This document shows, one piece after another, positions 1-64,000 of a stretch of DNA of 64,000 nt. The stretch is from Syntrophaceae bacterium UBA2188 (lineage in GTDB: Bacteria > Desulfobacterota > BSN033 > UBA1163). Both the position numbers and the translations under genes were made by a program. The stretch spans positions 24,528 to 88,527 of the forward strand of contig DCVM01000181.1 in NCBI GenBank assembly GCA_002327985.1, in the 5' to 3' direction. Numbering within the stretch: the first letter of the stretch is position 1; the number at the start of each line of letters is the position of its first letter. Under the pieces are notes generated by a model that saw only the letters and a list, made by a program, of their open reading frames with translations, was not told where the DNA came from and searched no databases.

Positions 1-73
1 AAAATCACAGCCGCTCCCGTATCGTCACAGGATGTCTCAATCGCTAAAACCCGCATCAAAATCTCCTAAAATC

Positions 74-583
74 TTAGAAGGTTATGGCAATGAAGCCCTT
101 GCCTACCGGCGGGCAGTTGTTTGGTTTAGGGTTAACAAAATGGGCCTCCTTCCCTAACCTCATGCCCGGATCTCCCTCGCTTCGAAACGATTTAAGAGGC
201 CATATTAGGCTTAAGATGAGGTAAATGACCCATAGCCAAATTAAGACAATGATGATTGCAGCGATCCAGTTTTTGGGTTTTTTATTTAAGAAATCAGACT
301 GTACCTTTGCTCTACATTCTTCCAATATATCTCCGGGAATGATTTTGATGAGAAGGACAATCCCTGTTGAAACAATGATGAGATCATCCAGATATCCTAC
401 AAGAGGTATAAAATCTGGAATGAGATCGATGGGGCTCAACGCATAACCGATAATGAGCGCTGCCAAGGCTTTTGCATACCAAGGTGTCCTGGGATGCTTG
501 GTGGCTAAATAAATAGCGCAACCCTCACTTTTTAATTGCTTTGATTTAGTTTTCCACAATTTAAAATCTATGTTCCAAGTCAT
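74..583 (-). CDS. DUF1232/YkvA-like small integral membrane protein
   Basis: 169 aa ORF; motif YLATKHPRTPWYAKALAALIIGYALSPIDLIPDFIPLVGYLDD typical of DUF1232; 3 predicted TM segments. Confidence 0.5.
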   Translation of the reverse strand: MTWNIDFKLWKTKSKQLKSEGCAIYLATKHPRTPWYAKALAALIIGYALSPIDLIPDFIPLVGYLDDLIIVSTGIVLLIKIIPGDILEECRAKVQSDFLNKKPKNWIAAIIIVLIWLWVIYLILSLIWPLKSFRSEGDPGMRLGKEAHFVNPKPNNCPPVGKGFIAITF

Positions 584-609
584 TCATAGAACCAAACAAA
601 TGGGCAGGT

Positions 610-1317
610 TTATTTTAAAAAAAGTATTGGGTCAAGTGCCTTATTGTTTTTTCGGATTTCAAAATGGAGGTGGGGGCCTGAAGTTCTTCCTGTCTGGCCC
701 ACCTTTCCGATGATCTGTCCCTTCTCTACCCATGTCCCCTCTTCTACCAGGTTTATCTGATTGTGCGCATAAACCGTAATGTATTCCTCGGAATGCCGAA
801 GGATGATTAAATTTCCATATCCCTTGATGGTATCATTGGCATAGATAACCCTCCCGGCGTTTGAAGCTTTAATCGGTGTCCCAATAGAAGAGGAGATATC
901 AATCCCCTGATGTCTTTTATCCTCCGCCTCTTCAAACACCTTGCTGACCGTTCCTTCCACTGGCCAGATGAAACCAAAATCTTTATAGGCGATCTTTTCT
1001 TTCTCCGCTGGTTCAACTAAGACATCCTCAATATAGATTTCTACTTTTAAAACCTTTTTTGCCCCTGGAATAAAAATTCGTTGACCGGTCTGAATTTTAC
1101 TTGGATCCGCAATCCCATTGAGCGTGGCCACCTTTTTGAGATCAACGTCATAGGTCTTACAAATACGATAGAGGGTTTGATGCCTCTCCACCACGTGATA
1201 AACCCCTTTCTTCTCGCGAGCGGAAGGGGTTTGCTCGAACGGGACCTTATGCTTTGCACATCCGCCAATGAGGAAAATGACCGAAAGGAATGCAAAACAT
1301 AGAATATTTTTTAACAT
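610..1317 (-). CDS. LysM + M23 peptidase lipoprotein (NlpD/LytM-like)
   Basis: Lipobox LIGGC after signal peptide; LysM segment (HQTLYRICKTYDVDLKKVATLNGI); M23 motifs GIDISSSIGTPIKASNAGRV and GPHLHFEIR. Confidence 0.8.
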   Translation of the reverse strand: MLKNILCFAFLSVIFLIGGCAKHKVPFEQTPSAREKKGVYHVVERHQTLYRICKTYDVDLKKVATLNGIADPSKIQTGQRIFIPGAKKVLKVEIYIEDVLVEPAEKEKIAYKDFGFIWPVEGTVSKVFEEAEDKRHQGIDISSSIGTPIKASNAGRVIYANDTIKGYGNLIILRHSEEYITVYAHNQINLVEEGTWVEKGQIIGKVGQTGRTSGPHLHFEIRKNNKALDPILFLK

Positions 1318-1449
1318 CCCACTTTAAAAAATGAAGTATTTTATCAGAAGTTAAAGTTAAAGTTAAAGCTACAGCTACTCAAAATCCTCTTCTAAAAAGA
1401 AACGACCTCTCATGCCATCCTTTGTTATTTATTGTTCATTGTTATTTAT

Positions 1450-2115
1450 TCACTCGTTTTCCCACCCATATTTCCCAATCAGTTTGACGAATCGGCAGCC
1501 GCCCAAGTCCTCTTTTTTTACACCCTTTTCTGTCTTGGTCACCCGGAATAAATCTTGAACAAAAGCATCCCCCACAGGAATAACCAACCTCCCGCCCATC
1601 GTCAATTGTTCGATCAGGGGTTGGGGAATCTCAGGAGACCCTGCCGTGACGATGATCGCATCGAACGGGCTTTCCTCCATCCATCCAAAGGTCCCATCGA
1701 AAATTTTGATTTCGACATTAAAATACCCCAATTCATAGAGTAACTTCCTCGCCCGGATGGCCAAGGAACGAATCCTTTCAATGGAAAAAACTTTCTCGGA
1801 CAATTCACCAAGGATAGCTGTCTGGTATCCGGAGCCGGTCCCGATCTCTAACACTTTTTCTTTTCCGGTGAGCAGCAGTGCCTCTGTCATCATGGCGACC
1901 ATATAGGGTTGGGAAATGGTTTGCTTCTCTCCAATAGGCAGGGGATGGTCGCTATAGGCTTGGTTTTGGAGGGCTTCCTCTACGAAAAGGTGGCGAGGAA
2001 TTTTCTTCATTGCAGAAATCAGTTTAGCGTCTTCAATTCCTCTGGAGGCAATCTGCTCTTCCACCATCTTCAACCTTGCCTTCGGAAAATCAATCATCCT
2101 CTTAAAACCCCACAT
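1450..2115 (-). CDS. pcm: protein-L-isoaspartate O-methyltransferase
   Basis: SAM-MTase motif [26 protein letters not shown]; length 221 aa (true start may be a few codons in). Confidence 0.8.
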
Positions 2116-2150
2116 TCGGATTGAAGATTGCGGATTGCGGATTGCGGATT
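2113..2150. repeat. tandem heptamer repeat (ATTGCGG)n, ~5 copies, intergenic pcm-mutS
   Basis: cattcgg attgaag attgcgg attgcgg attgcgg att read directly. Confidence 0.5.
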
Positions 2151-2163
2151 TGAAAAGAATCTT

Positions 2164-4770
2164 TCATTCTTCCTTCTCCGCTTTTTTCTTCAATTCATCC
2201 AGGATATTTAAAGCTTCAAGAGGGGTTATTTGATCGGTCCTGACCTTCTTCAACTCGGACCGTATCGAATCAGCCTGAGCAAAGAGAGAGGGCTGAAAAG
2301 GAGGCTTGGGCTTCAGGGTCTGTATCTTTGTGGTGGCGATCTTCGGCATCCCCATGGCATCCAACTCCCCCTTCTCCAGATTGGATAGAATTTCTTTGGC
2401 CCGATCAATCACCCTTTGCGGAAGGCCTGCCAATCGGGCCACTTGAATCCCATAGCTTCTATTGGTTCCCCCTTCGATGATCTTTCTCAGAAAGATAATT
2501 TCCCCGCCCCACTCTTTCACTGCCACATTGTAATTTTTCACCCTTTCTTTGGTGAGGGCTAATTCGGTCAATTCATGGTAGTGTGTCGCAAAAAGGGTCT
2601 TCGGCCTGAGCGAGGGATGATCGTGAAGATATTCCACCACGGCCCAGGCGATACTCAAGCCATCAAAGGTACTGGTCCCTCTCCCGATTTCATCTAAAAT
2701 GACGAGACTCTTCGAGGTGGCTTGGTTTAAAATGCGAGCCGTTTCAGTCATCTCCACCATGAAGGTGCTCTGTCCCCTCATGATATTATCCAGAGCGCCT
2801 ATCCGGGTGAAGATTCGATCCACCACTCCAATCGTTGCTTCGCTGGCTGGAACAAAACACCCCATTTGGGCCATCAAAATAATAAGGGCCACCTGTCTGA
2901 TATAGGTCGACTTGCCCGCCATATTCGGCCCGGTGATGATGAGAATCTGATGTCCTTGAGAATCCATTTGTGTGTCATTGGGAACAAATCTTTCTGAAAG
3001 TCCCATTCTCTCCAAAACGGGATGTCTCCCATCACGGAGGATGATCTCATCCCCTTCTTCCATAATGGGCCGGACGTAGTTATACCGATCAGCAATCTCC
3101 GCCATCGAACCCAAAATATCTATGACGGCAATGGCTGAAGCCGTTCTTTGGAGCCTCACCGTTTCTTCTGAAACCTTTTTCCGAATTTCTTCGAAAAGTC
3201 GATATTCGAGTTGACAGATTGCTTCTTCAGCCCCCAAAACTTTGGTTTCAAATTCCTTGAGTTCTGGGGTGATGAAACGCTCTGCATTGACCAAAGTCTG
3301 TTTTCTGATGTAATGGTCCGGGACGAGGGAAAGATGACCCTTGGTCACTTCAATATAATACCCGAAGACTTGATTATATCGAACTTTCAAAGAGGAAATC
3401 CCTGTCTTTTTCCTCTCCTCTGCTTCCAATTGGAGGATCCATCCCTTCCCCTCCCGGCCGATCTCTCTTAAGGCATCCAATTCCTGGTCATAGTTTTGTT
3501 TGATGATCCTTCCCTCTCTGATCGTCAAAGGCGGGTTATCCACGATTGAGGATTCAAGAAGCTGAAAAAGGTCGTCAAAATTCTCAATCTTTGATGCGAA
3601 CTCCTCGATCACAGGAACAGTGAAGGGCTGGAGCTTTGTTTTGAGAAGAGGCAAGTTTTGAAGTGAATTTTTTAATCCGACCAGGTCTCGAGCATTGGCA
3701 TGTCCAAGGAAAATTCGTGAAGTCAATCGTTCAATGTCCTGAATCCCTTTTAAGGCTTCTCTCAGTTGCTTCCTTTCGATCTTCTTCTCTTTCAGTTCAG
3801 AGACCCCTTCCAGACGGCAAAGGATCTCCTTGACATCGATCAGGGGATAATTTAACCACTGTTTCAATGTCCGACTTCCCATGAGGGTGATGGTCTCATC
3901 CAAAAGCCAAAAGAGAGACCCTCTCTTACCCTGCTCATAAAGGGATTGAGTCAACTCCAAATTTCTCTTCGTCACTTCATCGATGACCATAAAATCTTGG
4001 ACCTGATAAAACGAGAGGGGCCGGATGTGTGAGATCGGCTTTTTTTGGTTTTCCTCGGCATAGTGAAGAACCAGGGCTACGGCCTGGGCAGCCAAAGGTG
4101 CCTTCTGAAGGATTGGAATCCGTTCATGCTCATTGAAAGACGAAATGGCATCGAATGTTGGATCCTCTAAATAGGTGACCAAAGCATTCTCAAAATTCTT
4201 TTTATATCCTTCAAAACAGGGATGTTCCTGAAATCTCTTCAACGATAAGATTTCTTTGGGTTCATTTCGAAGGGCCTCATTGAGAAAGGGTTCAAACCCT
4301 GATACCTGGCAGGCTTTCAATTCACCTGTCGAGATATCTAAAAAGGCAAGCCCGAAGACCTCTCCCTCCGCGCAGAATCCCATTAAATAATTATTTTCTC
4401 CTGTTCCTAATGGAAGGATGTCCGTCACCAGACCTGGTGTAAAAACCCTGACCACCTCTCTCTTCACAATCCCCTTTGCAAGCTTTGGGTCTTCGACCTG
4501 ATCACAGAGAGCGACTTTATATCCTTTCTGTAATAGCCTGGAGATATATGTTTCAGCCGCAAAATAGGGAACCCCGCAAAGGGGGACACTGTCTTTCTGG
4601 CCTTTATCTCTTGAGGTTAATGCAATGTCCAGTTCTCGAGAACCGATACGGGCATCCTCAAAGAACATCTCATAGAAATCCCCCATCCGAAAGAAAAGAA
4701 TGGCATCCGGATATTGACTCTTGATCTGGAGATATTGTTGGATCATGGGGGTCAAAGGTTTTGCCGTCAT
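2164..4770 (-). CDS. mutS: DNA mismatch repair protein MutS
   Basis: 868 aa; N-term MIQQYLQIKSQYPDAILFFRMGDFYEMFFEDA; Walker A GPNMAGKST; C-term MutS domain V. Confidence 0.9.
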   Translation of the reverse strand: MTAKPLTPMIQQYLQIKSQYPDAILFFRMGDFYEMFFEDARIGSRELDIALTSRDKGQKDSVPLCGVPYFAAETYISRLLQKGYKVALCDQVEDPKLAKGIVKREVVRVFTPGLVTDILPLGTGENNYLMGFCAEGEVFGLAFLDISTGELKACQVSGFEPFLNEALRNEPKEILSLKRFQEHPCFEGYKKNFENALVTYLEDPTFDAISSFNEHERIPILQKAPLAAQAVALVLHYAEENQKKPISHIRPLSFYQVQDFMVIDEVTKRNLELTQSLYEQGKRGSLFWLLDETITLMGSRTLKQWLNYPLIDVKEILCRLEGVSELKEKKIERKQLREALKGIQDIERLTSRIFLGHANARDLVGLKNSLQNLPLLKTKLQPFTVPVIEEFASKIENFDDLFQLLESSIVDNPPLTIREGRIIKQNYDQELDALREIGREGKGWILQLEAEERKKTGISSLKVRYNQVFGYYIEVTKGHLSLVPDHYIRKQTLVNAERFITPELKEFETKVLGAEEAICQLEYRLFEEIRKKVSEETVRLQRTASAIAVIDILGSMAEIADRYNYVRPIMEEGDEIILRDGRHPVLERMGLSERFVPNDTQMDSQGHQILIITGPNMAGKSTYIRQVALIILMAQMGCFVPASEATIGVVDRIFTRIGALDNIMRGQSTFMVEMTETARILNQATSKSLVILDEIGRGTSTFDGLSIAWAVVEYLHDHPSLRPKTLFATHYHELTELALTKERVKNYNVAVKEWGGEIIFLRKIIEGGTNRSYGIQVARLAGLPQRVIDRAKEILSNLEKGELDAMGMPKIATTKIQTLKPKPPFQPSLFAQADSIRSELKKVRTDQITPLEALNILDELKKKAEKEE

Positions 4771-4895
4771 TTGGAAAATAATCTAACAGAATCTAAGAGG
4801 GATGTAAAATGGAAAGCGAAAAGTTTGGTGAAAGAAGGATCTCTTGTTTGAGGCTTTAAGATAGGGGTTGCTTTTGACGCGATGCGCCCTCCATC

Positions 4896-5936
4896 TTACG
4901 GAGCAAGCGGTGACAATTGGAGGCCCATGGTTTCAGGGTATCCTAACATAATATTCATATTTTGGACCGCCTCCCCCGATGCGCCTTTGACCAAATTATC
5001 GATGGCCGTCACGATGACCGCCCGGTCACCTTTCTCACTCACTGCCGCGCCGATATCACAAAAATTGGAACCCCTTACGTCCTTGGTATGAGGAAGCTTC
5101 CCTTTGGAATAAATCCGGATGAAAGGCTCTCCTTGGTAATGATCCTGAAAGGCATGGAGTAGTTCCTCGGTCTTCATTTTTTTCATAAGATGGACATAAA
5201 GGGTGGACAAAATTCCCCGGTCCATGGGAATGAGATGGGGAACAAAGGTCACTCTGATCTCCTTCTGGGCGATTTGGCTCAATTCCTGTTCGATCTCAGG
5301 GGTGTGCCGATGAGCAAAGATCTTGTAAGCCTTCACTCCCTCATTGACCTCGCAGAAGAGAGACTCCAGAACCACATCTCTGCCTGCACCGCTGACACCC
5401 GATTTCGAATCCACAACAATACCCTCAAGGGAGATAAGCCCTTTCTTCACCAAGGGAATTAAACCGATTAATGCCCCCGTAGGATAACAACCTGGATTTC
5501 CAACAATCTTCGCTTTTTGAATCTTTTCCCGGTACAGCTCAGGCAAACCATAAACCGATTCTGGCAGTAAATCGGCCGCGGTATGTTTCTGGTACCACTT
5601 TTCATAGATACCCGCATCTTTAAATCGAAAGTCTGCGCTCAGATCGATCACCCTCTTCCCTTGCCGATAAAATAATGGGACCGTCTCCATAGCGGTTTTA
5701 TGAGGAACTGCTGTGAAAATAAAATCTGTTTTTTTTGAAATTTTTTCCACATCCAGTTCTTCACACTTCAAAGGAAGATGTTTCATCAGAGATGGGAAGA
5801 CCTGATCAATAGGAACTCCAGCATATTTCTGTGAGGTTAATGCTGTAATTTCGACCTCAGGGTGACGGGCCAATAAACGGAGAAGTTCCAGCCCCGTATA
5901 CCCCGTTGCTCCAATGATTCCCACTTTCGTCTTCAT
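4896..5936 (-). CDS. argC: N-acetyl-gamma-glutamyl-phosphate reductase
   Basis: 346 aa; MKTKVGIIGATGYTGLELLRLL N-term; catalytic Cys region NPGCYPT. Confidence 0.85.
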   Translation of the reverse strand: MKTKVGIIGATGYTGLELLRLLARHPEVEITALTSQKYAGVPIDQVFPSLMKHLPLKCEELDVEKISKKTDFIFTAVPHKTAMETVPLFYRQGKRVIDLSADFRFKDAGIYEKWYQKHTAADLLPESVYGLPELYREKIQKAKIVGNPGCYPTGALIGLIPLVKKGLISLEGIVVDSKSGVSGAGRDVVLESLFCEVNEGVKAYKIFAHRHTPEIEQELSQIAQKEIRVTFVPHLIPMDRGILSTLYVHLMKKMKTEELLHAFQDHYQGEPFIRIYSKGKLPHTKDVRGSNFCDIGAAVSEKGDRAVIVTAIDNLVKGASGEAVQNMNIMLGYPETMGLQLSPLAP

Positions 5937-6037
5937 AAATCACCTCTTCACGGTTCCTTGAGTTCATGGGGTTTATGGAGTTCGTTGGGTTTACTCAGTT
6001 AACCCAAGAAACCCAATCACCCAATAAGCCGATTAAC

Positions 6038-6069
6038 AAAAAAAGGGAGGTACCATGACCTCCCTTTTT
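6038..6069 (-). terminator. rho-independent terminator downstream of rpsI (bidirectional hairpin)
   Basis: gggaggt-accatg-acctccc stem (7 bp) flanked by A-run upstream and T-run downstream on + strand, i.e. hairpin followed by T-run on the minus strand. Confidence 0.5.
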
Positions 6070-6093
6070 GCACCGATTCATTTGGTCATGGAA

Positions 6094-6483
6094 TTATCGC
6101 TTCGAGTATTGAGGTCTTCGTCTGGCTCCTCTTCTACCGTATTTCTTCCGCTCTTTGACTCTTGAATCCCTTGTGAGAAAACCAGCTTTTTTTAGAGCAT
6201 CCTTAAGATCAGGATTGTATTGAAGAAGGGCTTTTGCAATGCCGTGGCGAATGGCAACGGATTGCCCGGAAATCCCTCCTCCATGAACATTCACGGTCAC
6301 ATCAAATTGATTTCGGGTTCCTGTAATATCGAGGGGCTGAAGAATAACCATTTCGCAGGTTTCTCTCCCAAAATATTCTTTCAGGGCCCTCTCGTTGATC
6401 ACAAACTTTCCTTCTCCAGGCTCAAGCCAAACCCTTGCAATCGATGTCTTTCTTTTCCCTGTCGCATAAATGGGCTCTTTCAC
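6094..6483 (-). CDS. rpsI: 30S ribosomal protein S9
   Basis: 129 aa, [12 protein letters not shown] ... C-terminal [13 protein letters not shown]. Confidence 0.9.
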
Positions 6484-6502
6484 GTTCTTTCACTCCTTTT
6501 TC

Positions 6503-6550
6503 ACCCCCACCCTCGCCCTCCCCCCTTGAGGGGGAGGGTGGGGAGGGGGG
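6503..6550. repeat. GC-rich hairpin repeat element (family copy a), between rpsI and rplM
   Basis: ccctccccc-ttga-gggggaggg 9-bp stem plus extended G/C arms; shares YTTGAKGGRGAGGG core with copies at 37355, 59172, 59314. Confidence 0.5.
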
Positions 6551-6563
6551 CTATTATAATTTT

Positions 6564-6995
6564 TTATTTCGGTTCAAGCGGAATCGGCTTTTGAGCCTCG
6601 TGGGGGTGATTCGGACCTGGATAGACCTTTAGCTTTCGAAGCATTTGACGGCCCAAACTATTTTTAGGAAGCATCCCTCTCACCGCCATCCTGATCATCT
6701 CAGTGGGTTTTTTCGCCAAGAGCTTTTCGGCATTGATCTCTTTAATTCCACCGGGATGACCCGTATGATGGTAATAGACCTTATCCTTCATTTTTTTGCC
6801 AGTGAGGATCACCTTCCCTGCATTGACCAGAATGACAAAATCTCCTGTATCCATATGAGGGGTATAAGTGGGCTTGTTTTTCCCTTTCAATATTTTTGCC
6901 AACTCTGTGGCCAGTCTCCCCAAAACTTTCCCCTTGGCATCCACCAGATACCATTGAGGGTTTAATTCTTCTTTTTTAGCTTGATAGGTTTTCAT
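6564..6995 (-). CDS. rplM: 50S ribosomal protein L13
   Basis: 143 aa; [29 protein letters not shown] canonical L13 N-terminus. Confidence 0.9.
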
Positions 6996-7058
6996 ATTAT
7001 CCCGTCACAAAAGATTTAATATATTTCCTCGGGGGTTGTCAATAATCCCTCTCAACCA

Positions 7059-7970
7059 TCACCTTCTTCTTTTCAGGGTAATATGGTGATGCCATAATAG
7101 GACAGTTGGGCTGGCAATATAGATCGTTGAATAAGTGCCTGATATGAGTCCAATGATCATAGCCGTTGTAAAATCGTGAATGACCGGTCCTCCAAAAAAG
7201 AAAAGAATAAGGATCACCATCATGACCGTGCCTGAAGTTAATATCGTCCTTCCGAGAGTCTCGTTGATACTAACATTAAAGATCGTCTCTAATTTCTCTT
7301 TTCTCATCTTTTTGATATTCTCTCTGACCCGGTCAAAGATCACAATGGTATCGTTGATTGAGAAACCAATGATCGTCATGATCACAGCAAGAAGAGGCAA
7401 TGAGAACTCTAAATCGAAAATAGAAATGGCGCCAAACGTGACAATAATATCGTGGATTAAAGCCACAATCCCCCCGAGGCCATAAGAGAATTGTCGAAAC
7501 CGAAAACCAACATAAATCAACATCCCTAAGAAAGAAAGTCCCATCGCCCATATGGCTTTTGTCTTTAAATCCTTCCCCACTTTTGGACCGACCACTTCGG
7601 CTCTGCGAACTTCCAATATCTTGTCTTTAAATCTCCCCTGAAGGGAGGTTTGGATGGTCTTCGATATCTCTTCTAAATCCTCAGAGGCCTTTTCCACTCG
7701 AATCAAGAATTCGTTTTCCTCTCCAAAATTCTGAACCATGGCATCTTTCAAACCCATGGCTCCCAGGGTGTTTCGCACTTCAGAGATGTCTACCGTTTGA
7801 GAAAATTTAATCTGGAGTAGGATACCCCCCGCAAAATCGACTCCATATCTCAACCCGCCATGGAAAAAGATGGAACCGAGGCTGATAAGAATCGCTATCG
7901 CTGAAACCCAGACGGTAAATTTCCTCTTTCCAATAAAGTCGAAACGGGTATCCGGACGGATTAATTCCAT
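7059..7970 (-). CDS. secF: protein translocase subunit SecF
   Basis: 303 aa, six TM segments, SecD/SecF family motifs; immediately downstream of secD. Confidence 0.85.
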   Translation of the reverse strand: MELIRPDTRFDFIGKRKFTVWVSAIAILISLGSIFFHGGLRYGVDFAGGILLQIKFSQTVDISEVRNTLGAMGLKDAMVQNFGEENEFLIRVEKASEDLEEISKTIQTSLQGRFKDKILEVRRAEVVGPKVGKDLKTKAIWAMGLSFLGMLIYVGFRFRQFSYGLGGIVALIHDIIVTFGAISIFDLEFSLPLLAVIMTIIGFSINDTIVIFDRVRENIKKMRKEKLETIFNVSINETLGRTILTSGTVMMVILILFFFGGPVIHDFTTAMIIGLISGTYSTIYIASPTVLLWHHHITLKRRR

Positions 7971-7991
7971 AAAAAAGATTCACCTCTGCAG

Positions 7992-9590
7992 TTAAATGCT
8001 CAGTTGCTTCACCTTCACTTGAAGGGTTAGAAAATCGAAGACCCATCTCGTGATATAAACCGCCGTAAAAATGTTAGCCAAAATTCCAATGCACAGGGTG
8101 ACTGCAAACCCTCTCACAGGACCTGTTCCGAATTGATAAAGGAGGATTCCTGCAATCAACGTGGTCAAATTTGAATCAATAATGGTTATAAAAGCCCGAT
8201 GATAACCCTGATCAATAGCCGCTCGAATGGTTTTTCCCCATCTCAATTCCTCCTTAATCCTTTCGTGAATCAAAATGTTGGCATCCACAGCCATTCCAAC
8301 AGAAAGGACCAGGCCTGCAATGCCGGGAAGAGTGAGGGTGGCACGGAAAATAGCAAGGGCGGCTAAGATGAAAATGATATTAAGGAGGAGGGCCATATCG
8401 GCAATGACTCCTGCCGCGCGATAATAAAAAACCATGAAAAGGGCGACGAGGGCTGCGCTAATGAGTGTGGAGAGGATTCCCTTCCGGATAGAATCCTGTC
8501 CGAGGGAAGGCCCCACGGTCCTCTCCTCGATGATCTTTACCGGTGCGGGCAACGCTCCCGCCCTGAGGACAATCGCCAATTCATTGGCTTCATCCGTCGT
8601 AAAACGACCGGTGATTTGAGCCCTTCCCCCTGATATCCTTTCTTGGATGACCGGGGCGGAATAGACCGTATCATCCAAAATAATGGCCAATCTCTTTTTC
8701 ACATTGGCCCCTGTGATCTGCTCAAATAATTTCGCTCCAATGTCATCAAACTCTAAAGCGATGTACGGTTCATGAAATTGTGACTCGAGGGCCACTCGGG
8801 CATCCTTGAGGACCTCACCGGTCATCAGGGTCTTCTCTTTTAAAAGATGAGGAACCTTTCTCACTCCTCCCGTCTTGGGGTCCACAACCCGTTGATAGAG
8901 AATGATATCCCCCTCAGGAACATTCCCCTTTAAGGCGGCCTCAAGATCTCCTTCCTCGTCCCAGAGTTTAAACTCTAATAGAGCGGTTCGCCCTATTAAA
9001 CTTTTTGCTCTCTCTGGATCTTTGATCCCAGGGAGTTGAATCAGGATACGATCTGTGCCTTGAAGTGTAATCTCAGGTTCGGACACGCCAAATTGGTCGA
9101 TTCGATTCCGGATGGTCTCTAAGGCTTGATCAATAGCACTCTTTTTAATCTGGTCTGCTTGCTTGCTATCCAGGACAAGAATTATTCTCCATATGCCTCC
9201 GCCAATCTCTGAGGCAGAGAGTTCATGCATAGCAGAATACCGTTCACTTAGAAGTTTCTCCCATTTCCCCTTTTCTCCTGAGACTTCCAGGACAATCTGA
9301 TCCCCCTTCTCTCTCTCCACTTTTCCAGCAGGGATGCCCCGATCTCTTAAATCATCCTTCAGATTATTTTTTATCCTTTCGACATAACTCTCTACCGCCT
9401 TGTCTGCTTCCGCTTCAAGAATAAGGTGCATCCCCCCCTGTAAATCGAGTCCTAAGTGGATCTTATCGGCTGGAATAACTTTTGTATACCATGAAGGGAG
9501 TTGAGAAGTGATGGTCGGGAGTAACAGGAGAATCGCAAAAAGAGTGATCGCCGCATAAAGGATAAATTTCCATCTTAAACTCTTTAACAT
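7992..9590 (-). CDS. secD: protein translocase subunit SecD
   Basis: 532 aa; N-terminal TM, large periplasmic domain, C-terminal 5 TM bundle (LSVGMAVDANILIHERI). Confidence 0.85.
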   Translation of the reverse strand: MLKSLRWKFILYAAITLFAILLLLPTITSQLPSWYTKVIPADKIHLGLDLQGGMHLILEAEADKAVESYVERIKNNLKDDLRDRGIPAGKVEREKGDQIVLEVSGEKGKWEKLLSERYSAMHELSASEIGGGIWRIILVLDSKQADQIKKSAIDQALETIRNRIDQFGVSEPEITLQGTDRILIQLPGIKDPERAKSLIGRTALLEFKLWDEEGDLEAALKGNVPEGDIILYQRVVDPKTGGVRKVPHLLKEKTLMTGEVLKDARVALESQFHEPYIALEFDDIGAKLFEQITGANVKKRLAIILDDTVYSAPVIQERISGGRAQITGRFTTDEANELAIVLRAGALPAPVKIIEERTVGPSLGQDSIRKGILSTLISAALVALFMVFYYRAAGVIADMALLLNIIFILAALAIFRATLTLPGIAGLVLSVGMAVDANILIHERIKEELRWGKTIRAAIDQGYHRAFITIIDSNLTTLIAGILLYQFGTGPVRGFAVTLCIGILANIFTAVYITRWVFDFLTLQVKVKQLSI

Positions 9591-9698
9591 CGAATAACGC
9601 TCCTATTTCTTCCCCTTGACAAAATGAAACCAAGGGCCTTCCTGCACCCTTGGGTTTTTAAACATAGCCCATCAAGAAACATTTTGCAAGTAAAAATT

Positions 9699-9749
9699 AC
9701 CCCCCACCTTATTCCTCCCCCACCAGCGGGAGGAGGAAAGGAGGGGGGC
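9699..9749. repeat. GC-rich C-run/G-run hairpin element (family copy b, degenerate), between acyl-CoA synthetase and secD
   Basis: ccccccaccttattcctccccc ... gggaggaggaaaggagggggg; imperfect inverted C/G arms; lacks the TTGA core. Confidence 0.35.
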
Positions 9750-9776
9750 AAATTTTAAAGCTGAAATAAAGGACGG

Positions 9777-11354
9777 TTACTTCACATCACTCCATTTCCC
9801 ATATTTTTCTCTTAAAATGCGATGGAGAATTTTTCCAGTGGGGGTCATGGGCATCTCTTCGTCCTTGATGAAATCCACTGTTTTGGGGATTTTGTATCCT
9901 GCAATCTTTCCCCTGCAATGGTCAATAAGCTCCTTTTCGGTCGCTGTCTTTCCCTGATGAAGGGTCACAATCGCCTTTACAGACTCCCCCCATTTTTCAT
10001 GCGGAATCCCGATCACAGCCACATATTTTACCGCAGGATGGGATCCCAAAAGATTCTCTACTTCTGATGGGAAGATATTCTCGCCACCGCTAATGATCAT
10101 ATTCGCTTTTCTATCCACCAAGACATAGTATCCATCTGGATCCCGGCAAGCCATATCCCCTGCTGAGAACCACTCTCCTTGAAAAACGGACTTCGTTTTT
10201 TCCGGATCCTTCCAATATTCCTTAAACACATGGGGAGTCCGCGAATAAAGTTCTCCCACCTCCCCATCCGGTACCTCTTTACCATGTTCATCTAAAATCT
10301 TGATTCGATCGGATCCCCAGATCTCTCTACCAATGGAGCCCAACTTCTTAAATTGTTCTTCGGGTCTGAGGAGGGTTACAAGCCCTGCCTCGGTTGAACC
10401 GTAGGCTTCCCAGAGCTCTGCATTTTTGAAATAATCCATGATGGCCATTTTAGTATCTTTCCGGGCGGGTGCAGAAGAGATCAGGAGTTGTCGCATCGAA
10501 CTTACATCATATTTCTTTTTAATTTCATCGGGTTGAGAAAGAATCATGATGTAATGGGTGGGGACAAGGGAAGTAAAGGTAATCTTCTCCTTTTGAATCG
10601 TTTTCAATAGATCCTCTGGATCGAAGCTGACCATGTTGTAGACAAAAACCCTTGCACTACAATAGGTATAGGTAAATGAATAATAGATTGAATTGATGTG
10701 GCACATTGGCATGACGAGCATGACGCAGTCATCCGGCCGGATGCCCGTATTCATTGCATTGAGAACATATTGGGCAAGATTGTTTTCATGAGTCCGGACA
10801 ACCCCTTTGGGCTTGCCGGTAGTCCCTGAAGTATACATAAGATTCCAGACATCATCTCCATCGACCATTACATCGGGTTCATCGGGTGAGGCTTCTGCAA
10901 TAATTTTTTCATAAGACTGGTAGCCCTCAGGGGTCGGATCATCTCCCCAATAAACATAATTTTCCGGCGGGATGGAAGATAGTTTATTACGAAAGGAATT
11001 AACCGTTGGAACAAAATCTTTTGAGACTAAAAAAGCTTTACATTCTGCATGGTTCACAACATATTCCATTTCAGGAGCTGCAAGACGAAACATAATTGGG
11101 ACGGTGATAAGTCCAGCTTTTGCAGAGGCCGCATAAATCTCCATCCATTCGATACAATTGTATGCCAGGATAGCAAACCGATCTCCTTTTTTTAGTCCCA
11201 TTTTTGTAAAGGCATTGGCTAACCGGCAGCTCCTGTCGTTCCATTCCTTGAAGGTCATCTTCCTGAACTTATCCCCTGCCCCTGGTTTATCAGGATATTG
11301 CGTTGCCATCATCTTAAGAACTGTTCCCGCTGTAATCCATTTACTAATCGTCAT
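9777..11354 (-). CDS. AMP-dependent acyl-CoA synthetase / fatty-acid--CoA ligase
   Basis: 525 aa; AMP-binding signature MYTSGTTGKPKGV; A10 Lys region PKTVDFIKDEEMPMTPTGKI. Confidence 0.75.
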   Translation of the reverse strand: MTISKWITAGTVLKMMATQYPDKPGAGDKFRKMTFKEWNDRSCRLANAFTKMGLKKGDRFAILAYNCIEWMEIYAASAKAGLITVPIMFRLAAPEMEYVVNHAECKAFLVSKDFVPTVNSFRNKLSSIPPENYVYWGDDPTPEGYQSYEKIIAEASPDEPDVMVDGDDVWNLMYTSGTTGKPKGVVRTHENNLAQYVLNAMNTGIRPDDCVMLVMPMCHINSIYYSFTYTYCSARVFVYNMVSFDPEDLLKTIQKEKITFTSLVPTHYIMILSQPDEIKKKYDVSSMRQLLISSAPARKDTKMAIMDYFKNAELWEAYGSTEAGLVTLLRPEEQFKKLGSIGREIWGSDRIKILDEHGKEVPDGEVGELYSRTPHVFKEYWKDPEKTKSVFQGEWFSAGDMACRDPDGYYVLVDRKANMIISGGENIFPSEVENLLGSHPAVKYVAVIGIPHEKWGESVKAIVTLHQGKTATEKELIDHCRGKIAGYKIPKTVDFIKDEEMPMTPTGKILHRILREKYGKWSDVK

Positions 11355-11490
11355 AAATCCACCCCTTTCTTAATCCCAATTCTTCTTCCTAAAGAAAAGA
11401 AAACAGGGATTAATAATTTCTTTTTGTGATTTTTTTTACATTCATTATCATTACGAAATAATTTTGTCAAGGAGAAGTTTTAAAAAAGAC

Positions 11491-11519
11491 TTGTTATTCT
11501 ATGGCTTTTATAGTATATA
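11491..11519 (+). promoter_or_regulatory. candidate sigma70-type promoter for the gcvH-hdr-flx cluster
   Basis: TTGTTA -17 nt- TATATA, about 37 nt upstream of the gcvH-like ATG; RBS AAAGGAGG at 11538-11545. Confidence 0.35.
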
Positions 11520-11555
11520 GGTAGGCATTTAAAAAAGAAAGGAGGATTGGAAAAA

Positions 11556-11975
11556 ATGGAAATCGAAGGATATAACTTTCCAGACGATTTATATTATCAC
11601 AAAGAGCATTTTTGGGCTAAAGTTTCGGGCAATATTGTGATTATGGGCACAACTGATTTCGCCCAGAAATTAGCAGGTCAAATCGTATATATTGAATTAC
11701 CATCTCCAGGTAAAAAGCTTGAACAGGGGAAACCTTGTGGCTCCTTGGAATCCGGTAAATGGGTAGGTAGGGTTTATGCCCCTGTCTCTGGAAAAGTGGA
11801 ATCCACCAACCAAGAACTTGAAGAGACTCCTGAATTAATTAATGAAAACCCTTATGAAAAAGGTTGGATATGTAAAATTAGTCCTTCCAATCTTCAAGAA
11901 GAGCTTAAGAATTTGATGCAGGGAGAAAGTCTGGCGGAATTTATAAAGTCTGAAATCGTTCGAGTGAAAAAGTAA
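11556..11975 (+). CDS. glycine-cleavage H-protein-like lipoyl carrier protein (LbpA-like)
   Basis: 139 aa from the ATG (ORF-track start 11547 is TTG placed 1 nt after the RBS); H-protein motif SLESGKWVGRVYAPVSGKV aligns to ESVKAAS-DVYAPVSG with the lipoyl-Lys conserved. Confidence 0.75.
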   Translation: MEIEGYNFPDDLYYHKEHFWAKVSGNIVIMGTTDFAQKLAGQIVYIELPSPGKKLEQGKPCGSLESGKWVGRVYAPVSGKVESTNQELEETPELINENPYEKGWICKISPSNLQEELKNLMQGESLAEFIKSEIVRVKK

Positions 11976-12044
11976 GAGCAAAAAATAATCCTTCATTGAA
12001 AAATGATGATGCCTATCTTATAAATAATTATACGCTCATCAATC

Positions 12045-12542
12045 ATGATTGATTCTAAGACATTTGATCCCAATTTTAAATTCCTCATCGCCTCGGAACC
12101 AGGCGGAGAGAATATCAACAAATGTTTTTCTTGCGGCACCTGTACGGCAGGATGCCCTGTGAGGGAAGTCACCGACCGTTATAACCCAAGAAGAATTATC
12201 CGAATGGCGATCCTGGGAATGAAAAAAGAAGTCCTTTCAAGTGACTTTATCTGGTTATGTTCCTCTTGCTATACCTGTTACGAAAGATGTCCTCAAAATG
12301 TCAAAATTCCTGAACTGATGAACGCCATTAAAAATATTGCGGTGAAAGAAGGATATCTTCCTTCATCCATCAAGAGTCAATTGGATCTCCTCGCCTCCTT
12401 TGGCCGCCTCTTAGAGGTGACGGACTTTGAAAATGACAAAAGGAAGGATTCAGGTCTTCCACTCTTTCAAAGGCAGACCGAAGATGTGAAGAAGATCTTA
12501 ATCAACCTGGGTCTCTATCGTGAAGAACAGGACAGAGGATAG
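12045..12542 (+). CDS. hdrC: heterodisulfide reductase subunit C-like (2x[4Fe-4S])
   Basis: CFSCGTCTAGCPV and CSSCYTCYERCPQ ferredoxin motifs; 165 aa; followed by hdrB. Confidence 0.8.
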   Translation: MIDSKTFDPNFKFLIASEPGGENINKCFSCGTCTAGCPVREVTDRYNPRRIIRMAILGMKKEVLSSDFIWLCSSCYTCYERCPQNVKIPELMNAIKNIAVKEGYLPSSIKSQLDLLASFGRLLEVTDFENDKRKDSGLPLFQRQTEDVKKILINLGLYREEQDRG

Positions 12543-13440
12543 CCCACAACACGTTGAATATACTCTTTTCCTTGGATGTACGGTTCCTGTCAGAGCCTTG
12601 AATTATGAGATATCGGCGAGGAGGGTAGCTGAAAAACTCGGCCTTCAACTCTCTGATGATCCAGATTTCAGTTGCTGCGGTTACCCCATCAAATCCGTCC
12701 ACCGCTATGGCTATCTTCTTATGGCAGCCCGCAATCTGGCCCTTGCTGAAGAAAAGGGGCTTCCACTCTGTACCCTTTGCAGCGCTTGTTGTGGTTCTCT
12801 CACTGAAGCCAACCATGAGATCAAGGAGAATGAAAAATTACGGAAACAGATCAACGAAGACCTCTTCGAGTGGGTGGGGTTGCACTATGAGGGAGGAGTT
12901 CGAGTCACTCATTTTATTCGAGTCCTAGATCAAGAAGTTGGGAAAAAAAGAATTTCAGAGCAGATCCGAACTGATCTCTCTCCCCTTCGTGTAGCTCCCC
13001 ATTATGGTTGTCACTATACCAAACCCTCCACCATTTACAACAAGACAGAAGATCCAGAGGATCCAAAAAGTTTGGATGAACTGATTAAAGTGACAGGAGC
13101 CCAATCCGTTCAATATGAGGATAAACTCCAGTGTTGCGGGGGGGGGGTGTTGGCTATTGACGAGCAGGTCGCTCTCGCCATGGCTCATCGAAAATTGGAT
13201 CATCTCAAATCCCAGCAGGCAGATGCCATGATCCTCATCTGTCCTTTCTGCAATGTCATGTATGAAGGGAATCAACGTAAAATTGAAAAGTCCTATCAAA
13301 CAGAATATAAAATGCCCATTCTCTATTATCCTCAACTTTTGGGCTTAGCCTTAGGATTTGAACCCAATGATCTGGGGATGAAAATGAACCGCGTGAAAGC
13401 GAATGAGTTGGTGAAGAAGATTAACAGGAGTGCGGATTGA
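12520..13440 (+). CDS. hdrB: heterodisulfide reductase subunit B-like (two CCG domains)
   Basis: CCGYPIK ... CTLCSACCGS and HYGCHYT ... CCGGGV ... CPFCN; 306 aa; GTG start overlapping hdrC. Confidence 0.8.
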   Translation: MKNRTEDSPQHVEYTLFLGCTVPVRALNYEISARRVAEKLGLQLSDDPDFSCCGYPIKSVHRYGYLLMAARNLALAEEKGLPLCTLCSACCGSLTEANHEIKENEKLRKQINEDLFEWVGLHYEGGVRVTHFIRVLDQEVGKKRISEQIRTDLSPLRVAPHYGCHYTKPSTIYNKTEDPEDPKSLDELIKVTGAQSVQYEDKLQCCGGGVLAIDEQVALAMAHRKLDHLKSQQADAMILICPFCNVMYEGNQRKIEKSYQTEYKMPILYYPQLLGLALGFEPNDLGMKMNRVKANELVKKINRSAD

Positions 13441-13441
13441 G

Positions 13442-16400
13442 ATGAGCCAACCACCCAAGGACCCAATTGGAGCGGTATTGGTTGTTGGTGCAGGAATTGG
13501 AGGCATCCAGGCTTCCTTAGACCTGGCGGAGTCGGGGTTTAAAGTCTATCTTTTGGAAAAGAATTTGAGTATTGGCGGGACCATGGCGCAGTTAGATAAG
13601 ACCTTCCCGACCAATGACTGCTCCATGTGTATTATGTCTCCTAAATTGGTGGATGCGGGAAGACACAGGAATATTCAGATCCTCACCAATGCCAAGGTAG
13701 AAAAAGTCGACGGGGTTCCTGGTGATTTTAAAGTTCAAATTCATAAGAAGGCTCGCTATGTCACGATTGAAGACTGCAAGGCATGCGGAGATTGTGTCAA
13801 GGTCTGCCCTATTAAAATTCCCAATGATTACGAACAAGGACTGGTCACCCGCGCCGCCATTTATCAGCTGTTTGCTCAGGCCATGCCGAGTGCTTACGGG
13901 ATTGATAAGAGAGGAATCCCTCCTTGCCGCGCCACCTGCCCTATTCATGTCAATGCTCAAGGGTATATCGCTCTCATTTCAGTCGGTAAGTTTGAAGAGG
14001 CCTTGGCACTGATCAGACAAAAAAATCCATTCCCGGGCATCACGGGCCGGATATGTACCCACCCCTGTGAATCGGTCTGCCGAAGAAAAGACGTCGGTAC
14101 GACTCGAAACCGAGTGGAACGGCCCGTGGCCATTGATGCCCTGAAACGATTCGTCTCGGACTTTGAGAAAGAAGATAAAACTGACCTGACTGTTCCTGAG
14201 GAAAATGGAAAGAAGGTTGCCATCGTGGGTGCAGGTCCTGCAGGCTTGCTGGCTGCCTACGACCTAAGAAAAATGGGCTATGGCGTCACCCTCTTTGAGG
14301 CCCTGCCTGTGCCTGGAGGAATGCTCGCGGTTGGAATTCCAGAATATCGTCTGCCACGGACTGTCCTCAATGAGGAGATCGATTACCTTCTTCGAATGGG
14401 GGTTGAGCTCAAGCTCAATACTCCGATCGGCCCCCATTTTCCCCTTCAAGACCTCAAAGCCAAAGGATATGAGGCCATCTTTATTGCAACGGGTGCCCAC
14501 CAAAGCAGGAAACTTGGACTCGAGGGAGAAGAGTCAAAAGGCATCCTCCATGCTGTCGACTTCCTAAGAAGGGTTGCACTGAGAGAACCGGTCGAGATAG
14601 GTGAAAAAGTAGTGGTGGTGGGAGGCGGGAATGCAGCCATCGATGCCGGCCGAACAGCCTTCCGCCTTAAGGCAAAAGAAGTCACCATCGCCTATCGCCG
14701 AACCCGAGCCGAGATGCCAGCTCAAGAAGAAGAAATCGAAGAGGCAGAGCATGAAGGAATCAAAATCGAATACCTGACTGCCCCAACCCGATTGTTGATC
14801 GAGGGGGGTCAAATAATTGGAATGGAATGCATCCGAATGGCATTGGGTGAAATCGATGAATCGGGTCGGCCTCGGCCAGTTCCCATTTCTGGATCAGAAT
14901 TTAAAATTGAAGCGGATACGATTATCCCAGCCATTAGTCAATCCTCCGACCTGTCTTTCCTCAATCAAAAAGATATTATGAAGACGACTCGGTGGGGGGG
15001 AATTGAAGTAGATCCCCTGACCCTTGAGACCAGCGTGAAAGGTATTTTCGCTGGTGGTGATGTGGTCACCGGTCCCCAGACTTATATCGATGCCATGGGG
15101 GCTGGAAGAAAGGCAGCCATTTCCATTGACCGATATCTGAGAGGAGCAGACCTGAGAGTAGGTCGAGAGGAAGAAGGTCCACAGAAAGACTATATCAAGA
15201 TTGATATCGACGGTGTGGAGTATCGAGAAAGAGCCTCGATGACCGCCATCCCGTTGAATGAAAGAAGAAATTTTAATGAGGTGAACCTCGGGCTGAGAGA
15301 AGAGGATGTGATTCGGGAGGCAGAGCGCTGTCTTCAATGTGGAGGTTGTTCAGAGTGTTTAGAGTGTATCAAAGCCTGTGAGGCAAAGGCCATCGACCAT
15401 GGGATGAAGGATGAACAGTTGGAAATTGAAGTCGGCTCAATCATCCTCTCCCCGGGATTTGATGAGTTCGAACCTTCTTTGAAAAGCGAATACGGCTATG
15501 GACGATTTCCCAACGTCGTTTCAAGCATTGAATTCGAGCGATTCCTTTCAGCCTCTGGACCCTTCAAAGGCCAGGTTCTGAGACCTTCGGATCAGAAACA
15601 CCCCAAAAGTGTGGCATGGATTCAATGTGTGGGATCGAGAGACCCCCATATTGGAAAAGGTTACTGTTCTTCGGTCTGCTGTATGTACGCAACCAAAGAG
15701 GCGGTCATTGCTAAAGAGCATGCCTCGGAAATTGAACCGACGATCTTCTTCATGGATATGAGGGCATATGGAAAGGATTTTGATAAGTACATTGAGAGAG
15801 CAAAAAAGGAATATGGTGTTCGCTATATCCGATCCCGAGTCTCTCATGTCAAAGAGGACCCAAAAACGAATAATCTGACCATCCATTATGAAACCGAAGA
15901 GGGAGAGATGGTTTCTGAGGAGTTTGACCTCGTTGTCCTCTCCGTCGGCCTTGAGCCAACAAGAAGTCATCAGGAGATCGCAAATATTTTTGATATTGAT
16001 CTTAATTCATACGGGTTTGCCGAAACCTCTATCTTCTCCCCTCTTCAAACGTCGAAACCCGGGATCTTTGTTAGCGGCGTCTTTTCCGGCCCGAAAGACG
16101 TTCCTGAAACGGTCGCTCAGGCGAGTGCAGTGGCTGCAGAAGCCTCCTCCCTTCTCGCTAAATCAAAGGGAACATTGGTCGTCGAGAAAGAATATGCTCC
16201 AGAAAAAAATGTGAACTATCAAGGTCCCCGCATTGGTGCTTTCATCTGTCACTGTGGGATCAATATTGGAGGGGTGGTCAATGTCCCAGAGGTCGTCGAA
16301 TATGCACGAACACTCCCTAATGTGGTCCATGTCGAAGGCAACCTCTACACTTGTTCTCAGGACACTCAGGATCAGATGAAAAAGATGATCGAAGAACATC

Positions 16401-17941
16401 AATTGAACCGGGTCGTGGTCGCTTCGTGCACACCTCGAACCCACGAACCCCTGTTCCAGGATACCATCCGTGAGGCAGGGCTTAACCGTTATCTTTTTGA
16501 TATGGCCAATATTCGCGATCAATGTTCATGGGTTCACATGACCCAACCCAAAGAGGCAACAGAAAAAGCAAAGGATCTGGTCAGAATGGCCATCGCCAAA
16601 GCAGCCCTCCTGGACCCTCTTCCCACCCAGACGGTTCAGATGAATCAAAAGGCCCTGGTCATTGGCGGAGGATTGGCGGGAATGACCGCCGCTAAGAAGA
16701 TTGCCCAAGCTGGCTATGAGGTCTATCTGGTTGAAAAAAGATCTGAATTAGGTGGAAAAGCGAGAACGATATACTACACCCTCGATGGCAATAATGTTCA
16801 ATCCCATTTAGAACATCTGATACGAGACGTAGAGAAAAATCCACAAATTCATCTCATGACAAAAACGACCATCGAAAAGATCGATGGATTTGTTGGAAAT
16901 TTCAAAACCAAAGTCCGGAATGGAAACGAAGTGAAAGAACTCGACCACGGAGTCATCATTGTCGCCACTGGGGGAGAGGAATATCGCCCCAAAGAATTCC
17001 TCTATGGCCAAGATTCCCACGTGATCACTCAGAAGGAGTTGGAGGAATGGATTGTCTTCCATCCTAATAAATTAAAGGATCTAAAAAACGTAGCCATGAT
17101 TCAATGTATCGGATCGAGAAATGATGACAGACCTTACTGTAGTCGAATCTGCTGCTCCGAGGCGATCAAAAATGCCTTAAAACTAAAATCCATGAACCCG
17201 AAGCTGAATATTTATATTCTCTATCGTGACATCCGAACCTATGGGTTCAAAGAAGACTATTATGAGAAGGCTCGAGAGGCCGGGATTCTCTTCATCCGTT
17301 ACGAACCAGAGAAGGAACCCCGGCTGGAAGCAGGAGCAGAAGGCCTGGGTGTCGTCGTGCACGAACCCATCCTCCACGATGATCTGCTGATCCAGACCGA
17401 TCTTCTCGTGCTGAGTCCAGGAATCGTCCCCCCCGTCGAAAATGAAACCCTTTCAAAGATGTTGAAAGTTCCCCTCAATCAGGACGGCTTCTTCCTGGAA
17501 GCTCATATGAAACTCAGGCCGGTGGACTTTGCAACAGAGGGAATCTTCCTGGCCGGGCTCGCTCACAGTCCGAAATCGATTGAAGAGAGCATCTCGCAAG
17601 CCAATGCGGCCGTTGCCCGAGCTCTCACTTATCTTTCCAAAACAGAACTTGAGACGATCGGCATCACCTCCGAGGTAGATGAGAGAAAATGTATTGGCTG
17701 TGGTCTCTGCGAAAGTGTCTGCCCTTATCAAGCTATTGAAATCCTGACGAAAAGGACCATCGTAGGAGAAAAACAGGTGGCGCAAATTAACAAAGCTCTT
17801 TGCAAGGGATGCGGCGCTTGCACCGCTTCTTGCCGCTCGGGGTCTATCGATTTGAAAGGATTCACCAACGCAGAGGTGGTTGCCCAGATCACCGAACTGG
17901 CCATAGGATCAATCGGAGAGTCGATGACAGGACAACCATGA
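13442..17941 (+). CDS. hdrL: HdrL-type giant HdrA-like flavoprotein: tandem HdrA modules with an inserted GltD/NfnB-like FAD/NAD(P) domain
   Basis: 1499 aa from ATG 13442 (RBS AACAGGAG). Module 1: GAGIGGIQASLDLAESGFKVYLLEK, DCSMCIM, WIQCVGSRD, CCMYATKEA. Insert: CRATCPIHVNAQGYI, ICTHPCESVCRR, VAIVGAGPAGLLAAYDL. Module 2: LVIGGGLAGMTAAKKIAQAG, MIQCIGSRND, ICCSEAIKNA. C-terminal 2x[4Fe-4S]. Confidence 0.8.
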   Translation: MSQPPKDPIGAVLVVGAGIGGIQASLDLAESGFKVYLLEKNLSIGGTMAQLDKTFPTNDCSMCIMSPKLVDAGRHRNIQILTNAKVEKVDGVPGDFKVQIHKKARYVTIEDCKACGDCVKVCPIKIPNDYEQGLVTRAAIYQLFAQAMPSAYGIDKRGIPPCRATCPIHVNAQGYIALISVGKFEEALALIRQKNPFPGITGRICTHPCESVCRRKDVGTTRNRVERPVAIDALKRFVSDFEKEDKTDLTVPEENGKKVAIVGAGPAGLLAAYDLRKMGYGVTLFEALPVPGGMLAVGIPEYRLPRTVLNEEIDYLLRMGVELKLNTPIGPHFPLQDLKAKGYEAIFIATGAHQSRKLGLEGEESKGILHAVDFLRRVALREPVEIGEKVVVVGGGNAAIDAGRTAFRLKAKEVTIAYRRTRAEMPAQEEEIEEAEHEGIKIEYLTAPTRLLIEGGQIIGMECIRMALGEIDESGRPRPVPISGSEFKIEADTIIPAISQSSDLSFLNQKDIMKTTRWGGIEVDPLTLETSVKGIFAGGDVVTGPQTYIDAMGAGRKAAISIDRYLRGADLRVGREEEGPQKDYIKIDIDGVEYRERASMTAIPLNERRNFNEVNLGLREEDVIREAERCLQCGGCSECLECIKACEAKAIDHGMKDEQLEIEVGSIILSPGFDEFEPSLKSEYGYGRFPNVVSSIEFERFLSASGPFKGQVLRPSDQKHPKSVAWIQCVGSRDPHIGKGYCSSVCCMYATKEAVIAKEHASEIEPTIFFMDMRAYGKDFDKYIERAKKEYGVRYIRSRVSHVKEDPKTNNLTIHYETEEGEMVSEEFDLVVLSVGLEPTRSHQEIANIFDIDLNSYGFAETSIFSPLQTSKPGIFVSGVFSGPKDVPETVAQASAVAAEASSLLAKSKGTLVVEKEYAPEKNVNYQGPRIGAFICHCGINIGGVVNVPEVVEYARTLPNVVHVEGNLYTCSQDTQDQMKKMIEEHQLNRVVVASCTPRTHEPLFQDTIREAGLNRYLFDMANIRDQCSWVHMTQPKEATEKAKDLVRMAIAKAALLDPLPTQTVQMNQKALVIGGGLAGMTAAKKIAQAGYEVYLVEKRSELGGKARTIYYTLDGNNVQSHLEHLIRDVEKNPQIHLMTKTTIEKIDGFVGNFKTKVRNGNEVKELDHGVIIVATGGEEYRPKEFLYGQDSHVITQKELEEWIVFHPNKLKDLKNVAMIQCIGSRNDDRPYCSRICCSEAIKNALKLKSMNPKLNIYILYRDIRTYGFKEDYYEKAREAGILFIRYEPEKEPRLEAGAEGLGVVVHEPILHDDLLIQTDLLVLSPGIVPPVENETLSKMLKVPLNQDGFFLEAHMKLRPVDFATEGIFLAGLAHSPKSIEESISQANAAVARALTYLSKTELETIGITSEVDERKCIGCGLCESVCPYQAIEILTKRTIVGEKQVAQINKALCKGCGACTASCRSGSIDLKGFTNAEVVAQITELAIGSIGESMTGQP

Positions 17942-18426
17942 CCGATCAATGGGAACCCAAGATATTAGCCTTCCTTTGTAACTGGTGTTCTTATGCCGGG
18001 GCAGACCTCGCGGGAACAGCCCGGATTCAGTATCCACCGAACATTCGGGTCATCCGAGTGCCCTGCTCAGGGAGGATCAATCCTCTCTTTATCCTCAAGG
18101 CCCTTCAGAGCGGGATCGACGGAGTGCTGGTTTCTGGCTGTCATCCAGGAGACTGTCATTATCTCAGCGGAAACTATATAGGAAGGAGAAAGTCAGCAAC
18201 CCTGAAACGCTTTCTCGAATACCTCGGCTTCGAGGAGGGCCGGGTTCAGTTCTCCTGGGTCTCTGCCGCAGAAGGAGGTAAGTTTTCCCAGGTCGTGGGA
18301 GAGGTCGTGCAGGATATTAAAAAATTGGGACCCGCCCAGAGATTCGTCAAAAAAGAGGCTCAAGGGTCCCAGGGGTCAAGGGTTCAAGTGAACAGTATAA
18401 AAAAGCTGGGACCCTCGAATCCTTGA
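17938..18426 (+). CDS. mvhD: MvhD/FlxD-like [2Fe-2S] electron-transfer protein
   Basis: ATGA overlap with the hdrL stop; MTDQWEPKILAFLCNWCSYAGADLAG ... RVPCSGR ... GCHPGDCHY classical MvhD motifs. ORF-track start 17800 is rejected because it overlaps hdrL by 141 nt. Confidence 0.8.
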   Translation: MTDQWEPKILAFLCNWCSYAGADLAGTARIQYPPNIRVIRVPCSGRINPLFILKALQSGIDGVLVSGCHPGDCHYLSGNYIGRRKSATLKRFLEYLGFEEGRVQFSWVSAAEGGKFSQVVGEVVQDIKKLGPAQRFVKKEAQGSQGSRVQVNSIKKLGPSNP

Positions 18427-18465
18427 ACCCGTTAGATAATCTTGGAAAGAACATTCGTGTGGGTA

Positions 18466-19428
18466 ATGGAAGAGAGATCGAAGGCAATTCAAGACAGAAT
18501 TAGAGAAAAAGCCAGAGAGCTTCTATTAAACAAAACGGTGGATCTCATCATCGGTTTTGGTGAAGGTTCCTTTCCCCTTCGAACCACACCCAGATTCATT
18601 CGAGATCCTGAAAAAACGGACCGTTTGATCTGGAACTCTTTTTGCGAAAACAACCTGGCCACTTACCTTCATAAATTCAACAAGTTTAAGGTGGGGATCG
18701 TGGTGAAAGGATGTGATGCCCGTTCTGTCATTGCACTTTCTCTCGAAAAAAGGTTTAAACCTGATCAACTGTTTTTAATGGGAGTCCCTTGCCAGAGGAT
18801 GGTGGATCGAAGAAAGGTGAAGCGGGCGGTAAAAGGAGAAATCCTTCGGGCTTTTGAGCAAGGAGACCAGATCGTTGTGGAGGGAGAAGAGTTTAAAACC
18901 ATTTTGAAAAGGGATGACTTTTTTTATCCCTCCTGCCAGGTTTGCATTCATCGAAATCCTATTCAGGCGGACGTGTTAGTCGGAGATCCTGTAGAAGAAT
19001 CTCCTCTTATAGAAATACATCCCGAGATCCAAGAATTTGCAAAGAAATCCGCGGAAGAACGGTGGAAGTATTTTGAGAAAGAGTCCAGCCGTTGTATCCG
19101 TTGCTACGCTTGTCGAGAAGCCTGTCCCATGTGCTATTGCGCGGAATGTTTTGTGGACAGTTCTAACCCAAAGTGGATTGAAAAGAGCTTATCTCCTTCA
19201 GACCTTGAGTTCTATCACATCGTAAGGGCCTATCATCAAACAGGGAGGTGCACGGGTTGCGGTGCCTGTGAAAGAGCCTGTCCTATGGAGATTCGTCTCA
19301 CTTACCTCACGCAGAAATTGAATAGGGACGTAAAAGAACTTTTCAACTATGAAACAGGAATCGATACCAAGACGCTCCCTCCCCTGTCGACTTATGACAT
19401 GGAGGATAAACAGGATTTCATCAAATGA
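18466..19428 (+). CDS. flxC: FlxC-like Fe-S protein (sulfhydrogenase/F420-hydrogenase beta-like, 2x[4Fe-4S])
   Basis: CIRCYACREACPMCYC and CTGCGACERACPM. Start is uncertain: TTG at 18442 or ATG at 18466. Confidence 0.6.
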   Translation: MEERSKAIQDRIREKARELLLNKTVDLIIGFGEGSFPLRTTPRFIRDPEKTDRLIWNSFCENNLATYLHKFNKFKVGIVVKGCDARSVIALSLEKRFKPDQLFLMGVPCQRMVDRRKVKRAVKGEILRAFEQGDQIVVEGEEFKTILKRDDFFYPSCQVCIHRNPIQADVLVGDPVEESPLIEIHPEIQEFAKKSAEERWKYFEKESSRCIRCYACREACPMCYCAECFVDSSNPKWIEKSLSPSDLEFYHIVRAYHQTGRCTGCGACERACPMEIRLTYLTQKLNRDVKELFNYETGIDTKTLPPLSTYDMEDKQDFIK

Positions 19429-20486
19429 CATTGAAGCTGGACAAAAAAGATTTGAAGGCTTTTTTGGAAACCCTGATGGATGAATACGATCTCTTTGCGC
19501 CCGTGCAATTGGCCGAGGGAGTTTCCATATATAAAAAGATTGACCGCCCCGATGATGTGGACCTCTCAACCTCTAACCCTCAAAAACCTGCGAAGGAGGT
19601 ATTTTTCCCCCAATCTGAGACCATGTTTCGGTATGAAAAAGCCGGGAAACAACAACAGATGACTTCCACAGAAGGGGTAGAAAAAAAGAGGGTGATCCTG
19701 GGCGCCAGACCCTGCGATATCCAGGCGGTCTCCATCTTGGATGACGTCTTTTTAGGGAAAGAGTACAAGGATGTTTATTATGGGAATAAAAGAAATGGGA
19801 CAACCCTCATCGGCTTAGCCTGTAATCATCCCCTCTCCACTTGCTTCTGTCCCTCTGCGGGGGGAGGTCCTTTCCTTCGAAAGGGTTCGGACATTTTCCT
19901 CATCGATTTGGGCGAAACATTTATCGTTGAGCTTCTGACTGAAAAAGGAATGACTTTTCAAAAGAACAAATTCTTTAAAGAAGCGAATACAAAAGAGATC
20001 AGTTTGGCCCAAGAGATTGAGGAAAAAGCATCCAAAAAAGCTGATGCTTCCGTTCCGATTGAGGGAATTGATAGAAGATCGGACCTAATGATGGAGAGCC
20101 CATTCTGGGACCGGATGCATGAGAAATGTATAGGCTGTGGAGTGTGCACCTTTCTTTGCCCCACATGCCATTGTTTTGATATTGTCGATGAGGCCTTGAC
20201 GAACAAGGGGCAACGGGTGAGAAACTGGGATTCCTGCCTATTCCCTTTATATTCCCAGGAGACTTCTGGCCATAATCCACGACCCACAGGCCGTGAACGA
20301 ACTCGACAAAGATTAATGCACAAGTTTAATTATTTCCCGAAAAACTTTGGGCGGGTCGCTTGTGTGGGTTGCGGTCGATGTATCCTTTACTGCCCGGTTA
20401 ATTTTGATATCCGCCAGGCAATCAACTTGACGTCTGCTAAAGGCATAAGAAAAGTGAAGGATCAGGTGGACTTAACGAGGCGATGA
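19425..20486 (+). CDS. flxB: FlxB-like Fe-S protein (HydB/AsrA-like, 2x[4Fe-4S])
   Basis: CIGCGVCTFLCPTCHCFD and CVGCGRCILYCPV; 353 aa; ATGA overlaps with both neighbours. Confidence 0.6.
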   Translation: MTLKLDKKDLKAFLETLMDEYDLFAPVQLAEGVSIYKKIDRPDDVDLSTSNPQKPAKEVFFPQSETMFRYEKAGKQQQMTSTEGVEKKRVILGARPCDIQAVSILDDVFLGKEYKDVYYGNKRNGTTLIGLACNHPLSTCFCPSAGGGPFLRKGSDIFLIDLGETFIVELLTEKGMTFQKNKFFKEANTKEISLAQEIEEKASKKADASVPIEGIDRRSDLMMESPFWDRMHEKCIGCGVCTFLCPTCHCFDIVDEALTNKGQRVRNWDSCLFPLYSQETSGHNPRPTGRERTRQRLMHKFNYFPKNFGRVACVGCGRCILYCPVNFDIRQAINLTSAKGIRKVKDQVDLTRR

Positions 20487-21322
20487 AGAATCCATATTTC
20501 CCCATCCCCATGAAGGTTAAACAGGCCTATGTCGAAACCGTCGACCGAATGCTTCGGACGATTGAGTTGAGTTTCCTGAATGAAGAAGACGAAAGGGCTT
20601 TCCATTTCACCCCCGGTCAATTCTGCGAACTCTCTATCCTGGGGAAAGGCGAGGCATCTTTTGGGATTGCCTCCTCTCCGACAGAAAACAACTCTTTGAA
20701 ATTTACAATTAATAAGGCAGGGGTGGTAACCACCGCCCTTCATCACATCGAGGAAGGGACAGAGGTCGGTGTGCGAGGCCCCCTGGGGAACGGATATCCC
20801 ATCCCCCTTTTTGAAGGAAAAAATGTATTAGTGATTGGAGGAGGGTTTGCGTTCACCACTTTGCGATCCTTGATCACCTATTTCCTACACCCACAAAATC
20901 GATCCAAAGTGAATGAGATCACTGTCATTTATGGAGCACGGATGCCGGGCCTCCTCCTCTACAAGGCAGAATTGTTAGAGTGGGAGAAGAGAAGCGACAT
21001 CAAATTGGTGGTGACGGTTGATTGGGGAGATAAAGACTGGAAGGGGAAGGTTGGACTGGTCCCAAATGTATTGGAAGAGGTGGCACCCTCTTCAGAAAAT
21101 AGTTATGCCGTCATCTGTGGCCCTCCGATTATGATTAAATTCACCTTCCCAAAATTGATGGCCCTTCGATTCCCCAATGAACGCATTTATACCTCTCTGG
21201 AGAAAAGGATGAAATGTGGTATTGGGAAATGTGGCCGATGTAACATTGGTCACCTCTACGTATGTAAGGATGGCCCTGTCTTCAGTTACGCCGAGTTGGA
21301 AAAATTACCAAAGGACTATTGA
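20483..21322 (+). CDS. flxA: FlxA-like NAD(P)H:FAD oxidoreductase (PyrK/AsrB/HydG-like) with C-terminal [2Fe-2S]
   Basis: FNR-like FAD/NAD fold (FHFTPGQF, GPLGNGYP, VLVIGGGFAFTTLRSL); C-terminal CGIGKCGRCNIG. Confidence 0.65.
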   Translation: MKNPYFPIPMKVKQAYVETVDRMLRTIELSFLNEEDERAFHFTPGQFCELSILGKGEASFGIASSPTENNSLKFTINKAGVVTTALHHIEEGTEVGVRGPLGNGYPIPLFEGKNVLVIGGGFAFTTLRSLITYFLHPQNRSKVNEITVIYGARMPGLLLYKAELLEWEKRSDIKLVVTVDWGDKDWKGKVGLVPNVLEEVAPSSENSYAVICGPPIMIKFTFPKLMALRFPNERIYTSLEKRMKCGIGKCGRCNIGHLYVCKDGPVFSYAELEKLPKDY

Positions 21323-21325
21323 CCA

Positions 21326-21393
21326 TGGAATATTGGAAGAGTGGAAAAATGGAATAGTGGGTAACCCATTATTCCAACATTCCATTATTCCAG
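21326..21393. repeat. GGAAT-rich inverted-repeat element (family copy A)
   Basis: tggaatattggaagagtggaaaaatggaatagtgg ... ccattattccaacattccattattcca; the right arm is nearly identical to the reverse complement of the copy at 50781-50805. Confidence 0.45.
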
Positions 21394-21445
21394 GGGTGCA
21401 AAAAAGGGTGTAGAAACTCTAATACATTTAATATGGAGAGAGACA

Positions 21446-24025
21446 ATGGATTATACTAAAGATCTGATCCAAATTGTAGGTGAAAAAAATGTTAAGACCG
21501 ATGAAATCGAACGACTCTGTTACTCCAGGGATCTCTCGGTCCACGAGGCCGTTCCGGATGTCATTGTCTTCGCCAATACCACAGAAGAAGTTTCAAAAAT
21601 TATGTCTTTGGCCCATCATGGAAAAATTCCTGTGACCCCAAGAGGATCGGGGACAAGTGCTGTAGGGGGTGCTTTAGCCGCCAAAGGAGGCATTCTGCTT
21701 GATTTAAGCAGGATGAACCGTATTCTCGAGATAGACAAAGAGAATGGATATGCGGTGGTTGAACCTGGCGTCATATGCAACCAGCTTAATGCAGCCATTG
21801 CCCCAACCCATTTTTTTCCTCCCGATCCTGGAAGTGCGAATCTCGCCTCACTGGGAGGAATGGTCTCAACCAATGCCAGCGGAAATCGGGCTCTGAAGTA
21901 TGGGACAACGAAGAATTATGTCTTGGGGCTGGAAGTGGTACTGGCCGATGCTCGAATCATTAACACAGGGTCGGTCTTGGGCAAGACTTCCTCCGGATAC
22001 GACCTGACCCAGCTCTTCACCCAGGCCGAGGGGACGCTGGGGATTATCACAAAGGTCATTCTAAGAATTCTCCCCGTTCCCGAATATGTTGCTTTTGCAG
22101 AGGCCCGATTTCCCTCTACCCTGGATGCCGGAAAGGCCGTTCGGGAGATCTTGACCTCGGGGATCGCCCTCTCTTCCTGTGAGATTTTGGATAAAGTGAC
22201 GATCGATGTGGTAAATAAAGCGATGGGACTCAACATCCCCGATCAAGTGGGATGTCTCCTCTTCATTGAAATCGATGGGAATAAAAAAGCTGTTCAGGAA
22301 AACATAGAAAAAATTAATAAAATTTGTAAAACCAATAATGGGATTGAAAATAGATGGGAGGATGACCCTGCGAAACGTCTTAAGATGTGGGCCGCCCGTC
22401 AAGGGATTGTTGCCTCTTTGTCGAAAGTCAAGAGAGGATCAAGGATGCAATCCATTATGGATGACCCGGGAATACCTATCACCAAAATTCCGGAAGCCAT
22501 TATGGAAATCAAGAAAATCTCGGAGAAACATCATCTCCCCATCAATACTTTTGGCCATATCGGTGATGGGAATATTCATCCCATCATCATCTCGGACCCC
22601 AGAAACAAGGAGCAATGGAATACCATCAAAGAAGTAGCCAAAGACTTAATTGACCTCACGATCCGGCTCCGGGGAACGCTCACCGCAGAGCATGGAACGG
22701 GAATGGCCAAATCGCCTTATATTAAGAAGGAGCTCGGGGAAACCCTCAAAGTCATGAAGGAGATCAAAAAAGCCCTTGACCCCAACAATATACTCAATCC
22801 GGGAAAGATGGGATTCGATGACTCCATTCAAGACATTTATGAGAATTTTGCCTTTTTACCCCTTGTTCAAAGGACTAACGAGATTCAATCCTTCGGGGAG
22901 GCACTGGATAATGAGATCATGGCCTGTATCATGTGCGGATTCTGTCGAGCCGGGTGTCCCACTTATGGGGAAACTTTCCTCGAATCCATCAATGCGCGCG
23001 GAAGAGTAATATTGGCCTATCACCTCCTCACCGGGAGACTGAAACCCTCGAAAGAACTGGCGGAAAGATTTTATAAGTGCACCACATGCTTGAACTGCAA
23101 TGCCGTCTGCCCCGCAGGTGTCCAGGTTTCCGATATTGTCCAGGCTGCCCGCCTACGGCTGGTGGAGGCAGGATACCTTCCCCCCATCCACGGAACGCTC
23201 ATGCGATCCATTGAAGAAAAAGGAAATCCCTTCGGGGAAGCCACAGAAAAAAGGCAGGATATCTATCCCACAGAGTATAAGCCTAAAGAAAAAGCAACCA
23301 CCCTTCTTTTTTTCGGGTGTGTGGCTTCCTATCAAGATATCAATGTCATTCCAAGCACCTTGAAGATCATGGATAAGGCGAAGATTGACTATACGACGTT
23401 GGGGACGGAGGAGCAATGCTGTGGATATATCTCTTATCTGGTCGGGGATGAAAAAGAATTTGAGAGATGTATCAAGAATAATAAAAATCATTTTGAACGG
23501 ATGGGTTTCAAAGAAATGGTTACCACCTGCGCGGGGTGCTATCGAACCTTTAAAGATCTTTACCCAAAACATCATGGGTTTCTCAGCATTCAAGTTTATC
23601 ATACGGTAGAATATTTGGAAAAACTCATCACGGACGGCAAGCTCATTTTCAAGAATGGGGCTAAAATAAAAGTGGCTTATCACGATCCCTGTGATATCGG
23701 GCGGCATATGAATATCTATGATCCACCCCGAAATGTCATCAGGGCGATTCCGTCGTTAGAATTGATTGAATTTCCTCACAACAGGAACCTTGCCAAATGC
23801 TGTGGCGGGGGGGGGGGATTGAAGGCCTTCGATACTGACATGAGTTTAGAAATATCTTACAAGCGCGTTCAGCAGGTCTCCGGTATAGGAGTTGACCTAA
23901 TTGTTTCCGCCTGCCCCTCCTGTAAATCTAACTTACAGGTGGCTGCAGCCAGACTTCGAAAAGAGAAAAAAGGCCGCATCAAGGTGATGGACATTACGGA
24001 ATTAGTGGCGGAGGCCCTCGCCTAA
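21446..24025 (+). CDS. fused FAD-linked 2-hydroxyacid (D-lactate/glycolate) dehydrogenase with Fe-S/CCG oxidoreductase domain (GlcD+GlcF/GlpC/HdrD-like)
   Basis: 859 aa. N-terminal FAD_binding_4 and FAD-oxidase C domain (GlcD-like: RGSGTSAVGGALA, HIGDGNIHP). C-terminal CIMCGFCRAGCPTY, CTTCLNCNAVCPAG, then two CCG domains (CCGYISY; CCGGGGG ... ACPSC). Confidence 0.75.
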   Translation: MDYTKDLIQIVGEKNVKTDEIERLCYSRDLSVHEAVPDVIVFANTTEEVSKIMSLAHHGKIPVTPRGSGTSAVGGALAAKGGILLDLSRMNRILEIDKENGYAVVEPGVICNQLNAAIAPTHFFPPDPGSANLASLGGMVSTNASGNRALKYGTTKNYVLGLEVVLADARIINTGSVLGKTSSGYDLTQLFTQAEGTLGIITKVILRILPVPEYVAFAEARFPSTLDAGKAVREILTSGIALSSCEILDKVTIDVVNKAMGLNIPDQVGCLLFIEIDGNKKAVQENIEKINKICKTNNGIENRWEDDPAKRLKMWAARQGIVASLSKVKRGSRMQSIMDDPGIPITKIPEAIMEIKKISEKHHLPINTFGHIGDGNIHPIIISDPRNKEQWNTIKEVAKDLIDLTIRLRGTLTAEHGTGMAKSPYIKKELGETLKVMKEIKKALDPNNILNPGKMGFDDSIQDIYENFAFLPLVQRTNEIQSFGEALDNEIMACIMCGFCRAGCPTYGETFLESINARGRVILAYHLLTGRLKPSKELAERFYKCTTCLNCNAVCPAGVQVSDIVQAARLRLVEAGYLPPIHGTLMRSIEEKGNPFGEATEKRQDIYPTEYKPKEKATTLLFFGCVASYQDINVIPSTLKIMDKAKIDYTTLGTEEQCCGYISYLVGDEKEFERCIKNNKNHFERMGFKEMVTTCAGCYRTFKDLYPKHHGFLSIQVYHTVEYLEKLITDGKLIFKNGAKIKVAYHDPCDIGRHMNIYDPPRNVIRAIPSLELIEFPHNRNLAKCCGGGGGLKAFDTDMSLEISYKRVQQVSGIGVDLIVSACPSCKSNLQVAAARLRKEKKGRIKVMDITELVAEALA

Positions 24026-24116
24026 AGAAAGCATAAAGTATAGCACATAGGGTAATATCTTTAAAAAAGGCTTTTCCCCCTTCACTCTTTACTGCTTACT
24101 ACCTACTGCTTACTCT

Positions 24117-24647
24117 TTATTTAGTGAGGTAATCTTTCCATATTTCCTCGAACCGATCAAACATCTCTTTTATCTCATATAAAAAAGCCATATCCATGAG
24201 ATAATCTTCGAGCGAAGTGGCGACAGAACTCTCAATAAATCCTTTGCATTGAATTTTGGAGGGAGCCGGAGTGATTTCGCAACCAATCATCCAAGCTCGC
24301 CCTTTCCGAATAGGTAGATCGATATGGGGGGTTCCTCCCTCGTCAACATATCGCACATGCATACAACGCAAGCATTTGTTCTTCCTTACCTTAATCGCCT
24401 GGTCGATCTCTTCATCCACAGACTGACGGATAACCCTTTTGATCAGGGCATTTCTCTCTTTCGGTGCCATCCATCGGACTAATGAAATGATTTCCCTTTT
24501 GGCCTCTTGAATGGATCGAATGATCTCATCCATCACCATAGAAGGCGAATGGGTCTGTTCTAATTGAAGGACCCTGACCTCTTGGAGGATCAGGATTTTG
24601 ATGGTCAATCTGATGGCTTCCTTTAATTTTTTATCTTCTTCTTGCAT
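24117..24647 (-). CDS. hypothetical protein with a 4-Cys cluster
   Basis: 176 aa ORF; CLRC ... C ... C arrangement; no family recognised. Confidence 0.35.
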   Translation of the reverse strand: MQEEDKKLKEAIRLTIKILILQEVRVLQLEQTHSPSMVMDEIIRSIQEAKREIISLVRWMAPKERNALIKRVIRQSVDEEIDQAIKVRKNKCLRCMHVRYVDEGGTPHIDLPIRKGRAWMIGCEITPAPSKIQCKGFIESSVATSLEDYLMDMAFLYEIKEMFDRFEEIWKDYLTK

Positions 24648-24759
24648 AGACCTCTTTTATCAAAAAGATAGATTTTTAGCAAGTGGAATATCGGCGTTTC
24701 GGATAACCCCTTTGCGGGTTTTGATTGAAAATAAAGTGGAAAGATAATAAAATGTTTTA

Positions 24760-25647
24760 ATGGTGCAGTTCCCAACAACGGTCTTGGAGGGGAAAAAACT
24801 GCCGAGGCTGATTTTTTCTGCTCAGCCTCCCGTCTTTCGAGGTCATCGGGAAATCTATCCCCTCATGAAAAAAGTTTATGAAATGGGGACCTGGTGTCTT
24901 GATCTTCCCTCGCCAAAACATCTCGAATCTTTTAGGGAGTTAAAAAATTTAACTCTTGACGAAACCCTGACAGGCCTCTGCCATTTAGAGGTGGAAACAG
25001 GAGCCTCTTTCTTAGGGAAACCCCTTCATCAATTTGAAACGAAAGTCGTCTCAACCATTAAAAAAAACCTGAGCCTTCCCCAATCGATTCGAAATCTGCC
25101 ACCCATTCCGATTGGGTCTGAAGTGTTCACTCAGAAAGAGATCGACCGGATTGGTTTTGATCCCCAACGTTTTGAAAAAGCCCTCTCTTTTTTTCATCCC
25201 GGGGAATCCCCTTTCGTCTTGGTTGGAGGAAGATATGGAGATTGGTTATTGGCTTTAGGGAGAATTGATCTTCTCAAACAGATGATGGCCAAGGTGAGAG
25301 AGAAAGGATTCACCCCTGTCTATTCGGGTCAGTGGGCAACCTTCTGTCTTCCAAAGGCTAAATCCCTGGATGTGGTGGCCTATGCTATCCCCATCAACAG
25401 GAAGTGGAGCTTTTTCAATCTGGATCAGGCCTGCGTTCTGATTAAGAAATTTGATAGACCCGTGATCAGTCTGAATCCATTGGCGGATGGAACACTGTTA
25501 AAGAATTCAGAGGAGGCTTTTTCGTTTCTCTTTAAAGATTTGAAGATCACTCTGGCGATTGCAGAGATTCATTCGGAGCAGGAGGTTGAGATCCTATTGA
25601 GCGCGGTGGCGAAAATACCTTCTCTCATCCCCCCCCGAAAAACATGA
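24760..25647 (+). CDS. hypothetical protein
   Basis: 295 aa ORF (GTG start), coding-like composition, no recognisable motif. Confidence 0.35.
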   Translation: MVQFPTTVLEGKKLPRLIFSAQPPVFRGHREIYPLMKKVYEMGTWCLDLPSPKHLESFRELKNLTLDETLTGLCHLEVETGASFLGKPLHQFETKVVSTIKKNLSLPQSIRNLPPIPIGSEVFTQKEIDRIGFDPQRFEKALSFFHPGESPFVLVGGRYGDWLLALGRIDLLKQMMAKVREKGFTPVYSGQWATFCLPKAKSLDVVAYAIPINRKWSFFNLDQACVLIKKFDRPVISLNPLADGTLLKNSEEAFSFLFKDLKITLAIAEIHSEQEVEILLSAVAKIPSLIPPRKT

Positions 25648-26197
25648 TGCAGGCTGCGATAAGGGGGATTGAAACATTATCATCCACCCGAATGGGAAGC
25701 AGTTCGATGAGGGTGGCCCCTAAAGCCGCCAGACTTCCCCAGAATCGATTCAGATCAGGATAAAGCCAGACGATAAGGAGAGAAGAAAAAAAGAAAGCTA
25801 AACTTCCTTCCAGGGTCTTTCCGAAGATACGGATTTTTCCGATCCCCTTACCCACAAGAGCGGCTGCAGTATCCGAGAGAATCAGGATGAGGAGACTGAC
25901 CATCGCAATGGATTTCGGGAAGAAAAGAATAACCACGATGCTGGAGAAAAGAAAATAGGTCGCACCCATGAACGTATTTCTTTCCTCTTCTCTGAGAACA
26001 GTTCCAAGAAAATATTTCTGAAAAAGAGAGGCCATTCCAGAATGGTAGTGGCGGAGTAGATCAACCATGAGGAATCCCAGGAAAAGGGGGAGGAGGATGG
26101 CAATCACCGTCTCCTTGGTAAGCATTGCATATCCGATGGGAATGGAGAGGGTCGCCAGATGAACTATCTTTCTTCTAATCTCAACGCCGGTGATCAT
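25625..26197 (-). CDS. integral membrane protein, CTP-transferase (phosphatidate cytidylyltransferase / dolichol kinase-like) family
   Basis: 190 aa, ~6 TM segments; LSDTAAALVGKGIGK motif resembling the cytidylyltransferase-family C-terminal signature. Confidence 0.35.
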   Translation of the reverse strand: MITGVEIRRKIVHLATLSIPIGYAMLTKETVIAILLPLFLGFLMVDLLRHYHSGMASLFQKYFLGTVLREEERNTFMGATYFLFSSIVVILFFPKSIAMVSLLILILSDTAAALVGKGIGKIRIFGKTLEGSLAFFFSSLLIVWLYPDLNRFWGSLAALGATLIELLPIRVDDNVSIPLIAACIMFFGGG

Positions 26198-26276
26198 AAC
26201 ACAGTTTGGAGGTTAGAGTTCGGAGTAGAGAGCAATAAACATTAATCTAAAAAATCCGAATTCCTCAATCTTAACC

Positions 26277-27014
26277 TCAGTTTTTGCTTTTGGTCGCCTC
26301 TAACTTTCTTAGTTTCTCTATTTCGTCAGGGGTGAGCGACCGAAATTGCCCGAAAGGAAGATCTCCCAATTGAATCGGCCCGTATTCGACTCGCTTCAAC
26401 TTGAGAACGGGGTGGCCTATCGCTGAAAACATTCTCTTCACCAGATGGTTTCTCCCCTCTGTCACCACAATCCGAAGCCAGCTATTTTTCTCCTTTTGCC
26501 GGATAAGGCTGCAGGAAACGGCCTTCGCTTCCCCGTCCTCGAGGTACACTCCCCTCTTAAGTTGTATTAGTTTTTTCTCCTCCGGGACTCCTGCTACCTT
26601 CACAAAATAGGTCTTCCGAACGGAAAATCTGGGATGGGAGAGGTGGTGAGCGAGATCCCCATCATTGGTGAGGAGAAGAAGGCCTTCTGCGTCGAAATCG
26701 AGACGACCCACTGGATAAATTCTCGATTTCACATTTTTAAGAAAATCCAAAACGGTCGGCCTTCCCTGAGGGTCTTTGGCCGTGGAAAGATAACCCCTGG
26801 GTTTATTGAGGAGGAGAATAATTTTAGGTTCAAAATGTTTAAGTCTTTTTCCATCCACCTTGATATGATCCTTGAAGGGATCGGCTTTAACACCCAACCT
26901 CTCCACGACTTGACCATTGACAGACACCCTTCCCTCGGTCACCATCCTTTCAGCTTCTCTCCTCGAGGCGATCCCGGCCTTGGCTAAAATCTTTTGAATT
27001 CGTTCCAGTGCCAA
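26277..27014 (-). CDS. rluB: 23S rRNA pseudouridine synthase (RsuA/RluB family)
   Basis: S4 domain ILAKAGIASRREAERMVTEGRVSVNG followed by the catalytic motif PVGRLDFDAEGLLLLTNDG. Confidence 0.75.
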   Translation of the reverse strand: MALERIQKILAKAGIASRREAERMVTEGRVSVNGQVVERLGVKADPFKDHIKVDGKRLKHFEPKIILLLNKPRGYLSTAKDPQGRPTVLDFLKNVKSRIYPVGRLDFDAEGLLLLTNDGDLAHHLSHPRFSVRKTYFVKVAGVPEEKKLIQLKRGVYLEDGEAKAVSCSLIRQKEKNSWLRIVVTEGRNHLVKRMFSAIGHPVLKLKRVEYGPIQLGDLPFGQFRSLTPDEIEKLRKLEATKSKN

Positions 27015-27023
27015 TGGAATTTC

Positions 27024-27632
27024 TCACGTTTCTTTTTCCCCTTCACTCCATTCCTCTTCCCTGTGAGGAGAAGGGGAGAGTGAGGGGTTTTCTAACATCT
27101 TTTCGGGTGTGGGAGGAAGTTGAATTTCTTTAAGATTAGGAAGATCAGAGAGTGTATTGAGACTGAAGAGTTCAAGAAAGGCCTTCGTGGTTCCATAGAC
27201 CATGGGACGTCCGGGGAGGTCTTTACGGCCCATGATCTTGATCAATCCCTTTTCCAAAAGGGTATGAAGAACAGACCCTGAATCCACTCCTCGAATCTCC
27301 TCGACCGTTGGCCGAATGACGGGCTGACGGTAGGCAACGATGGCCAATGTCTCCAAGGCGGCTTGGCTCAGCTTGATCGCTTTCACTTTTTTCAACCGGC
27401 TGACCCAACCAGCCCAAATGGGCTTTGTTCGGAATTGATACCCGCTGGCTATCTCTGCCAGTTCGATTCCTTTAGAATGATCCTGATATTCTGCCTGGAT
27501 CTGACGAATCCCTTCCAAGATCGCTTCTTGGTTGGATTCGGGCAGAATCTCGACAAGGGCCTCAAGCCGGATCGGAGAATCTGAAATGAAAAAAAGACTT
27601 TCTAATATGGGTTTGATTTCAAAATGATCCAT
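27024..27632 (-). CDS. scpB: segregation and condensation protein B
   Basis: 202 aa; ScpB winged-helix motifs (LESLFFISDSPI, ELAEIASGYQFRTKP, AALETLAIVAYRQP). Confidence 0.75.
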   Translation of the reverse strand: MDHFEIKPILESLFFISDSPIRLEALVEILPESNQEAILEGIRQIQAEYQDHSKGIELAEIASGYQFRTKPIWAGWVSRLKKVKAIKLSQAALETLAIVAYRQPVIRPTVEEIRGVDSGSVLHTLLEKGLIKIMGRKDLPGRPMVYGTTKAFLELFSLNTLSDLPNLKEIQLPPTPEKMLENPSLSPSPHREEEWSEGEKET

Positions 27633-27641
27633 GGGACGATC

Positions 27642-27869
27642 CTATCTCGTTTCAAAAAATTCTAACTTTTCACCAGGGGAAATAGAACAGATGGCATGTT
27701 TATAGACCAGCTGATCCGTCTCGCCTCGGAGGATGATACAGAAATTATCAAAGCTGAGGATAACCCCTTCCATCTTATGGCCAGTAGTCAATTCGACCAC
27801 GACATGGTTTCGATCTCTCCGTATCCGATTGAGAAATTGATCCTGGATGTTTATCTGATTCTTGATCAT
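27642..27869 (-). CDS. hfq: RNA chaperone Hfq
   Basis: Sm1/Sm2 motifs: QDQFLNRIRRDRNHVVVELTTGHKMEGVILSFDNFCIILRGETDQLVYKHAICSISP. The ATG is at 27869, preceded by GGGGGAGGAAAGG, and overlaps the miaA stop as ATGA; ORF-track start 27893 is TTG. Confidence 0.85.
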   Translation of the reverse strand: MIKNQINIQDQFLNRIRRDRNHVVVELTTGHKMEGVILSFDNFCIILRGETDQLVYKHAICSISPGEKLEFFETR

Positions 27870-28822
27870 GCCTTTCCTCCCCCTCTTCCCCAAAACGATT
27901 TAATTTCGTGGAATATTTTTTGCCGATCCTTTGATGCATCCCACCAATGAACGTCTGGATCGGCCCTAAACCAGGTCCATTGTCGCTTGGCATAGTGACG
28001 GGTGTCTCTTTTCATCTGCCTAACGGCTTCCTCCCACCTGACCCTTTTTAAAAGAAATTGAACCATCTGTTTATAACCTAAACTCTGCATCGGCTTCAAT
28101 CCGGGGGCATAACCCATCTCCATCAGCCTTTCTACCTCTTGAAGAAATCCATTCTCTATCATCTGATCCGCTCTCTTTTCAATACGACGATAGAGGCTGT
28201 CCCGATCGACTTCCAGACCGATTTTTAAAGTCAGGTAGGGTCTCTCTCCAAAGCGATGCTGCCCTCGATAAAAAGAGATGGGGAGGCCGGTTGAATCATA
28301 GACCTCCAAGGCTCGTATTATTCGAAAGAGGTCATGAGGATGGAGATGAAAAGCCGTTTGGGAATCGGTTTTTTTTAAACGCTCATAAAGGGCACTCGAT
28401 CCTTTCTCCTTGGCTTCCTGTTTCAAACGCTCCCTGACTTGAGGATCAATTTTAGGACTGGAAAAGAGTCCTTGAGTGAGGGTCTTGATATAAAGCCCCG
28501 TTCCACCCACAATCCAAATAGGTTTCTTGTCCTGGTATAATTGATCAATCGTCCTTCGACCCAGCATTCGATAGAGGGCAGCGTCAAAAGGTTGATCAGG
28601 AGTCACGATGTCAATCAGGTGATGGCGGACTCTTTTTTGATCGTCGGGCGTGGGCTTGGCTGTCCCGATATCCATATACCGATAGACTTGCATGGAATCA
28701 GCATGGATGATTTCACCCCCTATTTCTTCCGCCCCTTCGAGTACCCATTTGGATTTCCCCGTTCCGGTTGGACCGAGGAGAATCACCACCGAAGGCCGGC
28801 CCATTTCAACTCTTTCGGCCAT
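27866..28822 (-). CDS. miaA: tRNA dimethylallyltransferase
   Basis: P-loop GPTGTGKS, ADSMQVYRYMDIGTAKPT; canonical miaA-hfq arrangement. Confidence 0.85.
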   Translation of the reverse strand: MAERVEMGRPSVVILLGPTGTGKSKWVLEGAEEIGGEIIHADSMQVYRYMDIGTAKPTPDDQKRVRHHLIDIVTPDQPFDAALYRMLGRRTIDQLYQDKKPIWIVGGTGLYIKTLTQGLFSSPKIDPQVRERLKQEAKEKGSSALYERLKKTDSQTAFHLHPHDLFRIIRALEVYDSTGLPISFYRGQHRFGERPYLTLKIGLEVDRDSLYRRIEKRADQMIENGFLQEVERLMEMGYAPGLKPMQSLGYKQMVQFLLKRVRWEEAVRQMKRDTRHYAKRQWTWFRADPDVHWWDASKDRQKIFHEIKSFWGRGGGKA

Positions 28823-29015
28823 ATGCCCTGGATTTTAATGAATTCATAATGAGACTTCAAGGGTAAAATAAAGGGAAATTCAATAAATTTCTCAATAAAT
28901 TTTTCTTGAAATTGGACTTCAATTTATATAGGATGAACCCTCGGGATTAAACCTCAGGTGTCCTGGTTGATCAAGACGATCGGTTCATTTGAATTTCAAG
29001 CCATAGGAGGCCAAT

Positions 29016-29828
29016 ATGCCTTCCACATTTTTCATCAACCCGCGGTCCAATCCGGAAATGAGGAGCTTAAACGAAATCATCCTGCTTCCTCAGCAGAACC
29101 GTCTCCAGGATTATTTTCTTGGAGTCATGGCAATTCTTTCGGATCACTTTTCAATCAGATATTCAGCTCTTTTCCTCAGAGACCCTCAAAAGGATTGGCT
29201 TCATTTGGAAGCTCTCTTTGGAATCGAAAATGAAATCCATCCTCTCTCTTGCCCCATCCATAAAGGGACGATAGGAAAAGTCCTGGAATCAAGGCGACCC
29301 ATGACGATCCAGAATTTAGGTCAAGAACCACTCTATGAAGAGATGATGAAGACCCAGAAACGGATGGAGAAGATCCAACCCCCTTTACTCTGTGTCCCTC
29401 TCACAACAGACAATGAGTCGTTGGGTGTTATTAATATGAATTCCCTCTATGGCCCCAGACATGAATTTATTGAGGATTTTCAGTTCCTCTCCATTCTCTC
29501 AGCCATCCTCTCTCCGGTGATTAAAAATTATCAAATGAAGAAGGTCGAACCTGTTTTAAAAGAAGGTAAACCCAAGGCAAAATCCCATCTATTGGATGAG
29601 ATCTTAGAACAGAAACTGGCCGAAGTTCTGAATAAAATTGATCCCTATGTGGAGACAAAGACTAAGATGGGTATTTTTGATGACATCATTAGAGTGGTGG
29701 AGAAAATTTTGATCCGGTCTGCCTTAGAGAGGGTAAACTATGTTCAAATGACGGCCTCCCAACTCTTAGGAATCAATCGAAACACCCTACGGAAGAAGAT
29801 GAAAGATCTAAAGATCAAACCGAAGTAG
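29016..29828 (+). CDS. GAF-domain transcriptional regulator with C-terminal Fis-type HTH
   Basis: 270 aa; C-terminal QMTASQLLGINRNTLRKKMKDLKI matches the Fis HTH; N-terminal GAF-like fold; no AAA+ sigma54 domain. Confidence 0.6.
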   Translation: MPSTFFINPRSNPEMRSLNEIILLPQQNRLQDYFLGVMAILSDHFSIRYSALFLRDPQKDWLHLEALFGIENEIHPLSCPIHKGTIGKVLESRRPMTIQNLGQEPLYEEMMKTQKRMEKIQPPLLCVPLTTDNESLGVINMNSLYGPRHEFIEDFQFLSILSAILSPVIKNYQMKKVEPVLKEGKPKAKSHLLDEILEQKLAEVLNKIDPYVETKTKMGIFDDIIRVVEKILIRSALERVNYVQMTASQLLGINRNTLRKKMKDLKIKPK

Positions 29829-29847
29829 CTAAATTGCGGATGGCGGA

Positions 29848-30621
29848 ATGGTGAGTGCGGAGCAAATTTCCGGAACCCGCATTCTCAATTCCGAAATCAG
29901 AATCCCCTTGCAATCCATCCTTTCAGAAGTCACAATTGAATCCATGACCGATCCCAAAGAAAACACAGAAAAGGTAAAAGCCTTATGCTATCAATGGGGA
30001 GCCTCTCTTTTTGGTGTGGCGGATCTTTCCACTTCCAAAAAAAAAGAAATTCTTCTTCCTCCTCTTTTCATCGATCAACTTCCCTACAGCATCTCGGTGG
30101 GATATCATCTTTCTGATGCCATCTTAGAAGAGATTCAAAATCATCCTACCCCCCTCTATTTTCACCACTATCAGAGGGTCAATATTCTTCTGGACACGAT
30201 CGGTTTGATCGTGACCTCAGCGATCCAACATCTTGGCTATCAAGCCATTCCCATCCCCGCCTCTCAAATCGTGGATTGGAAAACCCAACAGGGCCATCTC
30301 TCCCACAAACATATGGCGCAGGCTGCGGGATTGGGATGGATTGGCCGAAACAATCTTCTGGTCAATGAAACATTTGGATCCCGGATTCGACTGGTGACTA
30401 TCCTTACCGATCTCCCTCTTGTCACTGTCCTTCCCTCAATGAAAGACTGTGGTTCCTGTTACGATTGCCAGTCCGTTTGCCCTGTAGGGGCCATCCAGGA
30501 ACACCAGGAAGACTTCGATCATGTTCGATGTTACGAGCAATTGAGAACCTTTGCCAAAACCCTCCGTTTCAGCCATAATATCTGTGGTATCTGCGTAAAG
30601 GCCTGTAGAGGACAACATTAA
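29848..30621 (+). CDS. epoxyqueuosine reductase-like (QueG/DUF1730 family) 4Fe-4S protein, short form
   Basis: AAGLGWIGRNNLLVNETFGSRIRL ... CGSCYDCQSVCPVGAI matches the QueG core; lacks the C-terminal HEAT region (257 aa). Confidence 0.5.
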   Translation: MVSAEQISGTRILNSEIRIPLQSILSEVTIESMTDPKENTEKVKALCYQWGASLFGVADLSTSKKKEILLPPLFIDQLPYSISVGYHLSDAILEEIQNHPTPLYFHHYQRVNILLDTIGLIVTSAIQHLGYQAIPIPASQIVDWKTQQGHLSHKHMAQAAGLGWIGRNNLLVNETFGSRIRLVTILTDLPLVTVLPSMKDCGSCYDCQSVCPVGAIQEHQEDFDHVRCYEQLRTFAKTLRFSHNICGICVKACRGQH

Positions 30622-30625
30622 AATA

Positions 30626-30682
30626 GGATGGAATGTTGGAATATTGCCATTTCTATATTCCATTATTCCAATGTTCCAAATT
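30626..30682. repeat. GGAAT-rich inverted-repeat element (family copy B)
   Basis: ggatggaatgttggaatattgcc ... atattccattattccaatgttccaaat. Confidence 0.4.
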
Positions 30683-30713
30683 TCAGATACAAATACCATC
30701 CGAGTATAGTTCT

Positions 30714-32600
30714 ATGCGTCAATACTCCATTCAATTCCCGAGAGACTTCGATGTGATGGTGGTGGGCGGAGGGCATGCCGGAATTGAAGCCTCTCTGGCC
30801 TGTGCTCGAATGGGCCACCCTACCCTTCTCATCACTCAAAAAAAAGTACAGATAGGTTATATGTCCTGTAACCCCGCGGTGGGGGGGTTGGCCAAAGGCC
30901 ATCTGGTGAAGGAGATCGATGCAATGGGTGGAGAGATGGCAAAAGCCACGGACGAAACAGGAATCCAGTTCCGTCAATTGAATACCGGAAAAGGGCCTGC
31001 TGTCCGTTCCTCAAGAGCTCAGGTAGATCGCCAGGAATACCGACTTCGCATGAAAAGAACGGTTGAGAACCAGGAAAACCTTACCATTATGGAAGCGGCC
31101 GTTGAGGAAATTCTGGTAGAAGGAGATCAGATCATTGGTGTAAAAACAGACTCCAATGAAACCATGTACACAAAAGCTTTGATCCTTTCTCCCGGGACCT
31201 TTTTGAACGGCTTGATCCATATCGGTCTAACGCGCTTTTCTGCTGGCAGGATGGGGGATCCGCCCTCGGTCGGTTTATCCGAATCACTCCGAAGCCTGGG
31301 TTTTCGGATGGGAAGGCTCAAGACCGGAACCACTCCAAGACTCGATGGCAATACGATTGATTTCTCACAACTCACCCCCCAATACGGAGATGAGCCGCCT
31401 ATCCCTTTTTCTTTTTCAACCCCAAAGATCGATATCGCCCAAGTCCCCTGCTATATCACCTATACGAATCCTACCACTCATGAGATCATTAAAAGCGGTC
31501 TCGACCGATCCCCTCTTTACTGTGGCATCATTAAAGGGATTGGCCCACGATATTGTCCCTCCATCGAGGATAAGGTCGTCCGTTTCGAAGATAAAAAAAG
31601 ACACCAGATCTTTTTAGAACCGGATGGCCAAAATACCACTGAGGTTTATCCCAACGGGATCCCCACCAGCCTCCCTTTGGATATTCAGATGAGAATGCTG
31701 AGGTCGATCAAGGGCCTTGAAGAAGTGGAGATCCTCCGGCCGGGTTATGCCATCGAATACGATTTTGTCGACCCCACCGAACTCAAACCTTCCCTTGAAA
31801 CAAAAAAGATCAGGGGACTCTTCCACGCCGGACAGATTAACGGAACATCGGGTTATGAAGAGGCAGCCGCCCAGGGTTTAATGGCTGGGGTGAATGCCTC
31901 GCTGATGATTCGAGGGAAGGAACCTCTTATCTTGAAACGTTCCGATGCCTATATCGGAGTCTTGGTCGATGACTTGGTCACCAAAGGCACTGCTGAACCT
32001 TATCGAATGTTCACCTCCCGGGCCGAATACCGTCTCCATTTAAGAGAAGACAATGCAGACCTGAGATTGAGAGAGAAAGGATATAAAGTGGGATTAGTGA
32101 AAAAAGAGGATTTTCAAATCTTTCTGGAGAAAAAAGGGGCCATTGAAAAAGCCTTCTCTCGAATCACAGAGGTCAGAATCAATCCAACAAAGGAAAATAA
32201 CGAAATACTCCACCAATGGAAAAGTACTCCTTTGAAAAAAGATGCTTCCCTCCAAGAAATATTGAAGAGACCCGAAATTCATTTCAAACATCTCCTTGCC
32301 TTTGATCGAAATCTCAAAAGTCTTCCAGAAACCGTGCAGGATCAGATTGAAATTCAGGTAAAATATGAGGGTTATATCAAAAGGCAACTGGAGCAGATTA
32401 AACGGTTTAAAAGATTGGAAGAGGTAACCTTCCCGGAAGGATTTGATTTTGGCTCTGTGATCGGATTCTCCACAGAGGTGATGGAAAAACTGAAGAAAAT
32501 AAAACCTTACTCCCTGGGCCAGGCCTCGAGAATCTCTGGGGTCACTCCTGCCGCTATTTCCATCCTCATGGTCAACCTGAAGAAACAGGGTTATCTATAA
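30714..32600 (+). CDS. mnmG: tRNA uridine 5-carboxymethylaminomethyl modification enzyme MnmG (GidA)
   Basis: [23 protein letters not shown] dinucleotide-binding N-terminus, [11 protein letters not shown] motif. Start moved to ATG 30714, because ORF-track start 30633 reads through the repeat element. Confidence 0.9.
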
Positions 32601-32759
32601 AAATCTCACCTTGCTTTATCATCTGCTGTTTACGAGGTCGAGTCATAGGATTCTATTTTTTGGAAACCTAAATTCCTTATTGGATTGTTCCATCATTTTT
32701 CCCTTCACCTTCCAGACAAAGTGACGAACCATCAGATGGATTTCCACTTCTTGGATCTT

Positions 32760-33185
32760 CTATTTGATAGGCCATTCCCCTCTTTCTTTCAGGACATCCC
32801 GGTAAACATGAAGTGCCTCATTCACAGCAGGCATGCCTGCATAAGGAGCCAGTTGGAAAAAAATCTCAGCAATTTTTCTTGGGTCACAGCCGACATTCAA
32901 CGCTGCATTCACGTGGAGTTTCAATTCATCCGTGGCGCGTAGTGCTGAGAGTATGGCGCATGCCACCATCTGCCTTTCGGGGAGCGTCAATACCGTTCTG
33001 GAATAGAGCTTACCGGTAATAAACAGGGATAAATCGTTGGCCAGGTCTCTGTCAAATTCTTTCCACATCAAATAAGGGGGATCCATTTTGATTCCCTTGC
33101 CAAACAGTTGCTGGGCTGTCTCTTGAGTCTTTTTTCTTAATTCGTCATCCACGGGTGGAGTCCTCCTGTCATCATTCTTATCCAT
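32760..33185 (-). CDS. carboxymuconolactone decarboxylase (AhpD-like) family protein
   Basis: 141 aa; CMD-family motif FFQLAPYAGMPAVNEALHV. Confidence 0.65.
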   Translation of the reverse strand: MDKNDDRRTPPVDDELRKKTQETAQQLFGKGIKMDPPYLMWKEFDRDLANDLSLFITGKLYSRTVLTLPERQMVACAILSALRATDELKLHVNAALNVGCDPRKIAEIFFQLAPYAGMPAVNEALHVYRDVLKERGEWPIK

Positions 33186-33191
33186 CAGAGA

Positions 33192-34475
33192 TTAAAGTCT
33201 CTTAAAGGCGGCATCACAGGCTTCAATGGTTCTGTCTAAATCTTTCTGAGTATGAGCCAGGGAAATGAACCAGGCCTCGAACTGGGAGGGAGGAAGATAG
33301 ATCCCTTGTTTCATCATTTCGATGAAGAATTGGGCAAATCGTTTTGGATTACTCGTCTTGGCAGTTCGATAATCCCTGACCGGACCTTCTGTAAAGAATA
33401 GAGTAAACAATCCTGTCGCCTGATTGATGGTGAAAGGGAGACCCCTCTCTTCCGCACACTCGGCAATTTTCTCTGTTAAATATAAAGTCTTTTTTCCCAA
33501 ATCCTGATAAACCTTCTTTGCCCTTAAGAGCTCCAGCGTTGTAATCCCCGCAGTCATGGCCAGAGGATTCCCAGAAAGCGTCCCTGCCTGATAGACCCCC
33601 CCGAGAGGGGAAACTTTATCCATCATCGCTCTCTTCCCGCCATAGGCTCCTACTGGAAGACCGCCCCCGATGATCTTCCCGAGGCAAGTCATATCCGCTT
33701 TGATTTTGTAAATCTCTTGGGCACCTCCATAGGCGGTCCGGAATCCAGAAATGACCTCGTCAAAAATGAGAACGATTCCTCTCTCGTCGCAAATCTTTCT
33801 CAATCCTTCCAAAAATCCCCTTTCAGGGAGCACCACCCCCATATTCCCTGCAATGGGTTCTACAATAACGCAGGCAATCTGTTCTGGATATTGACTGACC
33901 AGAATTTTTACACTTTCCAGGTCATTATAGGTTGCGGTCTGGGTATGTTTCGCCAAATCCTCTGGAATGCCGAGGCTATCAGGGATACCGAAAGTGGTCG
34001 CACCCGAACCTGCCTTAACGAGCAAACTGTCCCCATGGCCATGATAGCATCCTTCAAATTTGATAACGTTAGGCCTTCCTGTGTAACCTCTGGCCACCCG
34101 AATCGCACTCATGACCGCTTCGGTGCCGGAGCTGACCATCCTCACTAATTCCATGGAAGGGAAAGCCTTCTTCACTTTGCTGGCAAGCTCCACTTCCAGA
34201 GGAGTGGGAGCACCATAACTCGTTCCTTTGGGAAGGGCCTTTTTGAGTGCTGCCACAATCTTCGGGTGGGCATGACCCAAGATCATCGGTCCCCATGACC
34301 CCACGTAATCGATATATTCATGACCATCTACATCGAATATTTTTGACCCTTTCGCCCGTTCAATAAAACTGGGGGGAACGCCAATGGCCTGAAAAGCCCT
34401 GACGGGGCTGTTGACTCCCCCCGGAATGACTTCCAATGCCCGATGATAGAGTCCAATCGATTTCTTTCTCCCCAT
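33192..34475 (-). CDS. hemL: glutamate-1-semialdehyde 2,1-aminomutase
   Basis: VIPGGVNSPVRAF, PLP-Lys region. Start set at MGRKKS (ATG 34475, RBS GAGGAG 6 nt upstream), because the track ORF is N-terminally over-extended. Confidence 0.85.
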   Translation of the reverse strand: MGRKKSIGLYHRALEVIPGGVNSPVRAFQAIGVPPSFIERAKGSKIFDVDGHEYIDYVGSWGPMILGHAHPKIVAALKKALPKGTSYGAPTPLEVELASKVKKAFPSMELVRMVSSGTEAVMSAIRVARGYTGRPNVIKFEGCYHGHGDSLLVKAGSGATTFGIPDSLGIPEDLAKHTQTATYNDLESVKILVSQYPEQIACVIVEPIAGNMGVVLPERGFLEGLRKICDERGIVLIFDEVISGFRTAYGGAQEIYKIKADMTCLGKIIGGGLPVGAYGGKRAMMDKVSPLGGVYQAGTLSGNPLAMTAGITTLELLRAKKVYQDLGKKTLYLTEKIAECAEERGLPFTINQATGLFTLFFTEGPVRDYRTAKTSNPKRFAQFFIEMMKQGIYLPPSQFEAWFISLAHTQKDLDRTIEACDAAFKRL

Positions 34476-34489
34476 CTCTAATCTCCTCA

Positions 34490-35251
34490 TCATTCCTCGG
34501 CGACCACATGATTGCTGAGAGATCCGATCCCTTCGATCACTACCTCGACCTGATCGCCAATGGCCATCGGACCGATTCCAGAAGGTGTTCCTGTAGCAAT
34601 CACATCTCCTGGCAGAAGCGTCATGACCCGTGAGATGAAGCTCACTAATTGATGGCAACCAAAAATGAGGTTCTTGGTATTCGAATGCTGGCGTTTTTCT
34701 CCATTCAGATAACTGGATATGTCTAAATGGTGGGGGTCAATATCTGTGACAATCCAGGGACCCATCGGTGAGAACGTATCGAATCCCTTCGACAATGTCC
34801 ACTGACCGTCCTTGGGTTGCAAATCTCTGGCGGTCACATCATTTAAACAGGTATATCCAAGGATATAATCCGTTGCCCTCTCCTCCGAAACTCCTTTTGC
34901 CAATTTTCCGATCACCACGGCCAACTCAGCTTCGTAATCAACCCTTTTCGACATCTTCGGATAAATAATGGCTTCTCCCGGTCCGATGACGGAGGTAGAC
35001 GGTTTGATAAAAAGAAGGGGTTTGTCAGGAATGGGCAATTTCACTTCTTCAGCATGGTCCCGATAATTTAATCCCAGGGCAACAATCTTTGAAGGAAGGC
35101 AGGGAGAGAGAAGTTTTCCCTCTCCTATTTTTTTCATCTTGGACGTCAGATGAAAATGCCCGAAGGGATCGTCCTCCATTTCACGAATGGAATCCCCCTC
35201 AATCACCCCATATTTAACCAATGACCCATCCTGATACCGAACGATCTTCAT
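34490..35251 (-). CDS. fumarylacetoacetate hydrolase (FAH) family protein
   Basis: KIVALGLNYRDHAEE ... DYEAELAVVIGK metal-binding motifs; start at MKIVRYQDG. Confidence 0.7.
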   Translation of the reverse strand: MKIVRYQDGSLVKYGVIEGDSIREMEDDPFGHFHLTSKMKKIGEGKLLSPCLPSKIVALGLNYRDHAEEVKLPIPDKPLLFIKPSTSVIGPGEAIIYPKMSKRVDYEAELAVVIGKLAKGVSEERATDYILGYTCLNDVTARDLQPKDGQWTLSKGFDTFSPMGPWIVTDIDPHHLDISSYLNGEKRQHSNTKNLIFGCHQLVSFISRVMTLLPGDVIATGTPSGIGPMAIGDQVEVVIEGIGSLSNHVVAEE

Positions 35252-35447
35252 TCTGTAGCTCCTCAAACTTCTTAAGAATAGAATCTTTTTGAATACCCAA
35301 TGACCAAATCCCAAGCTCCAGATAAATCTCAATTACCAATCTCCAAATAACCAAAAGGGAAATTTAAATTTAAGGGTCTCTCTTTCTCCACTTCGGTCAT
35401 TGGAACCTTGGTAATTATTTGATGATTGGTGCTTGGTTATTGGTAAT

Positions 35448-36257
35448 TCATCCCTTCTTCAACCCCAACACATCCTGCATATCGTAAAGACCATTGGGCT
35501 GGTTCACCACCCAGAGGGCTGCCCGAACTGCTCCCCGTGCAAAATTATCACGACTGTGCGCCCGGTGAATGATCTCCAATCGTTCGCCAATCCCCCCGAA
35601 GAGTACCGTGTGTTCTCCCACAATATCTCCAGCGCGGATCACCTGCATTCCGATCTCTTCTCTCGTCCTCTCACCGATCATCCCTTTCCGTCCATAGATT
35701 CCCACCTGACTAAAATCCCGACCGATGGCCTTGGCGACCAGTTCTCCCAATTTCGCCGCCGTGCCGCTTGGCGAATCTTTTTTCAGACGGTGATGGGCCT
35801 CAAAAATTTCTATGTCATATTCCGGGCCTAACACTTGAGCCACCTCCTGGACAATCCTGAACATGACATTCACCCCGACACTCATATTGGGTGAGAAAAC
35901 ACATCGAATGCTTTTTGATAGATCCTTGATCTTCTCCACCTGCTCCGGACTCAAACCCGTCGTTCCGATGACAATGGCCGAACCTGTCTCTTTGGCAAAC
36001 TCCAGATTCTCCAGGGAGGTTTTTGGATTGGTAAAGTTGATGAGGACATCCCCCCCGGTTTGCTTCAATTCTCCTTCCAATGGAAGGTTCATCCTTCCCA
36101 GTCCAACGACTTCTCCAATATCTTTTCCAATGGATGGATGATCGGGTCTCTCAATGGCTCGGTAAAGGGAAATCGAAGGGGTTTCATGAATGACATGAAT
36201 AATGCGACTTCCCATTTTCCCAGCGGCTCCTACGACAACAGCCTTGATCTCTTTCAT
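35448..36257 (-). CDS. dapB: 4-hydroxy-tetrahydrodipicolinate reductase
   Basis: MKEIKAVVVGAAGKMGSRI N-terminus with RBS GGGAGGAGG 7 nt upstream; EAHHRLKKDSPSGTA active-site motif. Confidence 0.85.
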   Translation of the reverse strand: MKEIKAVVVGAAGKMGSRIIHVIHETPSISLYRAIERPDHPSIGKDIGEVVGLGRMNLPLEGELKQTGGDVLINFTNPKTSLENLEFAKETGSAIVIGTTGLSPEQVEKIKDLSKSIRCVFSPNMSVGVNVMFRIVQEVAQVLGPEYDIEIFEAHHRLKKDSPSGTAAKLGELVAKAIGRDFSQVGIYGRKGMIGERTREEIGMQVIRAGDIVGEHTVLFGGIGERLEIIHRAHSRDNFARGAVRAALWVVNQPNGLYDMQDVLGLKKG

Positions 36258-37075
36258 TGATAAGCCTCCTCCCACATCTCAGCTTCATAAATGATGTGGA
36301 CATCTCCTTCAAAAAAAACTTTTTTGACTTCCCTCCCTTCAATTTCATAATACACGTTTAAAACCTCACCCCCCCTTGTCCGGACGGATACCGGAGAATT
36401 GACCCGTCCCTTGAAGGCGGCCACTAACGCCGAAGCCACTGCCCCTGTCCCGCAGGCTAAGGTCTCATCCTCCACGCCACGTTCGTAGGTTCGGATGGAT
36501 AATTCGGAATCCCGGTCAAGCCTAACGAAATTGGCATTCGTTCCATGAGGTGAAAAATGAGAATGAAATCGAATGGCCCTTCCGATTGGGATGATATCCA
36601 ATCCTTCAAGGTCTTCCACAAAGAGAACGGCATGGGGGACGCCTGTATTAATGCTTGAGATAATTTTTTGCTCCTCTTCGACGAAAATCGTTTTGTCAAG
36701 TTTCAGACCAAAAGGTTTGGTCATCTCAAGTTTCACCCTTTTCCCATCCACCTGGGCAGAGAGGATTCCGGCAAGGGTCTCAAATTTCAGGGAAGAACCT
36801 GCGATCCCCTTTAAGCAGGCAAAGCGGGCGACACATCGGCCTCCGTTACCGCACATCTCTGCTTCGCTTCCATCCGCATTAAAGAAGCGCCATTTGAAAT
36901 CGGCCTTCTCTGATGGCTCGATCAGGATGAGACCATCCGCACCCACAGAGATCCTTCGACGACAGACCTTCCGAATGAAGTCTTTTAAATGACCCTCTTT
37001 CAGAAAGGGTTCTCGATGATCGATGAGGATGAAGTCGTTTCCGCTCCCGCTCATCTTCATAAAAGAAATCTTCAT
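36254..37075 (-). CDS. dapF: diaminopimelate epimerase
   Basis: FMKMSGSGNDFILID, catalytic Cys motifs EMCGNGGRC and ACGTGAVAS. Confidence 0.85.
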   Translation of the reverse strand: MKISFMKMSGSGNDFILIDHREPFLKEGHLKDFIRKVCRRRISVGADGLILIEPSEKADFKWRFFNADGSEAEMCGNGGRCVARFACLKGIAGSSLKFETLAGILSAQVDGKRVKLEMTKPFGLKLDKTIFVEEEQKIISSINTGVPHAVLFVEDLEGLDIIPIGRAIRFHSHFSPHGTNANFVRLDRDSELSIRTYERGVEDETLACGTGAVASALVAAFKGRVNSPVSVRTRGGEVLNVYYEIEGREVKKVFFEGDVHIIYEAEMWEEAYQ

Positions 37076-37236
37076 CGTGCTTCTAATTCTCCAATCACAA
37101 AGTATTTCCCTCCCCCTTTGGAGACTGTGTCATCATTGTAAGCAAAGAGGGAGAGGCAGTCAGGTTCCAAAGATTTAGAACGCGGGTCTTTTAGATGATG
37201 GGAAATCGTGGCTTTTATCAAATCGAATGTTTTCAT
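37072..37236 (-). CDS. candidate 54-aa ORF translationally coupled to dapF
   Basis: ATG ... TGA with ATGA overlap onto the dapF start; translation MKTFDLIKATISHHLKDPRSKSLEPDCLSLFAYNDDTVSKGGGKYFVIGELEAR; below the ORF-track size cutoff. Confidence 0.3.
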   Translation of the reverse strand: MKTFDLIKATISHHLKDPRSKSLEPDCLSLFAYNDDTVSKGGGKYFVIGELEAR

Positions 37237-37354
37237 ACGGTTGGCACGCCTGAGTCCGAACGCTTAAAGGTTACCGCTCTAAATCTTTTTCACCCGATTA
37301 CCTCTCCCTCTCTTCAAAGGGTCGGTTTATTTATATTACGACATAGTCTCTTGA

Positions 37355-37432
37355 TGGGGGAGGGTTAGGGAGGGGGTGATTAGGTCCCCCCCTCCCCTTC
37401 ATCCCCTCCCGCCAGGGGAGGGGAAATTTTTT
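37355..37432. repeat. GC-rich hairpin repeat element (family copy c), with terminator-like hairpin on + strand
   Basis: ttgatgggggagggttagggaggggg ... cccccctcccc ... cccctccc-gcca-ggggaggg then aaatttttt. Confidence 0.45.
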
Positions 37433-37517
37433 GCTGACATGAGAATTTTAGTTGTTTGTAATATTTGTATTTTGGCCATTTACCCTTACTTCGAATTTCG
37501 TGCTTCGAATTTAAAAA

Positions 37518-38780
37518 TTATTTTTTGATTAAAAACTCCGGAATGACTTCTCCCCGGATGAGATCTTCATAACCTTCTCTTTGGCGGATCACAAACATCT
37601 GGTCATTCCGAACAAGAACTTCAGCCACTCTGGGTCTGGAATTATAGTTGGTGGACATGGAAAACCCGTAAGCCCCAGCACTCATCACGGCAATCAGTTC
37701 CCCAGCACCGAGGTTTTGAATCTTTCGGCCTTTGGCTAAAAAGTCGCTCGACTCGCAGATGGGCCCCACCACATCAGCCAAAATCTCCTCCCGAATTTCT
37801 TCCTTGACAGGAAGAATCTGATGATAGGACCCGTAATAGCTGGGCCGAACCAAATCGTTCATGCCCGCATCCACAATCATGAATCGCTTTTCTTCATTCT
37901 CTTTCGTATAGAGAACTTTTGAAACTAAGACTCCTGCATTTCCGACGATCACACGGCCTGGTTCTAAAATGAGCGTGCAACCGAATCCCCGAACCTCCTC
38001 AAGGATGGTGGAGGCATATTCTATGGGATGGGGAGGCTCTTCATCCTCATAAGTAATCCCAAGGCCACCCCCCAAATCCAAATATTGAATCTCCATCTCT
38101 TCCTTTCTCAACCTTTCCACCAACTCCTTCAGTTTTCTCAGTGCCTGGATAATCGGCTCAACCTCAACCAGTTGGGATCCAATATGGCAATCTATTCCTA
38201 TAATCTTTAGGTTGGGCAATTGAGAGGCAAGACGGTAAGCCATGGGTGCCCGAAGGATATCAATCCCAAATTTATTCTGCTTCAACCCCGTTGAGATATA
38301 GGGGTGTGTCTTGGGATCAATATCAGGGTTGACACGGATAGAGATAGGAGCTTTTTTGCCAATTCGGCCCGCTACCTCATTGATCGTCTGAAGCTCCTGA
38401 GAAGATTCTACATTGAACATAAGAATCCCCGCTCTCAGGGCATCCCCAATCTCATCTTCTCTTTTCCCAACTCCTGAAAATACAATTTTTTGTGGATCCG
38501 CTCCACCTCTGAGGGCCCGGTAGAGTTCGCCTCCGGAAACCACGTCCACCCCTCCCCCCAAGTTGACGAAGAGACGGAGAAGGGCAAGATTGGAATTGGC
38601 CTTAACTGAATAACAGATGAGATGAGGGATTCCTTTGAAAGCCTCATCGAACACGGTGAAATGTCTGACCAGGGTATGATAGCTGTATAGATAGAAGGGG
38701 GTGCCCACTTTTTTAGCAATCTCTTGAATAGGGATCCCCTCACAGTGAAGTTGACGATTCTTATACTCAAAAAAATGCAT
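37518..38780 (-). CDS. lysA: diaminopimelate decarboxylase
   Basis: 420 aa; PLP fold type III motifs (YSVKANSNLALL, EPGR, CESSD). Confidence 0.85.
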   Translation of the reverse strand: MHFFEYKNRQLHCEGIPIQEIAKKVGTPFYLYSYHTLVRHFTVFDEAFKGIPHLICYSVKANSNLALLRLFVNLGGGVDVVSGGELYRALRGGADPQKIVFSGVGKREDEIGDALRAGILMFNVESSQELQTINEVAGRIGKKAPISIRVNPDIDPKTHPYISTGLKQNKFGIDILRAPMAYRLASQLPNLKIIGIDCHIGSQLVEVEPIIQALRKLKELVERLRKEEMEIQYLDLGGGLGITYEDEEPPHPIEYASTILEEVRGFGCTLILEPGRVIVGNAGVLVSKVLYTKENEEKRFMIVDAGMNDLVRPSYYGSYHQILPVKEEIREEILADVVGPICESSDFLAKGRKIQNLGAGELIAVMSAGAYGFSMSTNYNSRPRVAEVLVRNDQMFVIRQREGYEDLIRGEVIPEFLIKK

Positions 38781-38840
38781 CTTTCCTCTCTTTCAGCTCA
38801 AAATAATGAATTCGCAACCCAAAACTTTGAACTCCAAACT

Positions 38841-39977
38841 TTAGTACAGATATTTCACCCTGACTTCCTCAGAAAGGGAACTTTCATTCTTGAGAACAGA
38901 ATAATCCACCGCTGTGATGGCATACTCATATTCTTGCTTAAAAACAACATCTTTATCAAGATAGGTCTCCTTCGTCAAAGGACTCTCGTTCAACCTTCTA
39001 AACTCTTTTTCCCCAGGTTTTCTTCGATAGATATAATATCCCAGAAAGTCGGGCTCACGATTCCTTCTCCAATTCAGTTCCATCCCATCTTTAAGGGGGA
39101 TCGCCACCAGACCCACAGGAGAAACGGGTGCGGTGAGGTCTGTGGGGGTGACCGAAACCTCCAAGGATCCCTTCCCTTCTACATCCGTTTTGACCACTCT
39201 TCTCACGGCTCTCACTGAATAGATATATTTCTTTTCGTTCTCCACATTCAAGTCTGAATAATAAGTCGTTGTCACCGGATCCCGGTTCAAGGGCCGGTTA
39301 GAAAATACGTCCTCCTCTCCTCTTCGATAAACATGATAGCCTGTTGCCCCTTCCACAGGGTCCCAGAAGAGTTCTACTCTTTTATCTCCCCTCTCTCCAT
39401 TCACCCTCCTTGGCGCAGGGGGGGCGTCATCCCAGTAGACGGTGACTGGATTCGAAGGAGCACTCAGGTATCCTCTCCGATTGATTGAAATCACCTGATA
39501 GACATAAACTTTTCTTGCCTCTTGGTCTTCAAATAAGATCGCCATTCTTTTTTTTCTGCTCTCTTCCTTTCCACCCTCCTGACCTTTTTCCTTGCTCACC
39601 TTCTTACCCTTTTCCTTGCTATCTCTCTTTCCCTCTTCCTTGCTCTCCACCTTCCCCTCATAGACCACCCTGGCTTTCGTTCCGCATCCCTTACATTCTT
39701 CTCCAATAAGAATTCCTTCGGATCTTAAAACCTGAAAGCCTTCCAAATCGGTGAGAGGCGACTTATCTGTATTTTCTTTGGGGAAGGTCCATTCTAAAAG
39801 GAGACGGCTCTCTCGGCAGGTCGCCTCGAGATCAACGATTCTTTTGGGAACGATGGAATCCCAGGGCACAGGGGGACCCTTCTTGGCGCAACCAATGGCT
39901 AGGAGTAGAATGGTAAAAATCAATATAATTGTTTTCATGTTAAACACCTTGAAGTCTTTGTTACCTTCCTGTCTCAC
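38841..39977 (-). CDS. lipoprotein with Lys/Glu-rich tandem repeats and FN3-like domains
   Basis: Lipobox LAIGC; low-complexity KE repeats SKEEGKRDSKEKGKKVSKEKGQEGGKEE encoded by ttccttgct repeats at 39540-39665; FN3-like segments (VELFWDPVEGATGYHVYRR; MELNWRRNREPDFLGYYIYRR). Confidence 0.5.
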   Translation of the reverse strand: MRQEGNKDFKVFNMKTIILIFTILLLAIGCAKKGPPVPWDSIVPKRIVDLEATCRESRLLLEWTFPKENTDKSPLTDLEGFQVLRSEGILIGEECKGCGTKARVVYEGKVESKEEGKRDSKEKGKKVSKEKGQEGGKEESRKKRMAILFEDQEARKVYVYQVISINRRGYLSAPSNPVTVYWDDAPPAPRRVNGERGDKRVELFWDPVEGATGYHVYRRGEEDVFSNRPLNRDPVTTTYYSDLNVENEKKYIYSVRAVRRVVKTDVEGKGSLEVSVTPTDLTAPVSPVGLVAIPLKDGMELNWRRNREPDFLGYYIYRRKPGEKEFRRLNESPLTKETYLDKDVVFKQEYEYAITAVDYSVLKNESSLSEEVRVKYLY

Positions 39978-40020
39978 GCAAACTCCTAGTGTAGTGTCTC
40001 AGTAATCACTTTACAATGAT

Positions 40021-40085
40021 TCCAAGAGTTGTCATTCCTGTGAAAGCAGGAATCCAGAATGAAAACACTGGATTCCGGATCAAGT
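40021..40085. other. intergenic structured element with nested or alternative hairpins built from GGAATCC/GGATTCC motifs
   Basis: gtcattcctg-tgaaag-caggaatccag-aatgaaaacact-ggattccgga-tcaagt-ccggaatgac; three mutually exclusive or nested stems. Confidence 0.4.
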
Positions 40086-40221
40086 CCGGAATGACAGAAT
40101 GTGTAAAGTTTTTTCTGAAACAGGACACTAGCGGACCGCTACGCTTAAGGCAAATTTCGAATCCTACCCTTTCGCCTCAAGTACCGCTTTGCAGGACGCT
40201 CCTCCAGCCTCCATCGTTTTC

Positions 40222-40902
40222 TCATTTTCTTGGTCCAAAGATGGCTGTCCCCACACGAACGAAGGTGGCCCCTTCCTCAATGGCAATCTCAAAATCATTC
40301 GACATTCCCATGGAGAGTTCCTTCATCAGAACCCCTTCTTTGATCATCTTCTCTTTTAATTCTCTAAGCGCAATATAATATGGCCGACTCAATTCCGGCG
40401 AATCGAAATAGGGGGGCATGGTCATCAGTCCTTCTAAGGAAAGATGACTAAGATTTTGAATCCCTTTAGCAAGATTCAACACCCTCTCTTCATCGATTCC
40501 AAACTTGGTGGTCTCCTGAGAGAGATTGACTTCAATCATTACTTGGATTACTTGATTCGCCTGTTCGGCCCTACGATTCAATTCCTCGGCCAGAGGAAGG
40601 CTATCTAAGGAGTGTACCATATCGAAGAGGCGAACGGCATATTTTGCTTTATTCGACTGAAGGTGTCCGATAAAGTGCCAGGATACGCGTTTCCCAATCT
40701 CGTCGATCTTTTTTTGCGCCTCCTGAATATAATTTTCGCCCAGGATAGAGACCCCTGCTTGAATCGCTTCGTTGATTCGGGCAACCTCTACGGTTTTGGA
40801 AACCGCAACCAACTTAATCTCGTGGGGATCTCTCCCTGCTCTTTGAGCCGCCTTTTCTATTCTCTGCTTCACTCCTAATAAGTTTTTTTTAATTTCTGAC
40901 AT
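40222..40902 (-). CDS. yggS: PLP homeostasis protein YggS family (alanine racemase N-domain fold)
   Basis: LVAVSKTVEVARINEAIQAGVSILGENYIQE ... WHFIGHLQSNKAKY. Confidence 0.8.
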   Translation of the reverse strand: MSEIKKNLLGVKQRIEKAAQRAGRDPHEIKLVAVSKTVEVARINEAIQAGVSILGENYIQEAQKKIDEIGKRVSWHFIGHLQSNKAKYAVRLFDMVHSLDSLPLAEELNRRAEQANQVIQVMIEVNLSQETTKFGIDEERVLNLAKGIQNLSHLSLEGLMTMPPYFDSPELSRPYYIALRELKEKMIKEGVLMKELSMGMSNDFEIAIEEGATFVRVGTAIFGPRK

Positions 40903-40906
40903 CTCT

Positions 40907-41512
40907 TCAATCTATGATCTGTAATCCAAATTCCGAAATGGTAATGGCTCCCAAACGATGGAGCATCTGAATAACCTCACACAGGGGAAGCCCTACGACA
41001 TTGGTATAGGATCCTTGGATCGATTCAATCATAAAGGAACCGATTCCTTGAATAGCATATCCTCCTGCCTTGTCAAAGGGTTCGCCCGTCTGCACATACC
41101 ACTTCATCTCTTCGTGAGTCAAGGTTTTCACCCTGACTGCTGTTTGAACGGCCCCGTGATCGCTCTTCCGTTTTCCTAAATGGTAAATCGAAAACCCCGT
41201 CAAGACCCGATGCTCCTGCCCATTTAAGCGGCATAGCATTTCCATGGCTTCATCCCGGTTCTTTGGTTTGCCTAAAATGAAGCCATTAATAGTCACAATG
41301 GTATCTGCAGCAATCACCCAACGATCCGGATATTCGCTCGCTACCTCTCTCGCTTTGGCTTCAGCTAATCGACAGACATGCTCTTGAGGAGATTCAGCTC
41401 GGACAATATCCTCTACCACCCTGCTTGGAACCACCTCAATATCAAGACCCAATTGTTTGAGCAATTCATATCGCCGAGGAGACTTGGAGGCTAAAATGAG
41501 CCAGGCATTCAT
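40907..41512 (-). CDS. maf: Maf-like nucleoside triphosphate pyrophosphatase
   Basis: LILASKSPRRYELLKQLGLD ... GKPKNRDEA ... GLPL Maf motifs. Confidence 0.8.
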   Translation of the reverse strand: MNAWLILASKSPRRYELLKQLGLDIEVVPSRVVEDIVRAESPQEHVCRLAEAKAREVASEYPDRWVIAADTIVTINGFILGKPKNRDEAMEMLCRLNGQEHRVLTGFSIYHLGKRKSDHGAVQTAVRVKTLTHEEMKWYVQTGEPFDKAGGYAIQGIGSFMIESIQGSYTNVVGLPLCEVIQMLHRLGAITISEFGLQIID

Positions 41513-41622
41513 TTCTTAAAAACTAAAGGAATTCAATAGGTTTGTCAAGTTTGAAATGGGAAATTTCTTCTTTTTGAAAATTGAAAGGATCTTTGGGATC
41601 GGTCCACCCTAAAAAGCTTAAT

Positions 41623-41648
41623 TAAAAAAAAGCGCCCTTACGGGCGCT
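41623..41648 (-). terminator. rho-independent terminator downstream of hsp20
   Basis: On the minus strand, gagcgcccgtaagggcgct is followed by TTTTTTTT. Confidence 0.6.
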
Positions 41649-41682
41649 CGTGGTTTCAATCAATAAACCCTTTATTTAAATT

Positions 41683-42141
41683 TCATTCAACCTTGATTTT
41701 GATCTCTTTCTTCTTGGCTTCTTCGGATTTAGGAAGGGTGACTTTCAAAACCCCATTTTTAAAAGAAGCCGCAATCTTCTCGCTCTGCACCTCTTTAGGA
41801 AGTCGAATCGAACGGGTAAAGGACCCATAACTTCTCTCTATCATATGGTAATTTTCTTCTTTTTCTTCTTTTTCTTCTTTCTCATGCTTTTTCTCGCCCT
41901 TGATCGTTAGAAGGTCATGGGTCATAGAGATATCAATATCTTTAGGGTCCAAACCCGGGAGTTCGGCCTTGATGACGATGTCAGTCTTTGTCTCTGAGAC
42001 ATCAATAGAAGGAAGCCATTCCCTCATCTCTTCACCCCTCCTCATGGGCCTCCCTTCCAAAAAGGAATCCCAAAGCCGGTCCATCTCCCTTCTTATCCTA
42101 TCAAATTCAAAAGGTCTCCAAGGTGTAAGTTCCCATACCAT
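41683..42141 (-). CDS. Hsp20/alpha-crystallin family small heat shock protein
   Basis: 152 aa; alpha-crystallin domain (DIVIKAELPGLDPKDIDISMTHDLLTIKGEKK ... GVLKVTLPK). Confidence 0.8.
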   Translation of the reverse strand: MVWELTPWRPFEFDRIRREMDRLWDSFLEGRPMRRGEEMREWLPSIDVSETKTDIVIKAELPGLDPKDIDISMTHDLLTIKGEKKHEKEEKEEKEENYHMIERSYGSFTRSIRLPKEVQSEKIAASFKNGVLKVTLPKSEEAKKKEIKIKVE

Positions 42142-42228
42142 AAACCATTCCTCCTTTCTACTTATCTCAAACCTCTTCCCAAAAAATAATCACTCTTTTA
42201 AATTTGTCAAGCCCCCTGTTTGCCTGCC

Positions 42229-42849
42229 TCATTGTGAAAAGAGATTTGCCCATTCCATGATCCCTGTTCGAATAACCATCACAGCAAAAGCGGCCAATAG
42301 TAGGGAAAAGACTTTCCCAATGCCTTTCGCTCCTCCCTCTTTAAGGATTCTCATAATCCATTGAGATTGGGTGAAAACAAACCAGACGACCAATAGATTG
42401 AGGATCAGACAGAAAATGGTTGACCCGTATCCATGGGTATTCACGGCCATTAAAAGCAAGGTGAGGACGGCTGGTCCCACAATCAATGGAATGCCAATGG
42501 GGACCACCCCCAAACTTTCCTTTGGAAAGGTTCGAGTCTTTTCTGGAAAGATTAAATCGACCACGGCAAGGATAAAAAGAAGAACACCACCTGCCACCTT
42601 AAAATCAGAAACCGATATCCCTAACAAGGCCAAAACAGTTTTACCCACTGCCAAAAATCCAAGGCTTACTAAAAAGGCGGTCAGGATAGATTGCCGCACC
42701 ACCCTCTTACGCTCAGGAGGGGCCATGTCTCCGGTGAGTGAAACAAAAATAGGAAGAATCCCAAGAACATCAATGGCCACAAAGAACGGGATAAAGGGTA
42801 AAAACAGTTTGGCGGAGAGCAGTGGTTTTAAAAATGTAAGCCAATCCAT
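42229..42849 (-). CDS. MarC family (UPF0056) integral membrane protein
   Basis: 206 aa, 6 TM segments; N-terminal LFLPFIPFFVAIDVLGILPIFVSLT typical of MarC. Confidence 0.7.
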   Translation of the reverse strand: MDWLTFLKPLLSAKLFLPFIPFFVAIDVLGILPIFVSLTGDMAPPERKRVVRQSILTAFLVSLGFLAVGKTVLALLGISVSDFKVAGGVLLFILAVVDLIFPEKTRTFPKESLGVVPIGIPLIVGPAVLTLLLMAVNTHGYGSTIFCLILNLLVVWFVFTQSQWIMRILKEGGAKGIGKVFSLLLAAFAVMVIRTGIMEWANLFSQ

Positions 42850-42978
42850 ATCAATCCCCTTGTTCTCTTTGTACTCAAATGATCATACTTTCTTGGGTGG
42901 TTGTCAATCCCGTTCAAGTGAGAGTCGAAGGGTTGACTCTCTACTTCAAATCTGATACTTAAATAGAAAAGGCACCGG

Positions 42979-43467
42979 ATGAAACAAAAAATTAAATCGA
43001 GAAAAGAACTTCTCAAAATCATCAAAAACCTCAAGGCAAAAGGAAAGCGAATCGTCTTTACAAACGGTTGTTTTGATCTTCTTCACATTGGCCATATCCG
43101 TTATCTTGAAAAAGCCAAGGCCCTCGGAGACGTCTTGGTGATCGGGGTCAACAGCGATCATTCCGTCCGAAGGCTGAAAGGACCTGGAAGACCTATCCTC
43201 CCTGAAACAGAAAGAAGTGAAGTTCTTTCCGCCCTTGGATGCGTAGATTATGTTACCCTTTTTGATGAAATCGATCCATTGACACTCATCACTGCTCTTG
43301 AGCCCCATGTTCTGGTTAAGGGAGGAGATTGGAAAAAAGAACAGATCGTAGGGAGGGAAGTGGTTCAAAGGACGGGAGGGAAAGTGGTGATCATTCCTTT
43401 TGTCCAAAGGGCTTCCACCTCAAATCTCATCAAAACCATTTTGGAACGTTATGAAAAAAGGAACTGA
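42979..43467 (+). CDS. D-glycero-beta-D-manno-heptose 1-phosphate adenylyltransferase (RfaE domain II-like cytidylyltransferase)
   Basis: [35 protein letters not shown] (HxGH nucleotidyltransferase motif); 162 aa. Confidence 0.7.
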
Positions 43468-45832
43468 AAAAGATCTGCTCTCCCTTCCGGAAACACTTCC
43501 CCTGCTTCCTGTCAGGGATATCGTCGTCTTTCCCTATATGGTTCTTCCGCTTTTTGTCAGTCGTGAAAAGTCAATCAAATCGTTAGAAGAAGCCCTTTCT
43601 AAGGACCGACTGATCTTCCTGGTAGCTCAGAAAAAACTGTCAGAGGAAGACCCCTCCCCCAAAGACCTCTATCGTATGGGAACGGTGGCAATCGTGATGA
43701 AAATGCTTAAACTTCCCGATGGGAAGGTTAAGATCCTCGTCCAGGGACTGTCCAAGGCATCCATCAAAGAAACAATCCAAACCTCGCCTTGTCTCCTGGT
43801 GAGAGTTGAGAATATCAAAGACCCTTTTATCACGGAGATTACCCTTGAGACAGAAGCCCTGATGAGAAATGTCAGGGAACAATTGGAGAGGATTGTCTCT
43901 TACGGTAAACTTCTCTCGCCTGACCTGATGTTCGTCCTCGAAAGCGTGGATGACCCAGGAAGGTTAGCGGACTTAGTGGCTTCCAACTTGGACCTCACGG
44001 TTGAAAAAGCCCAGGAGATTTTAGAAATCCTCGACCCGCTCCAAAGATTGAAGGCATTGAACGAGCTCCTTGGAAAAGAAGTTCAGGTCCTCACCATGCA
44101 GGCCAAGATTCAATCTCAGGCCAAGGAAGAAATGACCAAAACCCAGAGGGAATATTTTCTTCGAGAACAGATGAGGGCGATCCGAAGCGAACTGGGCGAA
44201 ATGGACGAGCACAACGATGAAATCAAGACCCTCCGCCAGAATATTAAGAAGGCAAAGATGCCCAAAGAGGTTGAGAAGGAGGCTCGGCGAGAATTGGAAC
44301 GACTGGAGCAGATGCATCCTGATGCCGCAGAGGCCTCCATGGTTCGTACTTATCTTGACTGGTTGATCGATATGCCCTGGTCCCATGCAACCGCTGATAA
44401 CCTCGATCTGACTAAGGCAAAAAAAGTTTTAGACGAAGATCACTATAACTTAGAAAAAGTGAAAGAGCGGATTTTGGAATACTTGAGTGTCCATAAGTTG
44501 AAAAAAAAGATGAAGGGGCCTATCCTTTGCTTCATCGGACCCCCTGGGGTCGGAAAAACCTCTTTGGGCAAATCAATTGCTCGGGCCCTGAGGAGAAAAT
44601 TTGTCAGGATTTCCTTGGGAGGAATAAGAGACGAGGCTGAGATTCGTGGCCACCGTCGGACCTACGTTGGTGCTTTACCAGGCCGGGTCATCCAATCCAT
44701 CAAACAAGCCGGAAGTCGTAATCCAGTTTTCATGATGGATGAAGTAGATAAAATTGGCATCGACTTCCGAGGAGATCCCGCCTCTGCTCTTTTAGAGGTC
44801 CTCGATCCAGAACAGAACAATGCCTTTAGCGATCACTATCTCAATGTTCCCTTCGACCTCTCCCAAGTGATGTTCATCACCACTGGAAACTTGACCGATC
44901 CCATCCCCTCCGCCCTCAAGGATCGGATGGAGGTGATTAATCTTCCTGGATACACCGACCTAGAAAAAATGAAGATTGCACGAACCTTTCTTCTCCCCCG
45001 TCAGATGGAGGAAAATGGGATTAACCCGAAGATGCTTGAGATTTCTGACAAAGCGATCCTCCAGATCATCTCGCAATACACTCAAGAGGCAGGTCTCCGG
45101 AACCTTGAAAGGGAATTGGCCTCCATCTGCAGAAAAGTTGCTCGGAAAGTGGCCGAAGGCCTGCCTACCTCTCGCTCGGCAGGGACTGGGGCCAGGAAGC
45201 AGGAAAAAACCAAAATCAATGTAAAGAACCTCCACCAATTTTTAGGCTCTCCCCCCTACCTGCCAGATGAGGAACAAAAACGTAATGAGGTGGGTGTGGC
45301 AACAGGTCTGGCTTGGACAGAAACAGGAGGAGAAATTCTCCATGTGGAGGCCTCCACCACCCCTGGAAAAGGCTCGCTCATCCTGACCGGTCATCTTGGA
45401 GATGTCATGAAAGAGTCAGCCCAGGCCGCGCTCACCTATGCCCGATCCAAAGGAAAATCTTATCGGATTCATCCCAATGCCCTGAACAATAAAGAGATTC
45501 ATATTCATGTGCCTGCAGGCGCCATCCCAAAGGATGGACCCTCTGCCGGCATTACCATGGCGACTGCTATCTTCTCAACTCTCACCGGTATTCCTGTCAG
45601 GAAGGATGTCGCCATGACGGGCGAGATCACGCTGAGAGGAAGAGTTCTACCGGTTGGAGGTCTGAAGGAGAAGGTCCTTGCCGCCCTCCGAAATAAAATT
45701 AAAGAGGTGATCATCCCTTACCTAAACAAAAAGGATTTCATCGATCTTCCCCTATATGTACGAAAAAAAATCAACTTCATTCCTGTCAAACATATGGATG
45801 AAGTATTGAAGATCGCCTTGGTCAAAAAATAA
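43451..45832 (+). CDS. lon: ATP-dependent Lon protease
   Basis: [22 protein letters not shown]-domain; Walker [10 protein letters not shown]; catalytic [15 protein letters not shown]. Start at ATG 43451; the track start at 43400 over-extends into rfaE. Confidence 0.9.
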
Positions 45833-45954
45833 CATGACCGTGCCCCGTACCGCATCAGGGTGACGAAACGAGTTTCCTTATCTACGGTGGGAAGGACAGG
45901 CAGGATAGTCCTGATCGCTTGACATGACTGCTTTGGTAACACCTTGAAGGGATC

Positions 45955-46959
45955 TTGATGAAAGTGTACATCAGTGAAATCAAAGAGAATGATAGTATTG
46001 ATTCCTTTTTTCTGGTCAAAGAGAAATCTTCCGGGGTCACCAAAACGGGGAATACCTACTTGAAATTGAAACTGGTGGATCGCTCTGGAGAAATTGAAGG
46101 CAGGATTTGGACATCCGTGCAAAACCTTGACGAATCCTTTGAGAAGGATGATTTTGTCCATGTGGTGGGAAGGGCTGTTTCCTTCCAGGAACATCTTCAA
46201 TTGAATATTACTCAAATTCAAAGGGTGGGGGAAGAAGAAATTCTTTTTTCAGACTTCCTCCCGACAGCCGAAAAAGATATTGAGGAAATGTTCCATTCCC
46301 TTGTTGAAATCAGCCAACAAATAAAAGATCATCACCTCTATTCACTCTTACAACTCTTCTGGGAGGACGAATCTTTTACCCAGCGTTTTAAATTGGCCCC
46401 CGCTTCAAAGTGGCTCCATCATAATTATTTAGGGGGACTCTTAGACCACACGCTTTCTTTAGTCCAGTTGGTATTAAAAAATGCCAGCCATTACAGTGGG
46501 CTGAACTTGGACCTCCTCCTCACCGCCTCGATCCTTCATGATCTCGGTAAGATCGATGAACTCTCTTACCATCGATCTTTTGACTATTCAGACGAGGGGA
46601 GGCTTCTGGGTCATATCCTCCTCGGGATAGAACGAGTGGAAAGTAAAATCCGCCAGCTCCCTGATTTTCCAAAAGACCTTTCTATCCTGCTAAAACACCT
46701 TCTCCTTAGCCACCACGGTCAATACATTTGGGGATCACCCAAGAGGCCGATGACTCTTGAAGCAATAATGCTCCATTATCTTGATGACATGGATGCAAAA
46801 ATGAGTGGAATTCAGCAATTTCTAAAAAAACAGGCCTCTGAGGGATCGAGGTGGAGTGGCTACCACCGTTTATTTGAACAATATTTTTATATGCCAACTC
46901 TTTTGGAAAAGATGGAACTACCTGATAAGATTGTGAAAAATGGACTGGAAGAGGAATAA
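45955..46959 (+). CDS. YhaM-like 3'-5' exoribonuclease (OB-fold + HD domain)
   Basis: N-terminal OB fold; HD-domain motifs HHNYLGGLLDHTL, ILHDLGK, LSHHGQ, HYLDDMDAK. Confidence 0.6.
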   Translation: MMKVYISEIKENDSIDSFFLVKEKSSGVTKTGNTYLKLKLVDRSGEIEGRIWTSVQNLDESFEKDDFVHVVGRAVSFQEHLQLNITQIQRVGEEEILFSDFLPTAEKDIEEMFHSLVEISQQIKDHHLYSLLQLFWEDESFTQRFKLAPASKWLHHNYLGGLLDHTLSLVQLVLKNASHYSGLNLDLLLTASILHDLGKIDELSYHRSFDYSDEGRLLGHILLGIERVESKIRQLPDFPKDLSILLKHLLLSHHGQYIWGSPKRPMTLEAIMLHYLDDMDAKMSGIQQFLKKQASEGSRWSGYHRLFEQYFYMPTLLEKMELPDKIVKNGLEEE

Positions 46960-47077
46960 TTAAATCTTCCATTTTCTTGACAAACCGACCCTCCATAATT
47001 ATCTTTGAAGGACCAAATAAATATTATTTTAGGCACTTAGTTCTGTATTGTTTGGGTTTCAAGAGGAGAAGGGTCAG

Positions 47078-48121
47078 ATGAGTTTTGCCGTTTCTGAGAG
47101 AATGAGACGGGTTTTAGAGATGGTGATTGAGGATTATATCCGCTGGGCAGAACCAGTGGGTTCAAAGACCATTTCTAAAAAATCCAATCTCAACCTAAGC
47201 CCTGCTACCATCCGAAATATTATGTCCGACTTGGAAGATTTGGAATTACTTTCTCAACCCTATACCTCGGCAGGAAGGATCCCTACAGAGAAGGGACTTC
47301 GGTTCTACATTGATTCGATTCTCAACGTTCATGAACTCAGTGACCAGGAGCAACAGGAGATCCGATCCAGATATCTCAGTCATCTTATGGAGGGACCGGA
47401 CCTCTTCAGGGAAACGTCTCGCATCCTTTCCTTATCCTCTCATTATTTAGGAATTGTATGGGCACCCCGGATGAGTTCGGTTGTCCTTCAACATATAGAG
47501 TTTGTGAAATTAAGAAAATATTTGGTTCTGGCCATTGTCGTCAGCACCACCGGTTCCATTCATAACCGAATCATTGAAATAGAGGAAATTTTCTCGCAAT
47601 CTGAATTAGATCATCTTTCAGATTATTTAAATAGTTTCCTCACCGGCCTCACCCTTTCCCAGGTGAGAGAGAAACTTCTGGAGCAGATGAGGGTGACCAA
47701 GAACGCCTATGACCGCTTGCTTGAACAGGCACTCAAATTGGGTGAGAAGGCCTTTTCCTCCATGGATGACACGGATGTCTTTATCGAGGGAAAGACCAAT
47801 ATTTTGAATGAACCTGAATTCAGTAACGTTTCAAGAATGACCGATCTGTTTCGAACCTTTGAGGAAAAAGCCACGATGGTGAAACTTTTGGATAAATTTT
47901 TGGACCCCAGAAGGGTTCAAATTGCAATTGGCTCTGAGAGCCAGGTCCAAGAAATGGAAACATGCAGCCTCGTGACATCCACCTATGGGTGTGCAGGGCA
48001 GGTCTGGGGAGCGTTGGGCGTCATCGGACCTCGTAGGATGAATTATTCGAAAATCATCCCCTTGGTGGATTACTCTGCAAAATTGCTGACAGAGATCTTA
48101 GAGAAGGATTACCACTCATAA
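47078..48121 (+). CDS. hrcA: heat-inducible transcription repressor HrcA
   Basis: MSFAVSERMRRVLEMVIEDYIRWAEPVGSKTI; start at ATG 47078 with RBS GGAGAAGGG; hrcA-grpE-dnaK order. Confidence 0.85.
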   Translation: MSFAVSERMRRVLEMVIEDYIRWAEPVGSKTISKKSNLNLSPATIRNIMSDLEDLELLSQPYTSAGRIPTEKGLRFYIDSILNVHELSDQEQQEIRSRYLSHLMEGPDLFRETSRILSLSSHYLGIVWAPRMSSVVLQHIEFVKLRKYLVLAIVVSTTGSIHNRIIEIEEIFSQSELDHLSDYLNSFLTGLTLSQVREKLLEQMRVTKNAYDRLLEQALKLGEKAFSSMDDTDVFIEGKTNILNEPEFSNVSRMTDLFRTFEEKATMVKLLDKFLDPRRVQIAIGSESQVQEMETCSLVTSTYGCAGQVWGALGVIGPRRMNYSKIIPLVDYSAKLLTEILEKDYHS

Positions 48122-48136
48122 TGAGGAGCCATTAGG

Positions 48137-48760
48137 ATGGAAAGATCGGAAAAAAAGAAGATCCCCGTAACCTCAGAAAGATCACTGGAAGGAAATGGAG
48201 AAATCCTATCACCAAGTGTGACCGAAGAGGACTCCCCAAAAAATAAGAAGAAAAAAGAGGACAAAGAAATCGGGGAACTGAAAAAGAAACTGGAGGAAAA
48301 AGAGAAAGAATCAAAAGAGACTTACGATCGTCTGCTGAGATCGGCAGCCGATTTTGAAAATTATAAAAAGAGAGCGGCTAAAGAAAAAGAGGAATGGACC
48401 AAATTTGCCAATGAGGATTTAATCAAAGGGGTTCTTCCATTTATTGATAATTTGGAGAGGGCAGTCAGCCACGCTCAAAAGGTCAATGACGCTGGGGTTT
48501 TAATTGAGGGAGTTCGATTAACCCTTCAACAACTTCTCCAGGTCCTTAATAAGTTGGGACTGTCTGCTTTTGAATCGGTTGGAAAACCTTTTGATCCAGC
48601 CGTGCATGAAGCCATGTTGGTCGTGGAAACGGATCAATTTGAACCGAATCAGGTGATCGAGGAGTTTCAAAAGGGTTACCGCTTGAATGACCGGCTCTTG
48701 AGGCCGGCAACCGTTTCCGTGTCGAAGCCTCAAGAAAAAGAGGTACAGACATCGAAATGA
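48137..48760 (+). CDS. grpE: nucleotide exchange factor GrpE
   Basis: RSAADFENYKKRAAKEKEE, GVLPFIDNLERA; between hrcA and dnaK. Confidence 0.85.
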   Translation: MERSEKKKIPVTSERSLEGNGEILSPSVTEEDSPKNKKKKEDKEIGELKKKLEEKEKESKETYDRLLRSAADFENYKKRAAKEKEEWTKFANEDLIKGVLPFIDNLERAVSHAQKVNDAGVLIEGVRLTLQQLLQVLNKLGLSAFESVGKPFDPAVHEAMLVVETDQFEPNQVIEEFQKGYRLNDRLLRPATVSVSKPQEKEVQTSK

Positions 48761-48792
48761 TTTTGAATAAACTTTAAGGAGGGGAAATTAAA

Positions 48793-50709
48793 ATGGCTAA
48801 GACAATAGGCATTGATTTAGGAACCACCAACTCAGTGGTAGCAATCATGGAAGGAGGGGATCCCATCGTGATTGCCAATCCCGAAGGGAGCCGAACCACT
48901 CCTTCTGTTGTGGCCTTTACAGATAAAGGAGAACGGGTAGTCGGACAGATTGCGAAACGTCAAGCGATCACGAACTCTGAAAATACCATTTTCTCCATTA
49001 AACGGCTGATGGGAAGAAAATTTTCGGATCATGAAGTTCAGAAAGATCTAAAAATCCTTCCCTATAAAATTGTTGAAAATAAAAATGGAGATGCTTGGGT
49101 CAGGGCCAGGGATAAAGATTACAGCCCACCTGAAATCTCTGCATTCGTACTCCAGAAAATGAAGGAAACTGCAGAGGCCTATCTCGGTGAGAAGGTGACC
49201 GATGCGGTCATTACGGTCCCTGCTTATTTCAATGATAGTCAGCGCCAGGCCACGAAGGATGCGGGAAGAATAGCAGGTTTGAATGTCATTCGAATCATTA
49301 ATGAACCGACAGCCGCTTCACTCGCCTACGGCCTCGAAAAGAAGAAAGATGAAAAGATCGCTGTCTTCGACCTGGGGGGAGGAACATTTGATATCTCCAT
49401 TCTCGAGTTGGGCGAAGGTGTCTTCGAGGTCAAATCAACCAATGGGAATACCCATCTGGGTGGAGATGACTTTGACCAACGGGTTATCGACTATTTAGCC
49501 GATGAATTCAAAAAAGATCAGGGGATTGATCTGAGAAAAGACCGAATGGCCCTCCAAAGACTGAAGGAGGCTGGGGAAAAGGCAAAGATTGAACTTTCTA
49601 ACATGATGGAAACAGATATCAATCTGCCCTTTATCACGGCCGACGCTTCAGGACCAAAACATCTGAACATGAAATTAACCCGGGCCAAATTGGAAAAACT
49701 GACAGAGGATCTCATTGAAATGGTTGAAGGACCATGCCGCCAGGCTCTCTCCGACTCTGGCCTTTCAGCCAGGGATATTAATGAGGTGATCCTGGTGGGC
49801 GGCATGACCCGGATGCCAAAAGTTCAGGAGAAAGTGAAGCAAATCTTTGGGAAAGAGCCCAACAAGAGCGTTAACCCTGATGAGGCGGTGGGAATTGGTG
49901 CGGCGATTCAGGCGGGGGTTCTGAAGGGTGAGGTGAAGGATGTCCTCCTCCTCGACGTCACCCCGCTCTCCCTTGGAATTGAAACACTCGGCGGTGTCTT
50001 TACGAAACTGATTGAAAGAAATACCACCATTCCAACGAAAAAGAGCCAAATCTTCTCGACGGCGTCAGATAATCAACCTGCCGTAACGATTCATGTGCTT
50101 CAGGGCGAAAGGGAGATGGCTGCTGACAATAAAACACTCGGCCAATTTGAATTGGTAGGAATTCCACCCGCTCCACGAGGTATTCCTCAGATTGAGGTCA
50201 CGTTTGATATTGATGCCAATGGAATTGTTCATGTGGCAGCGAAAGATCTTGGAACGGGCAAAGAGCAATCTATAAAAATTACTGCGTCCAGCGGTCTCCA
50301 CGAAGAGGATATCAAAAAGATGGTGAAAGATGCTGAGGCCCATGCAGCGGATGATAAGAAGAGGCGGGAACTGGCCGAAGCGAGAAATCATCTCGATACG
50401 CTCATCTACACGACAGAGAAATCCTTGAAGGAATATGGAGAGAAGGTCGATTCTGGAGAAAAACAGAATATTGAGGATGCCATCACCAAGGCCAAAAAGG
50501 CGATGGAGTTAAACGACCTGACCGCCATCAAATCTGCCCAAGAGGAACTGACCCGTTCCTCCCATAAATTGGCAGAGGCAATGTATGCAAAGGCTTCTCA
50601 AAAGGGAGCTGCCGGACCCGGTCCAGAGACCGGCGCCCAGGAAGGTCCTCAACAAAAGGCAAAGGAAGATGTCGTCGATGCCGATTTTGAGGATGTCAGC
50701 AAAAAATAA
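48793..50709 (+). CDS. dnaK: molecular chaperone DnaK (Hsp70)
   Basis: [42 protein letters not shown]; 638 aa. Confidence 0.95.
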
Positions 50710-50733
50710 ATGCTTCTTGATTCTTCTCTAAAA

Positions 50734-50760
50734 GGGCGAGGTGAAACCCTCGCTCTTTTT
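50734..50760 (+). terminator. rho-independent terminator after dnaK
   Basis: gggcgagg-tgaaac-cctcgctc (8-bp stem with one G.U) followed by ttttt. Confidence 0.6.
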
Positions 50761-50771
50761 GTATGGGCTCC

Positions 50772-50858
50772 CATTCATTTGGAATAATGGAATGATGGAA
50801 TAATGTGAAAGAATATTTTTTCTTTAACCCAATATTTCAGTATTCCGTCGTTCCATTT
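50772..50858. repeat. GGAAT-rich inverted-repeat element (family copy C)
   Basis: ggaataatggaatgatggaataatg ... cagtattccgtcgttccatt; the left arm is the reverse complement of the copy A right arm, with 2 mismatches. Confidence 0.4.
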
Positions 50859-50875
50859 TTCCTCAGGGAGGAGGC

Positions 50876-51793
50876 ATGTGGAAGTTTTTTGAAAAATTAA
50901 AAAAGGGTCTTTCAAAAACCCATCAGGGTTTTGTCGAAAAAATTGACCAGCTCTTTCTCGGAAAGAAGACGATCGATCAAGAGCTCCTGGATGAATTGGA
51001 AGCCCTTCTTTTCGAAGCCGATTTGGGGGTGAAAACCTCCCATCAACTCATCGAAGGGGTCAATCAGGGGCTTAAAAGGGGGGAACTTCAGGATCCTGAA
51101 AAAGTAAAAGAGTTTATAAAACAAGAGATCCTTCGAATCCTAAAGTCAGGGGAGAAGCCTCTCTCCATTGACTTCTTTCAGACAAAACCATTTGTCTTCA
51201 TGGTGATTGGAGTCAATGGGGGTGGTAAGACGACTACCATCGGAAAGATTGCCCACCAATATTCATCGCAAGGGAAGAAGGTTCTGGTCGGGGCGGCGGA
51301 TACCTTTCGGGCTGCGGCGGTGGAACAACTTGAGATCTGGGCCAATCGGGTCGGGGCGGATCTGATCAAACAATCCAAAGGATCGGACCCTTCTGCGGTA
51401 GCCTTTGACTCCATCCACGCTGCCAAGGCTAGAGATATGGATCTGGTCTTCATTGACACAGCGGGAAGGCTCCATACCAAAGTCAACCTGATGGAAGAGT
51501 TAAAAAAGGTGAAACGGATTATCGGACGAGAATATCCAGGGGCCCCTCATGAGATTCTCCTTGTCCTCGATGCCACGACAGGCCAAAATGCTATCTCTCA
51601 AGCAAAACTTTTCAACGAAGTCATTGGGGTAACCGGCATCGCTCTGACCAAATTGGACGGAACAGCCAAGGGAGGAATCATTGTAGGCATTACAGAAGAG
51701 CTGAATATTCCAATTCGATATATTGGGGTGGGAGAGGGGATCGACGACCTGAGGGAATTTAACGCCGTGGAATTTGTCCAGGCCTTGTTTTGA
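50876..51793 (+). CDS. ftsY: signal recognition particle receptor FtsY (short form, NG domain)
   Basis: [39 protein letters not shown]-GTPase motifs; 305 aa. Confidence 0.85.
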
Positions 51794-51856
51794 GTCAATT
51801 GAAATGGACCGGTTTTTTCTTTTCCATAAGTCAATGGAGTAAAATCGAGAACAGAC

Positions 51857-52528
51857 ATGAATAGGAATCTAAAACTCAAGATTTCATTGATTCTCCTTCT
51901 GATGTCTTGGCTCACTCCCCTCATCGTATTTGCAGAATCCGGCCAAATTGGCCAAGCCAACTACCTTTCACCTTTAGAAAAGGAAGTGGTTCAAGAGGTA
52001 AACCTGGCCAGGACATCTCCCAAAAGCTATGCCTCTTTTCTTGAGCAACTTAAAACGTATTACAAAGGAAAAATCCTGAACCTTCCCGGCGAGACTCCCG
52101 TCCTCACTCAGGAGGGAGTGGTGGCAGTGACGGAGGCAATCGGTTTCCTTCGGTCTTTGAATCCAATTTCCCCACTCGACCCATCCAAGGGCATGTCTTT
52201 AGGAGCAAAGGACCACGTGAGAGACTTGAAGTGGTCGGGGAATTCCCAACACCGGGGAAGTGACAAGAGTCAACCTTGGGAAAGAGTGAATCGCTATGGA
52301 ACCTGGCAGAAAGGAATCGGCGAAAATATCGCTTTTGGAAATGACAAAGCTCGAAATATAGTGATGGCCCTGATCATCGATGATGGGGTTCCCCACCGAG
52401 GACACCGAAAGAATATTTTCAATTCAAATTTTCGAGTGATGGGAGTGGCCTGCGGTGAACACCCCCATTATCAGACGGTTTGTGTCATCACCTTTGCTGG
52501 GGGGTATATAGAAAGAGAAAAAAGATAG
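51857..52528 (+). CDS. secreted CAP/SCP/PR1-like domain protein
   Basis: Signal peptide; CAP-domain motifs ([14 protein letters not shown] ... [17 protein letters not shown]). Confidence 0.6.
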
Positions 52529-52719
52529 AACTTGTCCCTCTGGAAATCATCCTGTAGGGAGGTTCAATAACCCTGTCCTATAGGGGTACAGCAATAAGAG
52601 CAAGATAACCCCACTTTCCTCCAACACATCCCGAATCAATCTTATTTAAAACAGGTTCACTATACCCTACACTCATTTGTTTTTACAGAAAATTTATGAC
52701 TTCGCCATGGAGCAAAAAT

Positions 52720-52739
52720 TTTTGTCAGTTTTGACAAAA
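52720..52739. promoter_or_regulatory. perfect 8-bp inverted repeat TTTTGTCA-N4-TGACAAAA (candidate operator)
   Basis: Read directly; 55 nt upstream of the 52795 ORF start. Confidence 0.3.
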
Positions 52740-52794
52740 TGTATCTTCTGCTGACTTAAACTTTTCGATATCAGACCTCTTACTAAAAATTAAA

Positions 52795-54252
52795 ATGCCT
52801 TTAGGAATCAGAAAGTTATTCCTCATTACCTTTAAAATGAATCTTTGGCACCTGTTATGCATTCATTGTTTGGCATCTATGAAGATAAACTCCTCCTCCC
52901 TTTGCTCCAATCGGAACTGCTATCCCCTTTTTGTTTTCTTTCTGATTATCCTTATTTCCAATCCCTGTTTCAGCCAGATGCCCAGCGAATCCCCTGATCA
53001 AATCTGGAAAGTCGGGGATCACCGTTGGACGGCTGAAGAAGAGGATCGGTTTGGTAAATGGGTCGATGAGACGATTACGGAAGATTTTTTCATGCGTTAT
53101 AAAATCCCCACGGATTGTGCTGATGTCCCTTATGCGGTCAGATGGATATATGCCCGGATCGCACATCTTCCCGCTGCCGCTACGACCAAGGACGGCAAAC
53201 TGATCGGCCACTGGTCTAAGAACTGGAAACATCTTCCAACCCATTCGGAATGGCACGAGGATAAACGATTTCGTGCCGCCCTTCTCTTTCTCATTTCAGA
53301 GACGTGGACAGGAACCCTCCCCCGCGACACATATCCCATTCGCATTTCCCCTGATTCGGTCACGCCAGGAACCCTGCTTGCGATGGATAAATCCCATGTC
53401 GCCATCATCGGCCACGTCTGCTTCAACGGAAGCCAGTCCCATCCCATTCAGACCTGGGAATCAATGCTTCCGGTGAAGATTCGAAAACTGATTTTAAGGG
53501 AATTTTTTTCTCCCAAACCGGAATCTACACACCCTTTAGGTCTGGTGAAATTCCGATGGCCGATTTTTGAAAAGGGGGAATGGAAGTATCTTGCTTCCAA
53601 AGAACACCCCTTCTATTCTGAAGAGCAATACCACCCAACTTTTTATAAGAGGTATGCAGATTTTGTTGCGGCAGTAGCCAAAAGGATCGATCCAACAGAA
53701 TATGAACCCATGGAGAAGGTGGCAAAGGTGATTGAAACAACGACCCGCTTTCTTAAAGATCGAGTTCCCATTGTTCTGTCAGGACACCAGCAGTGTATCA
53801 GGAGGGGATGCACAGAAGGTTCGGATCTATGGGAAATCTACAATACCCTGAGCCATGACGGAATGATCATCCTCTTGATGGATCATCTTTCGCGTATTAT
53901 TGAATCCAGCTATCTTGACAAAGAAATGATTAAAGAGATCATGGAGTCGATTTCGATCAACATCGCAAAAAATCGTTCGGTCACATTCTATGAGGTCTAT
54001 CAGAACTGTTCCTGGTTTTCCCCTCACCCGAATGACTCGATAGAAGCCCGCTGGGGATTAAAAAAGTGTGAGAGGATCCTTTCAGAAATCCAGACCGCCA
54101 AAGACTGCATTGCTTTTATTGAAAGAATTTATGGGAAAAAAGACCCTAAGTATGCTGACTTCTCGATCCGGCAACAGCAGCAAATCGTCCGGAGACTCCA
54201 TGAGGAGTTGATGAAATCCGAATGTCATCTCGCCGCTACAGTTCATCGGTAG
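52795..54252 (+). CDS. hypothetical secreted protein, possible transglutaminase-like Cys-His fold
   Basis: Hydrophobic N-terminus (the start may be the MKINSS Met at 52879); PTDCADVPYAVRWIYARIAHLPA resembles the transglutaminase-core G-C-x-x-A ... R ... IPAR region, followed by SHVAIIGH. Confidence 0.3.
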   Translation: MPLGIRKLFLITFKMNLWHLLCIHCLASMKINSSSLCSNRNCYPLFVFFLIILISNPCFSQMPSESPDQIWKVGDHRWTAEEEDRFGKWVDETITEDFFMRYKIPTDCADVPYAVRWIYARIAHLPAAATTKDGKLIGHWSKNWKHLPTHSEWHEDKRFRAALLFLISETWTGTLPRDTYPIRISPDSVTPGTLLAMDKSHVAIIGHVCFNGSQSHPIQTWESMLPVKIRKLILREFFSPKPESTHPLGLVKFRWPIFEKGEWKYLASKEHPFYSEEQYHPTFYKRYADFVAAVAKRIDPTEYEPMEKVAKVIETTTRFLKDRVPIVLSGHQQCIRRGCTEGSDLWEIYNTLSHDGMIILLMDHLSRIIESSYLDKEMIKEIMESISINIAKNRSVTFYEVYQNCSWFSPHPNDSIEARWGLKKCERILSEIQTAKDCIAFIERIYGKKDPKYADFSIRQQQQIVRRLHEELMKSECHLAATVHR

Positions 54253-54397
54253 GAAACAAACTTCGACCTCCCGTCTGCTTAAAACAAAATGTCAAAATGA
54301 ATCAAAATCTTGTAGGTTCATGGCCACGGGTGGACCCTTTCAATAAAGGGCATCTTCCATTGAAATGGAAGGACATCAAGAGTGAATAGAAATAGGA

Positions 54398-55072
54398 TTA
54401 TGGAAAAACCATCTTTTCGAGGGCTTTGACTCGAGCTTCCAAGGCATTCATTTTTTTCTCCAAATCGGCATAAGAGAATTTGATCATCGCACCCAATTCC
54501 TCTTTGACCTCATTCAACCCTCCTTTCACTATTCCATTGAGTGCCTTGACCTCTTCAACCGCTTTTCCAATACGCTCATCCAGTCTTTCTAATCCTGTCC
54601 TCACCCCATCCATATCCGCTTTTATTTCGTCTCTTGAATGGGCAAGTTTGGATAATCCTTCCTCCTTCATCACCAGAAAATTTGAATGCATCTCCTGTTT
54701 TGATTGAATGACGGCTGCACAAGTCTCTTCTTTGATCTTCTGGAGGGATGACTCCAATATTTGGATAGGTTGATAGGAAGAGGACTGTATCTCCTGTTTC
54801 AATTTTTCGATTCCATCCTTAAAATCATCTTGGAGGGGACCGATTTCCTCCTTTGTCTCTCTTCTCAATTTTTCCAACTCCTCTTTGATCTCCCCTATTC
54901 CTCCGAGGATCTGATTTCTATTTTCTTCTTTTAATTGACGAAAGTTCGACTTCATCTCCTGTCTCAATTTCTCTATATCCTCTTTCGAAGCCAATCCCAA
55001 TAATCTCTTATCCAACATTTCTTGGTCCATTGAGTTTTTTACCCCCTTCAGAAAGTAGCCTTTGAATATCAT
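54398..55072 (-). CDS. coiled-coil protein of unknown function
   Basis: 224 aa, repeated heptad-rich EEL/KEE segments (IEKLRQEMKSNFRQLKEE, IKEELEKLRRETKEE, IEKLKQEIQ). Confidence 0.4.
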   Translation of the reverse strand: MIFKGYFLKGVKNSMDQEMLDKRLLGLASKEDIEKLRQEMKSNFRQLKEENRNQILGGIGEIKEELEKLRRETKEEIGPLQDDFKDGIEKLKQEIQSSSYQPIQILESSLQKIKEETCAAVIQSKQEMHSNFLVMKEEGLSKLAHSRDEIKADMDGVRTGLERLDERIGKAVEEVKALNGIVKGGLNEVKEELGAMIKFSYADLEKKMNALEARVKALEKMVFP

Positions 55073-55375
55073 AGACGTTTTTAAATATCAATCTTTTTTT
55101 ATTCCTTTCTAATGCTTTATTTTTATTAGCATTATGGGTTACCTTCGACGATATCCTTAGCGTTCATTTTTCCCTTGACAAAAAAATATTATGTGTTATC
55201 TTTCACAAGACTTAATTTACCATGCTCTCTATCTACTTAAATTCTAAATTAATTTTGCAGATCTATTGGGAATGGGCCATTAGAAAAATTTAATGGGTAA
55301 TTGATTTTCCCTGTATCCAAATAGAAAGGGGGTGAATTTGACTCTCATTTTAAAAATTTTAAGAAAGGAAGGTGA

Positions 55376-58300
55376 ATGACATCTATGAAAATTACCCGAA
55401 GAACATTTTTGAAAGTTTCGGGAGCGACAGCCGCCGGGACAATAATGGGTGGCCTGGGGTTCGATCTGTCTCCGGCTGAAGTTTATGCCCAGGAACTTAG
55501 AATCAAAGGGGCGAAGGAAACAACCTCCATCTGCTGTTACTGTTCGGTGGGCTGCGGGATTATCGTCCATACTGATGCCAAAGGAAAAGTAATCAACGCC
55601 GAGGGAGACCCTGATCATCCTATCAGCGAAGGGGCTCTCTGTGCAAAAGGGGCATCGAGTTACCAGATTGCGGTTAACCCACATCGACTTCAAAAAGTAC
55701 TTTACAGGGCCCCCTACAGCAGCACCTGGAAAGAGGTAAAATGGGAATGGGCCTTAGAGAAAATCGCAGCGAATATTAAGAAGAGTAGAGATGCCAGCTT
55801 CATGGAGAAAAATGCAGCAGGTCAGGTGGTCAACCGAACCAACGGCATTGCGTCCGTGGGAAGTGCGGCCATGGATAATGAGGAATGCTGGCTCTACTCC
55901 AAAATGTTGAGGGCCTTAGGGCTCATTTATGTTGAGCACCAGGCCCGTATCTGACACAGCGCCACGGTAGCGGCTCTGGCAGAGTCGTTCGGACGCGGTG
56001 CAATGACCAATCATTATATCGATTTTAGAAATGCCGATGTAATTTTAAACATGGGCAGTAATGTCGCCGAAAACCACCCTGTCTCCTTTAAATGGATCCA
56101 GGCAGCCAAGGACAAAGGGGCGCTCTTCATTCATGTGGATCCAAGATTTACCCGCACCTCGACAAAAGCCGATATATTCGTAAGGCTTCGTTCAGGAACA
56201 GATATTGCCTTCCTGGGTGGCATGATCAAATATCTCATTGACAACAACATGTATGATGAATTCTACGTCAAGAACTATACCAATGCCTCCTTTATCGTAA
56301 ATCCAAAATATGGCTTCAATGACGGTCTTTTCTCAGGCTACGACTCAACCAAACGGAGTTATGATAAATCAACCTGGGCATTGGAAAAAGATGAGCAGGG
56401 AATTCCGAAAAGGGACATGACCCTCCAAGATCCACGCTGTGTCTTCCAGCTTCTGAAGAATCATTATTCCCGATATGCATTGGATAAAGTTTCTCAGATC
56501 ACTGGAACCCCCACAGCAGATCTTGAAAAAGTCTATAAAGCCTATGGCTCAACCTATGCCCCTGACAAAGCAGGGACTGTATTATATGCCATGGGGTGGA
56601 CGCAGCATACCGTAGGGGTTCAGAACATTCGAACCATGGCTATCATTCAAGATCTTCTCGGTAATATGGGAATTGCCGGGGGTGGAATCAATGCTTTGCG
56701 TGGGGAATCAAATGTTCAGGGTTCAACCGATGCGGGTCTTCTGTACCACATTTGGCCAGCTTATTTACCTACTCCGCGGTCTCCTTGGGCAACTCTTGCG
56801 GATTATAATAAGAACAACACTCCGGTTTCAAAGGATCCTCGAAGTGTCAACTGGTGGAAAAACCGTCCTAAATATGTTGCCAGCTTTTTGAAATCGATGT
56901 TCGGAGAGAAGGCAACCAAAGAGAATGATTTTGGATATGCTTGGATGCCCAAGCTCGAACCAGGCCAGGATGCTTCCTGGTTGAATCTCTTTGACGAAAT
57001 GTATAAGGGGGCCTTCACGGGTTTCTTTGCATGGGGAATGAATCCTGCTTGTTCAAGTGCCCATGCCGGAAAAGTTCGCCAGGCATTGACAAAACTTGAC
57101 TGGATGGTCAATGTCAATGTCTTTGACAGCGAAACAGGTTCTTTCTGGAAGGGCCCTGGCATGAACCCAAAGAAGATCAAGACAGAGGTCTTCCAATTGC
57201 CCTGTGCAGCCTTCTTGGAAAAAGAAGGAAGCATCAGCAATAGTGGCCGATGGATGCAGTGGCGATATAAAGCGGCCAATCCTCCTGGAGTGGCCCTCCC
57301 CGATGGCGATATTATATATGAACTGTTTAAAAAGGTTCGAGCCCTTTATGAGAAGGATAAGGGAACCTTGCCAGAACCGATTTTAAACTTAAAGTGGGAT
57401 TATGAAACCGGTGGCCATTTTGATATCCATAAGGTAGCCAAAGAGATCAATGGCTATGATCTCACCACCGGCAAATTGATGGCCAATTTTGTTGGCTTGA
57501 AGGATGACGGAACCACCTCTTGCGGCAACTGGCTCTATTCTGCCAGTTATACCGAAGCGGGTAACATGGCTGCACGCAGAAAGAAGACCGATCCAACTGG
57601 ACTGGGCCTCTATCCGGAATGGTCATGGTGCTGGCCACTGAATCGAAGGATCATCTATAACCGAGCCTCTGTTGATTTGGATGGCAAACCTCGTGATCCA
57701 AAACGACCACTTCTTAAATGGGATGCCGAGGGAAAGAAATGGATAGGGGATGTGCCTGACAATGCTGTTCCACCTATGGGAACAACTGGAGCCTACCCAT
57801 TTATTATGAAGCCAGACGGAGTGTCTTCACTCTTCGGCCCGGGCTTAAATGATGGACCCTTCCCCGAGCACTATGAGCCTCTGGAATGTCCGATCGAAAA
57901 GAATCTGATGTCCGGTCAGAGGATTAACCCGGCCATCAAAGTCTTCGAAGGAGGGCTTGATGCGTTTGCCACCTGTGATCCGAAGTATCCTTTTGTTTGC
58001 AGTACCTATCGGGTTACGGAACACTGGCAGACAGGAGTTCTCACTCGATGGCTGCCATGGCTCATTGAGGCCGAGCCACAGATGTTTTGTGAGATAAGCA
58101 TTGAGCTTGCCAAATTAAGAGGAATTAAAAACGGTGATAGGGTGATCGTTCAGACCCAACGAGGCAAATTAGAAGCGGTGGCCATTGTCACCTTCCGTTT
58201 AAAACCTTTTAATGTCGCTGGCCAAACGATTCATCAAATAGGAATACCATGGCATTTTGGCTGGCTCCATCCAAAGGATGGTGGAGAAAGTGCAAATTTA

Positions 58301-58420
58301 CTGACACCGACCGTTGGCGATCCCAATACCATGATCCCTGAATCAAAGGCTTTCATGGCCAACGTCAGTAAACTGACTAAACAACCAGCCCAACCAGCCA
58401 AAAAAACAACAAAAAGTTAA
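55376..58420 (+). CDS. fdnG: formate dehydrogenase catalytic subunit, selenocysteine-containing, Tat-exported
   Basis: Tat signal RRTFLKVSGATAAG. The two track ORFs 55376-55954 and 56003-58420 are in the same frame and are joined by TGA 55952-55954. The junction reads EHQARI-U-HSATVAALAESFGRGAMTN, the canonical Sec site of molybdopterin formate dehydrogenases; 1014 aa total. Confidence 0.9.
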
Positions 58421-58434
58421 AGGAGGTGACATAA

Positions 58435-59169
58435 ATGGCAGATAAATCCTTTTTCATAGATACAACAAAATGTACGGCTTGTCGGGGGTGCCAGATTGCC
58501 TGCAAGCAGTGGAATAAAAACCCTGGGACGAAAACCCTGCAGCAAGGAAATCACCAGAATCCCGCTGATCTTTCGGCCTCAACATTTAAATTGGTGAGGT
58601 TTAATGAGGTGGAGGTGCCAGGAGGAGAACCCCAATGGTTTTTCTTTCCTGATCAGTGCAGGCACTGTATGTCTCCTCCCTGTAAAGAAGTGGCGGATGA
58701 AAAAGCCAAAGGAGCGATAATCCACGATGAAAAGACCGGGGCGGTTATCTTTAACCCAAAAGTAAAGATAAAACCGGGGGATTTTAAAGAAGTCCGTGAA
58801 GCCTGTCCCTATGATATCCCAAGAATCTCTGGTGCGGGAATCATGGCAAAATGCACCATGTGTTTTGATCGCATCAATGAAGGGATGCTTCCCGCCTGTG
58901 TGAAGACTTGCCCAACTGGAGCCATGAATTTCGGAGATCGAAAAGAGATCCTGGAGAAGGCCAACAAAAGACTTGAAGAGGTAAAAGGAACCTATAAAGA
59001 CGCGATGTTGGCGAACACCGATGATGTTAGGGTGATTTTCCTTATTGTGGATGATCCCAAAAAGTATCACAAATTTGCAGTAGCAGATAATACGATTGGG
59101 ATCACGAGAAAAATGGCGCTAAAGCGTCTTTTTCAACCTCTTACCAGTTTGCGTCATATGATCGGATAA
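58435..59169 (+). CDS. fdnH: formate dehydrogenase Fe-S subunit (4x[4Fe-4S] ferredoxin-like), without a C-terminal TM anchor
   Basis: CTACRGCQIACKQWN, CRHCMSPPC, CPYDIP, CTMCFDRINEGMLPACVKTCPTGA. Confidence 0.8.
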   Translation: MADKSFFIDTTKCTACRGCQIACKQWNKNPGTKTLQQGNHQNPADLSASTFKLVRFNEVEVPGGEPQWFFFPDQCRHCMSPPCKEVADEKAKGAIIHDEKTGAVIFNPKVKIKPGDFKEVREACPYDIPRISGAGIMAKCTMCFDRINEGMLPACVKTCPTGAMNFGDRKEILEKANKRLEEVKGTYKDAMLANTDDVRVIFLIVDDPKKYHKFAVADNTIGITRKMALKRLFQPLTSLRHMIG

Positions 59170-59171
59170 AA

Positions 59172-59217
59172 CCCCCTCTCATCTCCCTCCTCTTTGATGG
59201 ACGAGGGAAGGTGGGGG
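59172..59217. repeat. GC-rich hairpin repeat element (family copy d1)
   Basis: ccccctctcatctccctcctc-tttgatgga-cgagggaaggtggggg. Confidence 0.4.
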
Positions 59218-59245
59218 TAAAATAGGATCAGGGGGGTGTTTTTTA

Positions 59246-59288
59246 GGGCTTGTTTCGGATGGGAGTCTCGAAACAAGCCCGTTTTTTT
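59246..59288 (+). terminator. rho-independent terminator after fdnGH
   Basis: gggcttgtttcg-gatgggagtct-cgaaacaagccc (12-bp perfect stem) followed by gttttttt. Confidence 0.65.
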
Positions 59289-59313
59289 CCTTTCCATCCC
59301 TCATCAACAAGTA

Positions 59314-59360
59314 TCTCCCTCTCCCTTGATGGGAGAGGGGCGGGTTGAGGGTGGGTAAAA
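59314..59360. repeat. GC-rich hairpin repeat element (family copy d2)
   Basis: atctccctctccc-ttgat-gggagagggg-cgggttgagggtggg; 9-bp stem ccctctccc/gggagaggg. Confidence 0.45.
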
Positions 59361-59382
59361 CTTTAACTCACAGGAGAACTCC

Positions 59383-60234
59383 TTGGAAAAGCTAAAAAGA
59401 AGAATTCAACGGATTAAAAAGAAAAGACCCGGCTATGGAGAGATTTTGGATTTCTACCAGAGGGTCAAAGAGGCACAGGAAAAAATAAAAGTTTCTTTAA
59501 AAATGGGTCCCATAAAACTCAAAAGAGAATGGAAGGAGCTCCTGGCCAAAGAAGGTTTTTCATTGATCCAAAAAGAAGATTTCCCATTGGATAGGGAGGC
59601 CTCCATCAAACTCTTTGAAACCCTCTGCCAGATTGGAAAAAATGCAAATCCCCATATGGCAAAGCAAGTGAGAAAAATTGAAGAGGCTATCAGAAATAAA
59701 AAAATAGACCTGAAGGAAATATTAAAATCGGGAGTCAAGGAACAAAAAATTGTTCAGTTTGCTGACGAATTTAAATTGGATAAAAAAGTGTTCTTATTTT
59801 TAATTCAGAACAGTACAAAGCCTTCTGTGGAGGCCGGAATGGAACAACTCCGTAGTGAACTGGACCCTGAAACCTGGCTGAAGGGCTATTGCCCTGTCTG
59901 CAGCTCCCTCCCACATCTCAGTCTGTTAAGGGAAGAAGTTGGAAGAAGATATATGCTCTGTTCCTTTTGTGGATACTCATGGAGAATGGATCGATTAATT
60001 TGCGCATTTTGCAATAATACAGAGCAACCCTCTCTGCAGTATTTTTGTGGTGAGGGAGAGGAGGCCTATCGTATTGACCTGTGCGATAAATGTCACCAGT
60101 ATATCAAGACCATTGACCTTAGAACCCTTGGAGAATCTGACCCCCTCTTGGAGGATCTCGCCACCTTCCACCTCGATCTGATCGCCTCCGAAAAAGGCTA
60201 TAAAAGACCAGTTCCCAACCCCTGGATGACCTAA
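59383..60234 (+). CDS. fdhE: formate dehydrogenase accessory protein FdhE
   Basis: C-terminal Cys pairs CPVCSS ... CSFCGYSW ... CAFCNN ... CDKCHQY, the FdhE rubredoxin-like architecture; 283 aa. Confidence 0.75.
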   Translation: MEKLKRRIQRIKKKRPGYGEILDFYQRVKEAQEKIKVSLKMGPIKLKREWKELLAKEGFSLIQKEDFPLDREASIKLFETLCQIGKNANPHMAKQVRKIEEAIRNKKIDLKEILKSGVKEQKIVQFADEFKLDKKVFLFLIQNSTKPSVEAGMEQLRSELDPETWLKGYCPVCSSLPHLSLLREEVGRRYMLCSFCGYSWRMDRLICAFCNNTEQPSLQYFCGEGEEAYRIDLCDKCHQYIKTIDLRTLGESDPLLEDLATFHLDLIASEKGYKRPVPNPWMT

Positions 60235-60263
60235 AAATCATTGGTGTTGGGGATTAAGAATCA

Positions 60264-60382
60264 TTCGCCCTTGTTTTCAGATGGCAGATAAGGTATAAAT
60301 ACTTGATAGTGTTCGTAAATGGTGATTGTGGAAAATGTATTTCACTAACACTATTTGGTATCAGTAAACACCGAAGGGCGAA
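60264..60382 (+). promoter_or_regulatory. 5' leader with a long-range inverted repeat that can sequester the RBS of the downstream candidate selenoprotein gene
   Basis: ttcgcccttg (60264-60273) is complementary to cgaagggcgaa (60372-60382), which contains the GAAGGG Shine-Dalgarno placed 7 nt before ATG 60386; about 98 nt of AT-rich sequence lies between. Confidence 0.3.
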
Positions 60383-60385
60383 GAC

Positions 60386-61522
60386 ATGAAAGTAAAAGGT
60401 TTGATACTAGGCATTTTGTCTCTGGGATTTTTCTTGCACGTCTGGGCTTTTCCCTCCCCTGCCCAACAATGGCCAAAGACCCTTACCCTTCTCTATAGCA
60501 ATAATATCAATGGTGAAATTGAGCCCTGTCCCACCTGAGGGGAAAAGAATCGAATTGGCGGTCTGGCCAGGAGAGGAGCATGGGTGAAGGATCTTCATGA
60601 GAGTGAAAAAGGGATACTTATTTTGGATTCAGGTGATCTCCTTTTTAAAAAATATCTTAATCCCCTTTCCGAAAATGAATTAAAGGGAGTGAGGGAGAAG
60701 GCCCATCTGATTATCGAGGGTTTCAATTTAACGGGTTATGATGCCATAGGCATTGGCGACGATGATTTAACCCTGGGAAAAGAATTTCTATTGGAAAATT
60801 TAAAAAAGGCTAATTTCCCATTTCTATCGTCCAATCTCCTTGACGAGGGGTCTGGGAATATTCTTTTTCAATCCTCTTTGATCAAAGAAATCAATGGGTT
60901 TCGAATCGGAATTTTTAGTCTTCTCTCGCCCGACTTATTTACAGGTCCTTCTGATCCCCGTAGGAAGGGATTGATTGTCCGGTCACCGATCGAAACAGCC
61001 CAGGCCATGATCAAAGAATTAAAGCCCAAAACCGATCTGATCATCCTCTTGAGCCATCTTGGCTATGCCAAGGATATCGATCTGGCCCAGACGGTCCAAG
61101 GAATTAATATTATCATCGGGGGCCATAACGGAGTCCATTTCGTCATTCCTCCTGTTATCAAGGATACCCTCATTCTTCAAATGGCTTCTCGAGGGATGTT
61201 CGGAGGAAGGCTTACCCTTATCTTCTATAATAATGAACCCATCTTTTACAATTCAGCAATCAAACTATCCTTGGAAAACAATCTTAACAATTTTAACCAA
61301 CGCTTAAAGGCCAAGGACACAACAGAGGCTGAAAAGGCTCAGTGGCGAAAAGCAAAAGAAGAGACCGAACGAACCCTGAACCAACTTCATGGGAAGAACA
61401 ATTTTATAAATCATATCATCCCATTGCAAGAACAGATGAAAGAGCACCCGGATATTAAAAGGCTTGTCGAAAACTTCAAGGGTCAATTTCCAGGAGCAAA
61501 AACGATCTCTTCTCCACAATAA
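60386..61522 (+). CDS. candidate selenoprotein: secreted 5'-nucleotidase-like (metallophosphoesterase-fold) protein with a CxxU motif and an in-frame TGA at 60536-60538
   Basis: ATG with RBS and signal peptide MKVKGLILGILSLGFFLHVWAFPSPAQQ. Same frame as track ORF 60584-61522. Read-through gives ... LTLLYSNNINGEIEPCPT-U-GEKNRIGGLARRGAWVKDLHESEKGILILDSGDLLF ... GIGDDDL ... LSHLG ... GGHNG. Both sides of the TGA align to one 5'-nucleotidase N-domain (LTILHTNDHHG ... GGxARLA ... LLLDAGD ... GNHEFD ... SHxG ... GGHSH). Confidence 0.5.
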
Positions 61523-61527
61523 TAAAG

Positions 61528-63312
61528 ATGACAAATATTGATCTCATTCTTCTTCATCCCCCTACCCTATATGACTTCAGGAATCGGCCTGGGATCCATG
61601 GCCCGATCAGCGATGTTGTTCCCTCCACCCCGATCTTTGAAATGTATCCCATTGGGTTTGCCAGCCTCTCAGAATATTTAGAGCGGCACGGTCTCAAAGT
61701 CAGGATCATCAATGTGGCCATGAAGATGCTCAAGGATGAGAAATTCGATGTGGAGCGGCTCATCCAGAAAAATAAGCCTATTGCTTACGGGATCGATCTC
61801 CACTGGATGGCCCACGTTCAAGGGGCCTTAGCGCTTGCTGAGATCATTAAGCGGTTTCATCCAGAAATCCCTGTCATCTTGGGTGGGTTTTCAGCGTCCT
61901 ATTACCATGAGGAGATTCTCCGTCAATATCCTTTTATCGATTTTGTAGTGAGAGGAGATTCGACAGAGAAGCCGCTGCTTCAACTTCTTCAGACGATCAA
62001 AAAAGGGGGAGATTTTAAAAATATCCCTAATCTGACCTATCGGAATGAAAAGAATGAAATTCAGGTCAATGCCCTCACCCACGTGCCGGAAAACCTAAAT
62101 GAGATGACGATCGATTACCGTCACATCATGAAGAAGGTGGTGAGGTATGCGGACCCCACAGGTTACCAACCTTTTATGGATTGGTACACCTATCCTGTGA
62201 CAGCTGTCTTCACCTGCCGCGGATGTCTCTATTCCTGTAAGACTTGCGGAGGATCCGCACAGACCTTTCGAACGATGGCGAATCGCAGGAAACCGGCCTA
62301 TCGGGATCCCAAATTATTGGCCCAGGATGTCTTCAACATCTCGGATCACCTCCACGCACCGGTGATGATCATCGGCGATATCTTTCAACCTGGGGAAGAA
62401 TATGGGTACACCTTTCTTCAGGAATTGAAGAAGCGACCGATCACCAACCATATTGCTTTTGAATTTTTTGTTCCTCCTTCCAGGGATCAACTTAAAAGGA
62501 TTGCTCAGTCGATTTCCAACTTCAATATCGAGATTTCCCCCGAATCACACGACGAAGAAGTCCGTAAAGCCTTTGGAAGGCCTTACAACAATCAATCATT
62601 GGAGAGGATGATCGAAGAGGCCATTGATCTCGGCTCGAAGCGGGTCGATCTCTTCTTCATGACCGGTCTCCCGAAGCAAACCTATCAATCCGTCCTGGAT
62701 ACAGTAGAATATTGTCGGACTCTTTTAGAACGATTTCGTTCCTACCCTAAACTCTTCCCCTTCATCTCGCCTCTCGCCCCCTTCTTGGATCCGGGGAGTA
62801 TAGTTTTTGAAGCACCAGAAAAATATGGATACCGCTTACTTTATCGGACCGTGGAGGAACATCGTCAAGCCTTGCTGGCCCCCAGTTGGAAATACATCCT
62901 CAACTACGAAACAGAATGGATGAACCGGGACGAGATCGTCTATAGCACCTATGAAGCGGGAAAGAGGCTCAATCGTTTGAAAGCCGAATTCGGGCTGATC
63001 GATCCGAAGACGGCAGAATCGGTTGAGATCCGTCTTGAAGGGGCTCTAAAGGTGATGAAAGAGATTGACCGAATCATGGTCCTTCCAGACCCAAAGGAGA
63101 GGGAAAAGGCGTTGGAGTCCATTTCAAGTGGCCTTCTCTCCCTCCATCACTACAGCATGTCTACGATTTGCGAGAAAAAAGAACTGGAATGGCCTACTCG
63201 ATTTATTCGAATGAATTTCATCAAGATTCTTAAAACACTCCTGATGAGGAGGAAGCCCAATGTCTCTATCCCTTCGTCAACAGGTGCTCCGCAAAATACC
63301 CAGTGTGGATGA
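61528..63312 (+). CDS. B12-binding domain / radical SAM protein
   Basis: N-terminal B12-binding-like domain; radical SAM cluster motif CLYSCKTC within FTCRGCLYSCKTCGG; 594 aa; 5 nt after the previous gene. Confidence 0.75.
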   Translation: MTNIDLILLHPPTLYDFRNRPGIHGPISDVVPSTPIFEMYPIGFASLSEYLERHGLKVRIINVAMKMLKDEKFDVERLIQKNKPIAYGIDLHWMAHVQGALALAEIIKRFHPEIPVILGGFSASYYHEEILRQYPFIDFVVRGDSTEKPLLQLLQTIKKGGDFKNIPNLTYRNEKNEIQVNALTHVPENLNEMTIDYRHIMKKVVRYADPTGYQPFMDWYTYPVTAVFTCRGCLYSCKTCGGSAQTFRTMANRRKPAYRDPKLLAQDVFNISDHLHAPVMIIGDIFQPGEEYGYTFLQELKKRPITNHIAFEFFVPPSRDQLKRIAQSISNFNIEISPESHDEEVRKAFGRPYNNQSLERMIEEAIDLGSKRVDLFFMTGLPKQTYQSVLDTVEYCRTLLERFRSYPKLFPFISPLAPFLDPGSIVFEAPEKYGYRLLYRTVEEHRQALLAPSWKYILNYETEWMNRDEIVYSTYEAGKRLNRLKAEFGLIDPKTAESVEIRLEGALKVMKEIDRIMVLPDPKEREKALESISSGLLSLHHYSMSTICEKKELEWPTRFIRMNFIKILKTLLMRRKPNVSIPSSTGAPQNTQCG

Positions 63313-64000
63313 AATTCTTTCAAGACCAGAAATCGCTGAACTCTTAAAGGTCCATCCCCGTAACGTTGTGGTCGAGGCCATTCGAAAGGGAATAGGAAGA
63401 CTGCGCCAAGAAATCCTCCAAAAAGAGGAAGGGCCTCAATCAGGGGATGACCTCTTTTCTTTTGAGCACTTGGTTCCCCTTTTCCAGAAAGAGATTGACC
63501 TTCAGATTCAACCTCGACTCCGCCGCGTTATCAATGCAACCGGAGTGATCATTCACACCAACCTGGGAAGAGCCCCGCTCCATCCTTCTGCGATTCAACA
63601 CCTCGTCGAGGTTTCCAAAACTTATTCCAACTTAGAATATGACATTGAATTAGGTGAACGGGGAAACCGATATGCGCATGTGGAAGAGATCCTCTGCCGC
63701 CTATCCGGTGCAGAATCAGCCTTGGTGGTAAACAATAATGCGGGGGCCGTCTTGCTTGTCATCAATACCCTTGCAGAAGGCAAGGAGGTGATCGTCTCAA
63801 GAGGAGAACTGGTCGAGATAGGAGGAGCTTTCCGGATCCCTGATGTGATGAGGCGTAGCGGTGCCTTGCTCAGAGAGGTCGGAACAACCAACCGTACCCA
63901 CCTCAATGATTATCAGAAGGCGATTGGTCCTCAGACCGGCCTATTGCTCAAGGTTCACACCAGTAACTTCAGAGTGATGGGATTTTCCTCAGAAGTCTCT
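63260..64000 (+). CDS. selA: L-seryl-tRNA(Sec) selenium transferase, N-terminal part (continues beyond window)
   Basis: MSLSLRQQVLRKIPSVDEIL ... RRVINATGVIIHTNLGRAPL ... canonical SelA N-domain; overlaps the rSAM 3' end by 53 nt in another frame. Confidence 0.8.
   Translation, partial: MSLSLRQQVLRKIPSVDEILSRPEIAELLKVHPRNVVVEAIRKGIGRLRQEILQKEEGPQSGDDLFSFEHLVPLFQKEIDLQIQPRLRRVINATGVIIHTNLGRAPLHPSAIQHLVEVSKTYSNLEYDIELGERGNRYAHVEEILCRLSGAESALVVNNNAGAVLLVINTLAEGKEVIVSRGELVEIGGAFRIPDVMRRSGALLREVGTTNRTHLNDYQKAIGPQTGLLLKVHTSNFRVMGFSSEVS

Follow-up and report, generated by a model that had tools for sequence, protein, structure and literature searches.

Five GC-rich hairpins in the window, the 64-kb stretch of DNA analysed here, are probably intact or decayed members of a class of dispersed G/C-block repeats known as BoxC, PIT (potential intrastrand triplex) or TM_ECO, an assignment made from block sequence and order that we hold at somewhat better than even confidence. 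The family itself has already been described, and the find is mostly ordinary, yet some of its blocks are oddly identical across distant bacteria. Here the repeats occur in an uncultured Syntrophaceae-like member of the Thermodesulfobacteriota (46% GC).

The units are built from blocks of 8-9 nt (CCCTCNCCC / GGGNGAGGG) in the order C-loop-G-N3-G, which is that of the published BoxC / PIT / TM_ECO intrastrand-triplex motif. The published pattern, CCCTCNCCC-N3-6-GGGNGAGGG-N3-GGGNGAGGG, tolerates one mismatch (Holder et al. 2015, Nucleic Acids Res, PMC4666352); earlier BoxC/PIT work is that of Bergler/Bachellier and Hoyne/Maher, as cited there. On our reading, a unit would comprise a C block (CCCTCNCCC), a loop of 3-6 nt (here TTGAT or CTTGA), a complementary G block, a second loop of 2-3 nt and then another G block mirroring the first. 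Some units stand by themselves, others gain a fourth (C) arm and so form a long perfect hairpin (S1, S2, S5), and still others form inverted pairs (S3). The elements of the window are as follows:

S1, 6504..6550: four-arm unit in the rplM|rpsI gap; C2 CCCCCACCC 6504-6512, TCG, C1 CCCTCCCCC 6516-6524, loop CTTGA 6525-6529, G1 GGGGGAGGG 6530-6538, TG, G2 GGGAGGGGG 6541-6549(+G).
S2, 9700..9748: four-arm variant in the acyl-CoA synthetase|secD gap, predicted fold -36/-41 kcal/mol; C arm CCCCCCACC-TTATT-CCTCCCCC 9700-9721, loop ACCAGC 9722-9727, G arm GGGAGGAGGAAAGGAGGGGGG 9728-9748; on the - strand TAATTTTT comes next.
Accessory module, 37335..37350, + strand: ATTACGACATAGTCTC, replacing the C stem directly 5' of the S3 TTGAT loop.
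S3, 37351..37423: two units in inverted configuration in the lysA|dapF gap; TTGAT 37351-37355, G GGGGGAGGG 37356-37364, TTA, G GGGAGGGGG 37368-37376, spacer 37377-37385, C CCCCCCCTCCCC 37386-37397, TTCAT, C CCCCTCCC 37403-37410, GCCA, G GGGGAGGGG 37415-37423.
S4, 59172..59218, + strand: decayed unit in the fdh Fe-S subunit|fdhE gap, starting 2 nt past the stop codon of the Fe-S subunit gene; C2-like CCCCCTCTC 59172-59180, C1 CCCTCCTCT 59185-59193, TTGAT 59194-59198, G1 GGACGAGGG 59199-59207, AAG, G2 GTGGGGGT 59211-59218.
S5, 59295..59355, + strand: canonical BoxC/TM_ECO unit with a fourth arm upstream, in the same gap as S4; C2 CCATCCCTCATCAA 59295-59308, spacer, C1 CCCTCTCCC 59317-59325, TTGAT 59326-59330, G1 GGGAGAGGG 59331-59339, GCG, G2 GGTTGAGGG 59343-59351, TGGG.

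All five sites, which the first-pass annotation had described as inverted repeats of C runs and G runs, lie where it placed them, fold into stable predicted hairpins and are intergenic, each flanked by co-directional genes (5/5). For the + strand, RNAfold gives minimum free energies of -45.7 (S1), -36.0 (S2), -47.4 (S3, two hairpins), -25.2 (S4) and -34.4 kcal/mol (S5); the most stable hairpin of other gaps mostly falls between -1 and -30 kcal/mol, the best outside the family reaching -31.4. A detector that required 9-bp stems to have 8 or more pairs, including 6 or more C:G pairs of the same polarity, found five hairpins in the window (S1, S2, two in S3, and S5) versus 0.07 on average over 30 shuffles preserving composition inside 200-nt blocks; S4 went undetected by such strict detectors. 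The earlier remark that the elements take both orientations relative to flanking genes also holds: units lie on both strands, with S3 an inverted pair and S1 self-paired.

The Watson-Crick hairpin CCCTCNCCC - N3-6 - GGGNGAGGG is exact in S1 (6516-6538) and S5 (59317-59339). Against the TM_ECO pattern, S5 and the - strand of S1 (6504-6538) each have one mismatch and the + strand of S1 has two; the 'mismatch' of S1 on the - strand, GGGTGGGGG, is a covarying mirror of GGGGGAGGG. In its strict form the published pattern is not matched by S2, S4 or part of S3, the variant blocks being CCCCTCCC in S3, CCTCCCCC in S2 and CCCTCCTCT in S4. S4 aligns block by block, with several substitutions, to the consensus CCCTCCCCC TTGAT GGGGGAGGG YGA GGGTGGGGG TGAA. 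The arms of S3 run G-TTA-G-loop-C, and its block order matches composite elements of L218, L283, L332 and others. The accessory 16-mer, with C/T at one position, stands 5' of (T)TGATGGGGGAGGG in L215, L270 and L305, and its reverse complement lies inside loops of L306, L228 and L264. For the S2 type, with its 5-nt T-rich inter-block loops, no sequence match was found in the searchable literature.

Direct comparison with E. coli, made for S5 alone, brought the 45-mer to matches in 3420 of 5426 genomes at 80-90% identity, the flanking CT...TGG included. The listed matches span 39-41 nt, with best hits at 85-90%, and among them all are chromosomal, none lies on a plasmid and none falls under an annotated feature; the copy in the yhjG|yhjE gap reads CTCCCTCTCCCTTTCAGGGAGAGGGCCGGGGTGAGGGTGG where S5 reads CTCCCTCTCCCTTGATGGGAGAGGGGCGGGTTGAGGGTGG. 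E. coli BoxC has the same succession of C stem, 3-6-nt loop, G stem, loop of about 3 nt and mirror G stem, and like the elements here it is strictly intergenic and without strand bias, varies strongly in presence between relatives and forms inverted pairs, an arrangement described for E. coli and seen in S3, whose second loop is the 'type A' TTA. The two sets differ in that most copies here carry CCCTCCCCC / CCTCCCCC / CCCCCCACC blocks rather than CCCTCTCCC, in that four-arm perfect hairpins (S1, S2) are common here, and in loop 1, which has 5 nt here (TTGAT) whereas likely enterobacterial contigs have a 3-nt TGT/ACA.

The shared core singled out by the first-pass annotation is real: it joins loop 1 (TTGAT or CTTGA) to the first G stem of a unit, and the string CCCTCCCCCTTGATGGGGGAGGG(C/T)GAGGGTGGGGGTGAA reappears in unrelated metagenome contigs; the 14-mer as originally written is not enriched in the window (4 hits with up to 2 mismatches versus 8.1 expected), and S2 lacks the core. 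The idea that these might be the only copies fails because many more exist elsewhere: the 22-mer of the S2 C arm lies in at least 120 metagenome contigs and at least 79 distinct contexts, and the core hairpin in at least 120 IMG/VR contigs. Copies come from Thermodesulfobacteriota and one WOR-3 contig, and arms, even loops, are exactly identical over 22-40 nt in contigs that range from 38 to 70% GC and come from two phyla or more. Purely neutral decay hardly accounts for such identity, which points to active spread or sequence-specific selection.

What could keep the blocks so alike? One answer, which we consider unlikely, is a novel sequence-specific system in which the blocks are recognition sites of a widespread host or mobile protein that copies or uses them, for example in nucleoid organisation or recombination. 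That arms, loops (TTGAT, YGA) and the trailing TGAA are conserved exactly over many contexts and GC contents would suit such a protein, as would the conserved accessory module (ATTACGACA(C/T)AGTCTC) and the occurrence of copies in both Thermodesulfobacteriota and WOR-3; the IMG/VR contigs carrying the core hairpin suggest a possible vehicle, but they include misassigned cellular DNA. No candidate protein was found in cis across the 79 contexts, and part of the identity may be convergent, since G/C-block sequences are of low complexity.

The first-pass annotation had instead proposed a REP/BIME-like family. Under that reading, which we regard as very unlikely, the units would be short palindromes that a REP-associated tyrosine transposase (RAYT), a Y1/HUH enzyme often itself flanked by REPs, mobilises in trans from a gene elsewhere in the genome. 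The general habit is right: like the REP/BIME elements of Enterobacteria and Pseudomonas, which are short, multi-copy, intergenic imperfect palindromes clustered in mosaics and able to stabilise upstream mRNA, the elements here are interspersed, stand singly or in inverted clusters, and come and go between relatives, and the absence of target-site duplications would be compatible with Y1/HUH single-strand transposition. The REP architecture, however, is missing. The elements are not REPs because no conserved GTAG-type 5' tetranucleotide, which in REPs adjoins an imperfect palindrome of 20-40 nt, and no fixed insertion target is visible beside the window copies or beside 26 four-arm copies. Their arms also differ, being homopyrimidine/homopurine blocks that are strand-asymmetric and mirror-symmetric. 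The suggested link to a RAYT also found no support, with no transposase, RAYT or Y1 family among the 62 window ORFs (Pfam) and no gene recurring within 2.5 kb of 79 independent copies, where the largest gene cluster spans 5 of the 79 contexts. REP families are normally species-specific, whereas the arms here are identical across phyla. We therefore rejected the REP assignment on architecture and because the units match BoxC both by pattern and by BLAST to E. coli copies, which a published BLAST check found unassociated with transposons, phages or plasmids. MITEs, which derive from DDE transposons, were rejected as well: a test for terminal inverted repeats with target-site duplications was negative, with no direct repeat on either side of the window copies or of the 26 four-arm copies, and no cognate transposase was seen near the 79 contexts.

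Occupancy differs between close relatives at the sites compared, namely those of S1, S2 and S3 and a copy in L137. The rplM-rpsI gap has 80 nt here, with S1, versus 14-34 nt in five relatives, where S1 is absent. Over 30 lineages the lysA-dapF gap measures between 11 and 442 nt and holds C/G units in some only; it is 11 nt long in L158, the nearest relative by LysA (91% amino acid identity), and contains other C/G units in L136, L139 and L145. L137 carries an S2-like copy between two genes that are only 4 nt apart in the window, and in L007 and L010 an ordinary terminator hairpin occupies the exact position of S2, with the downstream TAATTTTTACTTGCAAAAT conserved. In the literature, strains likewise differ very widely in copy number, and intergenic sequence next to E. 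coli copies shows excess variability. The variable gaps of the lineage also hold several unrelated repeat families, and the C/G units may therefore mark hotspots rather than cause them.

Replacement of a terminator at S2 raises the question of selected RNA-level elements, either intrinsic terminators or 3'-end hairpins shielding upstream mRNA from exonucleases, which we think improbable for the family. S2, which took the place of the relatives' terminator stem and kept the T tract, is the sole terminator-like site by eye and orthology, and the terminator role suggested earlier survives there alone. The hairpins resemble Rho-independent terminators as GC-rich stem-loops 3' of genes, they are predicted to be extremely stable, and S1, S2 and S4 start about 14, about 28 and 2 nt after a stop codon; unlike terminators, most copies have no U tract (none at S1, S4 or S5) and a third or fourth arm is present. 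S1 sits within the rplM-rpsI operon, a separate ordinary terminator (59246-59280) stands between S4 and S5, and the only hairpin that a terminator scan of the window flagged, 37402-37424 on the + strand, is antisense to lysA and dapF. A T-rich tail follows just 6 of the 26 four-arm copies found elsewhere. In an RNA hairpin the mirror third arm would serve no purpose, and RNA does not form purine-motif triplexes; E. coli copies, moreover, had neither promoter nor terminator activity in published tests (PMC4666352). With few copies looking like terminators, the family as a class is not one of terminators.

The third arm itself is strongly polarised. In the asymmetric stem type, 29 of 110 hairpin sides show the mirror form (GGG[AT]GGGGG) and none shows the direct form, a bias that fits purine-motif triad rules. 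Mirror symmetry of the G-rich block, with A or T opposite A, recalls the homopurine-homopyrimidine mirror repeats of H-DNA, but in the elements here an inverted repeat supplies a Watson-Crick partner within the strand, so the fold would be an intrastrand hairpin with a third strand rather than classical duplex-unwinding H-DNA. G-quadruplex or i-motif switches, in which unpaired G arms would fold into G4s and affect transcription or replication, are a highly improbable alternative. The G arms do offer four G tracts with 1-3-nt loops, with at least four G3+ tracts each in S1 (GGGGGAGGGTGGGGAGGGGGG), S3 (GGGGGAGGGTTAGGGAGGGGG) and S5 (GGGAGAGGGGCGGGTTGAGGGTGGG), and the S1 arm is much like the G4 sequence of the c-MYC promoter. 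For a G4, however, a G block repeated directly would do just as well, yet the third arm is mirrored 29 times and direct 0 times, and a complementary C arm, present in 64 of 79 copies, would out-compete G4 folding; published CD/NMR on the E. coli unit, too, gave a triplex.

The BoxC-type units are thus non-coding, intergenic and multi-copy, present or absent between close relatives, and unlinked in cis to any gene. We suggest that they have no dedicated regulatory role and may persist as neutral or selfish structure-forming DNA. When single-stranded during replication, repair or transcription, a unit could fold into a hairpin or a purine-motif triplex; folding would promote slippage and repair errors, and gaps holding units would therefore become indel hotspots. 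A transcribed unit would form a very stable RNA hairpin that, depending on position, could replace a terminator stem (S2) or block a 3'-exonuclease after a stop codon without terminating the operon (S1, S4). Of the roles proposed at first pass, a site of recombination or instability best fits the literature and the indel pattern; the E. coli triplex forms in vitro in single strands and was detected neither in duplex DNA nor by in vivo DMS footprinting, so the mechanism of instability is itself one that we infer.

The neutral explanation for BoxC does not supply the sequence-specific selection or active spread that the cross-phylum identity suggests. What is new about the family is this reach, with the 22-mer of the S2 C arm in at least 79 contexts, a WOR-3 contig among them, together with the form of the third arm, which in the asymmetric stem type is a mirror of the G stem and never its direct copy (29:0).

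We show that the five GC-rich intergenic hairpin sites of the window, S1 to S5, are BoxC/TM-class repeats: dispersed, unstable in occupancy, not linked to particular genes, and obeying a mirror rule in their arms. The first-pass annotation had described the sites themselves correctly: at each, a C-rich arm pairs with a G-rich one to give a hairpin of high stability, and the genes flanking every site are co-directional. All are modular, built of blocks of 8-9 nt.

The five hairpin sites: position, gap, RNAfold energy (+ strand) and blocks (C1, C2, C-rich arms; G1, G2, G-rich arms)
S1, 6504-6550; gap rplM/rpsI; -45.7 kcal/mol; C2 CCCCCACCC / TCG / C1 CCCTCCCCC / CTTGA / G1 GGGGGAGGG / TG / G2 GGGAGGGGG
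S2, 9700-9748; gap between an acyl-CoA synthetase gene and secD; -36.0 kcal/mol; four-arm variant, CCCCCCACC-TTATT-CCTCCCCC / ACCAGC / GGGAGGAGG-AA-AGGAGGGGGG
S3, 37351-37423; gap lysA/dapF; -47.4 kcal/mol (two hairpins); TTGAT / GGGGGAGGG / TTA / GGGAGGGGG / 9-nt spacer / CCCCCCCTCCCC / TTCAT / CCCCTCCC / GCCA / GGGGAGGGG
S4, 59172-59218; gap formate-dehydrogenase Fe-S subunit gene/fdhE, with S5 on the other side of an ordinary terminator (59246-59280); -25.2 kcal/mol; CCCTCCTCT / TTGAT / GGACGAGGG / AAG / GTGGGGGT, the same kind of unit with several substitutions
S5, 59295-59355; same gap as S4; -34.4 kcal/mol; C1 CCCTCTCCC / TTGAT / G1 GGGAGAGGG / GCG / G2 GGTTGAGGG, preceded by a degenerate fourth arm

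The best hairpin of most other intergenic gaps in the window folds at -1 to -30 kcal/mol, and the best outside the family reaches -31.4 kcal/mol. A detector requiring a 9-bp stem with at least eight pairs, at least six of them C:G in the same polarity, returned five hairpins in the window (S1, S2, two in S3, and S5), against a mean of 0.07 in shuffles that kept composition within 200-nt blocks. S3 consists of two units in inverted configuration that share the central C arm. Given this block anatomy, the conserved 14-mer core proposed earlier corresponds to loop 1 plus the first G stem; as written it shows no enrichment alone, with 4 matches in the window at up to two mismatches where 8.1 are expected, and we dropped it as a search pattern because its matches do not exceed chance. 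A comparison of the window and of 12 element-bearing loci with Rfam matched nothing but a group II intron unrelated to the element (two adjacent matches, domains D1-D4, at 6851-7061 of L296, a metagenome contig that also bears an S2-type element), and no tRNA genes were found near the sites.

The class to which these sites belong is the G/C-rich intrastrand triplex motif TM_ECO, known earlier as BoxC or PIT and defined as CCCTCNCCC-N3-6-GGGNGAGGG-N3-GGGNGAGGG with one mismatch tolerated; 3610 copies occur across 262 proteobacterial genomes (Holder et al. 2015, PMC4666352). In E. coli K-12 the copies are invariably intergenic and lack strand bias; inverted pairs are frequent, copy number differs greatly among strains, and sequence around occupied sites is variable in excess (PMC4666352). 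S5 (59317-59351) and S1 (- strand, 6504-6538; the + strand has two mismatches) fit the pattern at one mismatch. A 45-nt S5 query finds a counterpart, with 80-90% identity, in 3420 of 5426 complete E. coli genomes; the matches listed span 39-41 nt, are all chromosomal and have no annotated feature beneath. The E. coli copy between yhjG and yhjE, for example, reads CTCCCTCTCCCTTTCAGGGAGAGGGCCGGGGTGAGGGTGG where S5 reads CTCCCTCTCCCTTGATGGGAGAGGGGCGGGTTGAGGGTGG; some 120 nt upstream of it lies a partner unit in inverted orientation. On the strength of the pattern fit and, for S5, the E. coli matches, S5 and S1 are members of the class; S3 combines BoxC-class blocks as a pair, S2 is a variant and S4 a decayed copy of the unit. 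The strict hairpin pattern gave only 6 matches in 1.3 Mb of loci reached by way of LysA matches, from 31 close relatives and from lineages further away, so the looser C>G hairpin detector was needed.

The orientation of the third arm, a G2-type block beyond the hairpin, offers a test of structural constraint. Where the stem is asymmetric (CCCTCCCCC/GGGGGAGGG), that arm can be a mirror (GGG[AT]GGGGG) or a direct (GGGGG[AT]GGG) copy. Among IMG/VR hairpins, which were chosen by hairpin pattern alone with the flank disregarded, 15 of 74 sides had the mirror form and none the direct one; in other loci the mirror form was present on 14 of 36 sides, again with no direct copy: 29:0 overall. A G-quadruplex would tolerate either orientation and a plain hairpin needs neither, whereas purine-motif triads require A or T opposite A and G opposite G (PMC4666352); judged from sequence, the result thus favours a triplex-type constraint over both alternatives. 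The TM_ECO triplex itself forms in isolated single strands only and was not detected in vivo (PMC4666352).

Occupancy of the S1, S2 and S3 sites changes between close lineages. Metagenome contigs match the window with full identity. The host is an uncultured Syntrophaceae-like member of Thermodesulfobacteriota whose LysA has a best match of 91% among species-representative genomes, and the nearest relatives compared at the sites have about 80-84% DNA identity. In the window the rplM-rpsI gap is 80 nt, with S1 placed after the stop codon and ahead of the rpsI ribosome-binding site; in relatives it measures 14 nt (L007), 27-34 nt (L333, L335, L337/L338) or, in L010, 208 nt unrelated in sequence, and by these syntenic loci S1 is specific to the window lineage. 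At the very position of S2, L007 and L010 carry an ordinary terminator hairpin, with the T tract and the subsequent promoter-like TTGCAA...TATGTT conserved, and the metagenome relative L236 has an S2-type element in the same place. Over 30 lineages the length of the lysA-dapF gap runs from 11 nt in L158, the closest by LysA, to 442 nt in the window; C/G units occur there in L136 (two), L139 and L145 and are absent elsewhere. At least two different small repeat families are present in this gap in other lineages. L137 has an almost identical S2-type copy between its Maf and YggS-like genes, which are only 4 nt apart in the window.

Other repeats occupy such gaps too. A third small palindromic family, MITE-like and about 150 nt long (TTCGAAGCACGAAATYCGAAAYTCGAAACAA ... 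TTGTTTCGAGTTTCGATATTCGRATTTCGGATTTTC), occupies the lysA-dapF gaps of L135, L136, L137, L144, L149, L152 and L159 and is represented in the window by a fragment (37480-37517), and a further family (ATTCCAAATTTCAAAGTTCAAATGTCAAAT...) is present there in L154, L156 and L199. The window gap 39978-40221 holds a different hairpin repeat, GTCATTCCTGTGAAAGCAGGAATCCAG...CCGGAATGAC (-29 kcal/mol); BoxC-type units stand in the equivalent gap of L136 and L142 instead.

The elements extend far beyond this lineage. The core hairpin pattern matched at least 120 IMG/VR contigs (GC 40-73%), often in several copies per contig, and the third arm is present at many of the matches listed. The S2 C-arm 22-mer CCCCCCACCTTNTTCCTCCCCC (21 specified bases) was found in at least 120 JGI metagenome contigs and at least 79 distinct contexts, GC being 38-70% over the 120 contigs listed; the G-rich partner-arm motif, which lies outside the query, follows it in 64 of 79 contexts (within 20 nt in 58, farther in 6). 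One of these contigs is from candidate division WOR-3, since its LptD is 73% identical to WOR-3 proteins, and on contig L280 (65% GC) the adjacent ELWxxDGT-repeat protein matches proteins of many phyla. In one aligned group the copies form a composite in S3 block order, CCTCCCCC TTGAT GGGGGAGGG CGA GGGTGGGGG ... CCCCCCACC TTATT CCTCCCCC GCAA GGGGGGAGG, in which GGGGGAGGGCGAGGGTGGGGGTGAA is identical to the S1 - strand; an accessory 16-mer, ATTACGACA(C/T)AGTCTC, also occurs 5' of S3. A literature search for S1/S2-type strings found nothing relevant. A count placing 44 of 79 metagenome copies inside ORFs was set aside as unreliable, because the crude caller opens each ORF at whichever start codon comes first behind a stop, and some of the contigs have a high GC content. 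The putative viral IMG/VR contig L120 (67% GC) carries at 499-7047 eight CCCTCTCCC/GGGAGAGGG hairpins, which form pairs inside a composite intergenic module. This module, roughly 110-140 nt long, occurs at least five times at a spacing of roughly 1.2-2.4 kb, a BIME-like mosaic of BoxC-type units.

Several further features of the window were recorded.

55376-58420 (+): formate dehydrogenase alpha subunit, two same-frame ORFs split at an in-frame TGA (55952-55954; ...RI-TGA-HSATVAALAESFGRGAMTN); with the hairpin directly 3' (55955-56002, 64% GC, -22 kcal/mol), very likely a selenocysteine codon and SECIS element rather than a pseudogene
13138-13147, 23807-23817, 25629-25636: G10 (CCG-domain HdrB-like ORF), G11 (FAD-oxidase/CCG fusion protein) and C8 (unannotated ORF), with about 0.3-0.5 runs of at least 8 expected by composition; these could be slippage-prone or assembly-sensitive spots
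21326-21392, 30629-30678, 50780-50805: a second family of intergenic repeats, rich in AT, whose hairpins consist of TGGAATA(A/G) octamers paired with the complementary sequence, e.g. TGGAATGTTGGAATATTG...CATTATTCCAATGTTCCA
2117-2150, 1348-1368: intergenic tandem repeats, CGGATTG x4.9 and AAGTTA x3.5
39575-39659: 24-nt unit x3 within ORF 38841-39977
9630-9653 (- strand): secD leader hairpin, CCAAGGGTGCAGGAAGGCCCTTGG then TTTCATTTTG, with promoter-like TTGCAA-N17-TATGTT just upstream (~9660-9690); nearly invariant in three lineages of about 80% DNA identity and terminator-like, so that it may be an attenuator or regulatory leader

What do the repeats do, and how do they move? TM_ECO showed neither promoter nor terminator activity (PMC4666352). 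The terminator role suggested at first fits only S2, which lies at a terminator position with a T tract, but a consensus terminator scan of the window elements flagged only the second S3 hairpin, antisense to both neighbour genes, and a T-rich tail follows only 6 of 26 four-arm copies elsewhere. The REP/BIME-like reading gained nothing from a search of the window for a REP-associated transposase, with transposase, integrase or RAYT Pfam matches in 0 of 62 ORFs; near the copies no protein family recurred in more than 5 of 79 contexts, and their flanks showed no target-site duplication or common insertion target. We infer that the elements act mainly as structure-forming DNA that would make occupied gaps prone to indels, with RNA-level effects probably incidental: S2 would substitute for a terminator stem, and S1 and S4, shortly after stop codons, might be exonuclease barriers that do not terminate.

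The repeat class itself is already known and the question of its function is long-standing. What is new is that the class reaches a host lineage so distant from E. coli, that it includes a CCTCCCCC/CCCCCCACC sub-variant having TTGAT loops and four-arm forms, that its orthologous sites are seen both filled and empty, that the third arm follows the mirror rule, and that specific strings are identical between phyla. At least 79 unrelated contexts share exact strings of 22-40 nt, loops and the accessory 16-mer included, and such strings occur both in Syntrophaceae-like Thermodesulfobacteriota and on a WOR-3 contig. Arms and loops conserved so exactly from one phylum to another suggest active spread or a factor that recognises them; that the CCTCCCCC/CCCCCCACC sub-family (S1, S2 and S3 type) is more than a biophysical motif, being one actively spreading element or recognition site across distant phyla, is a reading we consider rather unlikely, and, if true, it would imply a trans-acting system that copies or binds the elements and that phages may ferry. 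At a practical level, these sites explain the spurious 'PLEGEGG'-type pseudo-peptides and inflated intergenic gaps met in annotating such genomes. The origin, spread and function of BoxC/PIT/TM repeats are questions dating from the 1990s, to which this window contributes clean filled and empty orthologous sites, and the arm-plus-loop strings found in different phyla allow a test of whether the repeats spread horizontally or share a factor that recognises them.

Follow-up and report, generated by a model that had tools for sequence, protein, structure and literature searches.

A predicted GcvH-like lipoyl carrier at the head of an HdrCB-HdrL-Flx gene cluster: a candidate dithiol/disulfide partner for CCG-type enzymes

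Background

LbpA is a GcvH-like protein which carries two strictly conserved cysteines, near the N- and the C-terminus, and which is essential to sHdr sulfur oxidation (PMC6067878). DsrC has been proposed as the "bacterial heterodisulfide" for the FlxABCD-HdrABC and HdrABC/HdrL complexes of sulfate reducers (PMC5947623, PMC2702500), and in Culexarchaeia a GcvH is encoded in an Ehe hydrogenase-HdrBC cluster of a host without CoM and CoB, where the authors suggest that GcvH could hold the disulfide of HdrB (PMC9723716). The open-access literature was searched for Desulfobacterota in which GcvH or LbpA is associated with HdrL, Flx, GlcD or HdrD, and this gave the Culexarchaeia suggestion only. 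For bacteria that lack CoM-S-S-CoB, the substrate of soluble Hdr-type bifurcating complexes is to our knowledge a gap of long standing, and we know of nothing established for syntrophs.

Here we analyzed a 64-kb stretch of DNA (the window) in which the gene for a GcvH-like protein, called the carrier below, stands first in a cluster of hdr and flx genes. Judging from its sequence, the carrier is not a canonical GcvH; it belongs to a separate branch of lipoate carriers, termed KW, which also contains LbpA and which in many anaerobes neighbours Hdr-type enzymes.

The gene cluster and its upstream region

The carrier gene opens a same-strand series which continues with HdrC, HdrB, HdrL, FlxDCBA and a GlcD-FeS-CCG fusion. 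The features of this part of the window are as follows.

9777-11354, minus strand: AMP-forming acyl-CoA synthetase (FadD-like), divergent from the carrier gene (Pfam AMP-binding 8e-87 and AMP-binding_C)
11423-11520, plus strand: conserved upstream block with TTGTGA...ACAT, TTGTCA and TTGTTA-17-TATATA (direct reading and conservation)
11556-11975, plus strand: KW-type (LbpA-like) lipoyl-carrier protein of 139 aa, with predicted lipoyl lysine K68 in ESGK-WVGR
12045-12542, plus strand: HdrC-like subunit with two 4Fe-4S motifs (Pfam Fer4_8; TIGR03290 7e-34, below its curated cutoff)
12520-13440, plus strand: HdrB-like catalytic subunit (Pfam CCG twice; TIGR03288 5e-85)
13430-17941, plus strand: HdrL, 1503 aa (Pfam, NCBIfam and cysteine map)
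17935-18426, plus strand: MvhD/FlxD-like subunit (Pfam FlpD 2e-53)
18442-19428, plus strand: FlxC; 19425-20486, plus strand: FlxB; 20483-21322, plus strand: FlxA (together iron-sulfur and FAD/NAD(P)H subunits)
21446-24025, plus strand: D-2-hydroxyacid (D-lactate-type) dehydrogenase fused to an HdrD-like module with two 4Fe-4S and two CCG parts (Pfam)

Annotation by Pfam and NCBIfam bears out the original prediction that the carrier heads an HdrCB-HdrL-Flx cluster, accompanied by an acyl-CoA synthetase and a fused 2-hydroxyacid dehydrogenase. All Flx-Hdr subunit types are found (FlxA-D, HdrB and HdrC), with HdrA replaced by HdrL. The eight cysteines of the HdrC-like subunit form two CxxCxxCxxxC motifs, and HdrB keeps its two Cx(n)CCx(n)CxxC motifs complete, at residues 20-90 and 164-244. 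HdrL has the architecture defined in PMC2702500: an NfnB/GltD-like NAD(P)H domain is inserted in its HdrA unit, and it also has a further HdrA-like unit and a ferredoxin domain. The frame of the MvhD/FlxD-like subunit was listed by the ORF program from position 17800; its likely start is the ATG at 17935, and the translation reads MTDQWEPKILAF.... The three products FlxC, FlxB and FlxA match Fer4 families, Fer4_22 and NAD_binding_1 with DHODB_Fe-S_bind in Pfam, and their NCBIfam matches are AsrA/AsrB-like and HydB/HydG-like. The GlcD-FeS-CCG fusion is built of FAD_binding_4, FAD-oxidase_C, Fer4_8 and two CCG domains with both CCG motifs intact, and its best solved relatives are mouse D-lactate dehydrogenase (7e-86) and LctD of A. 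woodii (1e-74), while that of the synthetase is FadD13 of M. tuberculosis (1e-80).

Family scans of the larger open reading frames of the window (Pfam throughout, NCBIfam for the cluster) found no gcvP, gcvT, lpd, LplA, LipA or LipS, in agreement with the claim that glycine-cleavage P, T and L genes are not nearby. DsrE, TusA and rhodanese were likewise not found in the window, nor dsr genes among its annotated open reading frames, and the cluster has no sHdrC1B1AHC2B2 arrangement.

In the upstream block, TTGTTA (11491-11496) and TATATA (11514-11519) are separated by a 17-nt spacer, and AGGAGG follows at 11540-11545. Eight related species show no change in the element or in some 100 bp around it, and the synthetase-proximal half of the intergenic spacer has diverged. 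The promoter-like TTGTTA-17-TATATA that had been predicted is therefore present and conserved, but a generic promoter/terminator scan did not list the site, and promoter-like matches in the region show no enrichment (19 found against 20.1 expected from shuffles); whatever credibility the putative promoter has comes from its conservation. An Rfam scan of the window gave no family at the gathering score, and therefore neither a glycine riboswitch nor any other known RNA is placed upstream of the carrier gene.

Sequence and fold of the carrier

The protein had been described as a 139-aa polypeptide which retains the lipoylation motif of H-proteins, and translation, family match and alignment agree on this. 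Its residues 12-132 match Pfam GCV_H (E 3.8e-42), and its ESGK, with K68, aligns to the lipoyl lysine of ESVK in the H-proteins of T. thermophilus and pea (1onl, 1dxm). Among aligned full-length orthologs, K68 and the surrounding ESGKW are invariant. The AlphaFold model has a pLDDT of 97.4 and gives TM 0.85-0.90 against solved H-proteins, so that the fold is near-identical, yet sequence identity to them is only 35-39%. Searches of the PDB by sequence and by fold with the carrier returned canonical H-proteins and GcvH-L only, and no LbpA structure.

The equivalog and subfamily models for gcvH in NCBIfam are both exceeded by the carrier (TIGR00527, 124.8 with a cutoff of 115.85; NF002270, 146.8 with a cutoff of 117), but other KW-type proteins, for example P0124 and P0159, exceed them too, and therefore these models do not separate KW from canonical proteins. 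NCBIfam holds no dedicated KW model, and for diverse KW proteins its "GcvH_rel_desulf" and "not_gcvH" models score far under their cutoffs. Annotation pipelines name the carrier gene glycine-cleavage H protein.

Separation from canonical GcvH

The signature of the carrier is HFW...ESGK-W-V-G-R, against HEW...ESVK-A-x-S-D/E in canonical proteins. Tryptophan directly after the lipoyl lysine occurs in 71/71 KW and 0/66 canonical sequences, the lysine itself being present in all 71 KW sequences. The fourth residue after the lysine is D or E in 61 of the 66 canonical sequences and R, K or P in 56 of the 71 KW sequences, and the Glu of HEW, found in 51/66 canonical sequences, does not count among the usual residues there in KW proteins. 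In E. coli GcvH, Glu-12, Glu-14, Ser-67 and Asp-68 hold and release the aminomethyl-lipoyl arm (PMC7733448). The carrier retains the equivalents of Glu-12 (as E17) and His-13, but has F19 for Glu-14, G71 for Ser-67 and R72 for Asp-68; its signature therefore means that residues holding the aminomethyl-lipoyl arm are replaced.

Phylogeny also kept the carrier from grouping with canonical GcvH. In a neighbour-joining tree, drawn with no bootstrap, nearly all KW proteins, the carrier with them, form one clade apart from the E. coli, Thermus, pea and gcvP-linked copies. A profile test, in which motif columns were masked and the carrier's own clade was excluded from training, gave the carrier 168.9 bits for KW against 146.6 for canonical proteins, a preference of about 22 bits for KW. 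The closest canonical-type relatives belong to unrelated phyla (Nezhaarchaeales, Dehalococcoidia, Herpetosiphon). At two Caldisericia-type loci (L078 and L079) KW and canonical copies occur together, and it is the canonical one that stands with gcvPA/PB.

We therefore hold it unlikely that the carrier is an ordinary GcvH, acting in glycine cleavage or synthesis or as a lipoyl-relay hub, and that its hdr neighbours reflect inherited synteny without functional meaning. The canonical fold and lysine, the retained Glu-12 and His-13 equivalents and the GcvH cutoffs speak for an ordinary GcvH, and a lipoyl relay through GcvH is known from Firmicutes (PMC10332631). The cutoffs, however, are non-discriminating, and the position in the KW clade, the three replaced residues and the coexistence of KW and canonical copies weigh against it. 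A residual glycine-cleavage or lipoyl-relay role may still exist, because the cutoffs are passed and the fold is so close.

Conservation of the gene neighbourhood

Ortholog loci were found 72 times, and 41 of them have at least 5 kb on both sides. Neither the 72 ortholog loci nor 44 metagenome KW loci contain gcvP (gcvPA/PB). Within the 41 loci, the synthetase lies at most 10 kb from the carrier gene in 39, an HdrB ortholog or the GlcD-CCG fusion is present in 35 and a divergent HdrCB in three more, HdrL/HdrA occurs in 24 and Flx in 12; many of the loci come from related lineages, and therefore these counts are not independent. An ortholog of the GlcD-CCG fusion directly adjoins the carrier gene in 33/72 loci. 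Conservation thus lies with the acyl-CoA synthetase and with CCG-domain proteins, HdrCB as well as the GlcD-FeS-CCG fusion, and HdrL and Flx are variable. The adjacency to Hdr-type genes on which the original prediction was built is conserved across several Desulfobacterota lineages; the specific partnership with HdrL and Flx is present in the window but changes from locus to locus.

Gene order and strand vary among lineages labelled Syntrophaceae, Syntrophorhabdus, Syntrophobacterales and Desulfarculaceae, and the linkage persists through inversions and reshuffling in differently labelled lineages. For an ordinary GcvH with inherited neighbours, the origin of many loci from related Desulfobacterota is a favourable point, whereas this survival of the linkage and the lack of gcvP, in the ortholog loci as in the window, are unfavourable.

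The cultured Desulfocarbo indianensis has the order HdrA-HdrA/MvhD-HdrC-HdrB-GcvH-GlcD fusion. Genes for a NarI-like membrane protein and an HdrD-like protein directly adjoin the carrier gene in 19 related loci, and in related genomes the set includes this membrane NarI/HdrD pair and MetFV-HdrABC-type modules. An LplA-like gene adjoins the carrier ortholog only in L044 and L049. An apparent 1048-aa fusion frame at locus L121 was rejected as a high-GC shadow ORF.

The constancy of the synthetase, the most regular neighbour of all, could be explained if the carrier were an acyl carrier, with the synthetase loading an acyl or 2-hydroxyacyl group on the dihydrolipoyl thiol and GlcD and the Hdr modules acting on the tethered substrate. 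ANL enzymes can acylate carrier thiols, and a 2-hydroxyacyl-CoA dehydratase-family (HGD-D) gene is present in nine loci, eight of them with a BcrAD-type activator gene. Yet the synthetase resembles a generic FadD-type CoA ligase and is missing beside KW proteins outside the carrier's clade, and we know of no precedent; we give this explanation the least credence and regard it as highly improbable.

The wider KW family and natural fusions

A CCG protein is encoded within 5 kb in 22/44 metagenome KW loci, and LplA or LipS stands beside 16/44 of these more distant KW genes. Recurrent operons are GcvH-GlcD-HdrD-GcvH-LplA/LipS, NarI-HdrD-UbiA-GcvH-LplA and HdrB-GcvH. Natural fusions also occur: protein P0121, from an Anaerolineae MAG, contains three GcvH-like domains together with GlcD, FeS and two CCG domains; P0184 combines receiver, GcvH-like and HdrC-like domains; and in P0265 a GcvH-like domain is attached to a GAF histidine kinase. 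The lipoyl lysine has been lost from the GcvH-like domains of P0121 and P0184, and these two fusions are proof of physical association, not of lipoyl chemistry.

Such lysine-free domains, the histidine kinase fusion and the lack of lipoylation genes in the window would suit a carrier that is a structural or regulatory part of Hdr-type complexes and acts by its fold and not by lipoate chemistry. Against this stand the invariant K68 and ESGKW of the orthologs, the lysine kept throughout the KW sequences, the LplA genes beside two orthologs and the LplA or LipS genes beside 16 of the distant KW genes, and we consider a purely structural or regulatory role quite improbable.

Two-cysteine proteins of bona fide LbpA contexts, from rhodanese-DsrE-LbpA-radical SAM-LplA loci and from Burkholderiales and Hydrogenophilales, fall inside the KW clade. 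The carrier might accordingly be thought to offer HdrB sulfane sulfur that is to be oxidised or reduced, as a sulfur-substrate carrier like the LbpA of sHdr, with which it has clade and motif in common and which is indispensable there. The cysteine pair that defines LbpA is missing, however: the carrier has no cysteine in its N-terminal 60 residues and none in its C-terminal tail, and elsewhere in the ortholog clade the places of its C61 and C106 are taken by F, A and others. The sulfur-transfer genes are lacking from the cluster as well, and the carrier is accompanied by a hydroxyacid dehydrogenase, an acyl-CoA synthetase and NAD(P)H modules, so that sulfur carriage is very improbable.

Proposed role

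A dedicated role outside glycine cleavage, tied to Hdr-type enzymes, is the best-supported reading, because the carrier shares the KW clade with bona fide LbpA. We put a probability of about 0.55 on the carrier serving CCG-type catalytic sites as a lipoyl protein that carries the dithiol/disulfide, much as DsrC would; the gene neighbourhood and the fusions of domains suggest that lipoate may be the heterodisulfide equivalent. The lipoyl-lysine arm at K68 would be the protein-bound dithiol/disulfide substrate of CCG sites with non-cubane 4Fe-4S clusters, namely those of HdrB in HdrCB-HdrL-FlxDCBA and of the HdrD-like domain in the GlcD fusion, and in related genomes it could extend to the membrane pair and the MetFV-Hdr type. 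The carrier would then be a small redox hub, like DsrC in sulfate reducers and CoM-S-S-CoB in methanogens, which joins a D-2-hydroxyacid dehydrogenase with a bifurcating or confurcating flavin-based complex for NAD(P)H and ferredoxin. We infer lipoylation in the host and direct docking on HdrB/HdrD, and likewise the direction of electron flow, the hydroxyacid substrate and the role of the acyl-CoA synthetase.

Energetics count against the carrier role. Free lipoamide has an E0' of about -290 mV and the lactate/pyruvate couple lies at -190 mV, so that lipoamide is poor as a high-potential acceptor of NAD(P)H-driven bifurcation and is uphill from lactate/pyruvate. CCG domains of the GlcD/GlpC/YdiJ type can also feed electrons to quinone with no thiol partner needed.

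Significance

1. A small lipoyl protein encoded inside Hdr operons is a concrete candidate partner which can be tested with purified proteins, and Desulfocarbo indianensis provides a cultured host of the module.

2. A wider proposal, which we put forward tentatively and at less than even odds, is that KW lipoyl proteins quite generally act as the protein-bound "heterodisulfide" of CCG-cluster enzymes in anaerobes other than methanogens, bacterial as well as archaeal, and form a class that has so far gone unrecognised. If so, the class would serve HdrABC, HdrL-Flx, MetFV-Hdr, NarI-HdrD and GlcD-HdrD modules, the LbpA-sHdr system of sulfur oxidisers would be one specialised branch of it, and the family would supply the missing HdrB substrate in syntrophs and others without CoM/CoB and DsrC.

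3. Pipelines label the whole paralogous KW family "glycine cleavage system protein GcvH", and this mislabelling distorts MAG reconstructions of the glycine cleavage and reductive glycine pathways.

Comparison with known systems

The closest described system is LbpA-sHdr (PMC6067878; PMC10332631), with which the carrier has in common the GcvH fold, HdrB/HdrC-type neighbours, the KW clade and the K-W-x-G motif, and genes of the LplA-like ligase and LipS-like radical SAM types stand beside its relatives. Unlike LbpA it lacks both terminal conserved cysteines and a context of DsrE, TusA, rhodanese and sHdrC1B1AHC2B2, and its window has no dedicated sLpl(AB) or LipS1/S2 maturation genes. A further mark of LbpA is that no other enzyme than its dedicated ligase modifies it. 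The host lineage is anaerobic and syntroph-like rather than a sulfur oxidiser, and the partners are HdrL/Flx and a GlcD-CCG dehydrogenase. The parallel to LbpA that had been drawn thus stands as regards the clade but not as regards the hallmark cysteines or the sHdr context.

With FlxABCD-HdrABC/HdrL the window shares the subunit types, FlxA-D, HdrB, HdrC and HdrL with its NAD(P)H domain, and the logic proposed for the carrier, a small protein thiol/disulfide as HdrB substrate, is the same. The difference is that the carrier is of lipoyl type rather than DsrC, that the cluster contains no dsr genes and that a GlcD-CCG fusion is added. The Culexarchaeia GcvH differs from the carrier in being archaeal, hydrogenase-linked and a suggestion only (PMC9723716). 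The NarI-like and HdrD-like pair beside the carrier in related loci mirrors DsrMK with DsrC among the HdrDE/DsrMK membrane quinol:disulfide oxidoreductases; unlike these, the pair is absent from the window, and the substrate would be a lipoyl arm.

The GlcD domain of the window is close to LctD of the LctBCD complex of Acetobacterium woodii and to D-lactate dehydrogenases. GlcD-FeS-CCG enzymes of the Dld-II/YdiJ type are comparable too; these probably reduce quinone and are not known to work with a carrier protein. The task of LctBCD, confurcation that connects a hydroxyacid couple at -190 mV to NAD(P)H and ferredoxin, would match that of the window, but here the link would run via CCG clusters and a lipoyl protein rather than via Etf.

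Gene cluster and carrier protein

The ORF encoding the GcvH-like carrier is translated into a 139-aa protein which matches Pfam GCV_H (E 3.8e-42) and aligns over its full length with solved H-proteins, ESGK68 lying on the ESVK lipoylation motif, as the original prediction had it. Its AlphaFold model (pLDDT 97.4) superposes on H-proteins with TM 0.85-0.90 and rmsd of about 1 Å. The gene map agrees that the carrier is the first gene of an HdrCB-HdrL-Flx cluster, with the following features:

9777-11354: FadD-like acyl-CoA synthetase, divergent from the carrier gene
11556-11975 (+): carrier, 139 aa
12045-12542: HdrC, directly after the carrier gene (gap 70 bp)
12520-13440: HdrB, both CCG motifs complete
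13430-17941: HdrL, 1503 aa; an HdrA unit into which an NfnB/GltD-like NAD(P)H module is inserted, then another HdrA-like unit and a ferredoxin domain
17935 (probable start): MvhD/FlxD, after HdrL, followed by FlxC, FlxB and FlxA in that order
21446-24025: GlcD-FeS-CCG fusion, 859 aa, last of the run, after FlxA

The fusion joins a D-lactate-dehydrogenase-type FAD oxidase to two 4Fe-4S motifs and two complete CCG (Hdr-type catalytic cluster) motifs, and LctD is the second-best group among solved relatives of its GlcD domain. The absence of glycine-cleavage P, T and L genes nearby, also claimed earlier, extends to the whole 64 kb, where gcvP, gcvT, lpd, lipoate ligase and lipoyl synthase were not found among the larger ORFs. 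The outer window is housekeeping, upstream (SecDF, ribosomal proteins, ArgC, MutS) and downstream (RluB-like, ScpB, MiaA). By genome, the window is closest to uncultured Syntrophaceae/Thermodesulfobacteriota MAGs, among them UBA2208, whose carrier and synthetase are 91% and 94% identical respectively.

Two further regions of the window were recorded. Three ORFs at 24117-26197 (176, 295 and 190 aa) follow the fusion without any Pfam match, and their order is kept beside it in two related loci (L020, L030). At 55376-58420 (+), two same-frame ORFs form one gene with an in-frame TGA (55952-55954, within HQARI-U-HSATV), a twin-arginine signal (MKITRRTFLKVSGATAAG) and molybdopterin domains; its product looks like a putative selenocysteine-containing periplasmic formate-dehydrogenase-type subunit, and no Rfam SECIS match was found for this gene.

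Separation from canonical GcvH

The simplest alternative is an ordinary GcvH kept in place by synteny, and the H-protein fold and the NCBIfam gcvH equivalog cutoffs, which the window protein passes, favor it. Other members of its branch pass the same cutoffs, however, so this test does not discriminate. Around the lysine the orthologs show a fixed difference from the E. coli, Thermus and pea H-proteins (ESGK-W-V-G-R against ESVK-A-(A/V/T)-S-(D/E)), and near the N-terminus they have H-F-W in place of H-E-W.

There were 11,278 relatives among 1.84 billion cluster representatives searched. Signatures were counted in the best 150 of these together with the locus sequences, giving 71 proteins with W after the lysine (KW) and 66 of the canonical type (KA):

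W after the lysine: 71/71 KW, 0/66 KA
K+3: G in 69/71 KW, S in 48/66 KA
K+4: R, K or P in 56/71 KW, D or E in 61/66 KA
Glutamate of HEW: 51/66 KA, not a common residue there in KW

The replaced positions are Glu-14, Ser-67 and Asp-68 in E. coli numbering, with Glu-12 and His-13 retained; Glu-12, Glu-14, Ser-67 and Asp-68 are described as the residues that hold and release the aminomethyl-lipoyl arm (PMC7733448). Nearly all KW proteins fall in one clade apart from reference H-proteins in a neighbor-joining tree without support values. When its own clade was excluded from training and the columns of the motif were masked, the window protein still scored 168.9 bits on the KW profile against 146.6 on KA, so the phylogenetic check proposed earlier sets it apart from canonical GcvH. 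Two Caldisericia-type genomes have a KA copy with gcvPA/gcvPB and a KW copy on the other strand, which makes KW and KA coexisting paralogs. As judged from these sequence comparisons, the window protein is not a canonical GcvH, and an ordinary GcvH is unlikely given the KW placement, the replaced cavity residues, the absence of gcvP from the larger ORFs of the window and from the ortholog loci, and a linkage which persists despite reshuffling.

Several KW proteins, including this one, are named "glycine cleavage system protein GcvH" in public records and exceed the TIGR00527 / NF002270 cutoffs. H-protein calls in MAG-based pathway reconstructions may thus include the KW paralog.

Conservation of the neighborhood

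A scan of species-representative genomes gave 80 loci, 72 with an ortholog (56-91% identity); ESGKW is kept in all aligned full-length copies and gcvPA/PB occurs at none of the 72. In the 41 loci flanked by at least 5 kb on each side, which are phylogenetically non-independent, the synthetase ortholog is present in 39, the HdrB ortholog in 25, the GlcD-CCG fusion in 20, either of the latter two in 35, and a divergent HdrCB in three more. The adjacency is therefore conserved with HdrB or the fusion; the co-occurrence with hdrL/flx, on which the original prediction was framed, holds only in part, with HdrL/HdrA in only 24 and Flx genes in only 12 of the 41. The gene orders found were:

Window type: synthetase (-), then GcvH-HdrCB-HdrL-Flx-Dld (Dld, the GlcD fusion)
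Syntrophorhabdus type: Flx-HdrL-HdrBC inverted against GcvH-HdrD-NarI-synthetase
60-63% clade: MetV-MetF-HdrA-HdrA/MvhD-HdrC-HdrB-GcvH-Dld-(HGD-D)-(BcrAD ATPase)-synthetase
Desulfarculaceae: HdrA-MvhD-HdrC-HdrB-GcvH-Dld
Syntrophobacterales: synthetase-GcvH-LplA-Dld

As the linkage survives reshuffling across Syntrophaceae, Syntrophorhabdus, Syntrophobacterales and Desulfarculaceae labels, it argues for selection rather than inheritance. The constancy of the synthetase is the sole basis for a speculative acyl carrier loaded by that enzyme, which we regard as a long shot.

The cultured Desulfocarbo indianensis carries the module, with a thiolase also present. In its NCBI record 3.2 kb after the carrier gene (L161:10429-13661) has no called gene, and in a Logan assembly of the same sequence an 860-aa GlcD-FeS-CCG fusion is called there; either a missed annotation or recoding may explain the difference. 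Clades at 57-63% identity (L053-L065, L161) have, between fusion and synthetase, a single HGD-D family gene (2-hydroxyacyl-CoA dehydratase/benzoyl-CoA reductase type) together with an activator ATPase of the BcrAD/BadFG kind. In one 4.8-Mb genome a lactate racemase (LarA) gene (L163:10496-11776 (-)) is directly beside HdrA-HdrA/MvhD-HdrC-HdrB-GcvH, and corrinoid methyltransferase genes adjoin.

Upstream region

The TTGTTA-17-TATATA element noticed earlier is present at 11491-11519, 5' of the carrier gene, and with about 100 bp around it shows no change among eight related genomes, although the spacer has diverged in its other half. A generic promoter scan did not list it, and promoter-like sites were no commoner than in shuffles; this conservation speaks for function more strongly than the match to the consensus does. 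Further blocks invariant in the eight genomes, TTGTGATTTTTTTTACAT.CATTATCA and TTTGTCAAGGAGAAG, are at 11423-11490 (+), 5' of the element, and could be a regulator binding site common to the carrier gene and the divergent synthetase gene. In an Rfam scan of the whole window no family scored at or above its gathering threshold, and the glycine riboswitch was among those that did not.

Wider KW family, fusions and LbpA

A further 80 loci came from metagenomes scanned with the KW sub-clade most distant from the window protein as seed. In the 44 of at least 8 kb, where an insensitive BLAST-panel annotation makes counts lower bounds, a CCG-domain protein lies within 5 kb of the carrier gene in at least 22, an LplA-like ligase or LipS-like radical SAM gene occurs in at least 16 and a GlcD-type dehydrogenase in at least 10; the same panel found gcvP in none. 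The recurrent KW operons were:

GcvH-GlcD-HdrD-GcvH-LplA/LipS: L130, L134, L144, L147 (also L125, L102, L106, L107)
NarI-HdrD-UbiA-GcvH-LplA: in L084 directly 3' of HdrCB-HdrA genes
MvhD-HdrB-GcvH
GcvH-HdrC-HdrB-HdrA-MvhD
GcvH-fumarase-HdrA/MvhD-HdrC-HdrB

In the first, two different carrier paralogs flank the split hydroxyacid dehydrogenase/HdrD pair. In L136:974-6564 genes for the alpha and beta subunits of a class I fumarase come after the KW gene, and HdrA/MvhD-HdrC-HdrB after them, an order which hints at thiol:fumarate-reductase-like use of the carrier.

P0121, a 1391-aa protein of an Anaerolineae MAG that ranked first in the representative search, carries three GcvH-like domains fused to GlcD-FeS-two CCG, and P0184 joins receiver, GcvH-like and HdrC-like domains. 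The lipoyl lysine is lost in the fused domains of both, so the fusions document physical partnership, with exactly both partner types of the window, and not lipoyl chemistry. They would suit a lipoate-independent structural subunit, but K68 is invariant and ligase genes adjoin related carrier genes, which makes such a subunit very unlikely. In the metagenome protein P0265 a GcvH-like domain is combined with GAF and a histidine kinase.

LbpA, the lipoate-binding protein to which the carrier was first compared, is encoded with sHdr genes and defined by a conserved lysine and two conserved cysteines missing from GcvH, one close to each terminus, the C-terminal one often within a glycine-rich tail (Cao et al., PMC6067878). 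KW proteins with both cysteines are present in the collected sets (e.g. MANVRGCNLPDDLYY...DGFGGC), in the contexts rhodanese-DsrE-[carrier]-radical SAM-LplA and LplA-DsrE-[carrier]-HdrB-HdrA and with cluster members from Burkholderiales and Hydrogenophilales, which together indicate that bona fide LbpA is a sub-branch of the KW clade. The comparison stands as far as this common clade; the window protein lacks the conserved cysteines (its C61 and C106 are variable positions within the ortholog set), and sulfur-transferase and sHdr context is absent around it. An LbpA-style sulfur carrier is highly improbable on these grounds, and the protein probably works like a relative of LbpA and is not LbpA proper.

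Proposed function and comparison with known systems

We propose that K68 is lipoylated and that its dithiolane/dithiol arm would be the substrate of CCG-type sites, the carrier acting, in the manner of DsrC, as a hub that connects the GlcD-HdrD dehydrogenase with the HdrCB-HdrL-Flx NAD(P)H/ferredoxin module, and in relatives also serving membrane NarI-HdrD and MetFV-Hdr modules. The comparisons show the fold, the lysine, the paralogy, complete catalytic motifs, a linkage that is conserved, fusions, and lipoylation genes next to relatives; from the sequence we infer lipoylation here, direct docking, flow direction, a hydroxyacid substrate and the synthetase's role. A candidate overall confurcation would be D-lactate + reduced ferredoxin + 2 NAD(P)+ -> pyruvate + 2 NAD(P)H, and reverse bifurcation would be equally possible.

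The main difficulty of the hub is energetic. Free lipoamide has a potential near -290 mV, which is too low for a high-potential acceptor in bifurcation from NAD(P)H, and electrons from lactate would have to climb 100 mV to reach it; a shift would need the protein environment, a cluster-bound intermediate or a substrate carried covalently. In GlcD/GlpC-type enzymes the CCG domains can also pass electrons to quinone with no thiol partner.

The sHdr-LbpA pairing is already known, and GcvH was suggested as disulfide holder for an archaeal hydrogenase-HdrBC cluster (PMC9723716). In the open-access literature we found neither a GcvH/LbpA-type protein linked to HdrL/Flx or GlcD-HdrD enzymes nor a description of the KW signature. 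For Hdr/Flx and HdrABC/HdrL complexes DsrC has been discussed as partner (PMC5947623, PMC2702500), whereas a lipoyl-type carrier is proposed for the window cluster. The carrier is a testable candidate for the missing HdrB substrate in non-sulfate-reducing anaerobes. The confurcation suggested above is the task performed by LctBCD, which uses Etf; the window module has a GlcD domain with LctD among its solved relatives.

Follow-up and report, generated by a model that had tools for sequence, protein, structure and literature searches.

The analysed stretch of DNA, here called the window, is 64,000 nt long and carries on its forward strand the gene hdrL together with a set of neighbouring genes (Table 1). 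The hdrL gene starts with an ATG preceded by AGGAG and is a single gene without interruption, as claimed in the first-pass annotation; public gene callers find it too, with an identical 1,499-aa product, on 14 independent public contigs (JGI, ENA and Logan assemblies). The motifs quoted in that annotation were all found in the translation: VVGAGIGG (14-21), QCVGSRD (728-734) and CSSVCCMYA (742-750) in a first HdrA module, QCIGSRN (1221-1227) and CSRICCSEA (1233-1241) in a second, and the GltD-like PPCRATCPIHVNAQGY (160-175), CTHPCESVC (205-213) and VGAGPAGL (262-269). Homology to HdrA is also found by the NCBIfam profile NF040770, with 1036 bits in four stretches. From its sequence, the product is an iron-sulfur flavoprotein in whose single chain an NADPH-binding cassette is joined to two complementary halves of an HdrA dimer, with three FAD and about nine [4Fe-4S] sites predicted.

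Table 1. Genes of the hdrL locus and domains of the HdrL chain (positions in the window, residues in brackets).
Feature	Position	Strand	Remarks
gcvH-type lipoyl-protein gene	11556..11975	+	NCBIfam gcvH cutoffs passed; ESGK lipoyl-Lys motif
hdrC	12045..12542	+	165 aa; two CxxCxxCxxxC motifs; Pfam Fer4_8; TIGR03290 CoB_CoM_SS_C 7e-34, below cutoff
hdrB	12520..13440	+	306 aa; Pfam CCG x2; TIGR03288 5e-85, below cutoff
hdrL	13442..17941 (stop codon included)	+	1,499 aa; intact ORF
HdrA module 1, first part (1-157)	13442..13912	+	18-157 align to 5ODC_A 152-291; alignment A1
GltD/StnC/NfnB-like NADPH:FAD cassette (158-635)	13913..15346	+	Pfam Fer4_20, Pyr_redox_2; PRK12771; PDB matches
HdrA module 1, second part (636-927)	15347..16222	+	636-852 align to 5ODC_A 293-510; alignment A1
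N-terminal-type Fe-S domain, HdrA module 2 (928-1060)	16223..16621	+	928-1083 align to 5ODC_A 3-158, 195 bits
HdrA module 2 FAD domain (1061-1405)	16622..17656	+	alignment A1
C-terminal 2x[4Fe-4S] ferredoxin domain (1406-1499)	17657..17938	+	Pfam Fer4/Fer4_7 at 1411-1467
mvhD/flxD	17938..18426	+	162 aa; Pfam FlpD 2e-53; VhuD/HdrA2 C-terminal matches
flxC-like Fe-S protein	18466..19428	+	320 aa; Pfam Fer4, FrhB_FdhB_C
flxB-like protein	19425..20486	+	353 aa; sulfhydrogenase-beta/AsrA-like; Pfam Fer4_22; ShyB/HydB/AsrA matches
flxA-like FAD/NAD(P)H/[2Fe-2S] protein	20483..21322	+	279 aa; Pfam FAD_binding_6, NAD_binding_1, DHODB_Fe-S_bind
fused Dld-II-type D-lactate (2-hydroxyacid) dehydrogenase	21446..24025	+	Pfam FAD_binding_4, FAD-oxidase_C, Fer4_8, CCG

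The neighbours, earlier named HdrBC and FlxABCD, were identified by profile matches as HdrC, HdrB, MvhD/FlxD, FlxC, FlxB and FlxA. Neither HdrB nor HdrC reaches its NCBIfam equivalog cutoff, which is expected of homologues from non-methanogens. The hdrB gene, with CCG at residues 52, 90 and 205 of its product, ends 1 nt before hdrL, and the start of mvhD/flxD overlaps the hdrL stop (ATGA); at the position of Cys68 in MvhD/FlxD, 16 orthologues have a TGA. The flxC-like gene is found together with flxB and flxA in 11 GTDB loci, and the flxA product belongs to the PyrK/NfnA/AsrB fold class. The gene order is the inverse of the published name flxABCD-hdrABC, as had been noticed, but this carries little weight since the orders of HdrL loci vary widely. 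The seven-gene order of the window also occurs in loci L087-L092, the order in Smithella and Syntrophales is hdrL-mvhD-flxC-hdrC-hdrB-flxB-flxA, and in 57 of 67 GTDB loci mvhD lies after hdrL, with flxCBA and/or hdrCB frequent nearby.

It is uncertain if the gcvH-type gene, 69 nt upstream of hdrC, is part of the hdrL operon; it is conserved at this place in L088, L089 and 33 of 59 metagenome loci, while in some 20 loci what follows is a Psr-like operon instead. On the other side of the cluster, the Dld-II-type protein combines a GlcD-like FAD domain with an HdrD-like domain (2x[4Fe-4S], two CCG), which is the same domain set as in Dld-II (PMC4481167), and in L091 this dehydrogenase occurs in split form, adjoining larA and lutC.

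The HdrL chain had been described as containing two complete HdrA units. Comparison with HdrA 5ODC_A by phmmer, a MAFFT alignment (A1) and module-versus-module BLASTP, from which the boundaries were drawn, shows instead that the modules, about 29% identical, are complementary and have unequal ferredoxin domains. Both modules keep the FAD site, the HA4-type cluster and the K409/E356 pair (alignment A1). Module 1 has its FAD domain (GxGxxG at 16-21), a pair equivalent to HdrA Cys194/Cys197 (C60/C63) and the single inserted ferredoxin domain that the chain has, with one Cys motif in each part of the module (C112, C115, C118, C122 and C636, C639, C642, C646); its second part holds the rest of the FAD domain, the HA4-type cysteines C729, C742, C746 and C747, and K752 as the K409 equivalent. 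In module 2 (928-1499) the inserted ferredoxin domain is missing, with a 62-column gap there in alignment A1, and so is the Cys194/197 pair, with YYTLDGNNVQ in place of FPTNDCSxC in the same alignment. This module has the chain's only N-terminal Fe-S domain (C936, C938, C971, C996, C1028) and only C-terminal ferredoxin domain (C1417-C1427, C1454-C1464; residues 1339-1483 align to 5ODC_A 506-646), and between them GGGLAG (1075-1080), the HA4-type cysteines C1222, C1233, C1237 and C1238, and K1243. This Cys pattern is invariant across 67 diverse sequences (44-89% identity), natural GltD-less tandem HdrAs included. An AF2 model of the chain with the cassette excised, and without cofactors, reached a pLDDT of 78.2 and a pTM of 0.80, with low confidence in the C60/C63 loop and the inserted ferredoxin domain; in a PDB structure search this model matched single HdrA chains only, and no HdrL or tandem HdrA.

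The GltD/NfnB-like nature of the middle segment was confirmed by the domain scan, with Fer4_20 at 160-245, Pyr_redox_2 at 257-555 and PRK12771 at 568.7 bits (cutoff 516). It is an insertion, as had been proposed, but it does not come after the first ferredoxin; it sits inside the inserted ferredoxin domain, spliced between HdrA residues 291 and 293, where it parts the motifs C112-C122 and C636-C646. Two [4Fe-4S] sites are seen, one formed by C162 and C166 with C630 and C633, the other by C205, C209 and C213 with K235, together with an FAD site (GAGPAG, 263-268) and an NADPH site (GGGNAA, 394-399; YRRTRAEMPA, 418-427). Residues 603-633 align to NfnB 12-42 and 161-568 to NfnB 46-461, and both termini of the cassette fall within one cluster-binding motif of the NfnB fold; by these alignments the cassette is circularly permuted relative to NfnB. 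The PDB matches are 9BOV_A (1.7e-135), 9N5U_A, 8OH5_C (StnC) and 4YLF_B (NfnB). Lys235 aligns with StnC K170, whereas bifurcating NfnB has a Glu there, so that the cassette looks more like the non-bifurcating StnC type than like NfnB. Among near-full-length homologues (n=93, 64-91% identity, 1465-1515 aa) LKRF or LKRY is present in all 93, and the NADPH motif in 88. Sister variants (74-76% identity) have the entire NAD(P)H-binding subdomain deleted and the same operon kept, which implies that some lineages can do without the NADPH port.

Taken together, HdrL most likely provides the flavin/Fe-S core for a soluble complex, HdrBC-HdrL-MvhD(FlxD)-FlxCBA, that works by flavin-based bifurcation or confurcation (probability roughly 0.65). 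Such complexes have been proposed for HdrABC/HdrL and Flx-Hdr (PMC5947623, PMC4759654, bioRxiv 10.1101/563387), and HdrL-type clusters are expressed under sulfate reduction according to proteomics (PMC5947623, PMC4759654). We infer from these proposals, and from K409/E356 in both modules, that the earlier suggestion of such a machine is supported. The wiring can be extrapolated from methanogen Mvh-Hdr structures, of which PMC9012536 and PMC13518236 give summaries. There would be one low-potential branch only, from FAD over the N-domain cluster with C60/C63 to the inserted ferredoxin clusters, and in HdrL the clusters and FAD of the GltD cassette would carry it on to the NADP(H) site. Via MvhD/FlxD the C-terminal ferredoxin domain would exchange electrons with FlxCBA, the NAD(P)H site being on FlxA, and the HA4-type cluster(s) would lead to HdrC and on to HdrB, which would turn over a dithiol/disulfide. 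The coupling partners may then be NADH (Flx), a protein disulfide and a low-potential pool, the last being ferredoxin and/or NADPH through the built-in, putatively non-bifurcating port. The disulfide carrier could be DsrC or another; no dsrC was found in the 64,000-nt window. The adjoining Dld-II-type enzyme probably ties the complex to D-lactate oxidation. The sequence cannot tell which of the two HdrA FADs bifurcates, nor how many HdrBC are bound.

An alternative is a linear oxidoreductase without energy coupling, an NAD(P)H:protein-disulfide reductase in which electrons pass from NADPH or NADH over the Fe-S chains to HdrBC. HdrA-like proteins, sHdrA and QmoA/B among them, are presumed to be non-bifurcating, and the cassette looks to be of a non-bifurcating type. 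We find this unlikely, since K409 and E356, which serve in the literature to tell bifurcating from non-bifurcating HdrA (PMC12054007), are kept in both FAD domains, the N-domain cluster, the Cys pair and the inserted ferredoxin domain, which make up the full methanogen-type set, are all kept and invariant, and many orthologues have Sec at position 197 like the bifurcating methanogen enzyme (a TGA at the C63 codon in 19 HdrL loci). It is also conceivable, if quite improbable, that there are two bifurcation sites, the cassette FAD bifurcating as well, in the manner of NfnAB, with FlxA as its high-potential partner and low-potential Fe-S chains linking both sites. Chadwick et al. proposed two such sites in ANME-1 HdrA-NfnB fusions, the homology of the cassette to NfnB is strong (4YLF_B 1e-104, 5JCA_L), and FlxA, with its three Pfam domains, is of the NfnA/PyrK fold class. 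But among solved structures those nearest to the cassette are of StnC type (9BOV_A, 9N5U_A and 8OH5_C) and outscore NfnB, StnC itself has been demonstrated not to bifurcate (PMC10482914), and the FAD-proximal cluster has the StnC-like Lys235 in its ligand position. The conserved R303, equivalent of NfnB R201, is conserved in StnC too and thus does not discriminate, and the usual partner of FlxA is FlxB.

A frameshifted or mis-assembled fusion of two or three neighbouring genes (hdrA, gltD, hdrA) is ruled out for the window by the intact ORF, also present in 67 GTDB species, the 14 contigs and the 93 homologues of like length. A few GTDB loci (L073, L067, L071) do have frameshift-like breaks, and in one Dehalococcoidales genome (L078) the modules are separate genes, split at the module boundary with RBS, stop and ATG, the second beginning exactly at the start of the module 2 N-terminal-type Fe-S domain, but the cassette cannot be an independent gene because it lies within a ferredoxin domain that needs both of its halves.

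The protein is not new but a member of a named and widespread family, with full-length relatives in at least 80 species of many phyla. HdrL was defined in 2009 (Strittmatter et al., PMC2702500) by two marks, a large fusion of HdrA with glutamate synthase and an mvhD gene next in line; the window protein shows both, and the name given to it at first is apt. The two architectural features of the chain had already been described, in archaea, in 2022 and 2025. In methanogen HdrA the Cys194/Cys197 pair reaches over the dimer interface to the N-terminal cluster, which it either completes or serves as a relay. Judged by its domains, HdrL is one asymmetric pseudo-dimer, a covalent version of this homodimer, and its complementary modules match the Cys197/N-domain complementarity that has been described in HdrA "heterodimers" of the fused or tandem kind (PMC9012536). 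The bifurcating methanogen HdrA has Sec at 197, the position that matches the TGA codon of the 19 HdrL loci, and in M. maripaludis HdrA this Sec197 is reported to serve as a relay (PMC13518236).

The hdrL gene is one uninterrupted ORF with its ATG 13 nt past an AGGAG, and its TGA stop overlaps the ATG of mvhD (ATGA), an FlpD-family gene. Exactly the same protein was called on 14 independent metagenome contigs (JGI, ENA, Logan), which excludes an error of assembly or a frameshift; the intact ORF, the identical contigs and 93 full-length homologues rule out that two genes have been read as one. The motifs quoted in the first-pass annotation were all found in their places, and the GltD-type block that it proposed was confirmed in a domain scan by Fer4_20, Pyr_redox_2 and, above its cutoff (568.7 as compared to 516), PRK12771 (Pfam, NCBIfam). 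The same profiles place the HdrA homology in four stretches and add a 2x[4Fe-4S] domain at the C-terminus.

When HdrL was mapped by phmmer against solved structures, the match to the Methanothermococcus HdrA structure (5ODC_A, E = 1.1e-197) also fell into four pieces. The HdrA-type FAD domain with its CxGSR...C...CC motif is present in two copies, which the first-pass annotation took for two complete HdrA units, but each accessory domain occurs once per chain, spread over the two FAD domains. [quoted passage not shown] The HA4-type cluster motif, CxGSR...C...CC, is retained in both. The equivalents of K409 and E356, the residues at the FAD N5 that mark a bifurcating HdrA (PMC12054007), are invariant in the A1 columns of both. 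The two modules are 29% identical to each other and 44–46% identical to methanogen HdrA, which implies a fusion of two distinct HdrA lineages and rules out a recent internal duplication. The symmetric homodimer with four domains per protomer, known from 5ODC HdrA, is not what is found in HdrL.

The division, with the N-terminal domain in module 2 and C60/C63 in module 1, is invariant in 67 sequences of 44–89% identity (alignment A3), and the natural GltD-less tandem HdrAs among them share the module pattern. According to the passages on Mvh-Hdr in PMC9012536, the N-terminal-domain cluster of an HdrA protomer is served by Cys197 from its partner, and electrons enter the C-terminal ferredoxin domain from MvhD. 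For fused and tandem HdrAs of ANME and for the HdrA of Moorella MetFV-Hdr it is described that Cys197 and the N-terminal domain have been lost in a complementary way, and Chadwick et al. proposed that such HdrAs form a heterodimer within one chain (PMC9012536). We infer that C60/C63 of HdrL serves the cluster of the module-2 N-terminal domain in the manner of an HdrA partner, and that the two lie close in space. A pseudo-dimer of complementary modules is supported by the invariant pattern, by a split gene and by a structure model. The split gene, in a Dehalococcoidales MAG (locus L078), consists of two adjacent genes, one for module 1 with the cassette and one for module 2, and the break, which falls precisely between the two modules, is marked by an RBS, a TAG stop and an ATG (...MSKEE, stop, MARARIGAFICHCG); the inter-gene junction is AAGGAGGAATAG-ATG, and we regard this as a natural fission form. 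The AlphaFold2 model of the cassette-excised chain had a pLDDT of 78.2 and a pTM of 0.80 with a 53-sequence alignment, as compared to a pLDDT of 36.6 from the single sequence, and it suggests that the modules have a definite position relative to one another. A Foldseek search of the PDB for tandem HdrA matched only single HdrA chains (query-normalised TM <= 0.49), and to our knowledge no HdrL-type protein has been purified, nor has a structure been determined for one or for any tandem HdrA. Loci L080 and L035 have split tandem HdrA pairs of a similar kind.

Coordinates of the HdrL domains, of genes in the window and of loci used for comparison
Feature	Position	Correspondence or content	Basis
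AMP-binding (acyl-CoA-synthetase-family) gene	window 9777-11354 (-)	divergent from gcvH	
gcvH	window 11556-11975 (+)	69 nt upstream of hdrC	
hdrL	window 13442-17941 (+)	1,499 codons	
GlcD::HdrD fusion	window 21446-24025 (+)	859 aa	
Molybdopterin-oxidoreductase-family ORF	window 56003-58420 (+)	805 aa	Pfam
Module 1	HdrL 1-157 + 636-927		A1
Module 2	HdrL 928-1499		A1
FAD domain start and inserted ferredoxin domain, first half	HdrL 18-157	HdrA 152-291	phmmer
Inserted ferredoxin domain, second half, and FAD domain	HdrL 636-852	HdrA 293-510	phmmer
N-terminal Fe-S domain	HdrL 928-1083	HdrA 3-158	phmmer vs 5ODC_A
C-terminal ferredoxin domain	HdrL 1339-1483	HdrA 506-646	phmmer
GltD cassette	HdrL 158-635	between HdrA 291 and 293	
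Fer4_20	HdrL 160-245		Pfam
Pyr_redox_2	HdrL 257-555		Pfam
NfnB-like main part	HdrL 161-568	NfnB 46-461	4YLF_B
NFNEV...EAERCLQC segment	HdrL 603-633	NfnB 12-42	4YLF_B
Deletion in variants of ~1,330 aa	HdrL 352-481 and 492-509	NAD(P)H-binding Rossmann subdomain	
Split HdrL, Dehalococcoidales MAG	L078 7986-12413	two adjacent genes	
NADPH-less variant	L090 8001-12002		
Sec-type HdrL, Desulfobacterales	L034 8136-14433	then metV, metF	
Lactate genes, Aerophobetes	L091 14431-18633	directly after flxA	
Psr-like operon	L124 6660-11459	after gcvH	
hdrL loci with in-frame TGA	L019, L029, L031-L034, L036, L039, L041, L042, L047, L048, L060, L067, L070, L080-L082, L023		

The cassette sits within the inserted ferredoxin domain and separates its two Cys motifs. 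Compared with NfnB (4YLF_B, 1e-104), the segment ending in RCLQC is located after the FAD/NADPH domains, and the linear topology of NfnB, with the N-terminal RCLxC before PC...CP, is not found. The cassette is circularly permuted with respect to NfnB. The order puts the cut within the first cluster motif (RCLQC / PCxxxCP), so that in the NfnB fold the two ends of the cassette are separated by only a few residues, a favourable geometry for a domain insertion. The cysteines C162, C166, C630 and C633 are all invariant. The closest solved relatives, 9BOV_A (1.7e-135), 9N5U_A and StnC (8OH5_C), share the permuted order, and further matches in the PDB are NfnB and GltD.

StnC is a non-bifurcating NADPH entry module, and its FAD-proximal cluster has Lys170 as ligand, as compared to Glu in the bifurcating NfnB (PMC10482914). 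Lys235 of HdrL (ALKRFV) aligns with this lysine, where NfnB has LERFV, and LKRF or LKRY is present in all 93 full-length homologues. GGGNAA together with YRRTRAEMPA, which predicts NADPH, is found in 88 of the 93. A second, Nfn-like bifurcation site at the cassette, of the kind that has been a speculation for ANME-1, is retained as the rival reading; the GltD fold, FAD, NADPH site and two [4Fe-4S] clusters of NfnB are all there, but the Glu ligand on the FAD-proximal cluster is replaced by Lys235. Because of this StnC-like lysine and the NADPH motif, we read the cassette as a putative non-bifurcating NADPH port, grafted on the ferredoxin-side cluster chain. There are also HdrL variants of ~1,330 aa with 74–76% identity (P0098, P0105, P0112; locus L090), in which the NAD(P)H-binding Rossmann subdomain is deleted and the FAD and Fe-S parts are kept. 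These variants keep the hdrCB-hdrL-mvhD-flxCBA operon and have nuoF-like and fdhA/nuoG-like genes upstream.

The first-pass annotation pointed to the N-terminal Cys cluster as the place to look for selenocysteine. None was found in that domain; in the orthologues it is the codon aligned with C63, in module 1, that is TGA (NDC[A/S]M-TGA-I[I/V]SPK), in 19 GTDB loci which are mostly Desulfobacterales, and in MvhD the position of Cys68, in 16 loci. These in-frame TGA codons of HdrL and MvhD probably encode selenocysteine. The window has the all-Cys form, with Cys (TGC-type) at HdrL residue 63 and at C68 of MvhD. The equivalent of C63 in methanogen HdrA is residue 197. It is Sec197 in the 2026 M. 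maripaludis structure, where a redox relay of Cys and Sec was proposed to link FAD with the N-domain cluster (PMC13518236). The Sec site of HdrL is found in the partner module that serves the N-terminal Cys-cluster domain. The Desulfobacteraceae orthologues that we found carry Sec, in agreement with the report for HdrL1 and HdrL3; selenocysteine was reported for these two only and does not strictly define HdrL (PMC2702500), and the window HdrL does not have this trait.

The genes are closely packed: 69 nt after gcvH follow hdrC and the overlapping hdrB, after a 1-nt gap hdrL and mvhD, after 39 nt the overlapping flxC, flxB and flxA, and after another 123 nt the GlcD::HdrD fusion. A promoter and terminator scan gave counts at or below those of shuffled sequence, and the operon boundaries thus rest on intergenic distances only. 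According to the Pfam and NCBIfam profiles, the set beside hdr has the content of FlxABCD, with FlxA (FAD, NAD(P)H, [2Fe-2S]), the Fe-S proteins FlxB and FlxC, and MvhD as FlxD. The gene order, which the first-pass annotation called inverse, is indeed reversed relative to the published name flxABCD-hdrABC, but it is one of many permutations. The seven-gene core recurs in the window order in six organisms, at 64–80% HdrL identity. HdrL itself is found in at least 80 species of many anaerobic phyla; the best 80 loci, of at least 600 matches in the genome scan, belong to Desulfobacterota, Bacillota, Chloroflexota, Acidobacteriota, Planctomycetota, Spirochaetota, Thermotogota, Armatimonadota and several archaeal phyla. 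Among the 67 intact GTDB loci mvhD adjoins hdrL in 57, hdrCB is found in 15 and flxCBA in 11, and both sets occur together in five, as hdrL-mvhD-flxC-hdrC-hdrB-flxB-flxA (Smithella, Syntrophales). The Sec-type HdrL and MvhD loci of Desulfobacterales (L034 and similar) continue with metV (DUF5981) and metF (MTHFR). Their layout resembles MetFV-HdrABC-MvhD of acetogens, and further along they have a histidine kinase, a sigma-54 regulator and GcvH-related proteins without the lipoyl lysine.

The protein after flxA joins a GlcD-like FAD dehydrogenase to an HdrD-like domain (2x[4Fe-4S], two CCG), which is the domain set of Dld-II D-lactate dehydrogenase (PMC4481167). In the Aerophobetes locus L091, flxA is directly followed by lutC-like (LUD), larA (lactate racemase), glcD-like and hdrD-like genes, the last two being a split form of the fusion. 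The Dld-II domain set and the larA and lutC neighbours suggest that the HdrL-Flx operon serves lactate metabolism. The window also has an ORF of the molybdopterin oxidoreductase family, in which the Pfam Molybdopterin match starts only at profile position 99 and an Fe4S4 domain is not reported by Pfam.

It is conceivable, but in our opinion unlikely, that lipoyl-GcvH is a dithiol/disulfide carrier, a 'bacterial heterodisulfide', for CCG-domain enzymes in anaerobes without DsrC. By analogy with LbpA of the sHdr system, it would shuttle electrons between the HdrD-like CCG domain of the Dld-II enzyme and the HdrB of HdrL-Flx. Such a carrier is attractive given the thiol-carrier gap in DsrC-less syntrophs, and the ESGK lipoyl-Lys motif is present in the window protein. 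What speaks for it is that gcvH lies beside hdrCB or HdrD-like genes both in the window and at loci L087-L089, L073 and L017, and that gcvT and gcvP were not found within the window. At L087 it adjoins an HdrD-like/NarI-like pair, at L073 its neighbours are hdrB on one side and the Dld-II gene on the other, and at L089, the only relative with such a gene, an LplA-type lipoate-protein ligase is encoded between gcvH and hdrC. In an Aminicenantes locus gcvH precedes mvhD-hdrL. However, among 80 metagenome loci (L093-L172) whose GcvH is 78–93% identical, it is the divergent AMP-binding gene that stays beside gcvH (39 of 43 loci), and this AMP-ligase/gcvH pair is the truly conserved unit. The hdrC/B genes follow gcvH in 33 of 59 metagenome loci, and in about 20 loci their place is taken by a Psr-like operon that encodes a molybdopterin oxidoreductase, a 4Fe-4S protein, an NrfD protein and a ferredoxin (e.g. 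L124). This weakens the case for gcvH as an obligatory member of the hdr operon. Furthermore, the protein passes the cutoffs for canonical GcvH, and lipoamide, with a potential of about -290 mV, is poorly suited to a high-potential acceptor, which makes the idea thermodynamically awkward. In the literature on anaerobes outside sHdr we found nothing that ties GcvH or lipoate to HdrB. A cross-phylum GcvH link to the HdrL loci of Desulfobacterales and Bathyarchaeia was discounted; the GcvH-like ORFs there are without the lipoyl lysine and have regulators in between.

By analogy, the HdrL complex most likely couples three electron pools by flavin-based bifurcation or confurcation: NADH at FlxA, ferredoxin and/or NADPH at the cassette, and a dithiol/disulfide at HdrB. 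The same coupling has been proposed for FlxABCD-HdrABC and for HdrABC/HdrL (PMC5947623, PMC4759654, bioRxiv 10.1101/563387). There would be a single low-potential branch, going from FAD over the N-domain cluster with C60/C63 and the inserted ferredoxin clusters to the clusters and FAD of the cassette and on to NADP(H). The C-terminal ferredoxin domain would be the sole entry from MvhD, and the two HA4-type clusters could both contact HdrC. Proteins of the HdrL type are among the largest single-chain flavin/Fe-S electron hubs and are abundant in the proteomes of sulfate reducers. Their chain would fix the HdrA dimer asymmetrically and hard-wire an NADPH port onto a branch that normally ends at ferredoxin, and they are therefore a natural test case for the gating of HdrA bifurcation and for low-potential coupling to pyridine nucleotides. 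Testable hypotheses come from the module complementarity, the permuted StnC-like cassette with Lys235, the NADPH-less or split variants and the Sec at 197.

These points leave the classification unchanged: the gene belongs to a known family, and the finding of the first-pass annotation is correct and was known before. The name HdrL dates from 2009, when it was given to a 'heterodisulfide reductase/glutamate synthase fusion' with mvhD as the next gene (PMC2702500), and the HdrA-type FAD domain, the GltD-like NAD(P)H region in the chain and mvhD directly downstream are all present here. What is added is the residue-level map, the circular permutation, the StnC-like Lys235, the natural variants with a split gene or with no NADPH subdomain, and the match between the Sec site and residue 197. 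HdrL1-3 of Desulfobacterium autotrophicum HRM2, Sfum_0824 of Syntrophobacter fumaroxidans and Dred_1327 of Desulfotomaculum reducens are likewise large HdrA/glutamate synthase fusions that contain an NAD(P)H site; mvhD comes next to them, in a cluster that includes hdrBC and Fe-S/Flx-type genes. HdrL-type proteins were detected in the proteomes of the two latter species (PMC5947623, PMC4759654). Compared by description with the HRM2 proteins, the window HdrL differs in being all-Cys and in its hdrCB-hdrL-flxDCBA operon with gcvH and Dld-II; the context in Desulfobacterales is dsrABC, fdh or metVF.

Both architectural features, an inserted ferredoxin domain interrupted by NfnB and a fused heterodimer, have been described for ANME, which have fused HdrA3/4 and NfnB-inserted HdrA9-11 as paralogues (Chadwick 2022, PMC9012536). 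The N-terminal domain belongs to the first module in HdrA3/4 and to the second in HdrL. The two features have been classed as archaeal HdrA 'type II' and 'type III (A9-TRX-C)' (PMC12054007); type III is reported with an NAD-type GxGxxG, whereas HdrL has the NADPH-type GGGNAA and YRR, is bacterial and is linked to Flx. The cassette has the GltD fold, FAD, NADPH site and two [4Fe-4S] clusters in common with StnC of Sporomusa ovata StnABC (8OH5; PMC10482914), 9BOV_A, 9N5U_A and NfnB (4YLF, 5JCA). With StnC it also shares the permuted order, PPC...CP first and EAxRCLxC last, and the Lys at the proximal-cluster ligand position, but its host is HdrA and not NuoG/Fdh-like, and StnC Cys114 corresponds to Ala172.

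The likeness to sHdr-LbpA (PMC11094781, PMC10332631) is limited to gcvH, a lipoylatable GcvH-type protein encoded beside hdrC/hdrB. The HdrA of the window is HdrL and not the small sHdrA, and DsrE, TusA, rhodanese, lipoate ligase and an hdrC2B2 set are not found in the window operon. Every HdrA domain and cluster Cys of MvhAGD-HdrABC and Hdr-Vhu-Fwd (5ODC; PMC13518236) is present once or twice in HdrL, and the Sec of the HdrL orthologues is at the position of Sec197 in the methanogen enzyme. Contrary to methanogen HdrA, which is a homodimer of complete subunits, HdrL is one chain with two incomplete, complementary modules; it has an extra NADPH cassette, its donor is Flx and not a hydrogenase, and its substrate is not CoM-S-S-CoB. 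FlxABCD-HdrABC of Desulfovibrio vulgaris, as summarised from Ramos 2015 in PMC4759654 and bioRxiv 10.1101/563387, has the same seven functions as the window, and the partners proposed in these summaries are NADH, ferredoxin and DsrC. Compared with the system described there, HdrA is replaced in the window by the three-flavin HdrL, which brings a second pyridine-nucleotide site.
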